Source: Candidatus Methylomirabilis limnetica (lineage in GTDB: Bacteria > Methylomirabilota > Methylomirabilia > Methylomirabilales > Methylomirabilaceae). Taken from it: a DNA stretch of 32,000 nt. The stretch spans positions 330,001 to 362,000 of the forward strand of contig NZ_NVQC01000022.1 in the NCBI RefSeq assembly GCF_003044035.1, written 5' to 3'. Each line of letters starts with the position of its first letter. Position 1 is the first letter of the stretch. This document shows positions 1 to 32,000 of the stretch, in pieces. The notes below the pieces were generated by a model that was not told where the DNA came from, did no database searches, and saw only the letters and a list, made by a program, of their open reading frames with translations. The position numbers were made by a program, and so were the translations under genes.

Positions 1-56
1 TCCGTAAGAACTTAAATTGTAGCGGGTATGACCTGGCGCGTCAAGTGTTCCGGCGG

Positions 57-200
57 CCCCTAGAATAGCGATAGACTGCGCAATCATTCGATTCTTCCCG
101 TCATTGCGAGCGACTCACGGGAGCGTGGCAATCTCAGTGCAATAATGCGTGATTGCTTCACTTCGTTCGCAATGACAACTTTCTATCGCTGTGCTTGGGG
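57..200. repeat. Family-A palindromic MITE-like element, complete copy (~144 bp)
   Basis: Imperfect terminal inverted repeats cccctagaatagcgataga / tctatcgctgtgcttgggg enclose the paired units gtcattgcgagcg..ggcaatc and gattgcttc..gttcgcaatgac. A near-identical direct copy lies at 29431-29560. ORF-track ORFs 115-333 and 158-511 over it look spurious. Confidence 0.8.
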
Positions 201-321
201 CGGCCATCGGCGACGCGCCACCGGATGAGTTCCGGGTTGACAGGTTTCGCGGACTCGCTATACTCACGCGGAGGATGAGACTGCGACAACCGTTTACCAT
301 ACAGACATGAAAGGAGCGAAC

Positions 322-897
322 ATGAGAAAACATATCTGGAGCGCCATCGGGGTGGCCATGTTGCTGTCGGCCTGCGCAACCGTGTCACAGACCGGCCGGA
401 CGGAATCGGATCTGCAGGCCACACTCGCGCGGCTGCAGGCACACCGTGAGCAGGGCCGGACCGGCTCGGTCTGGGGCTTCTTGTACCTGCGTGAGCCAGG
501 AGTGCCGACACCGCTGAAAGATCGGGCGGTCACGCTGCTACCGCTGACTCCGGGGTTGGAGACCACGATTCACCGGGTGCGACAGACCTACCGGGACGGC
601 GGTTATGCCATCCTGCCGTTTCAGACGCTTGACCAGCTCAAGCAGGCGCTGGACAGCTACCGCACGCAACTGAAGGACGCGGGGCGCGGTGACCTGATCC
701 GGCAAACGCGTACCGACACTGCAGACGATCCCAAGTTTGAATTCAGCGCGGTCCCGGAAGGGCGGTGGCTACTACTGGCCGAGCTGCCCTCTCCACCGTC
801 GCTGGCGGTCTGGATCGTCCCGGTCACCGTCACCGCCGGGGCTGCCACCAAGCAATCGCTGAACGACCAGACAGTTATCGAAGGCCTGATTCAATAG
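322..897 (+). CDS. Hypothetical lipoprotein
   Basis: ATG at 322 is preceded by aaggag (311-316), so it is preferred over the in-frame ATG at 307. The N-terminus MRKHIWSAIGVAMLLSAC has a signal peptide plus lipobox Cys. No family recognised. Confidence 0.7.
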   Translation: MRKHIWSAIGVAMLLSACATVSQTGRTESDLQATLARLQAHREQGRTGSVWGFLYLREPGVPTPLKDRAVTLLPLTPGLETTIHRVRQTYRDGGYAILPFQTLDQLKQALDSYRTQLKDAGRGDLIRQTRTDTADDPKFEFSAVPEGRWLLLAELPSPPSLAVWIVPVTVTAGAATKQSLNDQTVIEGLIQ

Positions 898-908
898 GGG
901 GGCAACGC

Positions 909-1040
909 GGTCGTCATTGCGAGCCGTAGGCGAAGCAATCCCGTGGCGACACCGCCAAGAACAGTCAGATTGCTTCGGCTTTGCCTCGCACAATGACAGA
1001 AGGGGGGTCATTGCGAGCGACCAACGCGAGCGCGGCAATC
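909..1040. repeat. Cluster of three family-A hairpin units
   Basis: Units are gtcattgcgagccgtaggcgaagcaatc (913-940), gattgcttcggctttgcctcgcacaatgac (968-996) and gtcattgcgagcgaccaacgcgagcgcggcaatc (1008-1040). They match the core motif seen at 57-200, 3011-3161, 4808-4995, 15170-15312 and 29461-29540. Confidence 0.8.
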
Positions 1041-1328
1041 TCACAGCCCTTCAAATAAATCATCCCGCGTCGGATTCATTCCATTGATCAACTGAAGCTT
1101 CCTCGCTCGTGAACCCGCTTTGAGCTGCTTCTCCCGAACTATCGCAGCCTCGATATCGTCATACACCTCGTAGTACACCAGCTCGGTGAGATTATACCGC
1201 TTGGTAAAGCCCTCCACCAGTTTAGCGCGATGCTCGTAGACGCGTTTGATCACGTCACTTGTGACGCCGACATACAGCGTGGTGTGCGCCTTAATTGTCA
1301 TAATGTAGATGTAACCGGGCCTTTGCAT
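1041..1328 (-). CDS. GIY-YIG nuclease family protein (small UPF0213/YhbQ-like)
   Basis: 95 aa with an ATG start. It contains GYIYIMT..LYVGVTSD..R..EH and the conserved downstream E..LK, which is the GIY-YIG domain pattern. Confidence 0.85.
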   Translation of the reverse strand: MQRPGYIYIMTIKAHTTLYVGVTSDVIKRVYEHRAKLVEGFTKRYNLTELVYYEVYDDIEAAIVREKQLKAGSRARKLQLINGMNPTRDDLFEGL

Positions 1329-1387
1329 CTCCGCTCATTTACCTATCAAATACGGTGAGATTGCTTCGCCTGTGCCTACTCAGAAAC

Positions 1388-2746
1388 TTAAGCCGGTATT
1401 GGGAGTGGTGTTAAGCAATAGCCCAACTGAGCGGCTTGACGTTGTAGTGATTTGGTATGTCGGTCATGTTGTTGTTGGTCATACGCCTTGGCAGAGGCAT
1501 GTCGATAAGGCTGACGATGCGTCAAGAGATGATAAATAATGCGCGCCAATTTATGAGCGGTAGCGACAATAGCTTGTGCGCCGCCCAAACGTGCCCGCAT
1601 CCGCCGATAGAATGCGCCCAGGGCGCTCTGACTGCGACTGAGCGATTGAGCCGCCAGGCGCAAAGCCTGGCCCGCCCGATTGTGAACCTTCAGGGTGCGA
1701 CTGCGAATCACCTTGCCGCCGGTAATATCATTGTGCGGTGCCAGGCCCAGCCAGGAACAGAAATGCTTTTCCGTTCGCCACTTGCTCATGTCTGTCCCGA
1801 TTTCGGACAGCACACCTTGAACCGTGCTGTCATCCAGTCCATCCACCACCGTCAGGTCAACGCCCGTCAACCGATACAGGTGGCCTCGCACATCAAAGGT
1901 CGGCGCGTTCTTGCTGTGCGAGTTCACTTTGGGGTCAGGTGGCAAGGGCGGCAAGTCGTCATCAAACCGGGGTGTGAGGGCGCTGTATTGTTGTTCGAGT
2001 TGGTGGTCACAGATGTGCAATTGTTGAGTGTAGAAGTCATACAGAGCCAAGGCTTGCTGAAGCGCAAAGACGTGCTCGGCGCGGTAGTTGCCGGTCAAGG
2101 CTTTGGCAATCTCGTCCGAACTACTTTTGCAACGCGGGTTGCGAAGGCGCGCCAAGCGCACCGGGTCACGGTCACCGGCTACCACCGCGCGAATGATGTC
2201 CAATCCGGTCACGCCCGTAATGTCGCTCAACACCTGGGTCAATTGCACATTCATCTGTTGCAAGGCTTTCTGCATATGTTGAATATGCGCGGCGCGATAC
2301 TCCAACAGCATGCCTCGATGACGCAGGTAGGCGCGCAAGGCGCGCATGTCGGCTTCGGGTCGAAACGACGCCGAGAGCAAGCCATAGCTGTGCAAGCGTT
2401 GAATCCATTGACAGTCTTGCACATCGCTCTTACGCCCCGGCACATTCTTAATATGTCGGGCATTGACCAGATACACTTCAAGACCAGCGGCTTCCAGGAT
2501 TTCAAAGATCGGAATCCAATACACGCCGGTACTCTCCATGGCAACGGTCTTGATGCCACAGGTCTTCAACCACGCCACCAGCCTGTGCAGGTCGGGGGTG
2601 AAGGTACCAAAACTTCGTACGGCGGGGGTGGCTCGGTCAGTAGGCACACTCGCCCAAATTTTCTCCGCCCCAATATCCAGTCCAGCCGCATCGGGCTGAA
2701 TGACGGGCAAGGGGCGGCCTTCAATCGATTTCTTTTTCTGGATCAT
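1388..2746 (-). CDS. IS110 family transposase/recombinase
   Basis: 452 aa. The N-terminal DEDD RuvC-like region contains LDIGAEKIW, VAMESTGVYW and VNARHIKNVPGRKSDVQDCQW. The C-terminal Transposase_20-like region contains GVDLTVV..L.SEIG.D, as is typical of IS110 family proteins. The stop codon lies at the element junction. Confidence 0.92.
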   Translation of the reverse strand: MIQKKKSIEGRPLPVIQPDAAGLDIGAEKIWASVPTDRATPAVRSFGTFTPDLHRLVAWLKTCGIKTVAMESTGVYWIPIFEILEAAGLEVYLVNARHIKNVPGRKSDVQDCQWIQRLHSYGLLSASFRPEADMRALRAYLRHRGMLLEYRAAHIQHMQKALQQMNVQLTQVLSDITGVTGLDIIRAVVAGDRDPVRLARLRNPRCKSSSDEIAKALTGNYRAEHVFALQQALALYDFYTQQLHICDHQLEQQYSALTPRFDDDLPPLPPDPKVNSHSKNAPTFDVRGHLYRLTGVDLTVVDGLDDSTVQGVLSEIGTDMSKWRTEKHFCSWLGLAPHNDITGGKVIRSRTLKVHNRAGQALRLAAQSLSRSQSALGAFYRRMRARLGGAQAIVATAHKLARIIYHLLTHRQPYRHASAKAYDQQQHDRHTKSLQRQAAQLGYCLTPLPIPA

Positions 2747-2952
2747 GATCGTTCTCCTGTCTGCGCCCAGACCCGGTCACCTTTTCTCACGATAAGCTAC
2801 TCATCGGGGTCTGACCAATTTACTCGCCAGCCGCCATACCTTGAGCCATTTGTGACCAGAACCACACTCGCAAGCGGGCTCATTCGCACCAGTGCACACA
2901 CGGTCTTAGCTTGTCGGGCGCACCATCATTTTACACCACTTGCGCCTCTAAG
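1389..2952 (-). mobile_element. IS110-family insertion sequence (~1.56 kb) inserted at the centre of a family-A hairpin
   Basis: A single DEDD-type transposase ORF with no terminal inverted repeats. The element is bounded by TAAG at 1389-1392 and 2949-2952. The flanks agaaact (1382-1388) and agtttct (2951-2957) are the two arms of a hairpin that is intact in the paralogous repeat at 4852-4872 (cagaaact-tagcc-agtttctg). Boundaries are ambiguous by about 4 nt. Confidence 0.8.
2747..2948 (-). ncRNA. Candidate IS110 bridge (seek) RNA in the ~200-nt non-coding left end
   Basis: About 200 nt of non-coding sequence lies between the IS junction and the recombinase ATG, with essentially no non-coding right end. 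This is the layout of the IS110 subgroup, whose left end encodes the bridge RNA. No structure or covariation was verified here. Confidence 0.35.
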
Positions 2953-3175
2953 TTTCTCCCACCTGCGGGTCAGGCCCAGCCGGATGGGATACTCGCAATG
3001 ACAAGCGAGAGGTCATTGCGAGCGGACCAACGGGAGCGGTGGCAATCCGACACGCAGTGTCGTTGCGAGCCGTAGGCGAAGCAATCTCGTAGTAGCACCG
3101 TCAAGAGCGGGGCGAGATTGCTTCGGTCCCCTTCGCTTCGCTCTGGGTCCCTCGCAATGACGCGGAAGGAGGCCT
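2953..3175. repeat. Family-A repeat cluster (right half of the IS-interrupted unit plus three more units)
   Basis: Contains actcgcaatgac (2991-3002), gtcattgcgagcggaccaacgggagcggtggcaatc (3012-3047), gtcgttgcgagccgtaggcgaagcaatc and gagattgcttcgg..ccctcgcaatgac. Confidence 0.8.
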
Positions 3176-3201
3176 TTCGGAACAATGACAGAAGGGGAAG
3201 A

Positions 3202-3237
3202 GAAAAAAACGGGCCAGGGGGGATGCCCCTGGCCCGT
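3202..3237 (-). terminator. Rho-independent terminator of the 3267-4550 gene
   Basis: On the minus strand, the GC-rich stem cgggccagggg / cccctggcccg with a 4-nt loop is followed by a run of 7-8 T. It lies about 30 nt after the stop codon. Confidence 0.8.
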
Positions 3238-3266
3238 TGGTAAACGCCACTACTAATTAGGTGTGG

Positions 3267-4550
3267 CTACGGCAGAATGTCACCGTGTGACACGTCTTCC
3301 ACCAAGCTAAAGGATCGGCGACAACCGGTCCCGGCGTTGCCACCAGCTCCGTCGGTGCCATAGGCGCAGTCGCCCCACAGCCGTACTGCGTCACCCCTGG
3401 TTGCAGTGTTTTGCACCAGGACGCCTACCAGCCCGCGCTCAATCTCATTCCCACCAACGGAACCAACGTCGACACCACCGATCCATGAGTGGGCAATCGC
3501 ATTGTTCGCGATGTCGATGAAACCACCCTGGAAGAAGCCCGACGCCTTCCGATCGACGTCACCGGATGGGTAGACGCAGGAGCCGATGGTACCAGTGCCG
3601 TTGTACGGAGCTGTCACCTGGTTGGTGAAGAGCTCGTCCAACGTCCCGAAGATGTAGTGGCTGACCAAGTCGTCAGACTGTGCGTTTTCGCAAGCGTCAA
3701 CAACATCTACTTCAGCGTCAATAAGGATACCCTCGTTCACATTGCCCGTGCTGGCGTCGTCCTCGAGATCCTGTCCGGGGGCCTCCCCATTCCGGAATGA
3801 TTGGGCAGGACCGGCAACCGCCAAGGTGCTGGTGAAGGTTAGGCCATTATTGCTGCCCTCAGCGAAGAACATCGGTACGTAGACGCGGGCCGGGAACGAC
3901 TCAAAGGCACCGGTCCACACATTCGCGTCGCCTTGCCCATCGCGGCTAACAATGTCAAATGCGGACGCGCCCGACCCGGCATCGCTGCTCCCTTGGCTGG
4001 CTGCCATCGGGTAAGCAACGGCAAAGTCCGACCCACTGTCGGAGATGAGCACCGTCCCCACCAGGACGTTCGCCCGCACACTCGTGTTCGTGTGACCTGA
4101 TCCGGTGATAGCCCGTCGAACATCAATATCCACCCATCCCAGCTTGGACGCCAGCCCCCTGACGCCTCCCATATCAGAATCAGTCAGGATGTCAATCTGA
4201 TCGATGTCCTGCTTGCTCAGATCGATCGTGAGGTTAATGTTATCGCAGGTCTTGTCATAAAACTCAAGATGGACGGCGCAGCTCGTCCCAGGTATCCCTG
4301 GCAGCGTGCCTGTTGGACCAAGGTTACACGTCCCGCTTAGCTGGCCGATGTCGGCCGTCTTCTGAAGATTGGCCCTCCGCGACACATTCGTGAGAAACAA
4401 CAACGTGCTCCGGTCGCCAGAGATGTCCCAGTACGGGGCGACCAGGCGGGAGCCCGGGATCAACTCGGTGTTCGCCCACGCCGTGCCCACCGCCAGCACT
4501 GGGGCGACCGTCAACATTGTCGCGATCACTGTCTTTCGAAATGACGTCAT
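3267..4550 (-). CDS. Secreted protein of unknown family (paralog of 29687-30592)
   Basis: The start is set to ATG 4550 (MTSFRK), which has aggagg 8 nt upstream. The signal peptide ends AWA. The mature N-terminus NTELIPGSRLVAPYWD..LLFLTNVS and several later blocks align with the 29687-30592 product. Confidence 0.8.
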   Translation of the reverse strand: MTSFRKTVIATMLTVAPVLAVGTAWANTELIPGSRLVAPYWDISGDRSTLLFLTNVSRRANLQKTADIGQLSGTCNLGPTGTLPGIPGTSCAVHLEFYDKTCDNINLTIDLSKQDIDQIDILTDSDMGGVRGLASKLGWVDIDVRRAITGSGHTNTSVRANVLVGTVLISDSGSDFAVAYPMAASQGSSDAGSGASAFDIVSRDGQGDANVWTGAFESFPARVYVPMFFAEGSNNGLTFTSTLAVAGPAQSFRNGEAPGQDLEDDASTGNVNEGILIDAEVDVVDACENAQSDDLVSHYIFGTLDELFTNQVTAPYNGTGTIGSCVYPSGDVDRKASGFFQGGFIDIANNAIAHSWIGGVDVGSVGGNEIERGLVGVLVQNTATRGDAVRLWGDCAYGTDGAGGNAGTGCRRSFSLVEDVSHGDILP

Positions 4551-4740
4551 ACTCTTCTGCCTCCTGTTCTGGTTGATCGTGATCTGTGAGTGATCCACTA
4601 CAGATTTAAAAACACTCGCCGCTTCCAGAATACCAATGCGCGTCGTTTCACCTCCTTCTTATCTTCCCCCCCAAGTTATCACCTATTCTTCGCGTCCTCG
4701 CCATCCATCTCTCGAGCAGCGGTTGAAAAAACGTTGACTG

Positions 4741-4769
4741 TATATACTCCGCCACTGCTATCGTGTCAA
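4741..4769 (-). promoter_or_regulatory. Sigma70-like promoter for the 3267-4550 gene
   Basis: The minus strand reads TTGACA (4769-4764), a 17-nt spacer, then TATATA (4746-4741). This implies a 5-prime leader of about 180 nt. Confidence 0.5.
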
Positions 4770-4805
4770 GCATAAAATGCATACCCACCAAATTGACATT
4801 GGGAT

Positions 4806-4995
4806 GCGTCATTGCGAGTACCCCATCCAGCGGGGGCGGACCCGCAGGTGGCAGAAACTTAGCCAGTTTCTGAGTAGCGCAGCGAAGCAATCTCGCAGTT
4901 CTTGCCTGTGTCACCACGGGATTGCTTCGCCTACAGCTCGCAACGACACTGCGTGTCGGATTGCCGCGCACCCAACGGGCGCTCGCAATGACAGA
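4806..4995. repeat. Family-A repeat cluster including the uninterrupted copy of the IS110 target hairpin
   Basis: 4808-4892 reads gtcattgcgagtaccccatccag..cccgcaggtggcagaaacttagccagtttctgagtagcgcagcgaagcaatc. It is collinear with the sequences flanking the IS110 element when read on the opposite strand. Two more units follow at 4920-4992. Confidence 0.85.
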
Positions 4996-5051
4996 CAAAT
5001 GGATGGGTTGGACAGTCCATGTCTATTTTTGGGTGCATACAATGCAGTCCC

Positions 5052-5594
5052 CTATGGGCGGGCCTCACCATCGGTGGCGCGTTGGCGCTCGGCCGTCATG
5101 GCATCCCAGTCGATCGGTGGATACGGATTGCCCATCGGGAAGCGGAACCTCCGATACCAGGCCCCTTCAACTCGAATCCACTGCTCCTCGGACTCGGTCC
5201 ATCGAGGCTGCACGGGTTTGATCAACTGTTGGTGCTTGACGGTGCTCTGTTTCGTCACCAACACAAACGCCATGTCGCCCTCGACCCGTTCATCCAGAAT
5301 CTCGTAGGCCAGGGTCGGCGTCGCGCCCCGGCCCTGACTGAAGGCCGCAAACGTTACAGCCCGCCGGAAGGCCGGCTCGTGCAACTGATAGGTCGCCAGG
5401 AGGTCACCCCGCATCCTTGCTTCCCAGTATTGGATCACCCGCTCTCGCAACGGCTCATTAAGCGCGGGAGCGGCCGGATGCCCAGGATCGCCACCAGGCG
5501 CGGGAGCGGCCAGCCGCTGCGGCCCGGCGCATCCAACCAGCAGCAGCGCCAGGAGCAGGCCCGGCAGCCCAACGGTCATCGTTCGTCGTCTCAT
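5052..5594 (-). CDS. Hypothetical lipoprotein
   Basis: The start is moved to ATG 5594 (MRRRTMTVGLPGLLLALLLVGC), which gives a signal peptide plus lipobox. The longer ORF-track N-terminus is translated from a family-B repeat. Confidence 0.7.
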   Translation of the reverse strand: MRRRTMTVGLPGLLLALLLVGCAGPQRLAAPAPGGDPGHPAAPALNEPLRERVIQYWEARMRGDLLATYQLHEPAFRRAVTFAAFSQGRGATPTLAYEILDERVEGDMAFVLVTKQSTVKHQQLIKPVQPRWTESEEQWIRVEGAWYRRFRFPMGNPYPPIDWDAMTAERQRATDGEARP

Positions 5595-5599
5595 AGTTG

Positions 5600-5727
5600 T
5601 TCTTGCACCCCTCACCCTCACCCTCTCCCGCCAGGGGAGAGGGGACATGAATGACCTCGCGCTTCGCGCCACGCGCACAAAAACCCCTGGACCCCCCTTT
5701 TACAAAGGGGGGGAGGGGGGATTTCAC
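5600..5727. repeat. Family-B hairpin repeats
   Basis: Contains ccctctcccgccaggggagaggg and ccccccttttacaaaggggggg..ggggggatttc. The same motif class occurs at 7125-7175, 7546-7656, 14998-15108, 16384-16443 and 24326-24388. Confidence 0.7.
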
Positions 5728-5788
5728 ACACTGCAGGCTGGGCGCAGCAAGCAGCGCCCCTACGCCCCATGCACGGCGTATCGCGCCC

Positions 5789-6958
5789 CTACGCCTGGTT
5801 CACGCCTGGCGTCATGCGAATGCCATGATAGGCGTGGCACGAGTCGCCGACCAGGTGGTGGAACAGCCGCGGATTGGTCTTCCTGAACTCGAAGAAATCG
5901 GTCCCCTCGATCGCCTTGACCGACTCGTGCAGCGTCCTCGCCCCCTGTTCGATGGTACCCGTCTGTGCCGGGGTAGGAGTCAGGAGACCATGCCCCCTGG
6001 CATAGCTGATGATCTCGAAACTGTGGCCGTAGAACTTGAGTCTGGCGTCGTGATAGTAAATCGCGGCGAGCCTCTGCAAAGCCGGATCGGCATCCTTGGG
6101 GGGTGCCGCCTGGCGATAAAACCGGTCCATCAGGTACCCATCGGCCTGTAACCGCCAGATGTGCAGATCCAGGTAGTCCCGCAGGCGCGCCCGCGCCTGG
6201 TCGCCGCCATGCCCATTCGCCACACACGAGGCCAGGGCGTAGGCCAGGTGCGTGCCACCGCAGGTCAATCCCATGATGGTATCTTTCTCGGTCGGCATGA
6301 CCCCCTGCGCCTTCGCCTGCCGGAACTGTCGCGTCGTCTCGTCCAGCGTGTCCAGGCCGAACCGAACCACATCAGTGAACCGGATCTGCTGCCCCCAGGC
6401 GTTCGTCCAGGTATCCCGGGATGGAACGGTTTGCAGCGAGAAGGCGATCAGCGTCCAGGCCAGATTGTCACGGTCGGCGGTCTTGGGGTCAAACACGAAC
6501 AACGCCTTGGCGCTGTTCGCCAGGTCGCCGACCGTGTAACGGCGGCCGTCCAGCGTAAAGGGGTGACTCAGCGGGACGCCGACCTCCAGGAGCGTCTTGA
6601 GACAGGCGTTGGGATGTCCCTCATGCTCCACCGGCATGTACAGATAGTCCTTGCCGGCCACCCGCTGTGTCTTGAGAAAGCGCGAGCAGAGTAGATCGAC
6701 GGCGCGCTCGCTATTGACGGTAAAATCCGGTCCCATGGCCCGGACCCCGTGCATCAGCACCCAGGGATCATCCAGAAGCCGCGCGTGCCGGGTGATAAGT
6801 GGGGCGAGGATCGCCTGTGTCCCATCCAGAACCTTCGGAACAGACACCAACGGCTGTGCACCGGCCGCCGCCCTCGGCAGGGCCCCGGTCAGCGCAAGCC
6901 CTCCGGCCACGATCGATGCGGCCTGCAGGAACTCGCGCCTCGTCATGCACATACACAT
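5789..6958 (-). CDS. Twin-arginine (TAT) signal protein, function unknown
   Basis: MCMCMTRREFLQAASIVAGGLALTGALPRAAAG is a canonical RR-x-FL TAT motif with an h-region and AxA-like end. A ggagaggg Shine-Dalgarno lies 5 nt before ATG 6958. ATG 6946 is an alternative start. Confidence 0.75.
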   Translation of the reverse strand: MCMCMTRREFLQAASIVAGGLALTGALPRAAAGAQPLVSVPKVLDGTQAILAPLITRHARLLDDPWVLMHGVRAMGPDFTVNSERAVDLLCSRFLKTQRVAGKDYLYMPVEHEGHPNACLKTLLEVGVPLSHPFTLDGRRYTVGDLANSAKALFVFDPKTADRDNLAWTLIAFSLQTVPSRDTWTNAWGQQIRFTDVVRFGLDTLDETTRQFRQAKAQGVMPTEKDTIMGLTCGGTHLAYALASCVANGHGGDQARARLRDYLDLHIWRLQADGYLMDRFYRQAAPPKDADPALQRLAAIYYHDARLKFYGHSFEIISYARGHGLLTPTPAQTGTIEQGARTLHESVKAIEGTDFFEFRKTNPRLFHHLVGDSCHAYHGIRMTPGVNQA

Positions 6959-7110
6959 CGGTGCCCTCTCCTCTCGCCAGCCTCGGCCATTGCACTGCTC
7001 GGCTCTTTGTACTGGATCATGCGCAACTTGTCAAGGATTACTCACGGCCCAAGCACAGCGATAGAAGCCTCCCGTAGTTCCCTCTCCTCTTGATGGGCGT
7101 AAGCGCTCAC

Positions 7111-7530
7111 TTACAGGTCTGCTATCTCTCCTCCCCCTTTGGGAAAAGGGGGGCCAGGGGGGATTTTTCCACTCAACTGTTCAACAATGGTCCGATAGAT
7201 CACCTCCATCACCGCATCGCTTTCTTCCAGCACCTCTCTACTGTTCAAGCGAAGTACCCGCAGACCAAGGGAGCGCAGGTACCCATCACGATGTCTGTCT
7301 TTCAGCGCGTGATCGGCTTCCATGTGCTGTGAGCCGTCCACTTCCACGACCAGTTTTATCCGTGGCGCGAAGAAATCCACAATGTGCTCACCAATAGGTT
7401 TCTGCCGATAGAACTGGATGTCGAGAAGCTGTTTGTTCCGCAAGCGTGACCAAAGCGCCAACTCACTGTCTGTCAGATTCTTCCGTAATTGACGGGCTTT
7501 GTCTTTGAGGTGCGGATGATACCTCAACAT
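7111..7530 (-). CDS. DUF559 (Vsr-like) endonuclease domain protein
   Basis: The 139-aa product contains LRKN.T..E..LW..LR......F.RQ.PIG..IVDF......L..EVDG..H........D..R...L...G..VLR, the characteristic DUF559 pattern. The last ~20 codons (PPGPPFPKGGGEIADL) run into a family-B repeat at 7125-7175. Confidence 0.85.
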   Translation of the reverse strand: MLRYHPHLKDKARQLRKNLTDSELALWSRLRNKQLLDIQFYRQKPIGEHIVDFFAPRIKLVVEVDGSQHMEADHALKDRHRDGYLRSLGLRVLRLNSREVLEESDAVMEVIYRTIVEQLSGKIPPGPPFPKGGGEIADL

Positions 7531-7545
7531 GGCTCAGCCCATGGT

Positions 7546-7656
7546 GAAATCCCCCTCAATCCCCCTTTTTCAAAGGGGGAACTATAGTGAATACCCCTCT
7601 TTGGAAAAGAGGGGCGAGAGCCTGCCCCGGCATGTATTAAGCCGGGGGGAGATTTT
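7546..7656. repeat. Family-B composite element (~110 bp), copy 1
   Basis: Reads aaatccccct(c/t)aatccccctttttcaaaggggga..cccctctttggaaaagagggg..agagcctgccccggcatgtattaagccggggggagatttt and contains three hairpins. It is nearly identical to 14998-15108. Confidence 0.85.
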
Positions 7657-7689
7657 AAACATGCTGTCCACATCCAGTCTTTCACAAAT

Positions 7690-7865
7690 ATTATTGTAAC
7701 TACTCAGGTAGCTAGGCTGAAGGCTGAAGGCTTTTAGGGGTAAGTCATGCGTGATTATACAAAACTCCGAAAAGATCTTGAATGGCTCGATTCGTGCCTT
7801 GCGAGATAATTTAGAACCTTCAGTCTTCAGCCTTCAGTCTAAACGCCTTGTAGTTACATCTTATT
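7690..7865. repeat. Palindromic MITE-like element
   Basis: The outer inverted repeat is gtaactac (7696-7703) / gtagttac (7850-7857). The inner inverted repeat is ggctgaaggctgaagg (7715-7730) / ccttcagtcttcagccttcag (7817-7837). The AT-rich centre carries only a 20-codon ORF. Confidence 0.6.
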
Positions 7866-7889
7866 TTGGATCAGTATGATAGCGGGTAG

Positions 7890-9740
7890 TCATTTTCTAT
7901 CTCTGTTTTTGAGCACGGAGATCTCCTGACGGGTCGACAGGCGGCGGAGGTTGTCTTTCGCCTCCAGAAGGTCCGGCATGAGGCGCAACGCCTCTCGAAA
8001 CGCCGCCTCGGCCTCGGCCGGTTGGTCGCGGTTGGCCAACAGGACGCCGAGATTGTTGTGGGCGTAGGCGGCCGACCGCGGATGGGTCAGCGCCTGCTGA
8101 AACTGCGCCTCGGCCTCAGTTGCCTTGCCCTGCTTCAGGTAGACGGCTCCCAGCCACAGACGCGGAATAGTCTCCCGCGATCGCCCCGCAAGCGCTTTCT
8201 CCAGCTCCTCCTCGGCTCGGACCAGATCGCCCCGATCCATGAGCAGTTTGCCCAGGTTACCACGAGCCACCGTAAGGTCCGGCTGGATCGCCACGGCCGC
8301 CGCAAGCTGCTCCTCCGCTTGATTGAACTGACCTCGGCGTAGGTAGGCCGCCCCCAGGTTGTTCCGCGCCCTGGCCGACTCAGGGGCCGTCTGCACCGTC
8401 TTGCTCCACAGGGTCAGTTCGTCTTTCCAGTCGGCGTTGCGAACCACCGTACGGACAGCAAGGAGGCTGAGCACCAGGATGCAGGCGGTCGCAATAGCCG
8501 CGGATGGCCTGGGCCGGCTTAGTACCGGCTCGAGCAACCCCGCGACCAGCAACGCGAAGCCTACGGAAGGGACATACAGGAAGTGCTCGGCCATCAGGTC
8601 ATGGTGGGGGATAATCTGGGAGACGGGTAGTAAGGCGATCAGAAACCAGAGGCCGCCGAATGCCACCGGCGGCCGTTGGAGCAGCAAGCGGTACCAGGCT
8701 ACCCCCAGCCCTCCCCAGATCGCCACCGCCAACCAGGCGGTCGGGTCGGCCCAGGAGGTGGTTATGGAAAAGGCGTTATACGAGTAGTCGGCATTCAGCG
8801 TCATGGGGAACAGCAGAAGGGCGAGGTAGCGCAGGAAGACGCGCGCCATCGTCAACAGTGTCATCTCGAGACTGCCGCCATGCCACGCCCGCTGCGAGGT
8901 CCCCCGCACAAGGAACAGGACGTAGAAGGCCAGGGCGCCGGTCAGGACGCCGGCCGGAAGGTAAAACCATCGTCCCTCCCGGACCGCAGTAGACGCCGCC
9001 GACCAGATGGCTCGAATTCCTGAGACCTCGCCATCCGGCCCCGACCGCTTGATGCGGCTTACGACATCATAGCCGAGGCACAGCAGCGGCAGGATGATTC
9101 CGCTCTCTTTGGTGAAGAAGGCCAGAGGGCATAGCAGGATCGTCAGGACAAGATCCCGCACCCGACGAGACTGTCGATAACGCAGAAAACTGTAGAAACC
9201 GATCAGGACGAACAGGCCGGACAGGACATCCCGGCGTCCGGACAGATAGGTTACCGACTCGGTCTGAATCGGGTGGACCGCGAACAGCAGTGCGGCAAGG
9301 AGGGCCGGAAGCGGCGAGGCGAACAGGGTCCGGGCGATCAGGTAGACGCAGATTGCCGACAGACCATGCAGTGCCGTGTTGGTGAGGTGGTACCCCCACG
9401 GATCAAGGCCGGAGATGGCGTAATCCATGGCGTAGGAGGCGCTTCTAACGGGACGATAGGCCGACCGACCGCCCAGCAGCGCTTCGAGTTGCTGAAACGG
9501 TCCACTCCCTGGGCGGTGCAGTTCGACAATCGTTTCGAGATCATCGAACAGGAATTCGTTGTCGAAGCTGTTGGAGTAGACCACGCCGACCGCCACAAGC
9601 AGGATCAGCAGGGCGATCGACTGACGGCCGAGCCAGCCTTCAGCCGACGGCGGCTTCAGCCCAGTCCACTTACCCACTATCCCTCCCCGGCGGCGGTCAG
9701 TCGAGCGGAAGGCGACTCGGCGACCAGCTCTTCCCACCAT
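7890..9740 (-). CDS. TMTC/PMT-like GT-C membrane glycosyltransferase with C-terminal TPR repeats
   Basis: 616 aa. The first-loop motif is NSFDNEFLFDD, an acidic DD as in the PMT/TMTC/ArnT class. About 10 hydrophobic helices are followed by a TPR array (NNLGAAYLRRGQFNQAEEQL.., GNLGKLLMDRGDL.., NNLGVLLANRDQ..). It is a paralog of 11615-13633. ATG 9740 overlaps the upstream gene by 44 nt. Confidence 0.75.
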   Translation of the reverse strand: MVGRAGRRVAFRSTDRRRGGIVGKWTGLKPPSAEGWLGRQSIALLILLVAVGVVYSNSFDNEFLFDDLETIVELHRPGSGPFQQLEALLGGRSAYRPVRSASYAMDYAISGLDPWGYHLTNTALHGLSAICVYLIARTLFASPLPALLAALLFAVHPIQTESVTYLSGRRDVLSGLFVLIGFYSFLRYRQSRRVRDLVLTILLCPLAFFTKESGIILPLLCLGYDVVSRIKRSGPDGEVSGIRAIWSAASTAVREGRWFYLPAGVLTGALAFYVLFLVRGTSQRAWHGGSLEMTLLTMARVFLRYLALLLFPMTLNADYSYNAFSITTSWADPTAWLAVAIWGGLGVAWYRLLLQRPPVAFGGLWFLIALLPVSQIIPHHDLMAEHFLYVPSVGFALLVAGLLEPVLSRPRPSAAIATACILVLSLLAVRTVVRNADWKDELTLWSKTVQTAPESARARNNLGAAYLRRGQFNQAEEQLAAAVAIQPDLTVARGNLGKLLMDRGDLVRAEEELEKALAGRSRETIPRLWLGAVYLKQGKATEAEAQFQQALTHPRSAAYAHNNLGVLLANRDQPAEAEAAFREALRLMPDLLEAKDNLRRLSTRQEISVLKNRDRK

Positions 9741-11235
9741 CGGTAGATCGGCTCAGCGCAATCGGCTGATGCACCCGCACGCCATGATCCCAGGCCGCAA
9801 GGACAAGGTCGTTCTTGCCCGCACCAACTAACAGGTCCCTGCTTGTCGTCTGCCCGACCGTCGGCCCGCTCATGATGGCGGCCTGATCAGCCCAACGCTG
9901 CCCGTGATCCTCGGATCGATTCATCAGGACGAACCAACCGTACTTGGGACCAAAGGCATGCTCCTGCCAGACAAGCCAGAGGCGGCCGCCACCGTCATGC
10001 GCCAGCACAGCACCTTCAGGTCGGCCCTTCACCAGGCTCGTCCGTCCAAGCTCAGTAGGCGCTGCCCATGTGGCCCCGGAATCGGTGGAATGGAACACTA
10101 CCAGACGCCGAGTGGAAGTCCCCTCCGCCTCTATGAAGGCGATATATACATGCCCGCGCCCGTCGCAGACAATCTGAGCGGCAGCATTCTTGCGCCGTTG
10201 CAGCGACATGGGACTGGGCTGACTCAGGCGGATCGGCTGGCTCAACCAGGTCCGGCCGCCATCGAGAGAGCGGCTGAAGTAGATCATCCGGTCTACGAAC
10301 CATTCAGGTCGGCGTCGGCCCTGCAATCTGACAATTCGTTGCTCCGCCTGCTCCCAGATCAGATAGACCTGCCCGTCGGGCGCCGCGGCGATTCGCGGCG
10401 CATGGGAACCCCGAGAATCCACGCCAGGCCGGCTGACGAGGATCGGCTCGGACCAGGCCCGGCCATGGTCCTCCGACCGGCTCAGATAAATGCCGGCCTG
10501 TCGCCTCGGGCCCTTCGTGCCCTCTTCCCATACCGCATATAAATGGCCTTTGTCACCGGCGGCTAAGCTCGGATTGGTTATTCCTCTGTCTGACATCGAT
10601 AGGGCCGGCTGGATCCGCGCCGGATTCGGCGCGAATGTCCCGCCGGAATCCATGGAGGTGGCCACATCCAAAACCCGGCGAGACTCGTCCCCACCCAGCC
10701 AGGCCACGTACAGGGCGCCATCCGGACCGGCCTGCAGGTAAGGAGGGCCAAGATGGTCCCCAGCGGCCAGTTCACGAGGCGCCCCATCCCAGTGTCTCCC
10801 GCCATCCAGAGACCTGGCCACCAGGATGCGCGTGTCGGTCTTACCGGCGTTCCGTTCCCGCCAAGCCAGATACACCTGTCCCGTGGGGCCCGTGGCCAGC
10901 TTGATCCCCTCGGCGAACATGCCCTGTGCCGGTTTCCGGGACCACAACGGACCCGACCAGGTAGCGCCGCCATCCTCGGAACGCGAGAATCTGGTCTCCC
11001 AGTCCTTGCCCTCCTCGCCCGTCATCCAGACCAGGTATGCCTCGCCATGCACCCCCATGGCCATCTGGAGCGCCACCTGCTGAAATTTCGTAGGCGACTC
11101 CTCCGACGCCGTGAATTTCACGCCGGTGGGGGACGCCAACTCAGGGCCCGACGACAGCATGGCACACCCGGTGGTAACAGCCAGCACGAGCAGGAGCGCC
11201 GGTAGGCGAAATCGGCTTCGAGCAGTCACAGTCAT
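9697..11235 (-). CDS. BNR/Asp-box repeat beta-propeller lipoprotein
   Basis: There are eight S-x-D-x-G-x-x-W Asp-boxes: SEDGGATW, SLDGGRHW, SMDSGGTF, SEDHGRAW, SLDGGRTW, STDSGATW, SEDHGQRW and STDGGKSW. The N-terminus LLLVLAVTTGC is lipoprotein-like. A ggaggg Shine-Dalgarno precedes ATG 11235. Confidence 0.85.
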   Translation of the reverse strand: MTVTARSRFRLPALLLVLAVTTGCAMLSSGPELASPTGVKFTASEESPTKFQQVALQMAMGVHGEAYLVWMTGEEGKDWETRFSRSEDGGATWSGPLWSRKPAQGMFAEGIKLATGPTGQVYLAWRERNAGKTDTRILVARSLDGGRHWDGAPRELAAGDHLGPPYLQAGPDGALYVAWLGGDESRRVLDVATSMDSGGTFAPNPARIQPALSMSDRGITNPSLAAGDKGHLYAVWEEGTKGPRRQAGIYLSRSEDHGRAWSEPILVSRPGVDSRGSHAPRIAAAPDGQVYLIWEQAEQRIVRLQGRRRPEWFVDRMIYFSRSLDGGRTWLSQPIRLSQPSPMSLQRRKNAAAQIVCDGRGHVYIAFIEAEGTSTRRLVVFHSTDSGATWAAPTELGRTSLVKGRPEGAVLAHDGGGRLWLVWQEHAFGPKYGWFVLMNRSEDHGQRWADQAAIMSGPTVGQTTSRDLLVGAGKNDLVLAAWDHGVRVHQPIALSRSTDGGKSWSPSRLPLD

Positions 11236-11387
11236 TTACAGTCCCTCCATTGATGATCTGACAGGCTACTGCCGCCTGATTATTGATCGAGTGCGTACAC
11301 GAAAAAGCTCTACACGATCTCACGAAACGACGCCCGCTGTCAATACCAATGGTCGGCCCAGGCATAGACTCTTGACAGCGCAACCCG

Positions 11388-11562
11388 TTCATTTTCGTTG
11401 AGGGTCGATACCCCGCGGCTTGCCGCGAGTTCGTCATACCGGCGGAAGCCGGTATCCAAGGGCCCGACTGGATTCCCCCGTATCCAGTACGGGGCAGGCG
11501 TGTCAAGCACGGAATGACGGGCCAGAACAGAAGACGATACCCTGCGGCTTGCCGCGGGGAGG
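11388..11562. repeat. Family-C multi-hairpin element (~175 bp), copy 1
   Basis: Hairpins are ccgcggc-tt-gccgcgg (twice), ataccggc-gga-agccggtat, ccccgta-tccag-tacgggg and cgtg-tcaag-cacg. The reverse complement is roughly 95 percent identical by eye to 29127-29303. Confidence 0.85.
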
Positions 11563-11614
11563 CTTCATTGGCCGGTCATGACATCTTCGTAGGGACGGGG
11601 TTGATCCCCGCCCA

Positions 11615-13633
11615 TTAATCGGGAGGGGAAATCGGGGGAGAGTGGAGAATCGAATCAAGCAACTCGCGCGCCTCCGCCAGGTCGCCCTTCAGACTCAGCG
11701 CCTTCCTCAGGGAGGCCACGGCCCGACCCTGCTGCCCCTGCGCATGATAGACTTCCCCAAGCAGGTTATGAAGCTTCGGATCTGCGCCATTGTACCGGAC
11801 GGCCTCCTCTAACTCCAGTATCCCCGCTTGCATCTGCCCTTTCTCGAGATAGGCCAATCCCAGGTTTTGCCTGGCATCGGCGTAGCTGGGATCAAGGGCG
11901 ACCGCCTCTTTGAATGCCTGCTCAGCCTCAGCCGGCCGTTCCTGATTGGCGCGCACCATTCCCAGGTTGTTCAGCGCCCGCGCCCGCTGTGACGGCGACA
12001 GTTGCAGCGACGCCAGGGCTGCGAGGAGGTGCGCCTCGGCCTGTTTCACCTGCCCGCGCCTGAGGGAGACGACACCCAGGTTGATCCTGACATCAAGCGG
12101 CAGGGTCTTCAGGCGAAGCGCCGTGGTGAGGGCCTGCTCCGCTCCGTCCCAATTCCCCTGCTCAAGCAGCATCACACCCAGGTTATTCCAGGTCGCCGCA
12201 TCGTCCGGCATAATCCGGAGAGCCTCCCGAAACTCCCGGGCGGCCTCTTGGCGACGTCCTCGGATCATATACAGCCGGCCCAGGTTTCGGCGCGCCCTCG
12301 CCGATGCCGGGGCGGTCTGGACCGTCTTGGTCCAGAGTGTCAGGTCATCCTTCCAATCGCGGGTCCGAATGACCGTCCTGAATCCGAGCAGAAGCACCAC
12401 AAGCGCGAAGACGGCCAAGACAACCCGGCGCTGTCGGACACGCTCAAGCAGCCCTTCCACCAGCATGGCGGCTGCAAGACACAAGCCGATCGACGGCAAG
12501 TACAGATAGTGCTCGGCTACGATCTCATGATGGGGGATGATCTGGGCGACGGGCAGCAGTGTCATAAAGACCCAGAGGCCCCCGAATGCCGCCCACCGGT
12601 GGGAAGCCAGGAGCTGCCAGATCGCCCACCAGCTCCCGCCCACCACTGCGATTGCCATCAGGACCCGGCCATCCAAGAGGGTACCCGGCACCGGAAAGGC
12701 GTTGAAGGAGTAATCCGCGTTCAGGGTAACGGGCCAGAGCAGCAGTGTCAGGTAGTGACCCATGATCGTGACGCTGGTGAGCACTGTCGGCCAGAGTCCG
12801 CCGCCCCACAGGTCAAACCGTTGTGTGACGCGGAAGAGCACCACGAAGTAGTAGGCCACCGCGGAAAAGATCGCCCCGATCACCAGATAGAGGCACCTGT
12901 GCTCCCGCCAGAGCCGCCGTCCCGCCTCCCTGAGGGCCATCCAGGAACTCCATCCTCCCTCTCCGCCCTCGGGCATGGAGCGGACCAGATCATACCCGAG
13001 ACAGAGCAACGGGAGGGTGATCGCCATCTCCTTCGAGAGGAGGCCGAGACAGTACGAGATCCCGGTCAGGCACAGGAACCGCACCTTGCCGGTCGCCCGG
13101 TATCGGACGAATCCATAGAACCCCATCAGATAGAACAGGGTGAACAGGACATCCCGCCGGCCGGATATGTAGGCGACGGCCTCGGTCTGGACTGGGTGGA
13201 CGATAAAGAGCAGCGTCGCCAGGAAGGCGGGCCGGGTGATCCCCAGGATGGTCCGCAGCACGGTGAAAACCAGGACCCCGTTCAGGGCATGGTAGAGGAT
13301 GTTGAACGCCCGGAAACCCGACGGGTTGAGCCCGAACAGGGCATAGTCGATCGCGTACGAGGCGGTGCGAAGCGGGCGATACGAAAGCCATCCGCCGGAC
13401 CTGAATAACTGCGTGAGCCCCTCGATCGAGCGAAACCGGAGATCGGTCGCGACCAGTGGATGGTCGTCGAAGACAAAGCCGTTGAAAAGTGAACCGGCGT
13501 ACAGGAGTCCGGCCACCCCCACGATTACCAGACAAACCGCCACCGGGCGGGACCAGAATGAAAGCGGGCGATCAGGCACAGGCGCTAAAAAAAGACCCCC
13601 CTGGCCGGACGACCAGGGGGGTGGAGTGTACAT
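11615..13633 (-). CDS. TMTC/PMT-like GT-C membrane glycosyltransferase with C-terminal TPR repeats
   Basis: 672 aa. The first-loop motif is GSLFNGFVFDD, followed by a polytopic membrane domain and a long TPR array (RNLGRLYMIRGRRQEA.., NNLGVMLLEQGNWDGA.., NNLGMVRANQERPAEA.., QNLGLAYLEKGQMQ..). The ATG lies 6 nt after the stop of the collagen-like gene. Confidence 0.75.
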   Translation of the reverse strand: MYTPPPWSSGQGGLFLAPVPDRPLSFWSRPVAVCLVIVGVAGLLYAGSLFNGFVFDDHPLVATDLRFRSIEGLTQLFRSGGWLSYRPLRTASYAIDYALFGLNPSGFRAFNILYHALNGVLVFTVLRTILGITRPAFLATLLFIVHPVQTEAVAYISGRRDVLFTLFYLMGFYGFVRYRATGKVRFLCLTGISYCLGLLSKEMAITLPLLCLGYDLVRSMPEGGEGGWSSWMALREAGRRLWREHRCLYLVIGAIFSAVAYYFVVLFRVTQRFDLWGGGLWPTVLTSVTIMGHYLTLLLWPVTLNADYSFNAFPVPGTLLDGRVLMAIAVVGGSWWAIWQLLASHRWAAFGGLWVFMTLLPVAQIIPHHEIVAEHYLYLPSIGLCLAAAMLVEGLLERVRQRRVVLAVFALVVLLLGFRTVIRTRDWKDDLTLWTKTVQTAPASARARRNLGRLYMIRGRRQEAAREFREALRIMPDDAATWNNLGVMLLEQGNWDGAEQALTTALRLKTLPLDVRINLGVVSLRRGQVKQAEAHLLAALASLQLSPSQRARALNNLGMVRANQERPAEAEQAFKEAVALDPSYADARQNLGLAYLEKGQMQAGILELEEAVRYNGADPKLHNLLGEVYHAQGQQGRAVASLRKALSLKGDLAEARELLDSILHSPPISPPD

Positions 13634-13639
13634 AGACGG

Positions 13640-14716
13640 CTAGGGCACCGTAGTCAGCAGGGACCAGGATCCTGGCGACACGGCCGGCGTTGTGCCAAGG
13701 GCCGTGTGTTCCACCGCTATCAAATCGGCTGCGGCAAACGTCACGTTGCTTGAGACGAGGCAGTTATCGACAGTATCAGAAATCGTACAGGTCAGCGTGG
13801 TAGCAGCCCCACCATTCCGGACAGTGAACTTACGACTCTGACTAGCACCAGGGCCAACTTTTAGCTTCACCCGCATGACGCTGACGGTGCTCGCAGGTAC
13901 AGGGACCGAGACGTCAGTCGATGCCACAGTACTATTGCCATTACCTGGACCCATCCAGCGAAGAGCGGTACCAAGGTCGGCTCCACCTGACCCGCCGGTC
14001 AGGAGACTCCTGACATTCGGTCCTGCTGGGCCAGTTGCACCTGTGGCGCCCGTGGCACCAGTTGCACCCGTGGCGCCTGTGGCGCCTGTTGAGCCTGTGG
14101 CACCTGTGCCACCTGCGGCACCTGTGGCGCCCGTGGCACCAGTTGCACCCGTGGCGCCTGTTGAGCCTGTTGAGCCTGTTGAGCCTGTGGCACCTGTTGA
14201 GCCTGTCGGTCCGGCTGGTCCTGTTGGTCCTGTTGCGCCAGTTGGTCCTGTCGGTCCGGCTGGTCCGGCTGGTCCGGCGGCGTCAAGGTTCTCACTCGCC
14301 GCTACCCCTGCCATGACAAGACTGCCGCTGAAGGCCCCCACAAAGGGGAAGAGACGCGCCGGGCTGCCCTGTAGCGCCACCTGCCCCTGGATGTTGATCC
14401 CCTCTACGGTGCTGGTCGTCAGGTGCCCGGTGCTGTCTACTGAGTAGCTACCGGTGATGTTAAAAGGCGTCGTCGCCCCCCCAACCTCTTTCATGGACCC
14501 TACTATCGCCACCGTACCCGGATTGGCGCAGGGACTTCCGGGAGTAAAAGTCAACGTCCCGAGAGCCTGGGTAGGGATTCCGGGCTCCACCATGGTGCTG
14601 AAGGAATAGATCCCCGAGAGACTGCAGGAATCGGCTGTCCAGCCGGGTGTAGGCAGGATCAGCACGGCCGCGGTGAGCAGGCCGGCTAGGACCGTACTCT
14701 TGGTTCGTGTACGCAT
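13640..14716 (-). CDS. Secreted collagen-like triple-helix repeat protein (G-X-Thr rich)
   Basis: The start is set to ATG 14716 ([22 protein letters not shown]..), which has an aagggg Shine-Dalgarno. The protein has a signal peptide, an N-terminal domain of about 140 aa, 29 uninterrupted G-X-Y triplets (GPA/GPT/GAT/GST) and a C-terminal domain of about 115 aa. Confidence 0.9.
14018..14275 (-). repeat. Coding tandem repeat (G-X-Y triplets, 9-nt periodicity)
   Basis: 258 nt of ggn-nnn-acn type codons. A 44-nt block is exactly duplicated 81 nt apart, at 14037-14080 and 14118-14161. Confidence 0.9.
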
Positions 14717-14896
14717 AAAGCGCCCCCTTTTCTGTCTACGGTTTACTGGCTCCCTCTTCGCGAAGGAGACACCAACAGAGGATCGTGAAACTACGCTTTG
14801 AATTATCAACCAACAACCCTGATAAAAAGAGTACTCAGGTCACCACACTGCCTGAATGTAACAGACTACGAGCAGGAAAAGAAGATCAGGAGAGTC

Positions 14897-14924
14897 AGTA
14901 TCACAGTCCATCACTTGGTGTCAA
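14897..14924 (-). promoter_or_regulatory. Possible sigma70-like promoter of the collagen-like/GT-C operon
   Basis: The minus strand reads TTGACA (14924-14919), a 16-nt spacer, then GATACT (14902-14897). The leader would be about 175 nt. Confidence 0.3.
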
Positions 14925-14935
14925 GTAAAATACGG

Positions 14936-15137
14936 GCCGGCACGTAACCATTCAGTGAGAGGGGGGAAATCATTAAATAAAATGTGGTATGTTTTTATAA
15001 AATCCCCCTTAATCCCCCTTTTTCAAAGGGGGAAACGGGTAGTCCCCCTCTTTGGAAAAGAGGGGTTAGAGCCTGCCCCGGCATGTATTAAGCCGGGGGG
15101 AGATTTTTCCACCCGTAACTGAATGGTTACGCCGGCA
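14936..15137. repeat. Family-B composite element (copy 2, 14998-15108) nested inside a ~20-bp inverted repeat
   Basis: The core is nearly identical to 7546-7656. The outer arms gccggcacgtaaccattcag (14936-14956) and ctgaatggttacgccggcac (15118-15137) are complementary over at least 13 nt. Confidence 0.8.
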
Positions 15138-15169
15138 CTGTCTTCATTTCGTTCGCGAACCGCTGCCTG

Positions 15170-15312
15170 GTCATTGCGAGCGACCAACGGGAGCGTGGCA
15201 ATCCAACCGTTCTGCCTTCCTGGTCTTGAAGAACGGTGAGATTGCTTCGCCTACGGCTCGCAACGACACCGTGTGTCGGATTGCCACGCACCCTACGGGT
15301 GCTCGCAATGAC
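15170..15312. repeat. Family-A repeat cluster
   Basis: Contains gtcattgcgagcgaccaacgggagcgtggcaatc, gagattgcttcgcctacggctcgcaacgac and ggattgccacgcaccctacgggtgctcgcaatgac. It explains the spurious N-terminal extension of ORF 15226-16368. Confidence 0.8.
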
Positions 15313-15405
15313 GGGAAGAATCGAGCGATTTCGAAGTCTATTGCTGTTCTTGGGCTGGAAATGGCGCTTGAGGGGTCAGGGGCGACCTGTTATACTGCCA
15401 CCGCA

Positions 15406-16368
15406 ATGAACTATCCGCCGCATCTGTCCGTCATCATCCCCCTCTTGAACGAGGCCGACGGTCTGCCGGAACTCTACCGGGAGCTCCAGGAGGCCCTCCG
15501 CCCATGGGCCAATCGCCATGAGCTGATCTTTGTGGATGACGGCAGCACGGACGGCTCATTTGCCGCGCTCGAAAAGCTCCACGCAGAAGACCCACGGGTG
15601 GTCGTCCTTCGCTTTCGCCGGAATCAGGGAAAGGCGAGCGCGTTGATGGCGGGGTTTCGCCGGGCGAGAGGAGAAATCCTGGTTACGCTCGACGCCGACC
15701 TGCAGGATGATCCGCGGGAAATCCCGCGATTTCTCGACAAGCTGGACGAGGGGTTCGATCTGGTGTCGGGATGGAAAGTCAAACGCCAGGACCCCATCAT
15801 CAGGCGGGTGCTCTCGCGGGTCTTCAACAGCGTCACGTCGCTGTTCACGGGACTCACGCTCCACGATTTTAATTGCGGCTTCAAATGCTATCGGAGGGGT
15901 GTGATCCAGGAGATCAGGCTCCACGGGGAGCTGCACCGGTTCATTCCGGCGTTGGCGAGTTGGCGGGGTTTCAGGATAGCGGAGATCGAGGTCGCACACC
16001 GGCCGCGGAAATACGGCCAGTCAAAATACGGCTCCGAACGGATCCCTCGCGGCTTCTTCGACCTGCTGACCGTCTTGATTCTGACCCGCTACCATCTGAG
16101 GCCACTTCACCTTTTCGGGGCCTTAGGAGCCCTGCTCAGTCTGGCAGGTTCCATCGGTCTAGCGTATCTGGTTTTCGGCTGGTTCTTCGGACAATGGATC
16201 GGTGACCGCCCCCTCCTCAGCCTCAGCATTCTGACGATGATCATCGGCCTACAGTTCATCTTTTTCGGACTCCTGGCCGAGATCATCGTCTACTCCAGCA
16301 GGCAAACCGACATCCCCCCGCTTGCCGCTGTCCTCGACCAGGACGACTCTCGCAAGGACATCGATTAA
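15406..16368 (+). CDS. GT2 polyprenyl-phosphate glycosyltransferase (DPM1/GtrB/ArnC-like)
   Basis: The start is set to ATG 15406 (MNYPPHLSVIIPLLNE). Motifs present are VDDGSTDGS and DADLQDDP (DXD). Two C-terminal TM helices (LHLFGALGALLSLAGSIGLAYLVFGWF; LLSLSILTMIIGLQFIFFGLLAEIIVY) match the GtrB/ArnC architecture. ATG 15361 is an alternative start. Confidence 0.85.
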   Translation: MNYPPHLSVIIPLLNEADGLPELYRELQEALRPWANRHELIFVDDGSTDGSFAALEKLHAEDPRVVVLRFRRNQGKASALMAGFRRARGEILVTLDADLQDDPREIPRFLDKLDEGFDLVSGWKVKRQDPIIRRVLSRVFNSVTSLFTGLTLHDFNCGFKCYRRGVIQEIRLHGELHRFIPALASWRGFRIAEIEVAHRPRKYGQSKYGSERIPRGFFDLLTVLILTRYHLRPLHLFGALGALLSLAGSIGLAYLVFGWFFGQWIGDRPLLSLSILTMIIGLQFIFFGLLAEIIVYSSRQTDIPPLAAVLDQDDSRKDID

Positions 16369-16383
16369 GAAAATCTCCCCCTA

Positions 16384-16443
16384 CCCCTCTTTTCCAAAGA
16401 GGGGTACATCCTCCCTTTGGCAAAGGGAGGTCAGGAGGGATTC
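16384..16443. repeat. Family-B double hairpin between convergent genes (likely bidirectional terminator)
   Basis: Reads cccctcttttccaaagagggg, then cctccctttggcaaagggagg, TCA and ggagggatt. It is the intact counterpart of the repeat split by the ISAzo13 element at 24326-24388 / 25685-25700. Confidence 0.6.
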
Positions 16444-16450
16444 GTCGATT

Positions 16451-17125
16451 TCACGGTGCGCGATGCGTCTTGCGCCTCCCGCTCGTTTTTCCTCTCCATC
16501 CGGGAGTGCTCCCCTCGTCAGCGGCACGCACCTCCTCTGGAATTCCACCGAAAAACCAATACAGGGCCATCCAGATCAACACCGGTAAAAGCTGACTCGC
16601 CATCGACAGGTAGAAGTTCGTCCCCCAGACAGAGAGGCGACCGGCAACGCTCTGAAAGGCTTCAAGTTCAGGCTGCTGAAAGAATTTCATGCCGATCACA
16701 AGGTACAGTATGTGTGTCAAAAACAGAACACCCAACGCGATCGTCAGACTTACACACCGGCGCCTCCAAGCAACGTGCCGCTGGGCCAATACAAGGCCAG
16801 TCATGAGAACGAGATTGAAGTGAGTCAAATAGCCTGTGAATCCCTGGATCTTCATCCCTTCCGTAAAAGGGCGATCCGAGCGCATAATTAAAATATTGCC
16901 CTTCCAACCCACGAGGCTATGAACACGAGGGGCCTCTGTGACGGCAAGCAGGACATTGGCGCCGGAGGCGAGAAGGCGGTTGTAGCCGGGGGTGATGACG
17001 AACCACAGGGGGAGGATGAGGCAGAAGACCAGGAGAAACCGGCCGGCAAACGCCAGCAGCGCTTTAGTGTCGGGGAGCACCGACAAACCGCTCCGTCCAG
17101 TAGATCCAGGCCAGAAGGGCGGCAA
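16451..17125 (-). CDS. Polytopic membrane protein co-transcribed with the exosortase (possible exosortase-H-associated membrane protein)
   Basis: About 5-6 hydrophobic helices. The ORF overlaps the exosortase stop at 17064. The ORF-track start is TTG 17125, and GTG 17080 is an alternative. The family assignment comes from context only. Confidence 0.55.
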   Translation of the reverse strand: MPPFWPGSTGRSGLSVLPDTKALLAFAGRFLLVFCLILPLWFVITPGYNRLLASGANVLLAVTEAPRVHSLVGWKGNILIMRSDRPFTEGMKIQGFTGYLTHFNLVLMTGLVLAQRHVAWRRRCVSLTIALGVLFLTHILYLVIGMKFFQQPELEAFQSVAGRLSVWGTNFYLSMASQLLPVLIWMALYWFFGGIPEEVRAADEGSTPGWRGKTSGRRKTHRAP

Positions 17126-17576
17126 AGATGATCAACGATTGCCAAATCAGTAGATGGGCAGTCTCGAAGAATGACGGAAAATAGCGGCCGATATACATGA
17201 GACTGACCACTCTAATGAGGTTTAAAGAGAGGATCACTGATGCCCCCAGCAGAACCCCCTTGAGTTTCTCTGTCGCCCGACTTGGATAGGCCAGGACTGC
17301 TGACACGTAGATCGCCACGACAAAGATGCCGGTGCACACATCGTCGATCCGAGCCGCAAACCCCTCAACCTGGAGGATAGTTCCCGAAGTCGTGGCCTTG
17401 AGGGACAGGAGGTTCAGGACGAACCCGCTGACTGCGGCAAACGCCAGCGCCAGCGGCTGCCCGACAAGCTCCCGCATGATGCTTGTTCGTAGGAGCGTGT
17501 AAAACACGATGATGCACACCAGGAAGGTGATACATGCCCTGACCACTGGCTTATTTAGACTAAGTCGTTGCTCCAT
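17064..17576 (-). CDS. Exosortase/archaeosortase family protein, short form (XrtH-like)
   Basis: 170 aa with about 5 TM helices. The family signature residues occur in order: catalytic Cys in DDVCTGIF, Arg in LNLIRVVS and His in ETAHLLIWQ. An IPTLxxWG-like substrate is encoded in the same locus at 27938-28837. Confidence 0.8.
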   Translation of the reverse strand: MEQRLSLNKPVVRACITFLVCIIVFYTLLRTSIMRELVGQPLALAFAAVSGFVLNLLSLKATTSGTILQVEGFAARIDDVCTGIFVVAIYVSAVLAYPSRATEKLKGVLLGASVILSLNLIRVVSLMYIGRYFPSFFETAHLLIWQSLIIFAALLAWIYWTERFVGAPRH

Positions 17577-17876
17577 CGATTCCCTTTTGCACCTTCAAGG
17601 AGTGAGGAAAAGAAAGAGTGCGGTTAGCATTCTACATACAACAGCACTACACCCATTGTCACTACCTACACATACCATCCGACCCAGGCATACTCATCAG
17701 ACCGCATGCGGCGGCTCAAGTGATCGCTGACCGAGTCGCCGGACGCGCCGCCGCGTGGGCAGCAAAACAGCGGTCAATATCAGCTCACTGCGGTCAGCTT
17801 GCACACATTGAAGTTGTCTGGATCAGAGGTGAGGGTGCGCCCCCAAACCTTTTCACTCTTGCCTGCTTCTACCGGA

Positions 17877-18383
17877 TCACGGGATGGTTACCCGGTACAC
17901 GGTCAAGCTGATTTGTGCAATACTGCCTGCAACACCAGCGAAGGTCCCATCGCCACCAAGAATAATGCCGCGCGCCGTATTCGGAGAGTCAGCAAAGTTC
18001 CGGACTATCTTGTAATAGACATTCCCTCCCGGCAGGACCGCAGCCCCATCGGTGTAGTTGAATGTTCCGGCGGACCCATTATAGCGCGGGATGGTCTCAA
18101 AATAACTCCCAAACGTTGCTGTGCCGTCAGCAGATTTAATCAAGCCTCCTGAATACGCCACATCGAACCCTGCAGCGGACGGATTCAGGCCGCTAATGGC
18201 GCCATCGCTCTGCACGAATTGCACATCAACAATAGTGGCAGCCTTGACGAGACTGGGCAGCAAGATCAGAACAAAGGCAAGCGCCACACAGCCTCCCCAT
18301 GATCGCCCCGATCCTCGCCTATGGCGAGTCGTGCTGAGACTCACATGATGCCAGGACAAAATAGCCTCGATGGTTCTTCGCAT
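17877..18383 (-). CDS. Secreted/anchored hypothetical protein
   Basis: ATG 18383 is preceded by a ggagg Shine-Dalgarno. The basic N-region is followed by the hydrophobic segment CVALAFVLILLPSLVKA. The mature part is Gly/Ala/Ser-rich with no recognised domain. Confidence 0.65.
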   Translation of the reverse strand: MRRTIEAILSWHHVSLSTTRHRRGSGRSWGGCVALAFVLILLPSLVKAATIVDVQFVQSDGAISGLNPSAAGFDVAYSGGLIKSADGTATFGSYFETIPRYNGSAGTFNYTDGAAVLPGGNVYYKIVRNFADSPNTARGIILGGDGTFAGVAGSIAQISLTVYRVTIP

Positions 18384-18736
18384 GGCCTCCCCCCCCTTTT
18401 TGATGGGTGCGAGCGGAGTCGATCCGTTCGCCCTCCTGTTCGCTTACCACGCAACGCCCCAGCACACCACTTCTTCTGTAGTCCCTCGGTGCGATAGTTT
18501 CTCTTTCACCAGAACTGTCGTTTATTCCAACACGCCATACAGCGGTTGTCAATCTCAATTGTTCACCCCAGTATCAGTATAGATTGGGATGCGTCATCGC
18601 GAGACACCCATCCCACATTCTCCCGCAAAGAGGGAATGGAGCATGTTGCCAATAGGACGGGCATGGGGAGGGTCGTGAGATCAACCGATTCCCCGTCCGG
18701 GTTGTTTTGGTGAGGATTGCACCTCACTGAATCCAT

Positions 18737-19495
18737 TCACCGTAGGGGTGTTGCGCGTTGCGGGGGTTCGGTGGCGAGCCTTTGTCGGATACGCCAAAGG
18801 TCCACCAACATCTGCACGGGGTGACGCAGCAGGCTCACCTGACTGCTCGGATCATTGATCCAGCGCACCGGCATCTCACATACGGCATATCCCAACTGCA
18901 TCGCGATAAGGATAGCCTCGACGTCGAAGGCAAAGCCGTCGATACGCGCGTATTGGAAGACCGCGTGCGCCGCCTCGCGCCGAAACAGCTTGAAACCGCA
19001 CTGCGTATCCCGAAAAGGGATCGAGAGGTAGACCCGCAGGAGGCGATTGAACAGCTTCCCCATCAATTCCCGCAGGCGAGTCTGACGCACCAGTATCTGC
19101 GATCCTACCAGCGCGCGTGAACCGATCACAAGATCGCTACCCTCCGAAAGGAGCTTCAAGGCTCCATCTACCTCCTCAATGGGTGTGGAGAGATCCGCAT
19201 CCGAGAACAGCACGACCGCTCCCGTGGCCGCCATCATACCGGCCCGAATGGCGGCGCCCTTGCCCCGGTTCTGTGAGAAGCGAATCAGCCTCAACTCCGG
19301 CGCGCGCGCCATGAATTGTTCCACGACGGCGACCGTGCTATCGCGCGATCCGTCATCCACTACAATCATCTCGAACCCGCCCGCCCCGTATCGGGACCGC
19401 AAATAGCCCCACACCCGCTGGAGCGATGGGCCGATCCGACTCGCCTCATTGTACGTGGGAATCACTACGCTTAATTGAATCGCCTCTTGCCCCAT
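18737..19495 (-). CDS. GT2 glycosyltransferase, dolichyl/polyprenyl-phosphate beta-glucosyltransferase (ALG5)-like
   Basis: Motifs are LSVVIPTYNE, VVDDGSRDST, SDADLSTP (DXD) and the downstream RDTQCGFK typical of the DPG-synthase subgroup. The start overlaps the upstream gene by 50 nt. Confidence 0.8.
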   Translation of the reverse strand: MGQEAIQLSVVIPTYNEASRIGPSLQRVWGYLRSRYGAGGFEMIVVDDGSRDSTVAVVEQFMARAPELRLIRFSQNRGKGAAIRAGMMAATGAVVLFSDADLSTPIEEVDGALKLLSEGSDLVIGSRALVGSQILVRQTRLRELMGKLFNRLLRVYLSIPFRDTQCGFKLFRREAAHAVFQYARIDGFAFDVEAILIAMQLGYAVCEMPVRWINDPSSQVSLLRHPVQMLVDLWRIRQRLATEPPQRATPLR

Positions 19496-22061
19496 ATATG
19501 TCCCGTTGAAACGCTCGCGGACGACGCACGCTGAGTTTCAGGCGACCGTCACCAATACTATTGAAATAGTCCAGTCGAAAATCGTACACGCCGGCGTTCA
19601 GATGTAGGGCGGCGTTCTTCTCTCGATACGTATGGCTTCCACCATTATCGAGCACGATCGCGCCATCGAGGTACAGAAGACTTCCGTCATCTGAACCAAG
19701 GTCGAATCGGTACATCCCGGACTCAACAATGCGCATCCGCCCTTCAAGGCGTAAGGAGAAAGGCGGATCCCAAGGATGCGCCGACAACCCGGGTGTCCGT
19801 ATCCAATGGGCTTCAACCGATTCCCCTACCCGAATTTCCCGCCCTGCCTCTGTGTTCTCGCCGCTCCAGTTGACGGCGTGATAGTACCGGCTTCTCAGCC
19901 CCTCAGGAAAGAACCGGGCAATAGGAAGGGTCTCAAAGCAACTGCCCTGCGGGTTCTGAAGCGCCTCATCACCAACCGGATAGACATCCGCAAGCAGACG
20001 TCCCATACGTCCTTCATCTGCATACGAGAGGTGAAACCGGTGGCTACCCTTTTTTAACATCAGTGAGCATTGCATGAGCTGGAAAGGATGCGTGCCACTG
20101 TTGTCCAAGAGGGTATGACCGTCCAGCGTGAGTACGGCGCCATCGTATGAGCCGAGTAGAAAGTTGTACGCGCCTTGCCTCATGATGTGGAGGGTACCGG
20201 AAAGTTCCAAAGAAAACGGCCCCCTACCCCAAGGTCTCTTGGCCAGATATGCAGTTGCTTCCATCGGATCTTCAACCCAGAGAAGATCGAGCGGGACGCC
20301 TCGCCAAGAGAACGGTCTGTTGTGAATGATACCATCCGCGTGCCGTTCGTACTTACTCACGCCGGTCTCGAGGACAAAACCTGGAGAGGGCGAACCCTTT
20401 AAAAATCTATTCGCAATCTTGAGCCGCATAAATCTGGATTCTTTTGGGGACTCCAGCCGTATCGTGAATCGTTTGCGAATCTCAGCAAAGATCCTGACCG
20501 ATTCCAATTCGTAGATCGATTTGTCTGCTACACGCCGGTACATAGGGTGAAAATCCTGAAGGTAATAGACCGTGAATGCCTCTGGAGGCGTCGGACTGCC
20601 CGGATGAATGCTGTCCAGGAACGCTTCCAGCGTTGCCAACGGGCGAATTGGAAGGCATGAGTAGCGGCATTGGGTCGAACCAAACACAAAGACGGAGTCC
20701 ACAAAACGTTTGTGACCGAGGCTTAAGTACAGTCGCTCTAGCGCACCCGCGGGATCAGTGGTGTTCTCGGGGTAGGCAGAGAAGTTATAAACAAGCAGCA
20801 GCTTTTCTCCCGCGTTGACTCTTGAGCGGGCCTCCAAATACCAATTTACTTCCGACGCGGGCACGAGATAGTCCGCCTGAGAATAGGTAAAGGGCATCGG
20901 GTAGCGCCGCTCATCAACGGGTAGCTTCATGTAATTGACGAGATCTGCCATCTGCCAGATATTACCCAAGCACAGCAACGCAATGAGTACGACCTTCGGC
21001 CTCTCCCCAAATCGCGACATCCCGGCGGATTCGCAGAACATGCCGACGACCGCCACGATGCAATAGAACTCAACCAGCAGAAATCGTCTCGGACGCAGCC
21101 AATCGGCGCCTTGCATCCCCAGCACAACGACTAACCCGATCTGAAACATGAGGAGGCTCAGGAAGAACCACCGATTGCGTTTGAGAAAGAAGAGGCTAAA
21201 TAGTCCCAGTACAAACAGGACCGGGCTGTCGAGTAACTGATCATAGAAAAGCGCTTTGGCAAGATTCGCAATACTTGCGCTGATCGCATCAATCGTCACC
21301 GAACCGGAATGAACGACGGCTCCTACGTTCCCTCCCGGATATGAGAGGATCGTAGCAAGTTGAACCGTAGCGCCCAGAAGCCATATAATGCGTGTGCGAA
21401 GAGGGACATGTCGATGGAGGACAGCCGCCGCGATAAAGACTACAAACAATGATTTGCCGAGTTCGTACAGGTGCCATGACAGTTCGTTGGCAACCAGACA
21501 CAGAACGAGGCTTAATATCCAGTTGCGGCGAACCCGATTGTCTAAGGTAATCCACAGCGCAAGTGCGTGAGGTAGTAAGCCCGTAACATATGGATAGCCC
21601 GCAACAGAGAAGGAAAGCAGAGCCGGCGACGCGCCCCATGCGAGAAGCAGAATCCAGAATTGACGGATTGGAAGACCGATGAGCCGTATAACGAGCCACA
21701 GTGTCAGGACGAAGAGGGCGAAGGTAAGCAGGTGCGCCCAATACTCCCATGGCCATAGCGACCCTAGGTAGCCAGGAATCAACGTGTAGAGAAGGCTGTT
21801 GGTGTGATTCCAATATTGGAAGTGCCGTGTGGAATGGACTACGGATATGACGGCGTCCCAAAACGATCGAGTAGATACCAGAAACAGCCCATGGGCCGGG
21901 CCGAGCACATCCCAACCCGGATAGTAAGGGCCTCGGTACACCACACGCATCCACAACGAAAAGCTAATGCTGAATACGGCGAAGGAGGAGAAGGCGAGAA
22001 AGGCTGCGCGGCTTGAAAGCGGCGCGTTCTGCGGGTCACGTGCGTCATCCTTGTTCAGCAT
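19446..22061 (-). CDS. Polytopic membrane protein (GT-C-like N-terminal half) with two C-terminal PA14 domains
   Basis: 871 aa with about 11-12 TM helices in the first ~400 aa. Two PA14/GLEYA-type segments follow: G.YNFLLGSYDGAVLTLDGHTLLDNSG..L.L.KGSHRFHLSY and GMYRFDLGSDDGSLLYLDGAIVLDNGG..LHLNAGVYDFRLDYF. Confidence 0.75.
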   Translation of the reverse strand: MLNKDDARDPQNAPLSSRAAFLAFSSFAVFSISFSLWMRVVYRGPYYPGWDVLGPAHGLFLVSTRSFWDAVISVVHSTRHFQYWNHTNSLLYTLIPGYLGSLWPWEYWAHLLTFALFVLTLWLVIRLIGLPIRQFWILLLAWGASPALLSFSVAGYPYVTGLLPHALALWITLDNRVRRNWILSLVLCLVANELSWHLYELGKSLFVVFIAAAVLHRHVPLRTRIIWLLGATVQLATILSYPGGNVGAVVHSGSVTIDAISASIANLAKALFYDQLLDSPVLFVLGLFSLFFLKRNRWFFLSLLMFQIGLVVVLGMQGADWLRPRRFLLVEFYCIVAVVGMFCESAGMSRFGERPKVVLIALLCLGNIWQMADLVNYMKLPVDERRYPMPFTYSQADYLVPASEVNWYLEARSRVNAGEKLLLVYNFSAYPENTTDPAGALERLYLSLGHKRFVDSVFVFGSTQCRYSCLPIRPLATLEAFLDSIHPGSPTPPEAFTVYYLQDFHPMYRRVADKSIYELESVRIFAEIRKRFTIRLESPKESRFMRLKIANRFLKGSPSPGFVLETGVSKYERHADGIIHNRPFSWRGVPLDLLWVEDPMEATAYLAKRPWGRGPFSLELSGTLHIMRQGAYNFLLGSYDGAVLTLDGHTLLDNSGTHPFQLMQCSLMLKKGSHRFHLSYADEGRMGRLLADVYPVGDEALQNPQGSCFETLPIARFFPEGLRSRYYHAVNWSGENTEAGREIRVGESVEAHWIRTPGLSAHPWDPPFSLRLEGRMRIVESGMYRFDLGSDDGSLLYLDGAIVLDNGGSHTYREKNAALHLNAGVYDFRLDYFNSIGDGRLKLSVRRPRAFQRDIYGARGDSIKRSDSHVQ

Positions 22062-22164
22062 ACCACATCTCCGATGGTTCTATTTTCCAAGCCGGACATG
22101 CATGGTGACAGGAGAGATTCAACGCGGCTGTACGTGCGTAAACAGTCGGGTTGCTTCGCTGCAG

Positions 22165-22914
22165 TCACCTCCTGGTCGCCTGGCGGCCCTTTATGCACAC
22201 CTGCAACCACAGTAGAAACAGGCTGCCGAAGCGATAGAGGCCCTCGTGGAGAAGGTTGAACCGGCTCTTTCGCCGATCGTCGCACCAGACCGGCACCTCA
22301 ACAATGACGGCGCCATCGCGTTGACCCCAAGCGATGAGTTGCAGGATATAGGCGCTCTGGTCGGCCAAATACGGGAGATATGGCCGTATGGAGTCGATCC
22401 GAAATGCCTTGGCGCCGATCGAGTAGTCCGTAAACTCGAGGTGAAGCAATCGGCGCGTGCAGGCGATGAATGCCGCGCTCGCCATGTGTCGGATCCGCGA
22501 GCGCTGCTGCCCCCCGGTCTGCTTGGAGCCGATGACGATGTCCGCCGTGTCGAGTGTTGCCGCTGCGGCCGTGATGAAGTCGAGATCGATGGTGAGGTCG
22601 AGATCGAGACACACCACCCGGTCATACTGCGCGCGCGTAATCCCGGCCTTGAATGCGCGGCCCACCCCGCGCTGCGGTAATTCAATCACTGTGAGGTCCG
22701 TACACCCCACCGCACATGCCCTGGCGATCTCGACGGTCCGGTCGGTCGAGCCATTGCTTATCAGGAGCAGTTCATACGCCGTAATCTCTCGGTCCTTCAG
22801 GCAGCGCCTGAGGCGGTCGACGTTGGCGGCAAGAATGGCTTCTTCGTTATACGCCGGGAGGATGAATGTCAGTGGAGCTCGGCGTTGGTGAGCATCACGC
22901 GAGTCTTGGGGCAT
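22165..22914 (-). CDS. GT2 family glycosyltransferase
   Basis: Motifs are LTFILPAYNEE, LISNGSTDRT and an acidic LDLDLTIDLD motif. The start is ATG, and the gene begins 9 nt after the radical SAM stop. Confidence 0.8.
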   Translation of the reverse strand: MPQDSRDAHQRRAPLTFILPAYNEEAILAANVDRLRRCLKDREITAYELLLISNGSTDRTVEIARACAVGCTDLTVIELPQRGVGRAFKAGITRAQYDRVVCLDLDLTIDLDFITAAAATLDTADIVIGSKQTGGQQRSRIRHMASAAFIACTRRLLHLEFTDYSIGAKAFRIDSIRPYLPYLADQSAYILQLIAWGQRDGAVIVEVPVWCDDRRKSRFNLLHEGLYRFGSLFLLWLQVCIKGRQATRR

Positions 22915-22923
22915 GGCGGGGGC

Positions 22924-24282
22924 CTAGGAGAAGGCCGGTCGCACGTAGTCCCAGAACAGTGCGGCCTGTCGGCGCCAAAGGTGAAGGTCTACCCGGCGAA
23001 TCCTGGACCAGAGCACCGCCGGTCGCAGGTAGAACTCGCGGAAGGCCCGGTCGGCGACGGCCTGAAGGAGACGGGGATCGTGCTCCTTGCTCAGCACGTC
23101 GGGGAACAGTTCCGAGGCGCCGCTCATCTCGTACAGCGTCGTGCCCAGGTAGGGAGTCACGGCATGAAACGACGCATAGGTTGGGTTCAGTCGCTTGGCA
23201 AATGCGATTGTCGCCTCCATATCCTCGGCGGTCTCTCCCGGAAAGCCGAACATGAAGAAACAGACCTGATCGATTCCTGACTGCTTCGTCTCTGCAATTC
23301 CCCGTTCGATCTGCTCAAGAGTAATCCGCTTGTTAGTTTCGGCAAGAATTCTGGCTGAACCGCTTTCCACGCCGAAGTGGATGAGCCGACAGCCGGCCCG
23401 CTTCATCAATTGCAGAAGCGGCCCGTCCACATAATCGGCCCTGGTCTGGCACGCCCACTCGAAGGATAACTTCGCTGACGCCAGTCGTTCACAGAGATCC
23501 CAGACGTCGTCGCGGACCGCAGTAAACTCGAGATCGATGAAGTAGCCTGTCTCGGCTCCTGCCTCTCGAACCAGATACGTCACCTCACGGATAACCTGCT
23601 CAGGATCTTTCTTACGGTAGCCTTTGCCGTACATCTTGAGGAGGCAGAAAGAACATCGATAGTGACAACCGCGCGTCGCTTCAAGTAGGGCAAACCTGCC
23701 GCCGAGGACTTCGTAACGGTAGTTGCGGAGGTCGAGGAGATGAAAAGCGGGCAGTGGCAGGGTTGTCAGATCTATGGGGTTTCCTTCCGGGGTATTGATG
23801 AGCGTGCCCCCTTGCAGATAGCTAATACCCGGCACCTCGGAAGGATCTTTGCCATCACAGAGCGCTCGGACCGCCAGTTCAGGCTCACCACGGATCACGG
23901 CCCGCGCCCGCGTCATGTTGAGAAGTTCGCCAGGCGCAACGGTCCCATGTGTCCCCATGACGTACAGCTTGTCGGGTTCTACCAGATGTGTAACGGCCAG
24001 GAATGGGCTGAGATCAAGGTTGGGGCATTGCCACCGATCAATCGGCGCTGAGGTGATAAACACCAGATCGTGCTGCGTCGCGGCGTCTCGAATCGCATCG
24101 AGTGGGGTGGGCGTGGCGCGGGCATCGATGATGCTGGCGCTATGTCCATCCTGTTCCAGCAGTGCCGCGCAGTTCAGCAGGTCAAGGGGAGGCCATGTCC
24201 GATTGAACCGGCGTCCTTTTCGGCTTACCAGCCCGTCCCAGCTCGGATTGACCAGCAGGACTTTCAGTCGCCTTCCCGCCAT
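22924..24282 (-). CDS. B12-binding domain radical SAM protein (class B)
   Basis: The N-terminus KVLLVNPSW.. has a Rossmann-like cobalamin-binding domain layout. The radical SAM cluster motif is present as ATRGCHYRCSFC (CxxxCxxC). Confidence 0.85.
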   Translation of the reverse strand: MAGRRLKVLLVNPSWDGLVSRKGRRFNRTWPPLDLLNCAALLEQDGHSASIIDARATPTPLDAIRDAATQHDLVFITSAPIDRWQCPNLDLSPFLAVTHLVEPDKLYVMGTHGTVAPGELLNMTRARAVIRGEPELAVRALCDGKDPSEVPGISYLQGGTLINTPEGNPIDLTTLPLPAFHLLDLRNYRYEVLGGRFALLEATRGCHYRCSFCLLKMYGKGYRKKDPEQVIREVTYLVREAGAETGYFIDLEFTAVRDDVWDLCERLASAKLSFEWACQTRADYVDGPLLQLMKRAGCRLIHFGVESGSARILAETNKRITLEQIERGIAETKQSGIDQVCFFMFGFPGETAEDMEATIAFAKRLNPTYASFHAVTPYLGTTLYEMSGASELFPDVLSKEHDPRLLQAVADRAFREFYLRPAVLWSRIRRVDLHLWRRQAALFWDYVRPAFS

Positions 24283-24388
24283 ACTGAGATCACCTTATCC
24301 CATCATGCTAATAATTTATTCTGAAATCTCCCTTTACCCCTCTTTGCCAAAGAGGGGATTTATTCCTCCCTTTGGAAAAGGGAGGTTA

Positions 24389-25684
24389 GGCAGTGTAAAT
24401 AAATAAAGGTATCAACTTCGCTCTGTAGCTTTTGGTCTTATGACGTAGTTCCAGTCGCCATGAAACTTATTACGTTCCACATTGATGCGCTTCATCTCTT
24501 CATCGCTAACCTTGCGTCCGGTTGGATATTTCCGGCGATCCAATCTACACGTCACTTTCAGCCCCTTCGCCGTGGTCGTCCTGGCGATGAGATTGACGAT
24601 CGTTTCGTAATCCCGCAACGGTTCACCACGCCAATTTGACGTGATAAAGGAAAACAGCCGGTGTTCGATCTTGTTCCATTTGCTGGTGCCGGGAGGAAAA
24701 TGACAGACGGAAAGGCACATGCCGGTTTGATCAGCAAACTTCTGCAACTCCAACTTCCAAAGCCGCAACCGCGACCCATTGCTCCCCCCGCCGTCGGCAG
24801 TGATCAGAAGCGTTGCCGTATCCGGATACAGCCGTCGTCCTTCAAAATGCCACCACCCGCGAATCGAGGCCACGGCAAATTCTCCAGTGTCATGGTCGGT
24901 CCCCACATTGACAAAACCGGCGTTGCGTCCGAGGTCGTAAATACCATACGGATAGGCGCGTGGCACTTCTGGGCTGGGGAAGTCGTGACCTTGAACTTTT
25001 TTGGGCTGCTTTGCCGGAAGCCATTGCTGACCGGCATTGTTGTAGTTGCCGATGAGTTCCTTCTTTTTTGTGTCCACCGAAATCACAGGAATGCCTTGCG
25101 CCAGGCGTCTCTTTACCGCAGCATTGATGTGCCGAAATTGCGCATCGCGGTCGGGGTGGTCTGTGCCCTCCTCGGTCTTCCGATTGCTCTGCAGACTATA
25201 GTTCAGATCGTGAAGAATCTGCGCGACCTTTGCATGGCTGACCGGGTGCTTGTTCCTGCCAAGCTGCCTGGCAATCGCCCGCGTGCTTTTACAAATCCAT
25301 CGCAGGGGGGACTGTGGATCGCCTCGCGTTTGGCCATCAATCATCTCTTCCAATGCATCCAACAGACGTGGGTCGGAAACGGTGATGGACTTGCGCCCTG
25401 CTCCGGGACAACGGATGCGACCTTCCGATGGCACTATCCCTTCTTGAATTTCGCGGACTCCTTTGGCGATGGCCCGTCGCGACAATCCACACGCGCGATG
25501 CACCACAGAGATTCCACCAAAGCCCAAACTCACGGCTTCATTAGCAGCCATGATGCGGCGCGTGCGCTCGTCCAAAAGCGGCCACACAGAACGAAACTTC
25601 CGTCTCAACTCGGGCAGGGTGTTCATGCTCAAGAAGCATACCACCACAACTCATAGATTGATACCTTTATTTATTTACACTGCC
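24389..25684 (-). mobile_element. ISAzo13-family insertion sequence (1296 bp)
   Basis: Perfect 27-bp terminal inverted repeats ggcagtgtaaataaataaaggtatcaa lie at 24389-24415 and, as reverse complement, at 25658-25684. They are flanked by the direct repeat TTA (24386-24388 and 25685-25687). The element holds a single transposase ORF. Confidence 0.9.
24412..25626 (-). CDS. ISAzo13 family (Rhodopirellula-type DDE) transposase
   Basis: The start is set to ATG 25626 (MNTLPELRRKF..). The N-terminal LDERTRR..AANEA..LG.GGIS......G.SR..I..G..E and the C-terminal DDE region (SVDTKKKE, ITADGGGSN, HFPPGTSKWNKIEHRLF) fit this family. Confidence 0.88.
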   Translation of the reverse strand: MNTLPELRRKFRSVWPLLDERTRRIMAANEAVSLGFGGISVVHRACGLSRRAIAKGVREIQEGIVPSEGRIRCPGAGRKSITVSDPRLLDALEEMIDGQTRGDPQSPLRWICKSTRAIARQLGRNKHPVSHAKVAQILHDLNYSLQSNRKTEEGTDHPDRDAQFRHINAAVKRRLAQGIPVISVDTKKKELIGNYNNAGQQWLPAKQPKKVQGHDFPSPEVPRAYPYGIYDLGRNAGFVNVGTDHDTGEFAVASIRGWWHFEGRRLYPDTATLLITADGGGSNGSRLRLWKLELQKFADQTGMCLSVCHFPPGTSKWNKIEHRLFSFITSNWRGEPLRDYETIVNLIARTTTAKGLKVTCRLDRRKYPTGRKVSDEEMKRINVERNKFHGDWNYVIRPKATERS

Positions 25685-27859
25685 TTAGGAGGGATTTTCT
25701 AAGGAACTGTATCTTTTCCTCGAAAGAAATACAAGCGTTTCAGCGAGGAGCAACGCGATTCCGGCCGCTGTGGCAACCCGTCCAACATAATCAGGCCAGC
25801 GATTGCCGAAGACGAGCCGGACCTGCTTGGCCGTGGGATAGACCAGCATGAATGATGGTGACACCAGATAGATCCGATCGGCGCCCTCAACGCGCCATTT
25901 CGGGTGATACGAGACCTTGATCAGGTGCGGGCGACCAGGGCACTCGGTCTCAAACCGAACCTCCTCATTGCCCAAGGCGTCTTTCACGTGGCATTCGGGC
26001 GAAAGGACCTGTTTAACGGGCTCCTCCATTAAGTCACGAAACGGCACGACTCCCGGCGGTACCGGATCGCCGGGTCGTGGGAAAAGGAGCGGTACCTCCA
26101 GCCATTCCGGTTTTTGGAACCAGTCATAAGCGAGTCGTTTCCAGTCGCCATCGGTCACGAGGGCAGGCTGGTATCGAAGCGGTACAACATACTGGCCGTT
26201 GCCTTGACGGACCTGGAAGATCTTGTAGGGTCCGATTTCCCCCTCCTCGCGGTACCCAGGATTCGACCCCAGGGCAGCCTTCACCCTATCCGTGACGGCA
26301 ATCACCTCTTTGACGTTGAACAGCTCCAAATGGGCGAGTGCCCGCTCCGGGTCGAATGGCGAACATTTGTAGGGAACGAAGGGACAAGAAGGAGTGTCCG
26401 TTAGTTCAGACTGGATGTAGAACACGAACGGGGAGGTCGGAGAGGACTGCATGTAGGCCCCTTCGAGCGTTGGGCGGCCCGATATAAGGGGGAGAGCCTC
26501 AAAAGCCCTGATCGTACCGGCCTTATCATGGAGAACCGAATGTTGGTACACGACTCTGGGACTGTGGGGGCCGCCTGGTAGCGCAATAGAATTCACGACA
26601 ATAAAGTATCGCCACCACGGTGTCTGCTCCATTCCGGAAAAATTCCACTGGATCCATTTGGGGATAAACGACACCTGAGGCATGACCCAGGCGATAGTCA
26701 TCACGGCGATGACGACAGGCGCCGCTCGCCAGAGTGAACGCGGTAGCCGCATCAGAAGTCCACCGAGACCGGCTGCGGCCAAGAGGACGAGAAAAAACTG
26801 CGCAAAGGCCAGGAACCTGACATCTACAAGGTTCAGCCAGGGTGAAACAAAATACAGGGTGACCGATAGCACCACAGGGTAGGTCAGGTAGTAGATCATC
26901 CGAAGCCATCCCTTGTCGCTAAATTTCCCCCGCAGTGTCAAGGCTACTGTGACCGCCGCAATGACGATGATGGGCCATAGCACGACCGGAACGATCTCCA
27001 GGATAGATGTAAACTCCCAGGTAATGGAGAACCCGGTAGTGTAAGGAAGGTACCAGACGAGCGGAATCAACCAGAATCCCAGCAGCAGCCCGCCCACAGC
27101 ATACACCCGCACCAGGTACAGGAGCGTCATCCGGAACTCCGAGGTCACAGCAAGGAAGTACAGCCCCATACCCGCCGCCATCACCATCCCGTATCCGTGC
27201 GCTAATCCGGTAAGGGCGAAGAGTACGGCACACCAGCCTGCGTACCGCCGCTCAAGGACGCCTCGGTACAGTGCACCCATGAATAATACGAGGAGCGTAA
27301 GTGAGAGGCTGTGAGAAAACTCGCCGGCCAGCGTGCTCGGAATGTTTCCACCCCACATGCTGTTGCCTGCGTTCAGCAGGAATGGAAGGGTCAGAACGGC
27401 GCCAAGCGCAGGAATGGGGAACGGACATCCGATCCAGCGGAGCGCAACGAGGGAGGCGATCGGGAGCCCGAAGGTTCCGGCGATAGTCCCCAGCTTAAAT
27501 GCAATAGGGAATGAGACGACAAGACTGAACCCGGCGATCAGCAGGAAGGCAAGGGGAAAATAGAAAAGGAAGAGGGGATAGCCGGCGAGGTTGCCCGGCA
27601 TCCAGCCAATAAGCTTTCCATTAGGCAAGAGGTAATCCCGCAGATATCTTGCCGCGACATAGTGTGCGATGGTGTCGCCACCGCCAGTGATAGTCGGCTT
27701 GAAAAGGAGGGAGGGTTTAAGGTACCAGAGAAGGAGTCCGTAGGTCAGCAGGAGGGCCAAGAGCGTGCTCACTCTCTCAACCCATCCGGGATATCTTCCC
27801 GTTGGAACTGCGTCGGGTTCGGCGGAGGCTGTACGTACAGATTCGCGAACGTCCAGCAT
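25685..27859 (-). CDS. Large polytopic membrane protein with C-terminal extracytoplasmic domain (GT-C / YfhO / PTPS-related-like, unconfirmed)
   Basis: The start is set to ATG 27859, because the ORF-track TTG 27877 lies inside the upstream terminator stem. About 13 TM helices begin with GGDTIAHY in the first loop. A soluble domain of about 300 aa and a final TM follow. The last codons and the stop derive from a family-B repeat. Confidence 0.6.
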   Translation of the reverse strand: MLDVRESVRTASAEPDAVPTGRYPGWVERVSTLLALLLTYGLLLWYLKPSLLFKPTITGGGDTIAHYVAARYLRDYLLPNGKLIGWMPGNLAGYPLFLFYFPLAFLLIAGFSLVVSFPIAFKLGTIAGTFGLPIASLVALRWIGCPFPIPALGAVLTLPFLLNAGNSMWGGNIPSTLAGEFSHSLSLTLLVLFMGALYRGVLERRYAGWCAVLFALTGLAHGYGMVMAAGMGLYFLAVTSEFRMTLLYLVRVYAVGGLLLGFWLIPLVWYLPYTTGFSITWEFTSILEIVPVVLWPIIVIAAVTVALTLRGKFSDKGWLRMIYYLTYPVVLSVTLYFVSPWLNLVDVRFLAFAQFFLVLLAAAGLGGLLMRLPRSLWRAAPVVIAVMTIAWVMPQVSFIPKWIQWNFSGMEQTPWWRYFIVVNSIALPGGPHSPRVVYQHSVLHDKAGTIRAFEALPLISGRPTLEGAYMQSSPTSPFVFYIQSELTDTPSCPFVPYKCSPFDPERALAHLELFNVKEVIAVTDRVKAALGSNPGYREEGEIGPYKIFQVRQGNGQYVVPLRYQPALVTDGDWKRLAYDWFQKPEWLEVPLLFPRPGDPVPPGVVPFRDLMEEPVKQVLSPECHVKDALGNEEVRFETECPGRPHLIKVSYHPKWRVEGADRIYLVSPSFMLVYPTAKQVRLVFGNRWPDYVGRVATAAGIALLLAETLVFLSRKRYSSLENPS

Positions 27860-27868
27860 GACCGCTCC

Positions 27869-27904
27869 AAAAAGCAAGAACGGGGCTTAACGCCCCGTTC
27901 TTGC
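27869..27904 (-). terminator. Rho-independent terminator of the 27938-28837 gene
   Basis: On the minus strand, the stem gcaagaacgggg / ccccgttcttgc with a ~7-nt loop is followed by TTTTT. It lies about 35 nt after the stop. Confidence 0.75.
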
Positions 27905-27937
27905 GATTATCACGTAACCTGCGTATTCAGTTGTCGA

Positions 27938-28837
27938 TTACTGCAGGTGATTTCTTCGAGCTCTCACCATCCAAGCCATCGCACCCAGGAACGCCGCTCC
28001 CAACACCATCATTCCCCAGTTACCGACCGTCGGGACCACCGGAATCGTCGTCGTGGTGGTCGTCGTGGTCGTCGTGGTCGTCGTGGTGGTGGTTACCGTA
28101 ACGCTGGTGGTATCAGAATCGCCTGTGGCGTTATCAACAAGGCTGCCAGCTGCGACGTCGAAGCCCGCGCCGCCGCCGGATACGTTCAGCGTCCCTGCGG
28201 TGTTCGGGGTGATGAACGAATTCCCATTATAGACAAAGAGGATGCCCTGGTTCAGACTCAAGCTGATCCCGTCGACAGGCTGTGCGGCAGCATCAGCAAT
28301 CGAACACGTGGCGGTTCCCCCAAACCCATACACGCTGTCGCCACAATTCACGTTGTTCGTGATGCTGGCGACAGGGGCGAGCGCGCTGATCAGTGTCAGG
28401 CCGGCATCACCGAATCCAGCCACCGTGGTGGCGCCAGAGGCCCATGACCCGGCACCAGTGGCAGAGAAGGTCACGGCGGGCGTGCAGGCGGCCAGCGACA
28501 GGGTCCCGGTCCGCTTCCCCTGAGCCAGAGCGGTAAGAGGGGTCGCCGGTACCTTGGCAATCAGGGTAGTCCCGCTGCTGACGGTTTGAACCACCGTCGC
28601 CGCAGAATTGAAGGCGATAGACATTGAGACGTTGGTCAGACGGTCATGATCGGTCCCAGCCGGCTGTGCATCCGAACAGAGGTACTGATAGACGGTTCCA
28701 TCGCTGGCAATGTCGATGCGCTGCTGCACCCGTGCATCGACACTCATCGGGGCGATAACCGTTCCCGCAAGGATCGCGGGGGCCAGCAGAGACAGAGCCA
28801 ACTTCTTGCTGAAAGCAACTCTTGCTCTAGAACTCAT
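27938..28837 (-). CDS. Secreted protein with poly-Thr linker and IPTLxxWG-CTERM-like sorting signal
   Basis: A ggaggag Shine-Dalgarno precedes ATG 28837, and the signal peptide ends SVDA. The mature domain is about 200 aa and Ala/Thr/Gly-rich. It is followed by 16 consecutive Thr codons (28046-28093), then IPVVPTVGNWGMMVLGAAFLGAMAWMVRARRNHLQ: a motif, a TM helix and a basic cluster. Confidence 0.85.
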   Translation of the reverse strand: MSSRARVAFSKKLALSLLAPAILAGTVIAPMSVDARVQQRIDIASDGTVYQYLCSDAQPAGTDHDRLTNVSMSIAFNSAATVVQTVSSGTTLIAKVPATPLTALAQGKRTGTLSLAACTPAVTFSATGAGSWASGATTVAGFGDAGLTLISALAPVASITNNVNCGDSVYGFGGTATCSIADAAAQPVDGISLSLNQGILFVYNGNSFITPNTAGTLNVSGGGAGFDVAAGSLVDNATGDSDTTSVTVTTTTTTTTTTTTTTTTIPVVPTVGNWGMMVLGAAFLGAMAWMVRARRNHLQ

Positions 28838-29126
28838 CCTTGCTCCTCCTTGCCCCCAACCTACAGGGCATAGCCTTCAACGTTGAGTACCACTAAGACC
28901 ACGAACCTAACATATAATCGAATGCATCATCAAGCGGCGCAGAAGCTGTACCGAAATTCTCCGATCTCTCGCCTCCCTTCGCCCCCAACACATGGAGTAC
29001 TATTGCCGTGCAACGCAAGTAGATCAATCCTGGAGCCTAAACCCGCTGCCTTGATACCATGCCTCCTTTTCGCCTGTCAAGTTTTTTATTTCTCTGCGAA
29101 AGCTCTGGTATTCTGTCAGGGATGAA

Positions 29127-29303
29127 CTACCCCGCAGCAAGCTGCGAGGTATCGTCTTATGTTCTGGCCCGTCATTCCGTGCTTGACACGCCTGCCCCGT
29201 ACTTGATACGGGGGAATCCAGTCGGGCCCTCTGGATACCGGCTTCCGCCGGTATGACGAACTCGCGGCAAGCCGCGGGGTATCAACCCTCAACGAAAATG
29301 AAT
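29127..29303. repeat. Family-C multi-hairpin element, copy 2 (inverted relative to 11388-11562)
   Basis: Its reverse complement aligns base-for-base with 11388-11562, apart from a handful of substitutions. Confidence 0.85.
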
Positions 29304-29430
29304 AGCCAAGCCGACCGAGAAGCCTGCCGATACGGAGGGGATCCGAGTCTCACGGGAAACCGTGCGCCGACTCCTCCGGGCCGAGAGGCTCGCGTCCCCG
29401 AACACGCCCCGCGCGCCCTGACATTTTCAT

Positions 29431-29560
29431 GGATAGACTTCGTAATCGCTCGATTCCTCCCGTCATTGCGAGTACCCGTAGGGTGCGTGGCAATCTCAGC
29501 ACAGGAATGCGAGATTGCTTCACTTCGTTCGCAATGACAGCTTTCTATCGCTGTGCTGGG
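29431..29560. repeat. Family-A MITE-like element, direct copy of 57-200
   Basis: Reads ggatagac..cgattcctcccgtcattgcgag..gtggcaatctcag..gagattgcttcacttcgttcgcaatgacagctttctatcgctgtgctggg and is collinear with 70-200. Confidence 0.8.
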
Positions 29561-29574
29561 ATCTGTCGTTGCCC

Positions 29575-29604
29575 TTGACCGGGACGCAACGGCATTTCTA
29601 TGGT
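29575..29604 (+). promoter_or_regulatory. Possible promoter of the 29687-30592 gene
   Basis: TTGACC (29575-29580), an 18-nt spacer, then TATGGT (29599-29604). The -10 element is weak. Confidence 0.25.
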
Positions 29605-29686
29605 ATTATTCCTCCGGCGGCACACAGCTCCGTGAACCGGTTGAACACGTAAGGTTGGCTGGAATGGTGGAGGCGTTGTCGAGATA

Positions 29687-30592
29687 ATGATGCGTCGCGG
29701 TGCCATTATCGTCATCCTCTTGGGTGCGATCATCGCCTTTGCGTTCTCGCGGGCGGTCGACGCGGCCACTAATGCTGAGCTTGTTCCAGGATCGAGGATC
29801 GTCTTCCCCTACTATGACCTGCGACCTGGATTCGCGACCTTCCTGTTCCTGACCAACATCAGCTCAGCCCCCGTATCTGTGGCCTTGGAGCTTTACGATA
29901 CGTCGGGCGCCCGCCAGGGCACCAACATAGACCTTTCAGCGCGCGACATCGATTCGCTCGACCTGTCCGAGATGATCTCCGGTAACGCATCCGATGGCTT
30001 TTTGCAGGGCTTCGTCGATGTCACCACGAGCGCGGACGTCCTGATAGGCACAGCGGTTGTCGTCAATATGGATGACGACTGGGCGATCACGTATAATGGG
30101 GCGTCGGCTCGCCGGCAAACGGCCGGCACGACACCCTTCGAACCGTACCCGACAGGTCTCTTGTTACCCGCGTTCCTGACCCCTGGACAACTTGGCGGTG
30201 GTACGCTGGCCGATGGCCTGCTGATCGTCGCCGCACCCCACCCAACCCGTCCCGGCGGCAAGCTACCGGATAAACCTATTCGGGCTTCGGCCGAGATCTT
30301 TCTGCGGCAGGAGCTCACCGCCGTGAGCAGCGACCAGCAAAGCACTCACGAGATAATCCAAAGCTCTTCCAGATTCAGCGGACGCCACATCATCCTGCCG
30401 ATAGGGACAGTTGTCGGCACCTTCCCCTCTCCGACGTTGGGATGGCTGTCTCTTAGGAATCATGTGGTGGACAAAAATGGCATCCCTTTCGGGCTGGTTG
30501 GTCTGTACATTCAGACATTGATCGGGCCGAGTAGCGCCTCCGGGATGGCCATTCGGCTCTCCGGTGATCCGTCCGCTGACACAACTCAATAG
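29687..30592 (+). CDS. Secreted protein of unknown family (paralog of 3267-4550)
   Basis: The signal peptide is MMRRGAIIVILLGAIIAFAFSRAVDA. The mature N-terminus ATNAELVPGSRIVFPYYD..FLFLTNIS, plus LELYD..NIDLSARDIDSLDL, GFVDV..VLIGTAVV, FEPYP..LLPAF and GLVGLYIQ..IRLSGD, match blocks in the 3267-4550 product. Confidence 0.8.
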   Translation: MMRRGAIIVILLGAIIAFAFSRAVDAATNAELVPGSRIVFPYYDLRPGFATFLFLTNISSAPVSVALELYDTSGARQGTNIDLSARDIDSLDLSEMISGNASDGFLQGFVDVTTSADVLIGTAVVVNMDDDWAITYNGASARRQTAGTTPFEPYPTGLLLPAFLTPGQLGGGTLADGLLIVAAPHPTRPGGKLPDKPIRASAEIFLRQELTAVSSDQQSTHEIIQSSSRFSGRHIILPIGTVVGTFPSPTLGWLSLRNHVVDKNGIPFGLVGLYIQTLIGPSSASGMAIRLSGDPSADTTQ

Positions 30593-30646
30593 CAGCGTGC
30601 GCAACGATACGCCTAATCCCATACACCCCTGCGGCGTCAGGTCTCT

Positions 30647-31774
30647 ATGAAGATCTGCCTCGTCGGCCCCTTCCCCCCTTTACGAGGGGGGATCGCCCAT
30701 TATAACGCCCAGCTCGGGCTGGAGCTGATGACGCGTCACGAGATCGCGGTGATCTCCTTTTCGCGCCAGTATCCGGCCATACTGTTTCCTGGGCGAACGC
30801 AGTTCGACACGGGCTCCCCGCCTGTGGGGCTCACTAGTGAAGCGATCCTCGACTCAATTAATCCTCTGAGCTGGCTCCGTACCGGCCGCCGGATCGCTGA
30901 GATCGCTCCCGACTTGGTTATTGTTCACTGGTGGCACCCTTTCTTCGGCCTGTGCCTCGGGACGACAGTGAGCCTGGCCAGAAGGCGATCTCGCGCCAGC
31001 GTCATCTTCATCTGCCACAATGTTGTTCCGCACGAACCGTTTCCCTTGGCGAGCGGACTGACAAGGTTCGCGCTGGCCTCAGGCGATGCGTGGCTCGTCC
31101 ACTCCGAGACCGACCGACAAGATCTGGAGTCGCTCAATCTGCGAGGCCACACACTTCTGGTCCCTCAACCTCCGGGGCAAGGGTTCGGAGCACCGATCGA
31201 CAAAGAGGAGGCGAAGAGTCGTCTCGGCCTTTCCGGAAATACCCTTCTCTTCTTCGGCCTGATCCGTAGCTACAAGGGGCTTCCAGGATTGCTCGAGGCG
31301 ATGCCCCTCGTGCTCCAAAAGGTGAACTGTACCCTCCTCGTGGTCGGAGAGTTCTACGAGGGGAAGGACCGCTGCCTGAGCCTCATCAGCGACTTGGGCC
31401 TCGCGTCGCACGTCCGGGTCATCGATCGCTTCGTTCCGGACAACGAGGTCAGCCTCTACTTTTCCGCAGCCGACCTGGTCGTGCTCCCCTACGAATCGGC
31501 CACACAGAGCGCCATCGTCCCGATCGCCTTTGCCTTCGAGCGGCCCGTGGTGGCCACTCGCGTGGGCGGGCTGCCGGAGGCGGTCCGTGACGGCGAAACC
31601 GGCCTTCTGGTAGAGCCGCGCAACCCAACCGCGTTGGCGGAGGCGATCATCCGCTTCTACGAGGAAGACATGGGGGGCATATTTCGCCGGCATATCCTGA
31701 AGCAGCAGCGCTTTTCCTGGGGCGAACTGGCCGCCACGCTGGAGACTGCGGCGATCAGCCGTACTTCGCAGTGA
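30647..31774 (+). CDS. GT4 family (Glycos_transf_1) glycosyltransferase
   Basis: The N-terminus MKICLVGPFPPLRGGIAHY and the C-terminal motifs LLVVGE, ADLVVLPY..ATQSAI and GGLPEAV.DGETGLLVEP match the GT-B retaining GT4 signature E-x7-E region. Confidence 0.85.
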   Translation: MKICLVGPFPPLRGGIAHYNAQLGLELMTRHEIAVISFSRQYPAILFPGRTQFDTGSPPVGLTSEAILDSINPLSWLRTGRRIAEIAPDLVIVHWWHPFFGLCLGTTVSLARRRSRASVIFICHNVVPHEPFPLASGLTRFALASGDAWLVHSETDRQDLESLNLRGHTLLVPQPPGQGFGAPIDKEEAKSRLGLSGNTLLFFGLIRSYKGLPGLLEAMPLVLQKVNCTLLVVGEFYEGKDRCLSLISDLGLASHVRVIDRFVPDNEVSLYFSAADLVVLPYESATQSAIVPIAFAFERPVVATRVGGLPEAVRDGETGLLVEPRNPTALAEAIIRFYEEDMGGIFRRHILKQQRFSWGELAATLETAAISRTSQ

Positions 31775-32000
31775 GGCGTGTGAGCCAGTCGCAGGGAACG
31801 TCCCGTTTTTCACGCCCTATATCCAGTCGTGCGACCCCTTGCGGCGTACACAAGAAACATGTTGACGTCATGCCCGTACAGTGAATAGTATGCAAGGCAT
31901 CTGCGCGTAAACGGCACGTTCTGAAAAGGAGCGGTCATCATATTTGCCGCGAGGAAGTCACGACGGCTGGTCGCTTTTTCCCTGTTGCTGCTACCCATTC

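Follow-up and report, generated by a model that had tools for sequence, protein, structure and literature searches.

Gene content and conservation of the locus

The window analyzed here is a stretch of 32,000 nucleotides, assigned by sequence to Candidatus Methylomirabilis limnetica, a methane-oxidizing member of the phylum NC10; one of its products, the PA14 membrane protein (19446-22061), is 100% identical to M. limnetica CLG94_08990. A preliminary description had proposed that positions 7890 to 28837 encode a periplasmic, lipid-linked protein O-glycosylation machinery coupled to exosortase sorting, an interpretation that is partly supported overall. The genes it listed were found again, at or near their reported positions, by family profile searches, structural relatives and counts. 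The features of the locus are as follows:

3267-4598, minus strand: 443-aa secreted protein, distal locus member, paralog of the 301-aa protein (29687-30592)
5052-5678, minus: conserved 208-aa predicted lipoprotein, signal sequence followed by Cys (LLLVGCAGP)
5789-6958, minus: conserved 389-aa protein with a Tat (twin-arginine) signal, TRREFL motif
7890-9740, minus: TMTC-like GT-C glycosyltransferase A, multi-TM domain and C-terminal TPR array
9697-11235, minus: BNR/sialidase-like beta-propeller protein with N-terminal anchor (BNR_2, 83.3 bits)
11615-13633, minus: TMTC-like GT-C glycosyltransferase B, multi-TM domain and C-terminal TPR array
13640-14716, minus: secreted collagen-like protein, candidate acceptor (Pfam Collagen, 45.3 bits)
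15406-16368, plus: polyprenyl-phosphate sugar synthase, GT2 of ArnC/GtrB type, two C-terminal TM helices
16451-17125, minus: exosortase-H-associated membrane protein, translation probably starting near 17080
17064-17576, minus: short-form, IPTL-CTERM-specific exosortase H (XrtH; TIGR04177)
17877-18383, minus: 168-aa secreted protein, not conserved in other NC10 loci
18737-19495, minus: soluble GT2 of DPMS/PpgS type
19446-22061, minus: polytopic membrane protein, GT-C-like, with a periplasmic domain plus two carbohydrate-binding PA14 domains (PA14, 80.9 bits)
22165-22914, minus: soluble GT2 paired with the PTPS_related GT-C (Glycos_transf_2, 76.4 bits)
22924-24282, minus: B12-binding (class-B) radical SAM enzyme (Radical_SAM, 88.7 bits)
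24388-25685, minus: ISAzo13-family insertion sequence, transposase 24412-25647 (NF033519, 577 bits)
25685-27877, minus: PTPS_related GT-C-fold glycosyltransferase (PF10131, 121.7 bits), immediately downstream of the S-layer gene
27938-28837, minus: S-layer protein ortholog, 299 aa
29687-30592, plus: conserved 301-aa secreted protein, divergent from the S-layer gene (L093 ortholog, 408 bits)
30647-31774, plus: GT4-family cytoplasmic glycosyltransferase, GT-B fold, Pfam Glycos_transf_1 (Glyco_trans_1_4, 100 bits)

The conserved locus is wider than first described, running from about 3267 on the left to 31774 on the right; the BNR gene, the ISAzo13 insertion and the XrtH partner gene (16451-17125) had also been missed. 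At the left edge, the 443-aa protein belongs to no Pfam family and has phmmer matches in syntenic position in comparison loci L013, L093, L094 and L095 and in NC10-like metagenome loci; together with the 208-aa lipoprotein and the Tat protein, it occurs in seven NC10-like metagenome loci. The Tat protein, likewise without a Pfam family, is 44% identical (E = 6e-106) to the protein encoded next after the XrtH partner in L093. At the right edge, the 301-aa protein has no significant family match, while the GT4-family gene is the equivalent of mela_00856 of M. lanthanidiphila, with orthologs in L011, L093 and L095. The M. lanthanidiphila locus edge also carries a UDP-sugar dehydrogenase gene. The 168-aa protein matches no family and has no phmmer match across the other loci. 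The neighbourhood conservation that the preliminary description had proposed checking is borne out by synteny of the cluster in six NC10 genomes, and gene order is kept across NC10 members whose XrtH proteins are only 67-82% identical, as well as in NC10-like loci with far more divergent XrtH. Polysaccharide assembly and export genes are lacking: as first described, the window has neither Wzx, Wzy, Wza and Wzc nor a priming transferase, and none of these was met within about 10 kb past its right end or in the stretches examined in five other NC10 genomes, which reached about 2-10 kb to either side of XrtH. The ISAzo13 element, with perfect 28-bp terminal inverted repeats, splits the PTPS_related-radical SAM operon, is missing at that site in L011, L013 and L093, and is no part of the system. 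IS elements and repeats abound in the region.

The S-layer protein and exosortase H

The 299-aa protein is identified as an S-layer ortholog by its full-length homology (35% identity, E = 3e-21) and shared genomic position with mela_00855, the experimentally identified S-layer subunit of M. lanthanidiphila, for which IPTL-CTERM was reported as well (Gambelli et al., 2021; PMC8671808). It consists of a signal peptide, a domain of about 210 aa, a linker of 16 uninterrupted Thr, and an IPTL-CTERM signal made up of the motif, a TM helix and an Arg cluster (TIGR04174, 25.5 bits against a cut-off of 20.5); signal peptide, poly-Thr tail and IPTL-CTERM are common to mela_00855. The Thr run had been counted correctly in the preliminary description, which missed the sorting signal at the end of the protein. 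In the window, 60 bp separate the S-layer gene from the PTPS_related gene downstream of it, and in every NC10 locus that has both, the S-layer gene is the one directly upstream. The cluster is, with little doubt, an S-layer/XrtH locus.

The M. limnetica and M. lanthanidiphila loci share GT4-family, PTPS_related, radical SAM, GT2, XrtH, BNR, TMTC-like and ArnC-like GT2 genes. They differ in that M. limnetica has an extra collagen-like G-X-Thr gene and the IS insertion, a PA14 protein and DPMS-like GT2 where M. lanthanidiphila has a 502-aa PMT_2 protein, and a second, differently arranged TMTC-like paralog. The earlier impression that this was not a described system needs qualifying, as the S-layer protein, its IPTL-CTERM signal and nearby glycosyltransferase genes, including the GT4-family gene beside it, had been published; that study names IPTL-CTERM and three neighbouring sugar genes, leaving the exosortase and the GT-C set unmentioned (PMC8671808). 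O-glycosylation of Thr/Ser-rich regions beside exosortase and archaeosortase signals has likewise long been proposed (bioRxiv 10.1101/2023.06.07.544157; PMC6098224).

The short exosortase of the preliminary description proved to be exosortase H, scoring 91.5 bits against TIGR04177 (cut-off 86), with Cys81, Arg122 and His141 invariant in the XrtH alignment. Homologs of its partner gene adjoin XrtH in 57 of 80 XrtH loci from several phyla, and orthologs of the partner have a precomputed Pfam XrtH_assoc match that is marked weak. The exosortase H/IPTL-CTERM sorting system (TIGR04177/TIGR04174) was reportedly described by Haft and colleagues in 2012. Here, the same short exosortase with its Cys/Arg/His triad, its membrane partner and a substrate bearing the tripartite signal all recur, and family membership (XrtH, IPTL-CTERM) makes exosortase and Thr-linker protein a real enzyme-substrate pair. 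While exosortase H systems of other phyla have substrates without a poly-Thr stalk and loci without glycosyltransferases, M. limnetica has both. Among the 80 XrtH loci, which span many phyla, GT2/GT-C neighbours are essentially confined to NC10; the poly-Thr stalk is restricted to this same lineage. Of the proposed coupling between exosortase and glycosylation, the sorting pair stands; the glycosyltransferase link is NC10-specific, and since XrtH loci of other phyla lack glycosyltransferases, sorting does not require glycosylation in general.

Three GT2/membrane protein modules

Three modules at the locus each pair a cytoplasmic GT2 of polyprenyl-phosphate-sugar-synthase type with a polytopic membrane protein. 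In the first, a TMTC-like protein is paired with the ArnC-like GT2, a full-length homolog of ArnC and GtrB with the two-TM tail originally noted (PDB ArnC, E = 4e-56 over residues 6-294 of 320; GtrB and DPMS also match; NF007986, 204 bits); in L093-L095 its gene and the TMTC-like gene overlap or abut. Both TPR-bearing proteins, initially described as TMTC/PMT-like, score above the PMT_2 cut-off of 26.1 bits (A, 43.8; B, 33.0) and just under the TMTC_DUF1736 cut-off of 27 (A, 24.2; B, 22.7), with TPR families also matching A and strongly matching B. Catalytic-loop homology had been set as a test of their assignment, and the alignment shows the TMTC motifs DD, YRP, RxD (RRD in A) and KE intact in both. 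The two proteins have the GT-C fold. Eukaryotic TMTC1-4 (CAZy GT105) and PMT enzymes share with them a multi-TM GT-C domain with a TPR array behind it on the luminal or periplasmic side, the DD, (S/A)YRP, RxD and KE motifs, and a lipid-phosphate sugar donor from a DPMS-type GT2. Relative to these enzymes, the M. limnetica proteins have about 10 rather than 11 predicted TM segments, do not keep PxxP, and carry DY for DW and EHxxY for ERxxY.

The second module comprises the PTPS_related protein, a GT2 and the B12-radical SAM enzyme, all three as first described. The AlphaFold model of the PTPS_related protein (pLDDT 86.2) predicts a GT-C fold, its top 17 PDB fold matches all being GT-C enzymes (AftD, PglB, STT3, ArnT, AftA, AglB and Pmt4), and GGD is invariant after TM1. 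The GT2 (22165-22914) has ArnC and GtrB as solved relatives, and its orthologs adjoin PTPS_related genes in L178 (archaeal-like) and L179 (deltaproteobacterial), the latter also with a radical SAM ortholog (335 bits). HpnJ, BchE and other B12-radical SAM models match the radical SAM enzyme, each below its cut-off. In the third module, the PA14 gene overlaps by 50 bp that of the DPMS-like GT2 (best solved relatives DPMS 5mlz, E = 5e-16, ArnC and GtrB), a pairing that recurs in L094; neither this GT2 nor that of the second module has a TM helix. The tandem PA14 domains are present, as claimed, in a protein with 7-8 TM segments by hydropathy and, as modelled by AlphaFold (pLDDT 87.8), about 12-13 helices. 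Its DUF6056 match reaches only 20.2 bits, the fold search returned PA14-type matches only, and the protein is GT-C-like, a putative GT-C. Of the up to four GT-C proteins initially proposed, the fold could be demonstrated for three, the PTPS_related and the two TMTC-like proteins.

This pairing of GT2 synthases with GT-C transferases agrees with the extracytoplasmic, polyprenyl-phosphate-sugar-dependent machinery of the preliminary description, and periplasmic lipid-linked glycosylation by GT2/GT-C pairs is likely. The same logic, at the outer face of the inner membrane, underlies GtrA/GtrB/GtrV, ArnC/ArnEF/ArnT and CsbB/GtcA/YfhO, three-component systems that act on glycans or lipids (PMC11127046), whereas a protein acceptor is proposed in M. 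limnetica. Here, moreover, three pairs are clustered, and no flippase gene (GtrA, SMR or MATE type) lies within the window.

Candidate acceptors and alternative readings

Two secreted products are Thr-rich, the S-layer protein and the collagen-like protein, whose repeat contains exactly 23 G-X-Thr among 29 triplets, in agreement with the preliminary count. The collagen-like gene lies upstream of TMTC-B, its stop codon 6 bp from the TMTC-B start; L100 has an intact homolog in the corresponding place, immediately ahead of its TMTC-B ortholog. The collagen-like protein occurs only in M. limnetica and a single close relative, and it has no sorting signal. TMTC-like genes have genes for Thr-rich secreted proteins as immediate neighbours in NC10 and in at least three further lineages. 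Of the 79 metagenome loci anchored on TMTC, 9 encode poly-Thr secreted proteins; control loci totalling 1.2 Mb contained none except the NC10 S-layer protein itself. Most TMTC-like genes of other lineages stand alone. The BNR gene is directly upstream of a TMTC-like gene, an adjacency seen in L011, L013 and L093-L095, and is found in 19 of the 79 metagenome loci, mostly adjoining a TMTC-like gene.

In the mechanism we propose, each GT2 would load a sugar onto undecaprenyl phosphate, and the lipid-sugar would be flipped by a flippase encoded outside the locus. The S-layer protein would be exported by Sec and retained in the inner membrane through its C-terminal helix, where the periplasmic TPR array of a TMTC-like GT-C would engage it and transfer sugar to Thr of the stalk; in M. 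limnetica the G-X-Thr collagen-like protein would be a further substrate of such an enzyme. Sugars could be added or extended by the PTPS_related and PA14 enzymes, the PA14 domains could bind the growing glycan, and the radical SAM enzyme could tailor the sugar, before exosortase H would cleave at the IPTL motif and hand the protein on for surface attachment. O-glycosylation of Thr-rich protein stretches is plausible, and the membrane sugar-transferases probably, though not provably, decorate the Thr-rich stalk of the S-layer protein; the identities of sugar and acceptor we infer entirely. In favour counts the restriction of the poly-Thr stalk to the lineage with glycosyltransferase genes beside XrtH; points that weaken the reading are the lack of such genes at exosortase H loci of other phyla, the solitary position of most TMTC-like genes elsewhere, the missing flippase gene and the undemonstrated GT-C fold of the PA14 protein. 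Taken as a whole, a locus for S-layer biogenesis with GT2/GT-C glycosylation, Thr-rich protein acceptor included, is an even call, and the Thr-rich proteins themselves are tentative acceptors, falling slightly short of that.

Precedents exist for parts of this mechanism. The haloarchaeal S-layer glycoprotein likewise has a Thr-rich stretch beside a C-terminal tripartite signal handled by an exosortase-family enzyme, but differs in domain of life, enzyme subfamily (archaeosortase A) and motif (PGF-CTERM); its stalk is proven to be O-glycosylated, while glycosylation in M. limnetica is putative and an enzyme-level comparison impossible (PMC6098224). The G-X-Thr collagen-like triplets of Bacillus anthracis BclA, whose Thr carry O-glycans, offer a precedent for the collagen-like protein (PMC6222408). 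The acceptors proposed here are low-complexity Thr tracts, as opposed to the cadherin domains modified by TMTC1-4. The enzymes that glycosylate BclA are cytoplasmic and depend on nucleotide sugars, in the setting of a Gram-positive spore; the M. limnetica collagen-like gene, by contrast, adjoins that of a periplasmic GT-C.

The periplasmic target of the GT2/GT-C modules might instead be something other than protein (lipid A/LPS core, O-antigen or another envelope glycan), on which the S-layer would dock, hence the clustering, with the poly-Thr stalk a mere spacer. Comparable cases are RsaA, attached to O-antigen in Caulobacter, and SLH proteins, attached to secondary cell-wall polymers. ArnC, the closest solved relative of the ArnC-like GT2, belongs with ArnT to the systems that, like GtrB/GtrV, act on lipid A and O-antigen, and glycans are the usual targets of GT-C enzymes that bear carbohydrate-binding modules (PMC11127046). 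The tandem PA14 domains and conserved BNR protein suggest glycan recognition, and their carbohydrate-directed nature is a point against a protein acceptor; the GT4-family transferase and the UDP-sugar dehydrogenase of M. lanthanidiphila fit a glycan target as well. [quoted passage not shown] The earlier claim of Thr-rich acceptors is weakened by this ortholog and strengthened by the adjacency to TMTC-like genes in unrelated lineages, which also speaks against a non-protein target. The TPR arrays are protein-binding modules, the TMTC-like motifs match protein O-mannosyltransferases rather than being ArnT-specific, and O-antigen or polysaccharide assembly and export genes are absent in or beside the locus. 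We consider a non-protein acceptor rather unlikely.

It is improbable that the GT-C enzymes form a general periplasmic O-glycosylation system for many envelope proteins, like Pmt/Ppm1 in Actinobacteria, placed near the S-layer and exosortase genes by lineage accident and without a specific functional link. The PTPS_related/GT2/radical SAM module and TMTC-like genes do occur widely without XrtH or S-layer genes, XrtH is widespread without glycosyltransferases, and the IS elements and repeats fit an accidental arrangement; however, gene order has been kept in NC10 despite the divergence of XrtH, and spacing is tight between the S-layer and PTPS_related genes and between the collagen-like and TMTC-B genes. 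An exosortase beside many glycosyltransferases also recalls PEP-CTERM/EpsH-kind exopolysaccharide or floc systems, with polysaccharide assembly genes elsewhere, and the TPR proteins weakly match PrsT, the TPR protein of the XrtA system. These PrsT scores are sub-threshold (71-81 bits against a cut-off of 312) and Wza, Wzc, Wzx, Wzy and the priming transferase are absent from the examined stretches, leaving such a system highly improbable. It is contradicted by the family assignments, the exosortase being a short XrtH and not XrtA/EpsH, and the signal IPTL-CTERM and not PEP-CTERM.

The S-layer protein and its exosortase

The stretch is very probably an S-layer/exosortase H (XrtH) locus. ORF listing and Pfam/NCBIfam scans of the window confirmed all of the genes named in the preliminary description, in which the XrtH partner gene, the BNR gene, and the insertion sequence listed here had been overlooked:

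7890-9740, reverse strand: TMTC-like membrane protein (TMTC-like A)
9697-11235: BNR/sialidase-like protein, conserved
11615-13633, reverse strand: second TMTC-like membrane protein (TMTC-B)
13640-14716, reverse strand: collagen-like protein with G-X-Thr repeats
15406-16368, forward strand: ArnC-like GT2
16451-17125: exosortase partner
17064-17576, reverse strand: XrtH (TIGR04177, 91.5 bits against a cut-off of 86)
18737-19495: DPMS-like GT2
19446-22061: polytopic membrane protein with two PA14 domains
22165-22914: third GT2
22924-24282: B12-type radical SAM enzyme (rSAM)
24388-25685: ISAzo13-family insertion sequence with perfect 28-bp terminal inverted repeats
25685-27877: PTPS_related protein (PTPS_related profile, 121.7 bits)
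27938-28837, reverse strand: 299-aa protein with a Thr linker, putative S-layer protein

The nearest relatives of the exosortase are all from Methylomirabilis or Methylomirabilota, and Candidatus Methylomirabilis limnetica has a protein with 100% identity to the PA14 protein. The active-site residues of XrtH, C81, R122, and H141, are invariant in an alignment of 10 diverse homologs. The secreted Thr-linker protein, for which the count of 16 consecutive Thr residues was correct, ends in an IPTL-CTERM signal (TIGR04174, 25.5 bits against 20.5) that had gone unnoticed; it begins with a signal peptide, and its tripartite tail runs from IPVVPTVGNWG through a TM helix to RARRNH. An XrtH above cut-off, the Cys/Arg/His site, and a substrate with a tripartite signal are thus shared with the exosortase H/IPTL-CTERM system, an already known and curated family pair, and from this pairing XrtH is predicted to act on the IPTL-CTERM of the S-layer protein by cleavage/transfer. 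No member of exosortase H is known to have been studied experimentally. Membership in the PEP-CTERM/XrtA (EpsH) EPS system was rejected, as the sortase is XrtH, PrsT reached only 71-81 bits against a cut-off of 312, and EPS export genes were not found.

The S-layer of M. lanthanidiphila is built from a single 316-aa protein, mela_00855, that carries a signal peptide and has IPTL-CTERM as its C-terminal domain (Gambelli et al., 2021, PMC8671808), and it is for this species only that assembly of the hexagonal surface lattice has been shown (PMC8671808). In its genome the 316-aa gene lies between a GT4-family glycosyltransferase gene (Pfam Glycos_transf_1) and PTPS_related, a few kb from XrtH. 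The 299-aa protein aligns with this product end to end (35% identity, E = 3e-21, residues 1-298), the alignment taking in the poly-Thr run and then (I/V)P(T/V)VGxWG, the TM helix, and an Arg cluster, while its gene, flanked by the GT4-family transferase/301-aa protein genes on one side and PTPS_related on the other, is in the corresponding place. Given full-length homology to mela_00855 and the shared gene position, we assign the window protein as the ortholog of the Methylomirabilis S-layer protein, with a role in the lattice predicted by homology. The family of its folded domain is tiny, numbering 8 representative clusters in 1.84 billion proteins.

A check of neighborhood conservation, suggested in the preliminary description, found a gene order common to the window and five further genomes or contigs of the NC10 phylum (Methylomirabilota). 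This order comprises the GT4-family transferase, the 301-aa secreted protein, the S-layer protein, PTPS_related, the B12-rSAM, a GT2, a variable slot, and XrtH, followed by the XrtH partner, a Tat-signal protein, BNR, a TMTC-like protein, the ArnC-like GT2, a lipoprotein, and a 443-aa secreted protein. Since the window holds every gene of the shared order, the conserved locus spans approximately 3267 to 31774. The variable slot is occupied by a 502-aa PMT_2 protein in M. lanthanidiphila and by the PA14 membrane protein with the DPMS-like GT2 in the window and one other NC10 locus (L094), and is otherwise empty. In NC10-like metagenome loci, TMTC, the ArnC-like GT2, and XrtH stay together even where XrtH has diverged to ~90 bits. 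In four of these (L120, L129, L152, and L153), the neighboring genes resemble those of the window as strongly as genuine NC10 orthologs do, with TMTC at 420-484 bits and the GT4-family transferase, in the loci that have it, at up to 717 bits. XrtH (86-106 bits) and its partner (38-45 bits) are far more divergent, which suggests a sortase pair that has been replaced or is fast-evolving inside a conserved locus.

Glycosyltransferase modules of the locus

The ArnC-like GT2 matches solved ArnC from end to end (E = 4e-56), aligns also with GtrB and DPMS, and has two C-terminal TM helices. The other two GT2s are without a TM helix; the nearest solved relatives are DPMS, ArnC, and GtrB for the enzyme at 18737-19495, and ArnC and GtrB for that at 22165-22914. 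A design that recurs in the locus is the pairing of every membrane transferase with a small GT2 as its separate donor synthase. The TMTC-like gene either overlaps the ArnC-like GT2 gene or directly adjoins it in three NC10 loci (L093-L095). The PA14 protein gene and the DPMS-like GT2 overlap by 50 bp, and the trio of PTPS_related, rSAM, and GT2 is present in every NC10 locus covering that region. The same trio occurs in a deltaproteobacterial locus (L179; 603, 335, and 125+85 bits), and the PTPS_related and GT2 pair occurs in an archaeal-like contig (L178) beside further GT-C/GT2 pairs. On this contig, which has class I LysRS and Cdc6 close by, GT-C genes of the PTPS_related, PMT_2, and DUF2079 types are grouped with small soluble GT2s, an epimerase, and a small membrane protein that is EamA-like, in a multi-GT-C array that resembles that of the window.

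It is likely that these GT2/GT-C pairs carry out periplasmic lipid-linked glycosylation, and GT2 plus GT-C three-component systems are already known. A membrane-anchored polyprenyl-phosphate sugar synthase GT2 is common to the window and the Gtr/Arn three-component systems, but the window is without the small flippase gene: no dedicated small flippase (GtrA, SMR, or MATE) was found, and there is no additional multi-TM ORF of at least 70 aa in the window. The statement that polysaccharide assembly and export genes are missing was borne out, with no Wzx, Wzy, Wza, Wzc, or priming transferase in the window, in the ~10 kb to its right, which hold toxin-antitoxin genes, or in other NC10 loci within ~2-10 kb either side of XrtH. 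The locus likewise differs from bacterial S-layer glycan (slg) clusters with an en-bloc O-oligosaccharyltransferase, as the priming phosphoglycosyltransferase, the Wzx/ABC exporter, and the Wzy_C-type O-OTase of such clusters have no Pfam/NCBIfam match in the window, its flank, or the orthologous loci.

The preliminary description counted up to four GT-C-type proteins, and for three of them this assignment stands, by fold for PTPS_related and by profile and motifs for the two TMTC-like proteins. PTPS_related is a GT-C fold as judged from its AlphaFold model (pLDDT 86.2), for which the top 17 Foldseek matches in the PDB are all GT-C (probability 1.0, TM 0.35-0.51) and include AftD (E = 4e-8), PglB, STT3, ArnT, AftA, AglB, and Pmt4; a GGD motif following TM1 is invariant. 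Outside NC10, most of its close homologs (P0311-P0346) bear a C-terminal TPR (and YfiO-like) extension, having independently gained the TMTC-type architecture of GT-C plus TPR.

The TMTC-like proteins match PMT_2 with 43.8 and 33.0 bits against a gathering score of 26.1. Against the TMTC-specific DUF1736 loop (EL4) profile they score 24.2 and 22.7 bits, just below the cut-off of 27, which a related bacterial protein in a metagenome locus (L161) passes with 27.3 bits. Their C-terminal TPR arrays match multiple TPR families (E down to 1e-29), and from the topology we infer that these arrays are periplasmic. Seven NC10 TMTC-like sequences were aligned and compared with the seven conserved motifs, M1-M7, defined for human TMTC1-4 (Eisenhaber, 2021, PMC7801869). 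M1 DD in loop 1, M2 YRP, M3 RxD, and M4 KE are invariant, while M5 reads D-Y rather than D-W, M7 reads E-H-x-x-Y rather than E-R-x-x-Y, and M6 PxxP is lost, with P-x5-P instead. Homology to the GT-C catalytic loop, on which the glycosylation hypothesis was to stand or fall for these TPR proteins, is present, with PMT_2 above cut-off and DD, YRP, RxD, and KE kept, and by profile and motifs the proteins are assigned to GT-C. In comparison to the TMTC/PMT-clan O-glycosyltransferases, they share the PMT_2 match and the TPR array, but differ at M5, M6, and M7. A single-sequence search of the TMTC-B membrane domain against the PDB gave no match, which is expected for GT-C enzymes and is uninformative.

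For the fourth candidate, the PA14 protein, the scans returned PA14 matches and weak DUF6056/DUF2079 similarity. Its model (pLDDT 87.8) has a GT-C-like layout, with TM1, two short loop helices, ~12 helices, and a periplasmic domain. The full-model Foldseek search, swamped by PA14, gave only PA14/beta-sandwich structures among the 50 matches listed, and a profile search against the PDB gave PA14 only. The DUF6056 score is 20.2 bits against 27, and in a Pfam scan of 36 homologs three match DUF6056 and one DUF2079, all weakly. Comparison by hhalign with the PTPS_related and TMTC profiles was negative, as was the PTPS_related-TMTC positive control, and so has no power. Of three distant PA14-family homologs, two are without sugar-related neighbors, so their context settles no function.

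Reach of the coupling and nature of the acceptor

We surveyed 80 XrtH loci, one genome per species, from Acidobacteriota, Ignavibacteriales, Planctomycetota, Burkholderiales, Binatia, and others. While the XrtH partner gene is present in 57, homologs of the window GT2, GT-C, and rSAM occur together only in the survey's one long NC10 locus (L013), the other two NC10 contigs being shorter than 4 kb; the remaining loci yielded a single ArnC-like GT2, in a Binatia contig, and a single rSAM. None of the IPTL-CTERM proteins near XrtH in other phyla has a Thr-rich linker (Ser+Thr at most 0.25, versus 0.57-0.65 in NC10). A general coupling of exosortase H to glycosylation was therefore rejected. Glycosyltransferase neighbors and the Thr linker being essentially limited to NC10, the coupling is a property of the Methylomirabilota S-layer locus rather than of XrtH as a whole, so that the linkage seen in the preliminary description is conserved and robust within this lineage and is not shared by the XrtH loci of other phyla.

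That protein Thr is the acceptor is the inferred step and has, in our estimate, slightly less than an even chance. In its favor, the TMTC-like enzymes carry TPR arrays, known protein-binding modules, and their nearest characterized relatives O-mannosylate proteins. The collagen-like gene, whose 23 G-X-Thr triplets were confirmed within a run of 29 triplets, ends 6 bp from the start of TMTC-B, and G-X-Thr repeats are the known O-glycosylation sites of BclA (PMC6222408). In a contig of a second, closely related species (L100), an intact collagen-like homolog lies directly upstream of the TMTC-B ortholog (TMTC 60% identical). The S-layer gene is directly upstream of PTPS_related in every NC10 locus holding both, at 60 bp in the window. 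Using a criterion of at least 9 Thr in 12 residues, a TMTC-anchored metagenome scan (0.72 Mb) found Thr-tract proteins in 9 of 79 loci, while in an XrtH-anchored control set of 1.2 Mb the only such protein was the NC10 S-layer protein. Of the nine loci, all but two unrelated ones, L138 and L161, belong to a single clade in which a gene pair is conserved (TMTC 50-73% identical, GC 38-53%). In L142 the gene just upstream of the TMTC-like gene encodes a protein with a signal peptide and a long poly-Thr linker, and L161 combines poly-Thr proteins with TMTC, an ArnC-like GT2, and other glycosyltransferases. Mannose transfer from a lipid-phosphate donor to Ser/Thr by the TMTC-like proteins is accordingly a prediction drawn from this adjacency to Thr-rich genes.

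Set against protein Thr is the rather unlikely alternative that the acceptor is an envelope glycan. The locus encodes PA14 and BNR domains, which bind or process carbohydrates, and those GT-C enzymes that contain carbohydrate-binding modules usually have glycans as their acceptors (PMC11127046). Most TMTC-like genes in other lineages stand alone, and the absence of a flippase in the window also counts against a protein acceptor. [quoted passage not shown] The expectation that unmodified Thr-rich proteins would speak against the hypothesis is thus partly borne out, for the body of the S-layer protein outside the C-terminal tail; the uncovered tail is exactly the poly-Thr stretch. The same protein migrated at ~90 kDa rather than 31.6 kDa, and its hydrophilic C-terminal tail escaped proteomics (PMC8671808).

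The collagen-like protein was rejected as a conserved core member or XrtH substrate, as it is absent from the NC10 loci L011, L013, and L093-L095, has no C-terminal sorting signal, and is conserved only with TMTC-B in the one related species. In a further contig of that relative (L101, 1614-2700) its gene is frameshifted within the G-X-Thr repeat, whereas it is intact in the near-identical L100; the frameshift probably reflects misassembly of the repeat or variation in its length. In the clade of Thr-tract loci (L137, L139, L142, L143, L163, L165, and L171; GC 38-53%), the secreted protein conserved beside the TMTC-like gene combines a Cys-rich domain with a long poly-Thr linker and a common C-terminal domain of ~100 aa bearing the motif IEV..D/S..WKSRWVALP.

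Returning to protein Thr as acceptor, we tentatively propose, with more doubt than belief, that bacterial TMTC-like GT-C/TPR enzymes, each with a dedicated polyprenyl-phosphate sugar synthase, could O-glycosylate low-complexity Thr tracts in the periplasm, and that in Methylomirabilis the poly-Thr stalk of the S-layer protein might be so modified before cleavage by exosortase H. An archaeal analog is the S-layer glycoprotein that pairs a Thr-rich, O-glycosylated stalk with PGF-CTERM/ArtA (PMC6098224), the components of its O-glycosylation pathway 'have not yet been identified' (PMC6098224), and O-glycosylation of Thr/Ser-rich regions beside exo/archaeosortase signals has already been proposed (bioRxiv 10.1101/2023.06.07.544157). 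The claim that this is not a described system holds in part. The S-layer protein, its IPTL-CTERM, and three neighboring sugar genes have been described (PMC8671808), while the literature searched held no description of XrtH inside the Methylomirabilis S-layer locus, of three GT2/membrane-transferase modules including TMTC-like enzymes, of the conserved PTPS_related/GT2/B12-rSAM module, or of bacterial TMTC-like genes lying repeatedly beside genes for secreted proteins with Thr tracts. If true, the proposal would provide the first enzyme set for this long-postulated O-glycosylation and the first function for prokaryotic TMTC homologs; if the acceptor is an envelope glycan, the locus would still define the anchoring of an unusual polygonal S-layer. 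The locus makes testable which enzymes glycosylate Thr/Ser-rich stalks before exosortase/archaeosortase signals, the role of the abundant prokaryotic homologs of the human TMTC O-mannosyltransferases, and the anomalous migration and missing tail of the S-layer protein. Its interest is moderate to good, because the question of protein O-glycosylation can be tested on it directly.

Mobile elements and repeats

The S-layer locus is located in a mobile-element-rich region. The ISAzo13 element directly follows the PTPS_related stop codon and separates this gene from rSAM-GT2, with which it is contiguous in other NC10 genomes, and in M. limnetica the insertion may break the transcriptional link between them. 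The window also has two inverted copies of a compound palindromic element of ~175 nt (11388-11559 and 29130-29302, 94-95% identical). One copy lies upstream of the BNR gene and the other upstream of the gene for the 301-aa secreted protein, each oriented the same way with respect to its gene. An Rfam scan of the whole window, this element included, found nothing. The element could be a MITE, or a regulatory leader common to both genes. Short palindromic repeats of several families, GC-rich and intergenic, such as GTCATTGCGAGCG...GGCAATC and CCCCTCTTTGGAAAAGAGGGG, are REP- or MITE-like and yield spurious small ORFs with PLFGKEG-like translations:

~100, 913, 1007, 3059, 4798, 4920, 5679, 7132, 7547-7656: short palindromic repeats
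15000-15312, 16371-16435, 18583, 24324-24390, 29462: further short palindromic repeats

The window also contains an IS110-family transposase gene and a DUF559 endonuclease-like gene (1388-2746 and 7111-7530), and to its right, in the surrounding contig stretch (L001, 11339-19713), the toxin-antitoxin pairs include PIN/VapB, PemK, ParE, and Phd.

Follow-up and report, generated by a model that had tools for sequence, protein, structure and literature searches.

Within its S-layer/exosortase-H (XrtH) cell-envelope gene island, the methane-oxidising bacterium Candidatus Methylomirabilis limnetica encodes what appear to be two operon-like units, in each of which the gene for a predicted Sec-exported protein precedes a GT-C glycosyltransferase gene. 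We propose, with a probability of roughly one half, that these units are periplasmic protein O-glycosylation modules whose linked partners, a collagen-like protein (COL) and a β-propeller lipoprotein (BNR), are candidate acceptors for the transferases GTC2 and GTC1, respectively. The kind of module is already known from PilA-TfpW and Pgf; what is new is the variant with COL and BNR as partners. The window, by which we mean the whole stretch of DNA analysed, comprises 32,000 nt (GCF_003044035.1, NZ_NVQC01000022.1 positions 330,001-362,000, forward strand). The gene structure, homology, motifs, synteny, conserved adjacency and insertion described below are established, and from them we infer the donor type, the topology and a protein acceptor for GTC1 and GTC2.

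As we envisage it, a GT2 synthase would put a monosaccharide on polyprenyl phosphate at the cytoplasmic face, the lipid-linked sugar would then be flipped, and GTC1 and GTC2 would pass the sugar to periplasmic acceptors, most probably protein Ser/Thr residues, with the TPR tail of each enzyme docking its protein partner. The product of the upstream gene would be the cognate substrate, which is more likely for COL, or, for BNR, an accessory or substrate lipoprotein.

Gene layout, junctions and the two partner proteins

The original prediction placed four co-oriented genes on the minus strand, and all four open reading frames are confirmed; in their longest form they span 13640-14716 (collagen-like), 11615-13633 (GT-C/TPR), 9697-11235 (BNR) and 7890-9740 (GT-C/TPR). 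COL lies directly upstream of GTC2, and BNR directly upstream of GTC1. Pfam assigns Collagen to COL, BNR_2 to BNR, and PMT_2 together with TPR to each transferase. A repeat-filled gap of about 380 nt had been noted between GTC2 and BNR, and repeats are indeed present in what is a 379-nt gap: it holds a dispersed 173-bp element (11388-11559) that shares 95% identity with window 29130-29302 and carries a 22-nt palindromic unit twice. No Rfam family matched within window 7000-16000.

The supposed 6-nt gap between COL and GTC2 and the supposed 44-nt overlap of BNR with GTC1 are both artefacts of choosing the longest ORF. Between COL and GTC2 lies an intrinsic terminator or attenuator (13587-13622, minus strand; a G+C-rich 12-bp stem, a 4-nt loop and T7), 3′ of the COL stop and within the opening 40 nt of the longest ORF for GTC2. 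This hairpin is kept in seven related loci (the window, L008, L021, L086, L169, L170 and L171), and in all of them a GTG or ATG start stands at the homologous position 3′ of it; in L171 the hairpin and that start are separated by some 470 bp of repeats, and L086 has another copy of the terminator 3′ of COL1. Because the conserved hairpin precedes the conserved start, translation of GTC2 most likely begins at GTG 13579, following a 60-nt spacer after COL, which would yield an enzyme of 654 aa (11615-13579, minus strand). GTC1 likewise has a revised GTG start, at 9677 and 19 nt past the BNR stop, giving an enzyme of 595 aa (7890-9677, minus strand); this start is preceded by a Shine-Dalgarno site, the junction GGGGAGGG-N3-GTG is conserved, and a database gene call (P0001, 595 aa) that is 100% identical to GTC1 supports it. 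With the revised starts, the spacers and the terminator, the proposal that each transferase is translationally coupled to its partner is not supported; the conserved COL-GTC2 terminator implies differential expression inside one unit. Such an order, COL then terminator then GTC2, would suit an abundant structural protein with a low-level modifying enzyme, and it parallels the order S-layer gene, terminator and PTPS-type GT-C gene in the same window.

COL (13640-14716, minus strand) is a predicted exported protein of 358 aa in which a signal peptide and an N-domain are followed by 29 G-X-Y triplets and a C-domain, and it matches Pfam Collagen with E 5e-12 (45.8 bits, cutoff 27.2). Its signal peptide and its uninterrupted G-X-Y run between globular domains are those of an Scl/BclA-type protein; the NCBIfam Scl and Lcl models match the collagen run only, far under cutoff. 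Neither an LPXTG anchor nor exosporium targeting was found in COL, whose C-terminus (...SWSLLTTVP) bears no anchor. Homologs are rare, with only 7 among 5.8e9 proteins, and those that are named or have a genomic context belong to Methylomirabilis or Methylomirabilota (CBE67391 in M. oxyfera); a literature search on Methylomirabilis and collagen gave no relevant match. Thr occupies the Y position in 23 of the 29 triplets of the window protein and in 3-7 of the 11-18 triplets of its homologs. Because the Thr-rich collagen run is specific to the window, G-X-T is not a conserved acceptor motif, and this triplet comparison weakens the idea that the G-X-T threonines are a conserved acceptor.

BNR (9697-11235, minus strand) is an Asp-box β-propeller lipoprotein of 512 aa and eight blades (Pfam BNR_2, E 2.4e-23), whose lipobox Cys24 is invariant among 19 orthologs; the Ser/Thr richness of its tether is not conserved. 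Its AF2 model (pLDDT 88.7) has 8 Asp-box repeats and 30 strands. We consider it highly unlikely that BNR is an active sialidase-type glycosidase that merely shares an operon with a transferase. Homologs do carry annotations such as "exo-alpha-sialidase" and "sialidase family protein", a weak GH43 match accompanies BNR_2 in Pfam, and sialidases head the Foldseek list for the model, the closest folds being glycoside hydrolases (TM-scores of 0.35-0.48) and lyases. However, TMq against sialidases is at most 0.38, the model is eight-bladed and not six-bladed, and PDB sialidase sequences match single Asp-boxes only. Furthermore, the invariant residues are nearly all part of the Asp-boxes or the repeat framework (S/D/G/W and the Asp-box Arg), with E369 as the sole other polar one, and BNR shows none of the GH33 sialidase features that were sought (six blades, Arg triad, Tyr/Glu pair, acid/base Asp). 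Because BNR and COL both lack an IPTL-CTERM signal, neither is predicted to be an XrtH substrate.

The transferases, their donor synthase and related systems

The two transferases are clear paralogs, as had been proposed, sharing 43% of residues across 569 aa (E 4e-139). Modelling gives each of them about 11 TM helices and a TPR tail that is predicted to be periplasmic (~5 TPRs in GTC1, ~7 in GTC2). The F-x-F-DD loop is common to both and invariant across the GT-C/TPR family; the motif comes immediately after TM1, is invariant in comparisons of 9 and of 43 homologs, and is placed in a loop by the AF2 helices. Both enzymes exceed the PMT_2 (PF13231) cutoff of 26.1 bits (GTC1 43.8, GTC2 33.0) and fall below the cutoff of 27 for TMTC_DUF1736 (PF08409; GTC1 24.2 bits, GTC2 22.7 bits), a family for which many close homologs have a precomputed match. 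In the AF2 model of GTC2 (pLDDT 87.9), helices fitting 11 TM segments are followed by a juxtamembrane helix (280-299) and 14 TPR helices, that is, 7 TPRs. A Foldseek search of the PDB with the complete GTC2 model found TPR proteins only (OGT, APC/C), which gives no information on the TM fold. Matches of GTC1 to PDB chains by phmmer were likewise limited to TPRs, and an HMM of the TM domain matched no PDB sequence, hence no close relative of solved structure.

One close likeness is to the eukaryotic TMTC1-4 (PMC7801869), against which motifs M1-M5 and M7 were compared using Table 4 of that paper. M1 (DD), M2 (YRP), M3 (RRD) and M4 (KE) are present and family-invariant, and variants are found at M5 (DY for DW) and M7 (EHxxY for ERxxY). 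[quoted passage not shown] As is predicted for the window enzymes, TMTC1-4 are N-in proteins that cross the membrane 11 times and end in a non-cytoplasmic TPR domain; DD lies in EL1, RxD in EL2 and KE in EL3, and the YRP motif is present. A DUF1736-like TM7-TM8 loop and multiple paralogs per genome are further points in common, as would be a lipid-phosphate-sugar donor from a DPM1/GtrB-like GT2, and "LFAVHPIQT" of the window closely resembles "LFAVHPIHT" of TMTC3. In contrast to TMTC1-4, the host is bacterial, with undecaprenyl phosphate as the presumed lipid carrier, there are no cadherins, DUF1736 scores under the Pfam cutoff, and M5 and M7 differ as described. According to a 2021 analysis, the transferase activity of the TMTC proteins was itself assigned through indirect evidence and modelling and never directly demonstrated (PMC7801869). 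It is of interest that a compact bacterial locus encodes a TMTC-like enzyme next to both the synthase that likely makes its lipid-sugar donor and a candidate acceptor, and that two paralogous versions with different partners would permit specificity-swap work on substrate choice by the TPR domain.

The putative donor synthase is GT2 (15406-16368, plus strand), transcribed divergently from COL and resembling the polyprenyl-phosphate-sugar synthases ArnC, GtrB and PgfS (Pfam Glycos_transf_2, E 4.8e-34), with C-terminal TM helices. Its NCBIfam matches, ArnC as the best (E 2e-60) and PgfS (E 3e-39), are both under their equivalog cutoffs. Homologs of GT2 adjoin or neighbour GT-C/TPR genes in about 25 loci, and GT2 likely supplies the sugar donor for GTC1 and GTC2; a small flippase of the GtrA or ArnE/F type was not found among the annotated ORFs of the window.

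Several bacterial systems show a comparable logic. The Gtr/Arn three-component systems and the streptococcal Pgf and GtrB-PgtC2 systems (PMC12041528) combine a GT-A synthase of Und-P-sugar with a GT-C enzyme that has an extracytoplasmic DxD loop, as here, where the GtrB/ArnC-like GT2 adjoins the COL-GTC2 unit. The Pgf cluster also contains the genes for its substrate adhesins (Cnm, CnaB, CbpA), much as the candidate acceptors are encoded in the window, and the acceptors are Ser/Thr-rich regions (PMC12041528). The Gtr and Pgf GT-C enzymes, unlike those of the window, are YfhO-type or Gtr-type and carry no TPR tail. In PilA-TfpW of Pseudomonas aeruginosa, the substrate gene is immediately upstream of a ~650-aa GT-C gene (bioRxiv 10.1101/2020.04.19.049825); compared by description, TfpW resembles the predicted form of the window enzymes in its 11 predicted TM helices, in the periplasmic placement of both its DDx loop and its TPR domain, and in its lipid-linked donor, but the window partners are COL and BNR rather than a pilin, and D-Araf pathway genes are absent. 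For COL-GTC2 in particular, the sgtA-bclA3 pair of Clostridioides difficile also places a G-x-T collagen-like surface protein beside a dedicated glycosyltransferase, and Thr in the collagen region of BclA3 (G-P-T repeats) is O-glycosylated by SgtA, the adjacent-gene enzyme (PMC7157674). SgtA, however, is a soluble enzyme of the cytoplasm or mother cell with UDP-GlcNAc as its donor, and not a periplasmic GT-C that draws on a lipid donor.

Conservation of the pairings and origin of the tandem arrangement

Whether partner and transferase genes stay neighbours in the same orientation elsewhere depends on how far one looks. Within Methylomirabilota they do, and synteny counts reject chance adjacency of partner and transferase genes. 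BNR precedes a GT-C/TPR gene in 10 distinct loci (the window, L001, L003, L004, L005, L006, L081/82/92, L084, L089 and L101), among which BNR identity falls to ~29-32%, and COL precedes a GTC2-type gene wherever its downstream context is readable (6-7 loci: the window, L008, L021, L086, L169/170 and L171). In L083, the BNR gene does not adjoin the transferase; a 393-aa gene upstream of the GT-C gene there was considered as a collagen-less COL homolog and rejected, as it belongs to the TAT389 family. Distant BNR homologs are without a GT-C gene nearby, yet co-occur with TAT389 and P208. A metagenome scan with the BNR profile and a loose pattern yielded mostly distant BNR proteins and was informative on adjacency only for L089, L092 and L101. 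Across the wider GT-C family the pairings do not hold, and the module is not general: among 78 genome loci, only those of Methylomirabilota have BNR or COL upstream, and in the others the upstream gene encodes a GT4 (12/38), a secretin (8/38), or otherwise a methyltransferase or a further paralog. A subfamily among these other GT-C/TPR proteins adjoins secretin/T4P-like genes. The partner that is conserved family-wide is the ArnC/GtrB-like GT2.

In the GT-C phylogeny, the transferases partnered with BNR span three clades; the GTC2 clade consists of exactly those transferases with COL upstream. The original prediction of a local tandem duplication does not survive comparison with the syntenic Methylomirabilis locus L004, relative to which a 4.0-kb segment (11360-15356; COL, GTC2 and repeat-bearing flanks) has been cleanly inserted. 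By blastn, window 7916-11359 corresponds to L004 9762-6280 and window 15357-17594 to L004 6279-4054, the junction in L004 being contiguous. At 80% identity, the inserted DNA matches M. oxyfera L086 11085-14231, a cassette that adjoins the S-layer gene, and on the strength of these alignments COL and GTC2 transpose together, as a cassette. The strict match between COL and the GTC2 clade, with this joint transposition, argues for a specific COL-GTC2 relation.

XrtH (exosortase H; 17064-17576, minus strand), which scores 91.5 bits with NCBIfam TIGR04177 (cutoff 86), marks the island, and a conserved core set of XrtH, its 224-aa partner, GT2, BNR, GT-C, TAT389, P208 and P301 goes with the BNR, Shine-Dalgarno site and GTC1 arrangement. 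In the loci compared, GTC1, BNR and GT2 always accompany XrtH and its partner.

Candidate acceptors

It is worth considering that the GT-C/TPR enzymes might modify a non-protein acceptor (lipid A/LPS core, O-antigen or exopolysaccharide) in the manner of ArnC/ArnT or GtrABC, with BNR as a periplasmic glycan-binding or glycan-trimming propeller and COL as an unrelated surface fibre. ArnC as the best NCBIfam match of GT2, PMT_2 as the Pfam family of both transferases, and an island rich in GT2, GT4 and additional GT-C genes all fit such a reading, as do the glycoside hydrolase and lyase folds nearest to the BNR model; in Binatia and deltaproteobacterial loci, moreover, genes for a polysaccharide ABC exporter of the Wzm/Wzt type come after a GT-C/TPR homolog, and a BNR protein is encoded 4 kb downstream. 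We nonetheless regard it as quite unlikely, given that the TPR-tailed GT-C enzymes cited above (TMTC, TfpW) act on proteins, that the BNR family is without conserved catalytic residues and resembles hydrolases only at the low TM-scores given above, and that the GT2 matches are all far under equivalog cutoffs. ArnT and Gtr-type GT-C enzymes are not known to have a TPR tail.

A protein acceptor could also be one other than the linked partners. The S-layer-type protein of the window (27938-28837, minus strand) has a signal peptide, a T16 stalk and an IPTL-CTERM anchor, its C-terminus showing the IPVVPT motif, TM helix and basic tail of the XrtH/IPTL-CTERM system (a literature search on IPTL-CTERM and exosortase gave no match). 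Its M. oxyfera homolog has a T24 stalk beside the membrane anchor; the 299-aa IPTL protein of M. oxyfera should be CBE67388, because accessions run consecutively from CBE67391. The GT-C/TPR enzymes could be general or S-layer-directed O-glycosyltransferases whose acceptors are Ser/Thr-rich tracts near the inner membrane, above all this poly-Thr stalk next to the anchor, with BNR and COL as co-located envelope proteins or accessory factors. The constant company that GTC1, BNR and GT2 keep with XrtH and its partner favours this, as does the fact that in other Methylomirabilis genomes COL-GTC2 immediately follows the S-layer gene with its GT-C, and streptococcal GtrB and GT-C systems modify disordered poly-Ser/Thr regions of many proteins (PMC12041528). 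In addition, the Methylomirabilis S-layer protein has been characterised: that of M. lanthanidiphila migrates at ~90 kDa against a predicted 31.6 kDa, and its C-terminal tail is the only part undetected by MS, so the published proteomics is blind to the poly-Thr tail (PMC8671808). However, preliminary stains appeared to its authors to exclude glycosylation (PMC8671808), and the S-layer gene has a more obvious candidate of its own immediately downstream, a PTPS_related GT-C (25685-27859, minus strand) preceded by a terminator 3′ of the S-layer-type gene (27904-27874, minus strand), an order that is repeated in M. oxyfera L086. The COL/GTC2-clade correspondence and the joint transposition likewise favour a specific relation, and we consider a mainly S-layer-directed or general role unlikely. 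The locus bears on whether the unusually robust, cell-shape-determining S-layer of Methylomirabilis and its associated surface proteins are glycosylated.

To return to linked partners as acceptors, a bolder form of that proposal would make the bacterial TMTC-like GT-C/TPR proteins domain-specific protein O-glycosyltransferases whose acceptors, the BNR propeller and the COL fibre, are encoded directly upstream; they would be a prokaryotic counterpart, possibly an ancestor, of the one-paralog-per-fold logic of animal TMTC/TMEM260, and the partner would have changed from BNR to COL with remodelling of the TPR domain. We hold this extended version to be rather improbable. The one hint that the TPR domain may select the partner is that, when the COL-partnered clade is compared with the BNR-partnered sister clade, identity falls further in the TPR domain (46%) than in the TM domain (60%).

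Gene boundaries and the origin of the tandem arrangement

The locus comprises four co-oriented genes on the minus strand: COL, encoding a collagen-like exported protein (13640-14716; Pfam Collagen), GTC2, a GT-C/TPR glycosyltransferase (longest ORF 11615-13633; PMT_2 and TPR), BNR, a BNR-propeller lipoprotein (9697-11235; BNR_2), and GTC1, a second GT-C/TPR glycosyltransferase (longest ORF 7890-9740; PMT_2 and TPR). The original prediction described this order correctly, but the 6-nt gap between COL and GTC2 and the 44-nt overlap of BNR with GTC1 that it reported are artefacts of taking the longest ORFs. Directly 3′ of the COL stop lies a terminator-like hairpin (13622-13595; 12-bp stem with 9 G-C pairs, 4-nt loop, T7), which is kept with small stem and loop differences 3′ of COL in L008, L021, L086 (M. 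oxyfera), L169/L170 and L171, and which in M. oxyfera also follows the first of two COL copies. All hairpin-bearing COL-GTC2 loci have a GTG or ATG at the homologous position just past the T-run, and in L086 there is no in-frame GTC2 start upstream of the homologous GTG; in L171 the hairpin and the GTC2 start are ~470 bp apart, with repeats between them. Because hairpin and start codon are conserved at homologous positions across loci, GTC2 most likely begins at GTG 13579 and encodes 654 aa, with a 60-nt spacer ahead of it that contains the terminator. The GTC1 start falls at 9677, 19 nt past the BNR stop, given that the database gene call is 595 aa long (P0001, 100% identical to GTC1) and that the junction TGA-N8-GGGGAGGG-N3-GTG is kept in L003 and L004.

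GTC1 and GTC2 are indeed paralogs (43% identity over 569 aligned residues, E 4e-139), but their adjacency, which had been attributed to duplication of a module, did not arise by local duplication. In blastn comparison with the syntenic Methylomirabilis locus L004, window positions 7916-11359 correspond to L004 9762-6280 and positions 15357-17594 to L004 6279-4054, and these two flanking matches define 11360-15356 as a clean 4.0-kb insertion. This segment carries COL, GTC2 and repeat-bearing flanks, and shares 80% identity with the cassette that M. oxyfera has next to its S-layer gene; therefore a mobile unit, and not local duplication, juxtaposed the two cassettes. Also missing from L004 are a DUF559 endonuclease-like gene (7111-7530, minus), a segment with a PA14-domain GT-C and a 252-aa GT2, and an ISAZ013-type DDE transposase (24412-25647, minus); an IS110-family transposase occupies 1388-2746 (minus). 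The repeats predicted in the GTC2-BNR gap (379 nt) are present as a 173-bp element 95% identical to window 29130-29302. Several short dispersed repeat families (REP/MITE-like) occur in intergenic regions and flank inserted segments (window 7547-7656, 14943-15312, 11388-11559, 29130-29302, 29433-29495, 4920-4992, 3039-3088 and 62-133; L171 2400-2760, where related repeats are inserted between terminator and GTC2). One of them, translated as ‘...SPTARND...’, creates a false N-terminal extension of ORF 15226-16368.

The GT-C/TPR enzymes and the conservation of their partners

Both transferases match PMT_2 above the Pfam cutoff, TMTC_DUF1736 below it, and many TPR families; homologs with names belong to Candidatus Methylomirabilis, phylum NC10. 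The family-invariant residues correspond to TMTC motifs tabulated in PMC7801869: in EL1, M1 (DD in both) and M2 (SHKSYRP in TMTC, Y-R-P here); in EL2, M3 (RxD, R-R-D); in EL3, M4 (KE(T/Q)xxT, K-E); in EL4, M5 (DW, D-Y); and in EL5, M7 (ERxxY, E-H-x-x-Y). In addition, ‘LFAVHPIQT’ is a near-match to ‘LFAVHPIHT’ of TMTC3. The two enzymes share most TMTC motifs and may act as TMTC1-4 do; their assignment to the TMTC type is tentative, since the DUF1736 match falls short of the cutoff and M5 and M7 diverge. The helices of the GTC2 AF2 model (pLDDT 87.9) fit 11 TM segments plus a single juxtamembrane helix within the DUF1736 region, and seven TPRs come after them; tracking sides from a cytoplasmic N-terminus would make all motifs, like the TPR tail, periplasmic. 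Sequence searches (GTC1, and a TM-domain profile against the PDB) found no solved structure, and Foldseek with the GTC2 model matched the TPR part alone. The TM-domain family is very large: at E≤1e-3 it comprises 84,528 clusters of 50% identity, and at the stricter E≤1e-30 still 2,136.

The proposed pairing of partner gene and transferase survives in part, in that both pairings are conserved as adjacent genes within Methylomirabilota, but elsewhere the family has other upstream genes. Among 78 genome loci with GT-C/TPR homologs, BNR or COL lies upstream in Methylomirabilota only; outside it, the upstream gene is a GT4 in 12 of the 38 loci classified and a secretin of a T2SS/T4P-like cluster in 8/38, with a methyltransferase or another GT-C/TPR paralog among the remainder. 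In some MAGs of Proteobacteria and Terriglobia the paralogs stand in tandem, three to seven genes in a row (L069, L070, L080 and L016 2-11934, the last with an array of seven). The partner that recurs across phyla is an ArnC-like GT2 (about 25 loci, E<1e-100); in the window, GT2 (15406-16368, plus), transcribed divergently from COL, belongs with the polyprenyl-phosphate-sugar synthases of ArnC/GtrB/PgfS type.

BNR orthologs with identities as low as about 29-32% have a GT-C/TPR gene directly 3′ of them in the window, L001, L003, L004, L005 and L006, and further in L081/82/92, L084, L089 and L101; L083 is an exception, with the order TAT389-GT-C-GT2-x-BNR. Remoter BNR homologs (about 27% identity; L096, L099) keep TAT389 and P208 as neighbours and have no GT-C within 5 kb. 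COL, for its part, has seven homologs among 5.8 billion proteins, and in every locus with readable context it lies 5′ of a GTC2-clade gene, sometimes as two tandem copies. When the TM domains are placed in a neighbor-joining tree, the enzymes with a COL partner coincide exactly with the GTC2 clade, and those partnered with BNR are spread over three clades (GTC1; L081/L084; and L006, which is the sister of the GTC2 clade). This pattern suggests that the BNR arrangement is the older, with COL taking the place of BNR in one lineage.

Three families without Pfam match accompany BNR in all Methylomirabilota loci: TAT389 (TAT-signal, 389 aa; 5789-6958, minus), the 208-aa lipoprotein P208 (5052-5678, minus) and the P301 paralogs (3267-4598, minus; 29687-30592, plus). 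In L002, a Methylomirabilota-like MAG, a YncE/lactonase-type beta-propeller of a family different from BNR (7291/8098-9978; weak BACON_2, below the Pfam cutoff) occupies the BNR slot, followed by a tandem GT-C/TPR pair and a GT2.

The surrounding envelope island

By its gene content, the window is predicted to be a glycosylation island for the cell envelope. Its genes encode exosortase H (XrtH, above the curated cutoff) with a 224-aa membrane partner alongside, three GT2 enzymes of DPM1/PgfS-like type, a B12/radical-SAM enzyme, a GT4, and four GT-C enzymes: GTC1, GTC2, a PA14-domain one with a weak DUF6056 match, and a PTPS_related one. A 299-aa protein (27938-28837, minus) carries a signal peptide and, ahead of its IPTL-CTERM anchor, a T16 stalk; the S-layer protein of Gambelli et al. 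(PMC8671808; 316 aa), whose homolog in M. oxyfera is CBE67388, likewise has a signal peptide and IPTL-CTERM. In M. oxyfera a 299-aa IPTL protein with a T24 stalk is encoded three genes ahead of COL (CBE67391), and the consecutive accession numbering identifies it as CBE67388. In both genomes the S-layer-type gene is followed by a strong terminator and a GT-C gene, the same layout as COL-terminator-GTC2.

This third pair of exported protein and GT-C spans 25685-28837 (minus), with the intrinsic terminator at 27904-27874 and the PTPS_related GT-C starting from ATG 27859; the M. oxyfera pair (L086 6247-9378) has the identical order and a terminator of different sequence. The poly-Thr stalk (16-24 residues; window protein residues ~252-268, L086 6247-7146) abuts the anchor. 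Besides GT2, the stretches 18737-22061 and 22165-22914 (both minus) include two small DPM1/PgfS-like GT2 genes, one overlapping the 3′ end of the gene for an 871-aa protein with a C-terminal PA14 domain and the weak match to DUF6056 (GT-C-type); the window could thus contain several distinct pairs of lipid-sugar synthase and GT-C.

Possible acceptors and precedents

We favor, at a probability of about 0.5, a pathway in which GT2 would make a polyprenyl-phosphate sugar that GTC1 and GTC2 would use for periplasmic protein glycosylation, their TPR tails docking the protein partner. COL is the likelier dedicated substrate, as argued by its exclusive co-occurrence and joint mobility with the enzyme and by the layout of structural gene, terminator and enzyme gene; BNR could serve either as a substrate or as an accessory lipoprotein. 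The signal peptide, N-domain and C-terminal SPGSWSLL motif of COL are all conserved, its collagen run is between 11 and 29 triplets long, and Thr occupies the Y position in 23/29 triplets in the window protein and in 3-7 in homologs. In a protein of L087 (P0246, 5802-6941) the signal peptide and N-domain are those of COL, and an FGE-sulfatase domain stands in place of the collagen and C-domains; the contig stops 195 nt past its gene.

It is also conceivable, if rather unlikely, that the sugar actually goes to the poly-Thr stalk of the S-layer protein, or to Ser/Thr-rich proteins of the envelope generally. The stalk fits heavy modification, as the S-layer tail was the sole region undetected by MS and the protein ran at about 90 kDa (PMC8671808); the exclusive association of COL with the GTC2 clade points to COL. 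We consider it improbable that the acceptor is a glycan or lipid, with BNR handling the polymer, and more improbable still that BNR is an active sialidase. BNR is a lipoprotein (lipobox Cys24 invariant in 19 orthologs) with eight Asp-box repeats and an all-beta propeller model (pLDDT 88.7); its invariant residues are Asp-box or framework positions and one Glu only, PDB sequence matches span single Asp-boxes, and Foldseek TM-scores against sialidases, GH74 and ulvan lyase are 0.24-0.48, which together make a canonical sialidase unlikely.

The pairing of a substrate with its transferase has precedents, and the GT-C/TPR family itself is common; the system would thus be of a kind already known. 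The donor logic would be that of Gtr/Arn, streptococcal Pgf and GtrB-PgtC2; Pgf and GtrB-PgtC2 target Ser/Thr-rich extracytoplasmic regions, and Pgf substrates are encoded in the same cluster (PMC12041528). In sgtA-bclA3 (PMC7157674) a G-x-T collagen-like protein likewise adjoins its own glycosyltransferase, but the SgtA donor is a nucleotide sugar. New here is what the transferases are paired with, collagen-like COL and the propeller lipoprotein BNR, within an NC10 S-layer/XrtH island. The locus offers a tractable bacterial system for studying TPR-guided specificity of GT-C enzymes, and it allows a concrete test of whether Methylomirabilis surfaces are glycosylated.

In PilA-TfpW the layout is alike: the gene of the substrate precedes that of a GT-C enzyme with 11 TM helices and a TPR domain on the periplasmic side (bioRxiv 10.1101/2020.04.19.049825). 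A GT-C/TPR subfamily directly 3′ of a T2SS/T4P-like secretin (with GspK, PilM/N, T2SS-M; L002 1-6812, L029, L034, L037) recalls TfpW-type pilin glycosylation by analogy. In L037 (1496-15136) the GT-C/TPR gene is followed by a Wzt-type ABC exporter, and a BNR protein is encoded about 4 kb downstream.

Follow-up and report, generated by a model that had tools for sequence, protein, structure and literature searches.

The stretch of DNA analysed here (the window) comprises 32,000 nucleotides of the genome of Candidatus Methylomirabilis limnetica, a methane oxidiser. A gene on the reverse strand (27938..28837; TAA stop codon at 27938..27940) encodes a predicted secreted surface protein of 299 residues, referred to below as the cargo protein. 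A Shine-Dalgarno-like sequence, AAGGAGG, lies 7 nt 5′ of the ATG (28845..28851, reverse strand). An intrinsic-terminator-like hairpin with a 13-bp stem (9 G-C pairs), followed by TTTTT, is located between the cargo gene and the next gene (27874..27904, reverse strand). Judging from these elements, the cargo gene is predicted to have a strong ribosome-binding site and a terminator of its own. Rfam models give zero matches in the window.

Residues ~1-35 of the cargo protein (MSSRARVAFSKK; 28733..28837, reverse strand) resemble a Sec-type signal peptide. By inspection, a basic n-region precedes a hydrophobic core, computed to span residues 13-31, and the sequence SVDA|RVQQ follows, in which signal peptidase would presumably cleave at the A-x-A-like site SVDA|R. 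The mature domain (residues 36-248; 28094..28732, reverse strand) is rich in Ala, Thr, Gly, and Ser, contains four Cys residues, and is probably all-beta. It matches no family in Pfam or NCBIfam, and a PDB profile search with the cargo protein finds no relative. The AlphaFold2 model, computed from an alignment of eight sequences, is all-beta but of low confidence (pLDDT 49). The identical 299-residue protein is present on 8 public contigs, and its homolog family is small. In the NCBI record it probably corresponds to CLG94_09015, whose neighbours on either side are PTL35879.1 and PTL35881.1. Weak matches to the domain also occur within giant proteins of 1800-2200 residues, and one homolog (P0004) carries an HYR domain in place of the tail.

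The C-terminus of the protein consists, in order, of 16 Thr residues, IPVVPTVGNWG, a 16-residue hydrophobic helix, RARR, and NHLQ. The signature motif, I265-P-V-V-P-T-V-G-N-W-G275 (28013..28045, reverse strand), is presumed to be the region recognised and cleaved by exosortase H (XrtH). The transmembrane helix M276-V291 (MMVLGAAFLGAMAWMV; 27965..28012, reverse strand), seen by inspection, falls inside the matches to both TIGR04174 and PF18203. The basic cluster R292-A-R-R295, together with NHLQ (27941..27964, reverse strand), is the cytoplasmic end of the sorting signal. A tripartite layout of VPTVGNWG (268-275), helix (276-291), and RARR (292-295) occupies the extreme C-terminus, four residues before the stop.

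The NCBIfam model TIGR04174 (IPTL_CTERM) matches the whole protein from residue 268 with 25.5 bits (curated cutoff, 20.5; E = 1.2e-5). On the last 51 residues alone, the score is 28.1 bits and the full model is covered (positions 1-27 of 27). The Pfam model PF18203 scores 20.2 on the whole protein, 0.6 bit short of its threshold of 20.8, and 25.2 on the isolated tail. The succession of a 16-residue homopolymer, motif, helix, and basic cluster at a C-terminus is far beyond chance, in line with the E-value of the curated model. The tail is a true IPTL-CTERM sorting signal, if a somewhat divergent one. The original prediction, made from the sequence, had called an IPTL-CTERM-like tripartite tail behind a Thr stalk at 27938-28093, an interval whose limits are precisely the stop codon and the first Thr codon, and had proposed the tail scoring reported above; the call is correct but largely expected. 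Its further claim that no other ORF in the window has such a tail also holds, as a six-frame search of the 32 kb with the pattern [IVL]P[TAS][LVMI]xx[WFY]G finds no second one and a six-frame scan finds no other Thr run of at least six residues.

The poly-Thr stalk (residues 249-264; 28046..28093, reverse strand) is encoded by seven ACC and nine ACG codons. The irregular codon mix noted earlier is real, but the accompanying statement that the tract is not a simple repeat needs softening: Tandem Repeats Finder detects a 9-nt unit in 4.8 copies with 91% match. Because of this repeat, the tract may undergo in-frame slippage or recombination. A frameshift-prone contingency locus was also considered and rejected, since gain or loss of a 9-nt unit changes the length and keeps the reading frame. 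The longest Thr run varies among relatives, from 2 in (Thr-Ser)n stalks up to 32. Each of the 19 informative tails from metagenomes has a Thr-rich or (Thr-Ser)n stalk in front of it, as do tails in members of the homolog family.

The enzyme expected to process such a tail is encoded in the same window, 10.4 kb from the cargo gene (17064..17576, reverse strand), so that XrtH, named in the original prediction as the cognate enzyme, and an IPTL-CTERM protein occur together in one genome. The protein has 170 residues and five hydrophobic segments. It scores 91.5 bits on the exosortase H model TIGR04177 (cutoff 86) and 54.6 on the TIGR04178 signature (cutoff 23); the next-best models stay under their cutoffs (archaeosortase B, 72 against 150; XrtX, 65 against 170). 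Its sequence is identical to PTL35872.1/WP_107562763.1, named by NCBI 'exosortase H [Candidatus Methylomirabilis limnetica]'. Residues Cys81 (DDVCTG), Arg122 (NLIRV), and His141 (TAHLLIW) are conserved in three XrtH orthologs and correspond to the Cys/Arg/His triad known from the literature as the core of exosortases and archaeosortases. A membrane ORF of ~210-224 residues (16451..17125, reverse strand), which belongs to no known family, overlaps the 3′ end of the XrtH gene. Four related contigs (L007, L009, L010, and L047) have it in the corresponding place with 71-79% identity, and it is a possible partner of XrtH.

The system passes both models of the generic IPTL-CTERM/exosortase H pair (TIGR04174/TIGR04177) and shares its architecture and genomic co-occurrence as defined. 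It differs in that the scores lie near the cutoffs, several sister tails are missed, the motif is [IV]PT[VA]G[NE]WG, a stalk always precedes the tail in the clade, and the sortase is clustered with a principal cargo gene. For the cargo protein and XrtH, the scores exceed the cutoffs by just a few bits.

In related metagenome contigs, the cargo gene and XrtH belong to one compact cluster, which consists of cargo, PTPS_related, B12-radical-SAM, GT2, and XrtH. All five lie inside 5.5 kb in L049 and inside ~9 kb in L047, and the cargo-to-XrtH distance is ~9 kb in L007, L009, and L010. Directly downstream of the cargo gene is a polytopic membrane protein of 724 residues (25685..27859, reverse strand), which matches PTPS_related (PF10131) with 121.7 bits and has no PDB relative by sequence. 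The same gene directly follows the cargo gene in the 13 syntenic loci examined, whatever the cargo domain. The B12-binding radical SAM protein (22924..24282, reverse strand), a conserved cluster member, sits between PTPS_related and GT2 in L047 and L049. The conserved GT2 glycosyltransferase has 249 residues (22165..22914, reverse strand). A second GT2 enzyme, of 252 residues (18737..19495, reverse strand), is named dolichyl-phosphate beta-glucosyltransferase by NCBI, adjoins XrtH in L047, and may produce a lipid-linked sugar donor. Upstream of the cargo gene, on the forward strand, lies a GT4 glycosyltransferase of 375 residues (30647..31774), 78-89% identical in L007 and L047. In total, the window contains three GT2 enzymes and two PMT_2/TMTC_DUF1736/TPR proteins; in the PDB, the TMTC-like protein matches TPR structures only.

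In related genomes, the tail is more constant than the domain that it follows. Tail identity is 59-85%, in proteins with domains that are 31-75% identical or unrelated. The P, G, N, W, and G of the motif are invariant (tail alignment A2). Proteins of the same lineage with unrelated N-terminal domains share the tail. Three unrelated cargo types (the SLP family, P0008-like, and P0043-like) occupy the same slot with stalk and tail kept, and in related metagenomes the tail occurs on at least four other cargo types, ice-binding-like proteins among them. A tail that stays constant while the domains diverge is what a recognition signal should show; a plain anchor would not be expected to. Several sister tails fall short of TIGR04174 at E<=1e-3, so the curated IPTL-CTERM models under-call the tails of this clade. 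A profile of eight tails matches only short JGI fragments. A DNA scan of a genome collection for G-N-W-G-M..L-G..F-L-G-A gives one match, a Methylomirabilota MAG, in a search that did not return the M. limnetica contig itself.

A protein of the same genus offers the closest precedent. The polygonal cell shape of Methylomirabilis has been attributed to rigid S-layer sheets, and the S-layer protein of the sister species Candidatus Methylomirabilis lanthanidiphila, mela_00855 (VUZ84482.1), carries an IPTL-CTERM (Gambelli et al. 2021, PMC8671808). This protein has 316 residues, a mass of 31.6 kDa, a pI of 8.42, a signal peptide at 1-34, and the IPTL-CTERM at 285-312, and it lies outside the outer membrane (PMC8671808). 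The paper notes the IPTL-CTERM in one sentence; exosortase H, a Thr tract, and an anchoring mechanism are absent from it (PMC8671808). Compared with this published description, the cargo protein is of similar size (299 residues, ~30 kDa), and has a signal peptide of ~34 residues, a domain of ~230 residues, a hydrophilic C-terminal region, and then an IPTL-CTERM that ends four residues before the stop. Glycosyltransferase genes are nearby, and similarity to known families is lacking, in both cases. The comparison has to allow for a very divergent family (31-75% identity among relatives) and for a locus that may be filled by non-homologous cargo. Homolog searches, including one with a nine-sequence profile and an exhaustive representative search, find no 316-residue NCBI match to the length of mela_00855. 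Two relatives come close without agreeing exactly: P0002, read from an upstream TTG start, has 316 residues, 31.8 kDa, and a pI of 8.6, and L045 has 317 residues and a pI of 8.41. By analogy with mela_00855, the 299-residue protein is probably the S-layer subunit of M. limnetica. The original prediction had missed this probable identity, as well as the clustered sortase and the stalk as a steady companion of the tail type.

We propose the following sequence of events. A ~26-kDa all-beta surface protein, most likely the S-layer subunit, would be exported by the Sec pathway. The helix and RARR would keep the precursor anchored in the cytoplasmic membrane and place the poly-Thr stalk on its periplasmic side. 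XrtH would recognise [IV]PT[VA]GxWG, cut off the helix, and probably transfer the new C-terminus to an acceptor, releasing the protein for display at the outer membrane. The 16-Thr tract would be a constant part of the module that acts as a spacer between lattice domain and anchor, and its probable O-glycosylation would be the work of the neighbouring membrane glycosyltransferases, with lipid-linked sugars as donors. The sorting signal and the gene for its sortase, the linkage of the two, and a stalk that is present throughout are directly seen, and we infer that the tail is cleaved, what it is transferred to, that the stalk is glycosylated, and that the protein builds the S-layer. Taken as a whole, this account of an exported S-layer subunit with an IPTL-CTERM, a stalk module, and processing by XrtH is in our judgement likely.

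The component most open to a different reading is the glycosylation. The poly-Thr tract could well be an unglycosylated spacer or stalk, with the nearby glycosyltransferases serving LPS, EPS, or other glycoconjugates, a reading that we rate a little short of even. The neighbouring enzymes are without a proven protein substrate, and the RgtA-D-like and ArnC-like annotations would suit modification of lipid A or LPS as well. Moreover, no glycans were found on the covered part of mela_00855, and preliminary, unpublished gels and stains seemed to exclude glycosylation (PMC8671808). However, the C-terminal tail, Thr tract included, is the one region of that protein missed by proteomics, and its immunoblot band runs at ~90 kDa against the calculated 31.6 kDa, a discrepancy to which, in the authors' view, additional modifications may contribute (PMC8671808). 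In addition, PTPS_related, a candidate stalk-modifying enzyme, stays with the stalk and tail irrespective of the cargo domain, and two PMT_2/TMTC-type proteins lie in the window. Precedent comes from archaea. The Thr-rich region of the Haloferax volcanii S-layer protein is O-glycosylated. Archaeal S-layer proteins have a Thr-rich disordered region in the equivalent position (PMC8559796). Glycosylation of the stalk is plausible from the gene neighbourhood.

The cargo protein might also be an XrtH substrate other than the S-layer subunit, such as an adhesin or an EPS-associated protein, with the true S-layer protein encoded elsewhere. The comparison with mela_00855 is by description only, and the sole BLASTP match of mela_00855 listed in the paper is M. 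oxyfera CBE67388 (PMC8671808). The weak domain matches in proteins of 1800-2200 residues, the HYR domain of P0004, and the ice-binding-like cargo would all suit such a function. We nevertheless consider this alternative unlikely. Genus, size, signal peptide, hydrophilic C-terminal region, and IPTL-CTERM all fit a proven S-layer protein. The predicted strong ribosome-binding site and private terminator argue in the same direction. Furthermore, the domain diverges fast and gives way to other domains at a conserved locus, as is usual for S-layer genes, and flanking glycosylation genes are as described for mela_00855 (PMC8671808).

An S-layer subunit processed by XrtH would resemble the S-layer glycoprotein of Haloferax volcanii, which carries a PGF-CTERM and is processed by archaeosortase A (ArtA), with removal of the helix and attachment of a lipid. 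Both systems combine a lattice protein, a Thr-rich linker, and a tripartite signal with a polytopic Cys/Arg/His enzyme of the exosortase/archaeosortase superfamily. They differ in the motif, which is IPTLxxWG-like here and not PGF, and in the enzyme, here a short bacterial XrtH of 170 residues. Cleavage and lipid attachment are putative here. Since M. limnetica is diderm, the processed protein has to get to the outer membrane as well, unlike in Haloferax. PGF-CTERM models give no match at E<=10, and XrtH scores 32 against 75 on archaeosortase A, so the resemblance would be one of functional analogy only. By this analogy, an exosortase may process a bacterial S-layer in the way that ArtA processes the S-layer glycoprotein of archaea. 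A stronger version would make it the first bacterial S-layer matured and anchored by an exosortase, with cleavage by XrtH, coupling through an O-glycosylated stalk to an outer-membrane lipid or glycan, and a swappable cargo slot in a dedicated cluster; we put this forward tentatively, as possible but rather doubtful in its entirety. If it is true, the pathway would be a bacterial counterpart of ArtA/PGF-CTERM, and the slot would belong to a cluster of cargo, PTPS_related enzyme, B12-radical-SAM, GT2, XrtH, and membrane partner. The clustered XrtH, the constant Thr-rich stalk, and PTPS_related would together provide a concrete, testable model of S-layer maturation in a diderm bacterium, which would offer an explanation for both the missing C-terminal peptide and the anomalous 90-kDa band of mela_00855.

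Processing would be superfluous if the tail were a plain, uncleaved transmembrane anchor and the protein stayed in the cytoplasmic membrane facing the periplasm. Its helix and basic cluster would serve as a stop-transfer anchor, and no experiment is known to show cleavage by an XrtH or of an IPTL-CTERM protein. Yet a plain anchor has no need of P, G, N, W, and G residues that are invariant across diverged and unrelated cargo, nor would it explain the dedicated, co-clustered exosortase with intact Cys, Arg, and His. Moreover, the M. lanthanidiphila IPTL-CTERM protein is found outside the outer membrane, and a 16-residue stalk is too short to bridge the periplasm and the outer membrane. A permanent anchor is therefore very improbable.

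That the tail belongs to another sorting system (LPXTG/sortase, PEP-CTERM/XrtA, or MYXO-CTERM) can be practically dismissed: TIGR01167 (LPXTG_anchor) reaches its cutoff of 15.9 bits on the isolated tail and PEP-CTERM and MYXO-CTERM models match weakly, but these matches are confined to the helix and basic part (TIGR01167 model positions 9-34), the tail is without an LPXTG, PEP, or Cys motif, none of these models passes the listing threshold in the whole-protein scan, which beside IPTL_CTERM lists just one PEP-CTERM family model with 12.5 bits (cutoff 100), IPTL_CTERM is the best and sole end-to-end model, and the only sortase-like enzyme of the cluster scores best as XrtH. Membership in the three families was rejected on these grounds. 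The PEP-CTERM/exosortase A system (PepA of Zoogloea resiniphila) is alike in that an exosortase substrate of a diderm is linked to glycosylation or EPS loci. It differs in motif and exosortase subfamily, and PEP-CTERM proteins are usually numerous per genome and belong to the floc or biofilm matrix, not to an S-layer. The midcut-by-XrtH model (NF033207) was likewise rejected, as its match, 20 bits where 45 are required, is restricted to the tail and the motif here is C-terminal, not mid-protein. The XrtH-directed reading of the tail also bears on existing annotation: JGI labels tail fragments 'LPXTG-motif cell wall-anchored protein', and metagenome pipelines mislabel tails of this clade as LPXTG anchors or as cbb3 oxidase subunits.

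The ORF at 27938..28837 (-), hereafter the cargo gene, encodes a 299-aa protein with a predicted Sec-type signal peptide (basic n-region, hydrophobic core at residues 13-31, and SVDA|R site, from hydrophobicity and inspection). Residues 36-248 form the mature domain, in which Ala, Thr, Gly, and Ser are abundant. It has four Cys, no Pfam or NCBIfam family match, and no PDB relative; its AlphaFold2 model is all-β and unreliable (pLDDT 49). The domain is followed by a stalk of 16 consecutive Thr (residues 249-264; 28046..28093 (-)), the motif IPVVPTVGNWG (residues 265-275), the hydrophobic stretch MMVLGAAFLGAMAWMV (residues 276-291), and the basic cluster RARR (residues 292-295), with NHLQ and the stop codon thereafter. 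The original prediction located stalk and tail at 27938-28093, a span that has the first Thr codon and the stop codon as its exact limits. It also held the tail to be the only one of its kind in the window, and a six-frame scan of the 32 kb finds neither a second one nor a further Thr run of at least six residues. The Thr tract is a mix of seven ACC and nine ACG codons. The claim that it is irregular and not slippery is only partly right, because Tandem Repeats Finder detects a 9-nt unit repeated 4.8 times (91% match) and an in-frame length change is possible. Stalk length differs widely between relatives, both family members and metagenome tails.

The tail had been called an IPTL-CTERM-like sorting signal. 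In accordance, the NCBIfam model TIGR04174 (IPTL_CTERM) matches residues 268-294 over its full length (1-27 of 27), with 25.5 bits on the whole protein (curated cutoff 20.5) and 28.1 bits on the last 51 aa. With Pfam PF18203 (cutoff 20.8), the whole protein reaches 20.2 and the isolated tail 25.2. Judged from these scores, the IPTL-CTERM call is right, but it lies near the edge of the model, with marginal HMM scores. Both what was observed and how it was interpreted hold up, and the protein belongs to a known sorting system, the IPTL-CTERM domain having already been reported for the S-layer protein type of a sister species. Matches to LPXTG, PEP-CTERM, MYXO-CTERM, and midcut-by-XrtH are weak and confined to the helix and basic part, or lie far under their cutoffs. 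Sister tails of the same clade (P0002, P0005, P0009, P0040, P0051, P0056, and P0069) fall under the TIGR04174 threshold (E ≤ 1e-3), and the model misses many of this clade's tails. In metagenome pipelines, the tail by itself is called as a tiny 'gene' (loci L014-L049, proteins P0010-P0020) and labelled 'LPXTG-motif cell wall-anchored protein' or 'cbb3-type cytochrome oxidase subunit 3'. These mislabelled tails are annotation artefacts worth correcting via a clade-specific model.

Exosortase H had been named as the enzyme to which the signal is cognate, and this predicted partner is encoded in the window at 17064..17576 (-). The 170-aa product scores 91.5 bits with TIGR04177 (exosortase H; cutoff 86), which far outscores all other exosortase/archaeosortase subfamily models, and also matches the family signature TIGR04178. 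It is identical to PTL35872.1/WP_107562763.1, "exosortase H [Candidatus Methylomirabilis limnetica]". XrtH has five hydrophobic segments, and Cys81 (DDVCTG), Arg122 (NLIRV), and His141 (TAHLLIW) are kept in three orthologs; Cys, Arg, and His are the suspected catalytic triad of exosortases and archaeosortases (Haft, bioRxiv 10.1101/2023.06.07.544157). A membrane ORF of ~210-224 aa (16451..17125 (-)), for which there is no Pfam or NCBIfam match, overlaps xrtH at its 3' end and is found at the same position with 71-79% identity in the related loci L007, L009, L010, and L047. This ORF is a possible uncharacterised partner of XrtH.

For nine neighbouring proteins, the M. limnetica entries CLG94_08945 to about 09025 provide exact matches, which establishes the source organism. 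The cargo gene lies between PTL35879.1 (CLG94_09010) and PTL35881.1 (CLG94_09020). Therefore, it is probably CLG94_09015, going by the numbering alone. The exact protein occurs on eight public contigs, and its homologs are few: seven full-length matches in 5.8 billion clusters, and, in a set of 1.84 billion representatives, five full-length clusters along with fragments.

In tblastn searches of the window proteins against all fetched loci, cargo and XrtH genes lie in one cluster. In L049, the cargo, PTPS_related (in the window, a 724-aa polytopic membrane protein at 25685..27859 (-)), B12-radical-SAM, GT2, and XrtH genes span 5.5 kb. L047 carries GT4 on the opposite strand, cargo, PTPS_related, radical SAM, two GT2, XrtH, and the overlapping membrane ORF, with about 9 kb from cargo to XrtH and about 10 kb in all; the cargo-XrtH distance is likewise about 9 kb in L007, L009, and L010. 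The window has the same gene order, stretched to 10.4 kb by an ISAzo13 transposase and an 871-aa PA14/DUF6056 membrane protein. The B12-binding radical SAM protein (22924..24282 (-)) is a cluster member with 78% identity in L047 and L049; its best partial matches, HpnJ and BchE, are far under their cutoffs.

The ISAzo13-family transposase (24412..25647 (-), 577 bits) separates the PTPS_related and radical-SAM genes, which are adjacent in L047 and L049, indicating a recent insertion; an IS110-family transposase lies at 1388..2746 (-). The 871-aa polytopic protein (19446..22061 (-)), which matches DUF6056 weakly and carries two PA14 (carbohydrate-binding) domains at its C-terminus, is inside the window cluster and not in the compact clusters of L047 and L049. 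Two secreted paralogs, at 3267..4598 (-) and 29687..30592 (+), have a common N-terminal block (ELxPGSRxVxPYxD...LLFLTNxS) and no family match besides a weak one to DUF5719. The 301-aa paralog lies between the GT4 gene (30647..31774 (+)) and the cargo gene, and adjoins the cargo gene in L011 too (89.5% identity).

All but one member of the family alignment keep a Thr run followed by [VI][VI]PTVGNWGMM[VI]LG.AFLGA..WM[LV][KR]AR[RK]. In an alignment of eight tails, identity to the window tail is 59-85% and P, G, N, W, and G do not vary, while the domains that bear these tails are only 37-78% identical or unrelated. A scan of JGI metagenomes with the pattern W-G-x3-L-G-x2-F-L-G-A-x2-W gives 38 loci, comprising 22 true C-terminal tails (25-27 residues from Trp to stop) and 16 chance matches. 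A Thr-rich tract, either a Thr run of up to 32 residues or (Thr-Ser)n repeats, precedes the tail in all 19 true tails with enough in-frame upstream sequence for judgement (35-95% Thr across the preceding 40 residues). Therefore, the stalk is a constant companion of this tail subtype rather than a peculiarity of one gene.

By tblastn, the flanking genes are conserved (PTPS_related 70-85%, GT4 78-89%, and XrtH 80-90% aa identity), whereas the cargo domain is only 31-75% identical across fetched loci. In the Methylomirabilota MAG contig JACQQF010000043 (L006) and in L023, the gene directly upstream of PTPS_related encodes an unrelated 293-310-aa protein (P0008-like) carrying T×19 and then IPVVPTAGNWG…; in L051, it encodes a third unrelated cargo, P0043. 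The tail is also present on ice-binding-like proteins, a putative FN3 protein (JGI name), and other cargo. The cargo domain is thus replaced cassette-like at a conserved slot. PTPS_related tracks the stalk-and-tail module, not the domain, and is therefore the best candidate for an enzyme acting on that module. A domain homolog, P0004 (416 aa, JGI; 48% identity), has an HYR domain and a helical C-terminus in place of the Thr stalk and IPTL tail, indicating that the lattice-type domain is also used without exosortase sorting.

The S-layer of M. lanthanidiphila consists of mela_00855 (316 aa, 31.6 kDa), in which residues 1-34 are a signal peptide and 285-312 an InterPro IPTL-CTERM domain; except for an M. 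oxyfera protein (41% identity), it has no known homologs (Gambelli et al. 2021, PMC8671808). The window protein is alike in architecture, going by the published description, and comes from the same genus. On these grounds, it is probably the S-layer subunit of M. limnetica. Peptides of mela_00855 cover all but the C-terminal tail, "a very hydrophilic sequence region"; the covered part showed no glycans, unpublished stains argued against glycosylation, the antiserum gave a band at close to 90 kDa, the gene has glycosyltransferase genes as neighbours, and the distance from S-layer to outer membrane is constant (PMC8671808). Exosortase, XrtH, and threonine are not mentioned in that study. Our analysis adds the tight cargo-XrtH genetic link, the finding that the Thr stalk is obligatory, the exchange of the cargo domain like a cassette, the conserved companions (PTPS_related, B12-radical-SAM, GT2, and the uncharacterised membrane ORF overlapping xrtH), and a testable model of why the Methylomirabilis S-layer protein lacked its C-terminal peptide in the published data.

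The neighbourhood is rich in glycosyltransferases: three GT2 enzymes (those of the cluster at 22165..22914 (-) and 18737..19495 (-)), one of the three a dolichyl-phosphate β-glucosyltransferase by NCBI name; two PMT_2/TMTC_DUF1736/TPR proteins; PTPS_related, whose family PF10131 we take to be a member of the GT-C glycosyltransferase clan; and the DUF6056/PA14 protein. The PMT_2/TMTC_DUF1736/TPR pair, named RgtA/B/C/D-like in UniRef, is a bacterial version of the layout of eukaryotic TMTC and a candidate for protein O-glycosylation. The two are paralogous membrane proteins, at 7890..9740 (-) and 11615..13633 (-), whose PMT_2 and TMTC_DUF1736 regions are protein O-mannosyltransferase-like and which carry TPR repeats at the C-terminus.

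Once Sec has exported the precursor, its helix and RARR cluster would retain it in the inner membrane. The membrane-proximal Thr tract would then be exposed to periplasm-facing polytopic glycosyltransferases, with polyprenyl-phosphate sugars made by the GT2 enzymes as donors. XrtH would cut at or near the PTVGNWG motif and hand the protein to an acceptor, and the protein would reach the outer surface with the stalk as a spacer. We know of no demonstrated cleavage of any IPTL-CTERM protein. Many archaeal S-layer proteins have a Thr-rich disordered region between the lattice part and the anchor (PMC8559796), and ArtA cuts off the PGF-CTERM helix and mediates the attachment of lipid (PMC8559796; Haft, bioRxiv 10.1101/2023.06.07.544157).

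The cargo gene is preceded by the ribosome-binding site AAGGAGG and has its own terminator (stem 13 bp). A candidate promoter at 29051..29080 (-), with a perfect TTGACA after an A-rich stretch, an 18-nt spacer, and TATCAA, would give a 5' leader of ~210 nt; as its -10 hexamer ends in a base other than T, it is absent from the consensus-scan output. The 850-nt intergenic region 5' of the gene contains a ~175-nt element (29130..29302) that is an inverted copy (94-95%) of 11388..11559, as well as REP-like GTCATTGCGAGC...GGCAATC palindromes with copies throughout the window (positions 100, 1007, 15170, and 29462). Separate CCCCCTTTTTCAAAGGGGG hairpins lie at 5679, 7547, 15000, 16371, and 24324. 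A secreted 389-aa protein (13640..14809 (-)) has a collagen-like Gly-X-Y region of ~100 residues with GPT/GAT/GST triplets, which in the DNA is a 9-nt periodic array with 24 overlapping register copies (13977..14291).
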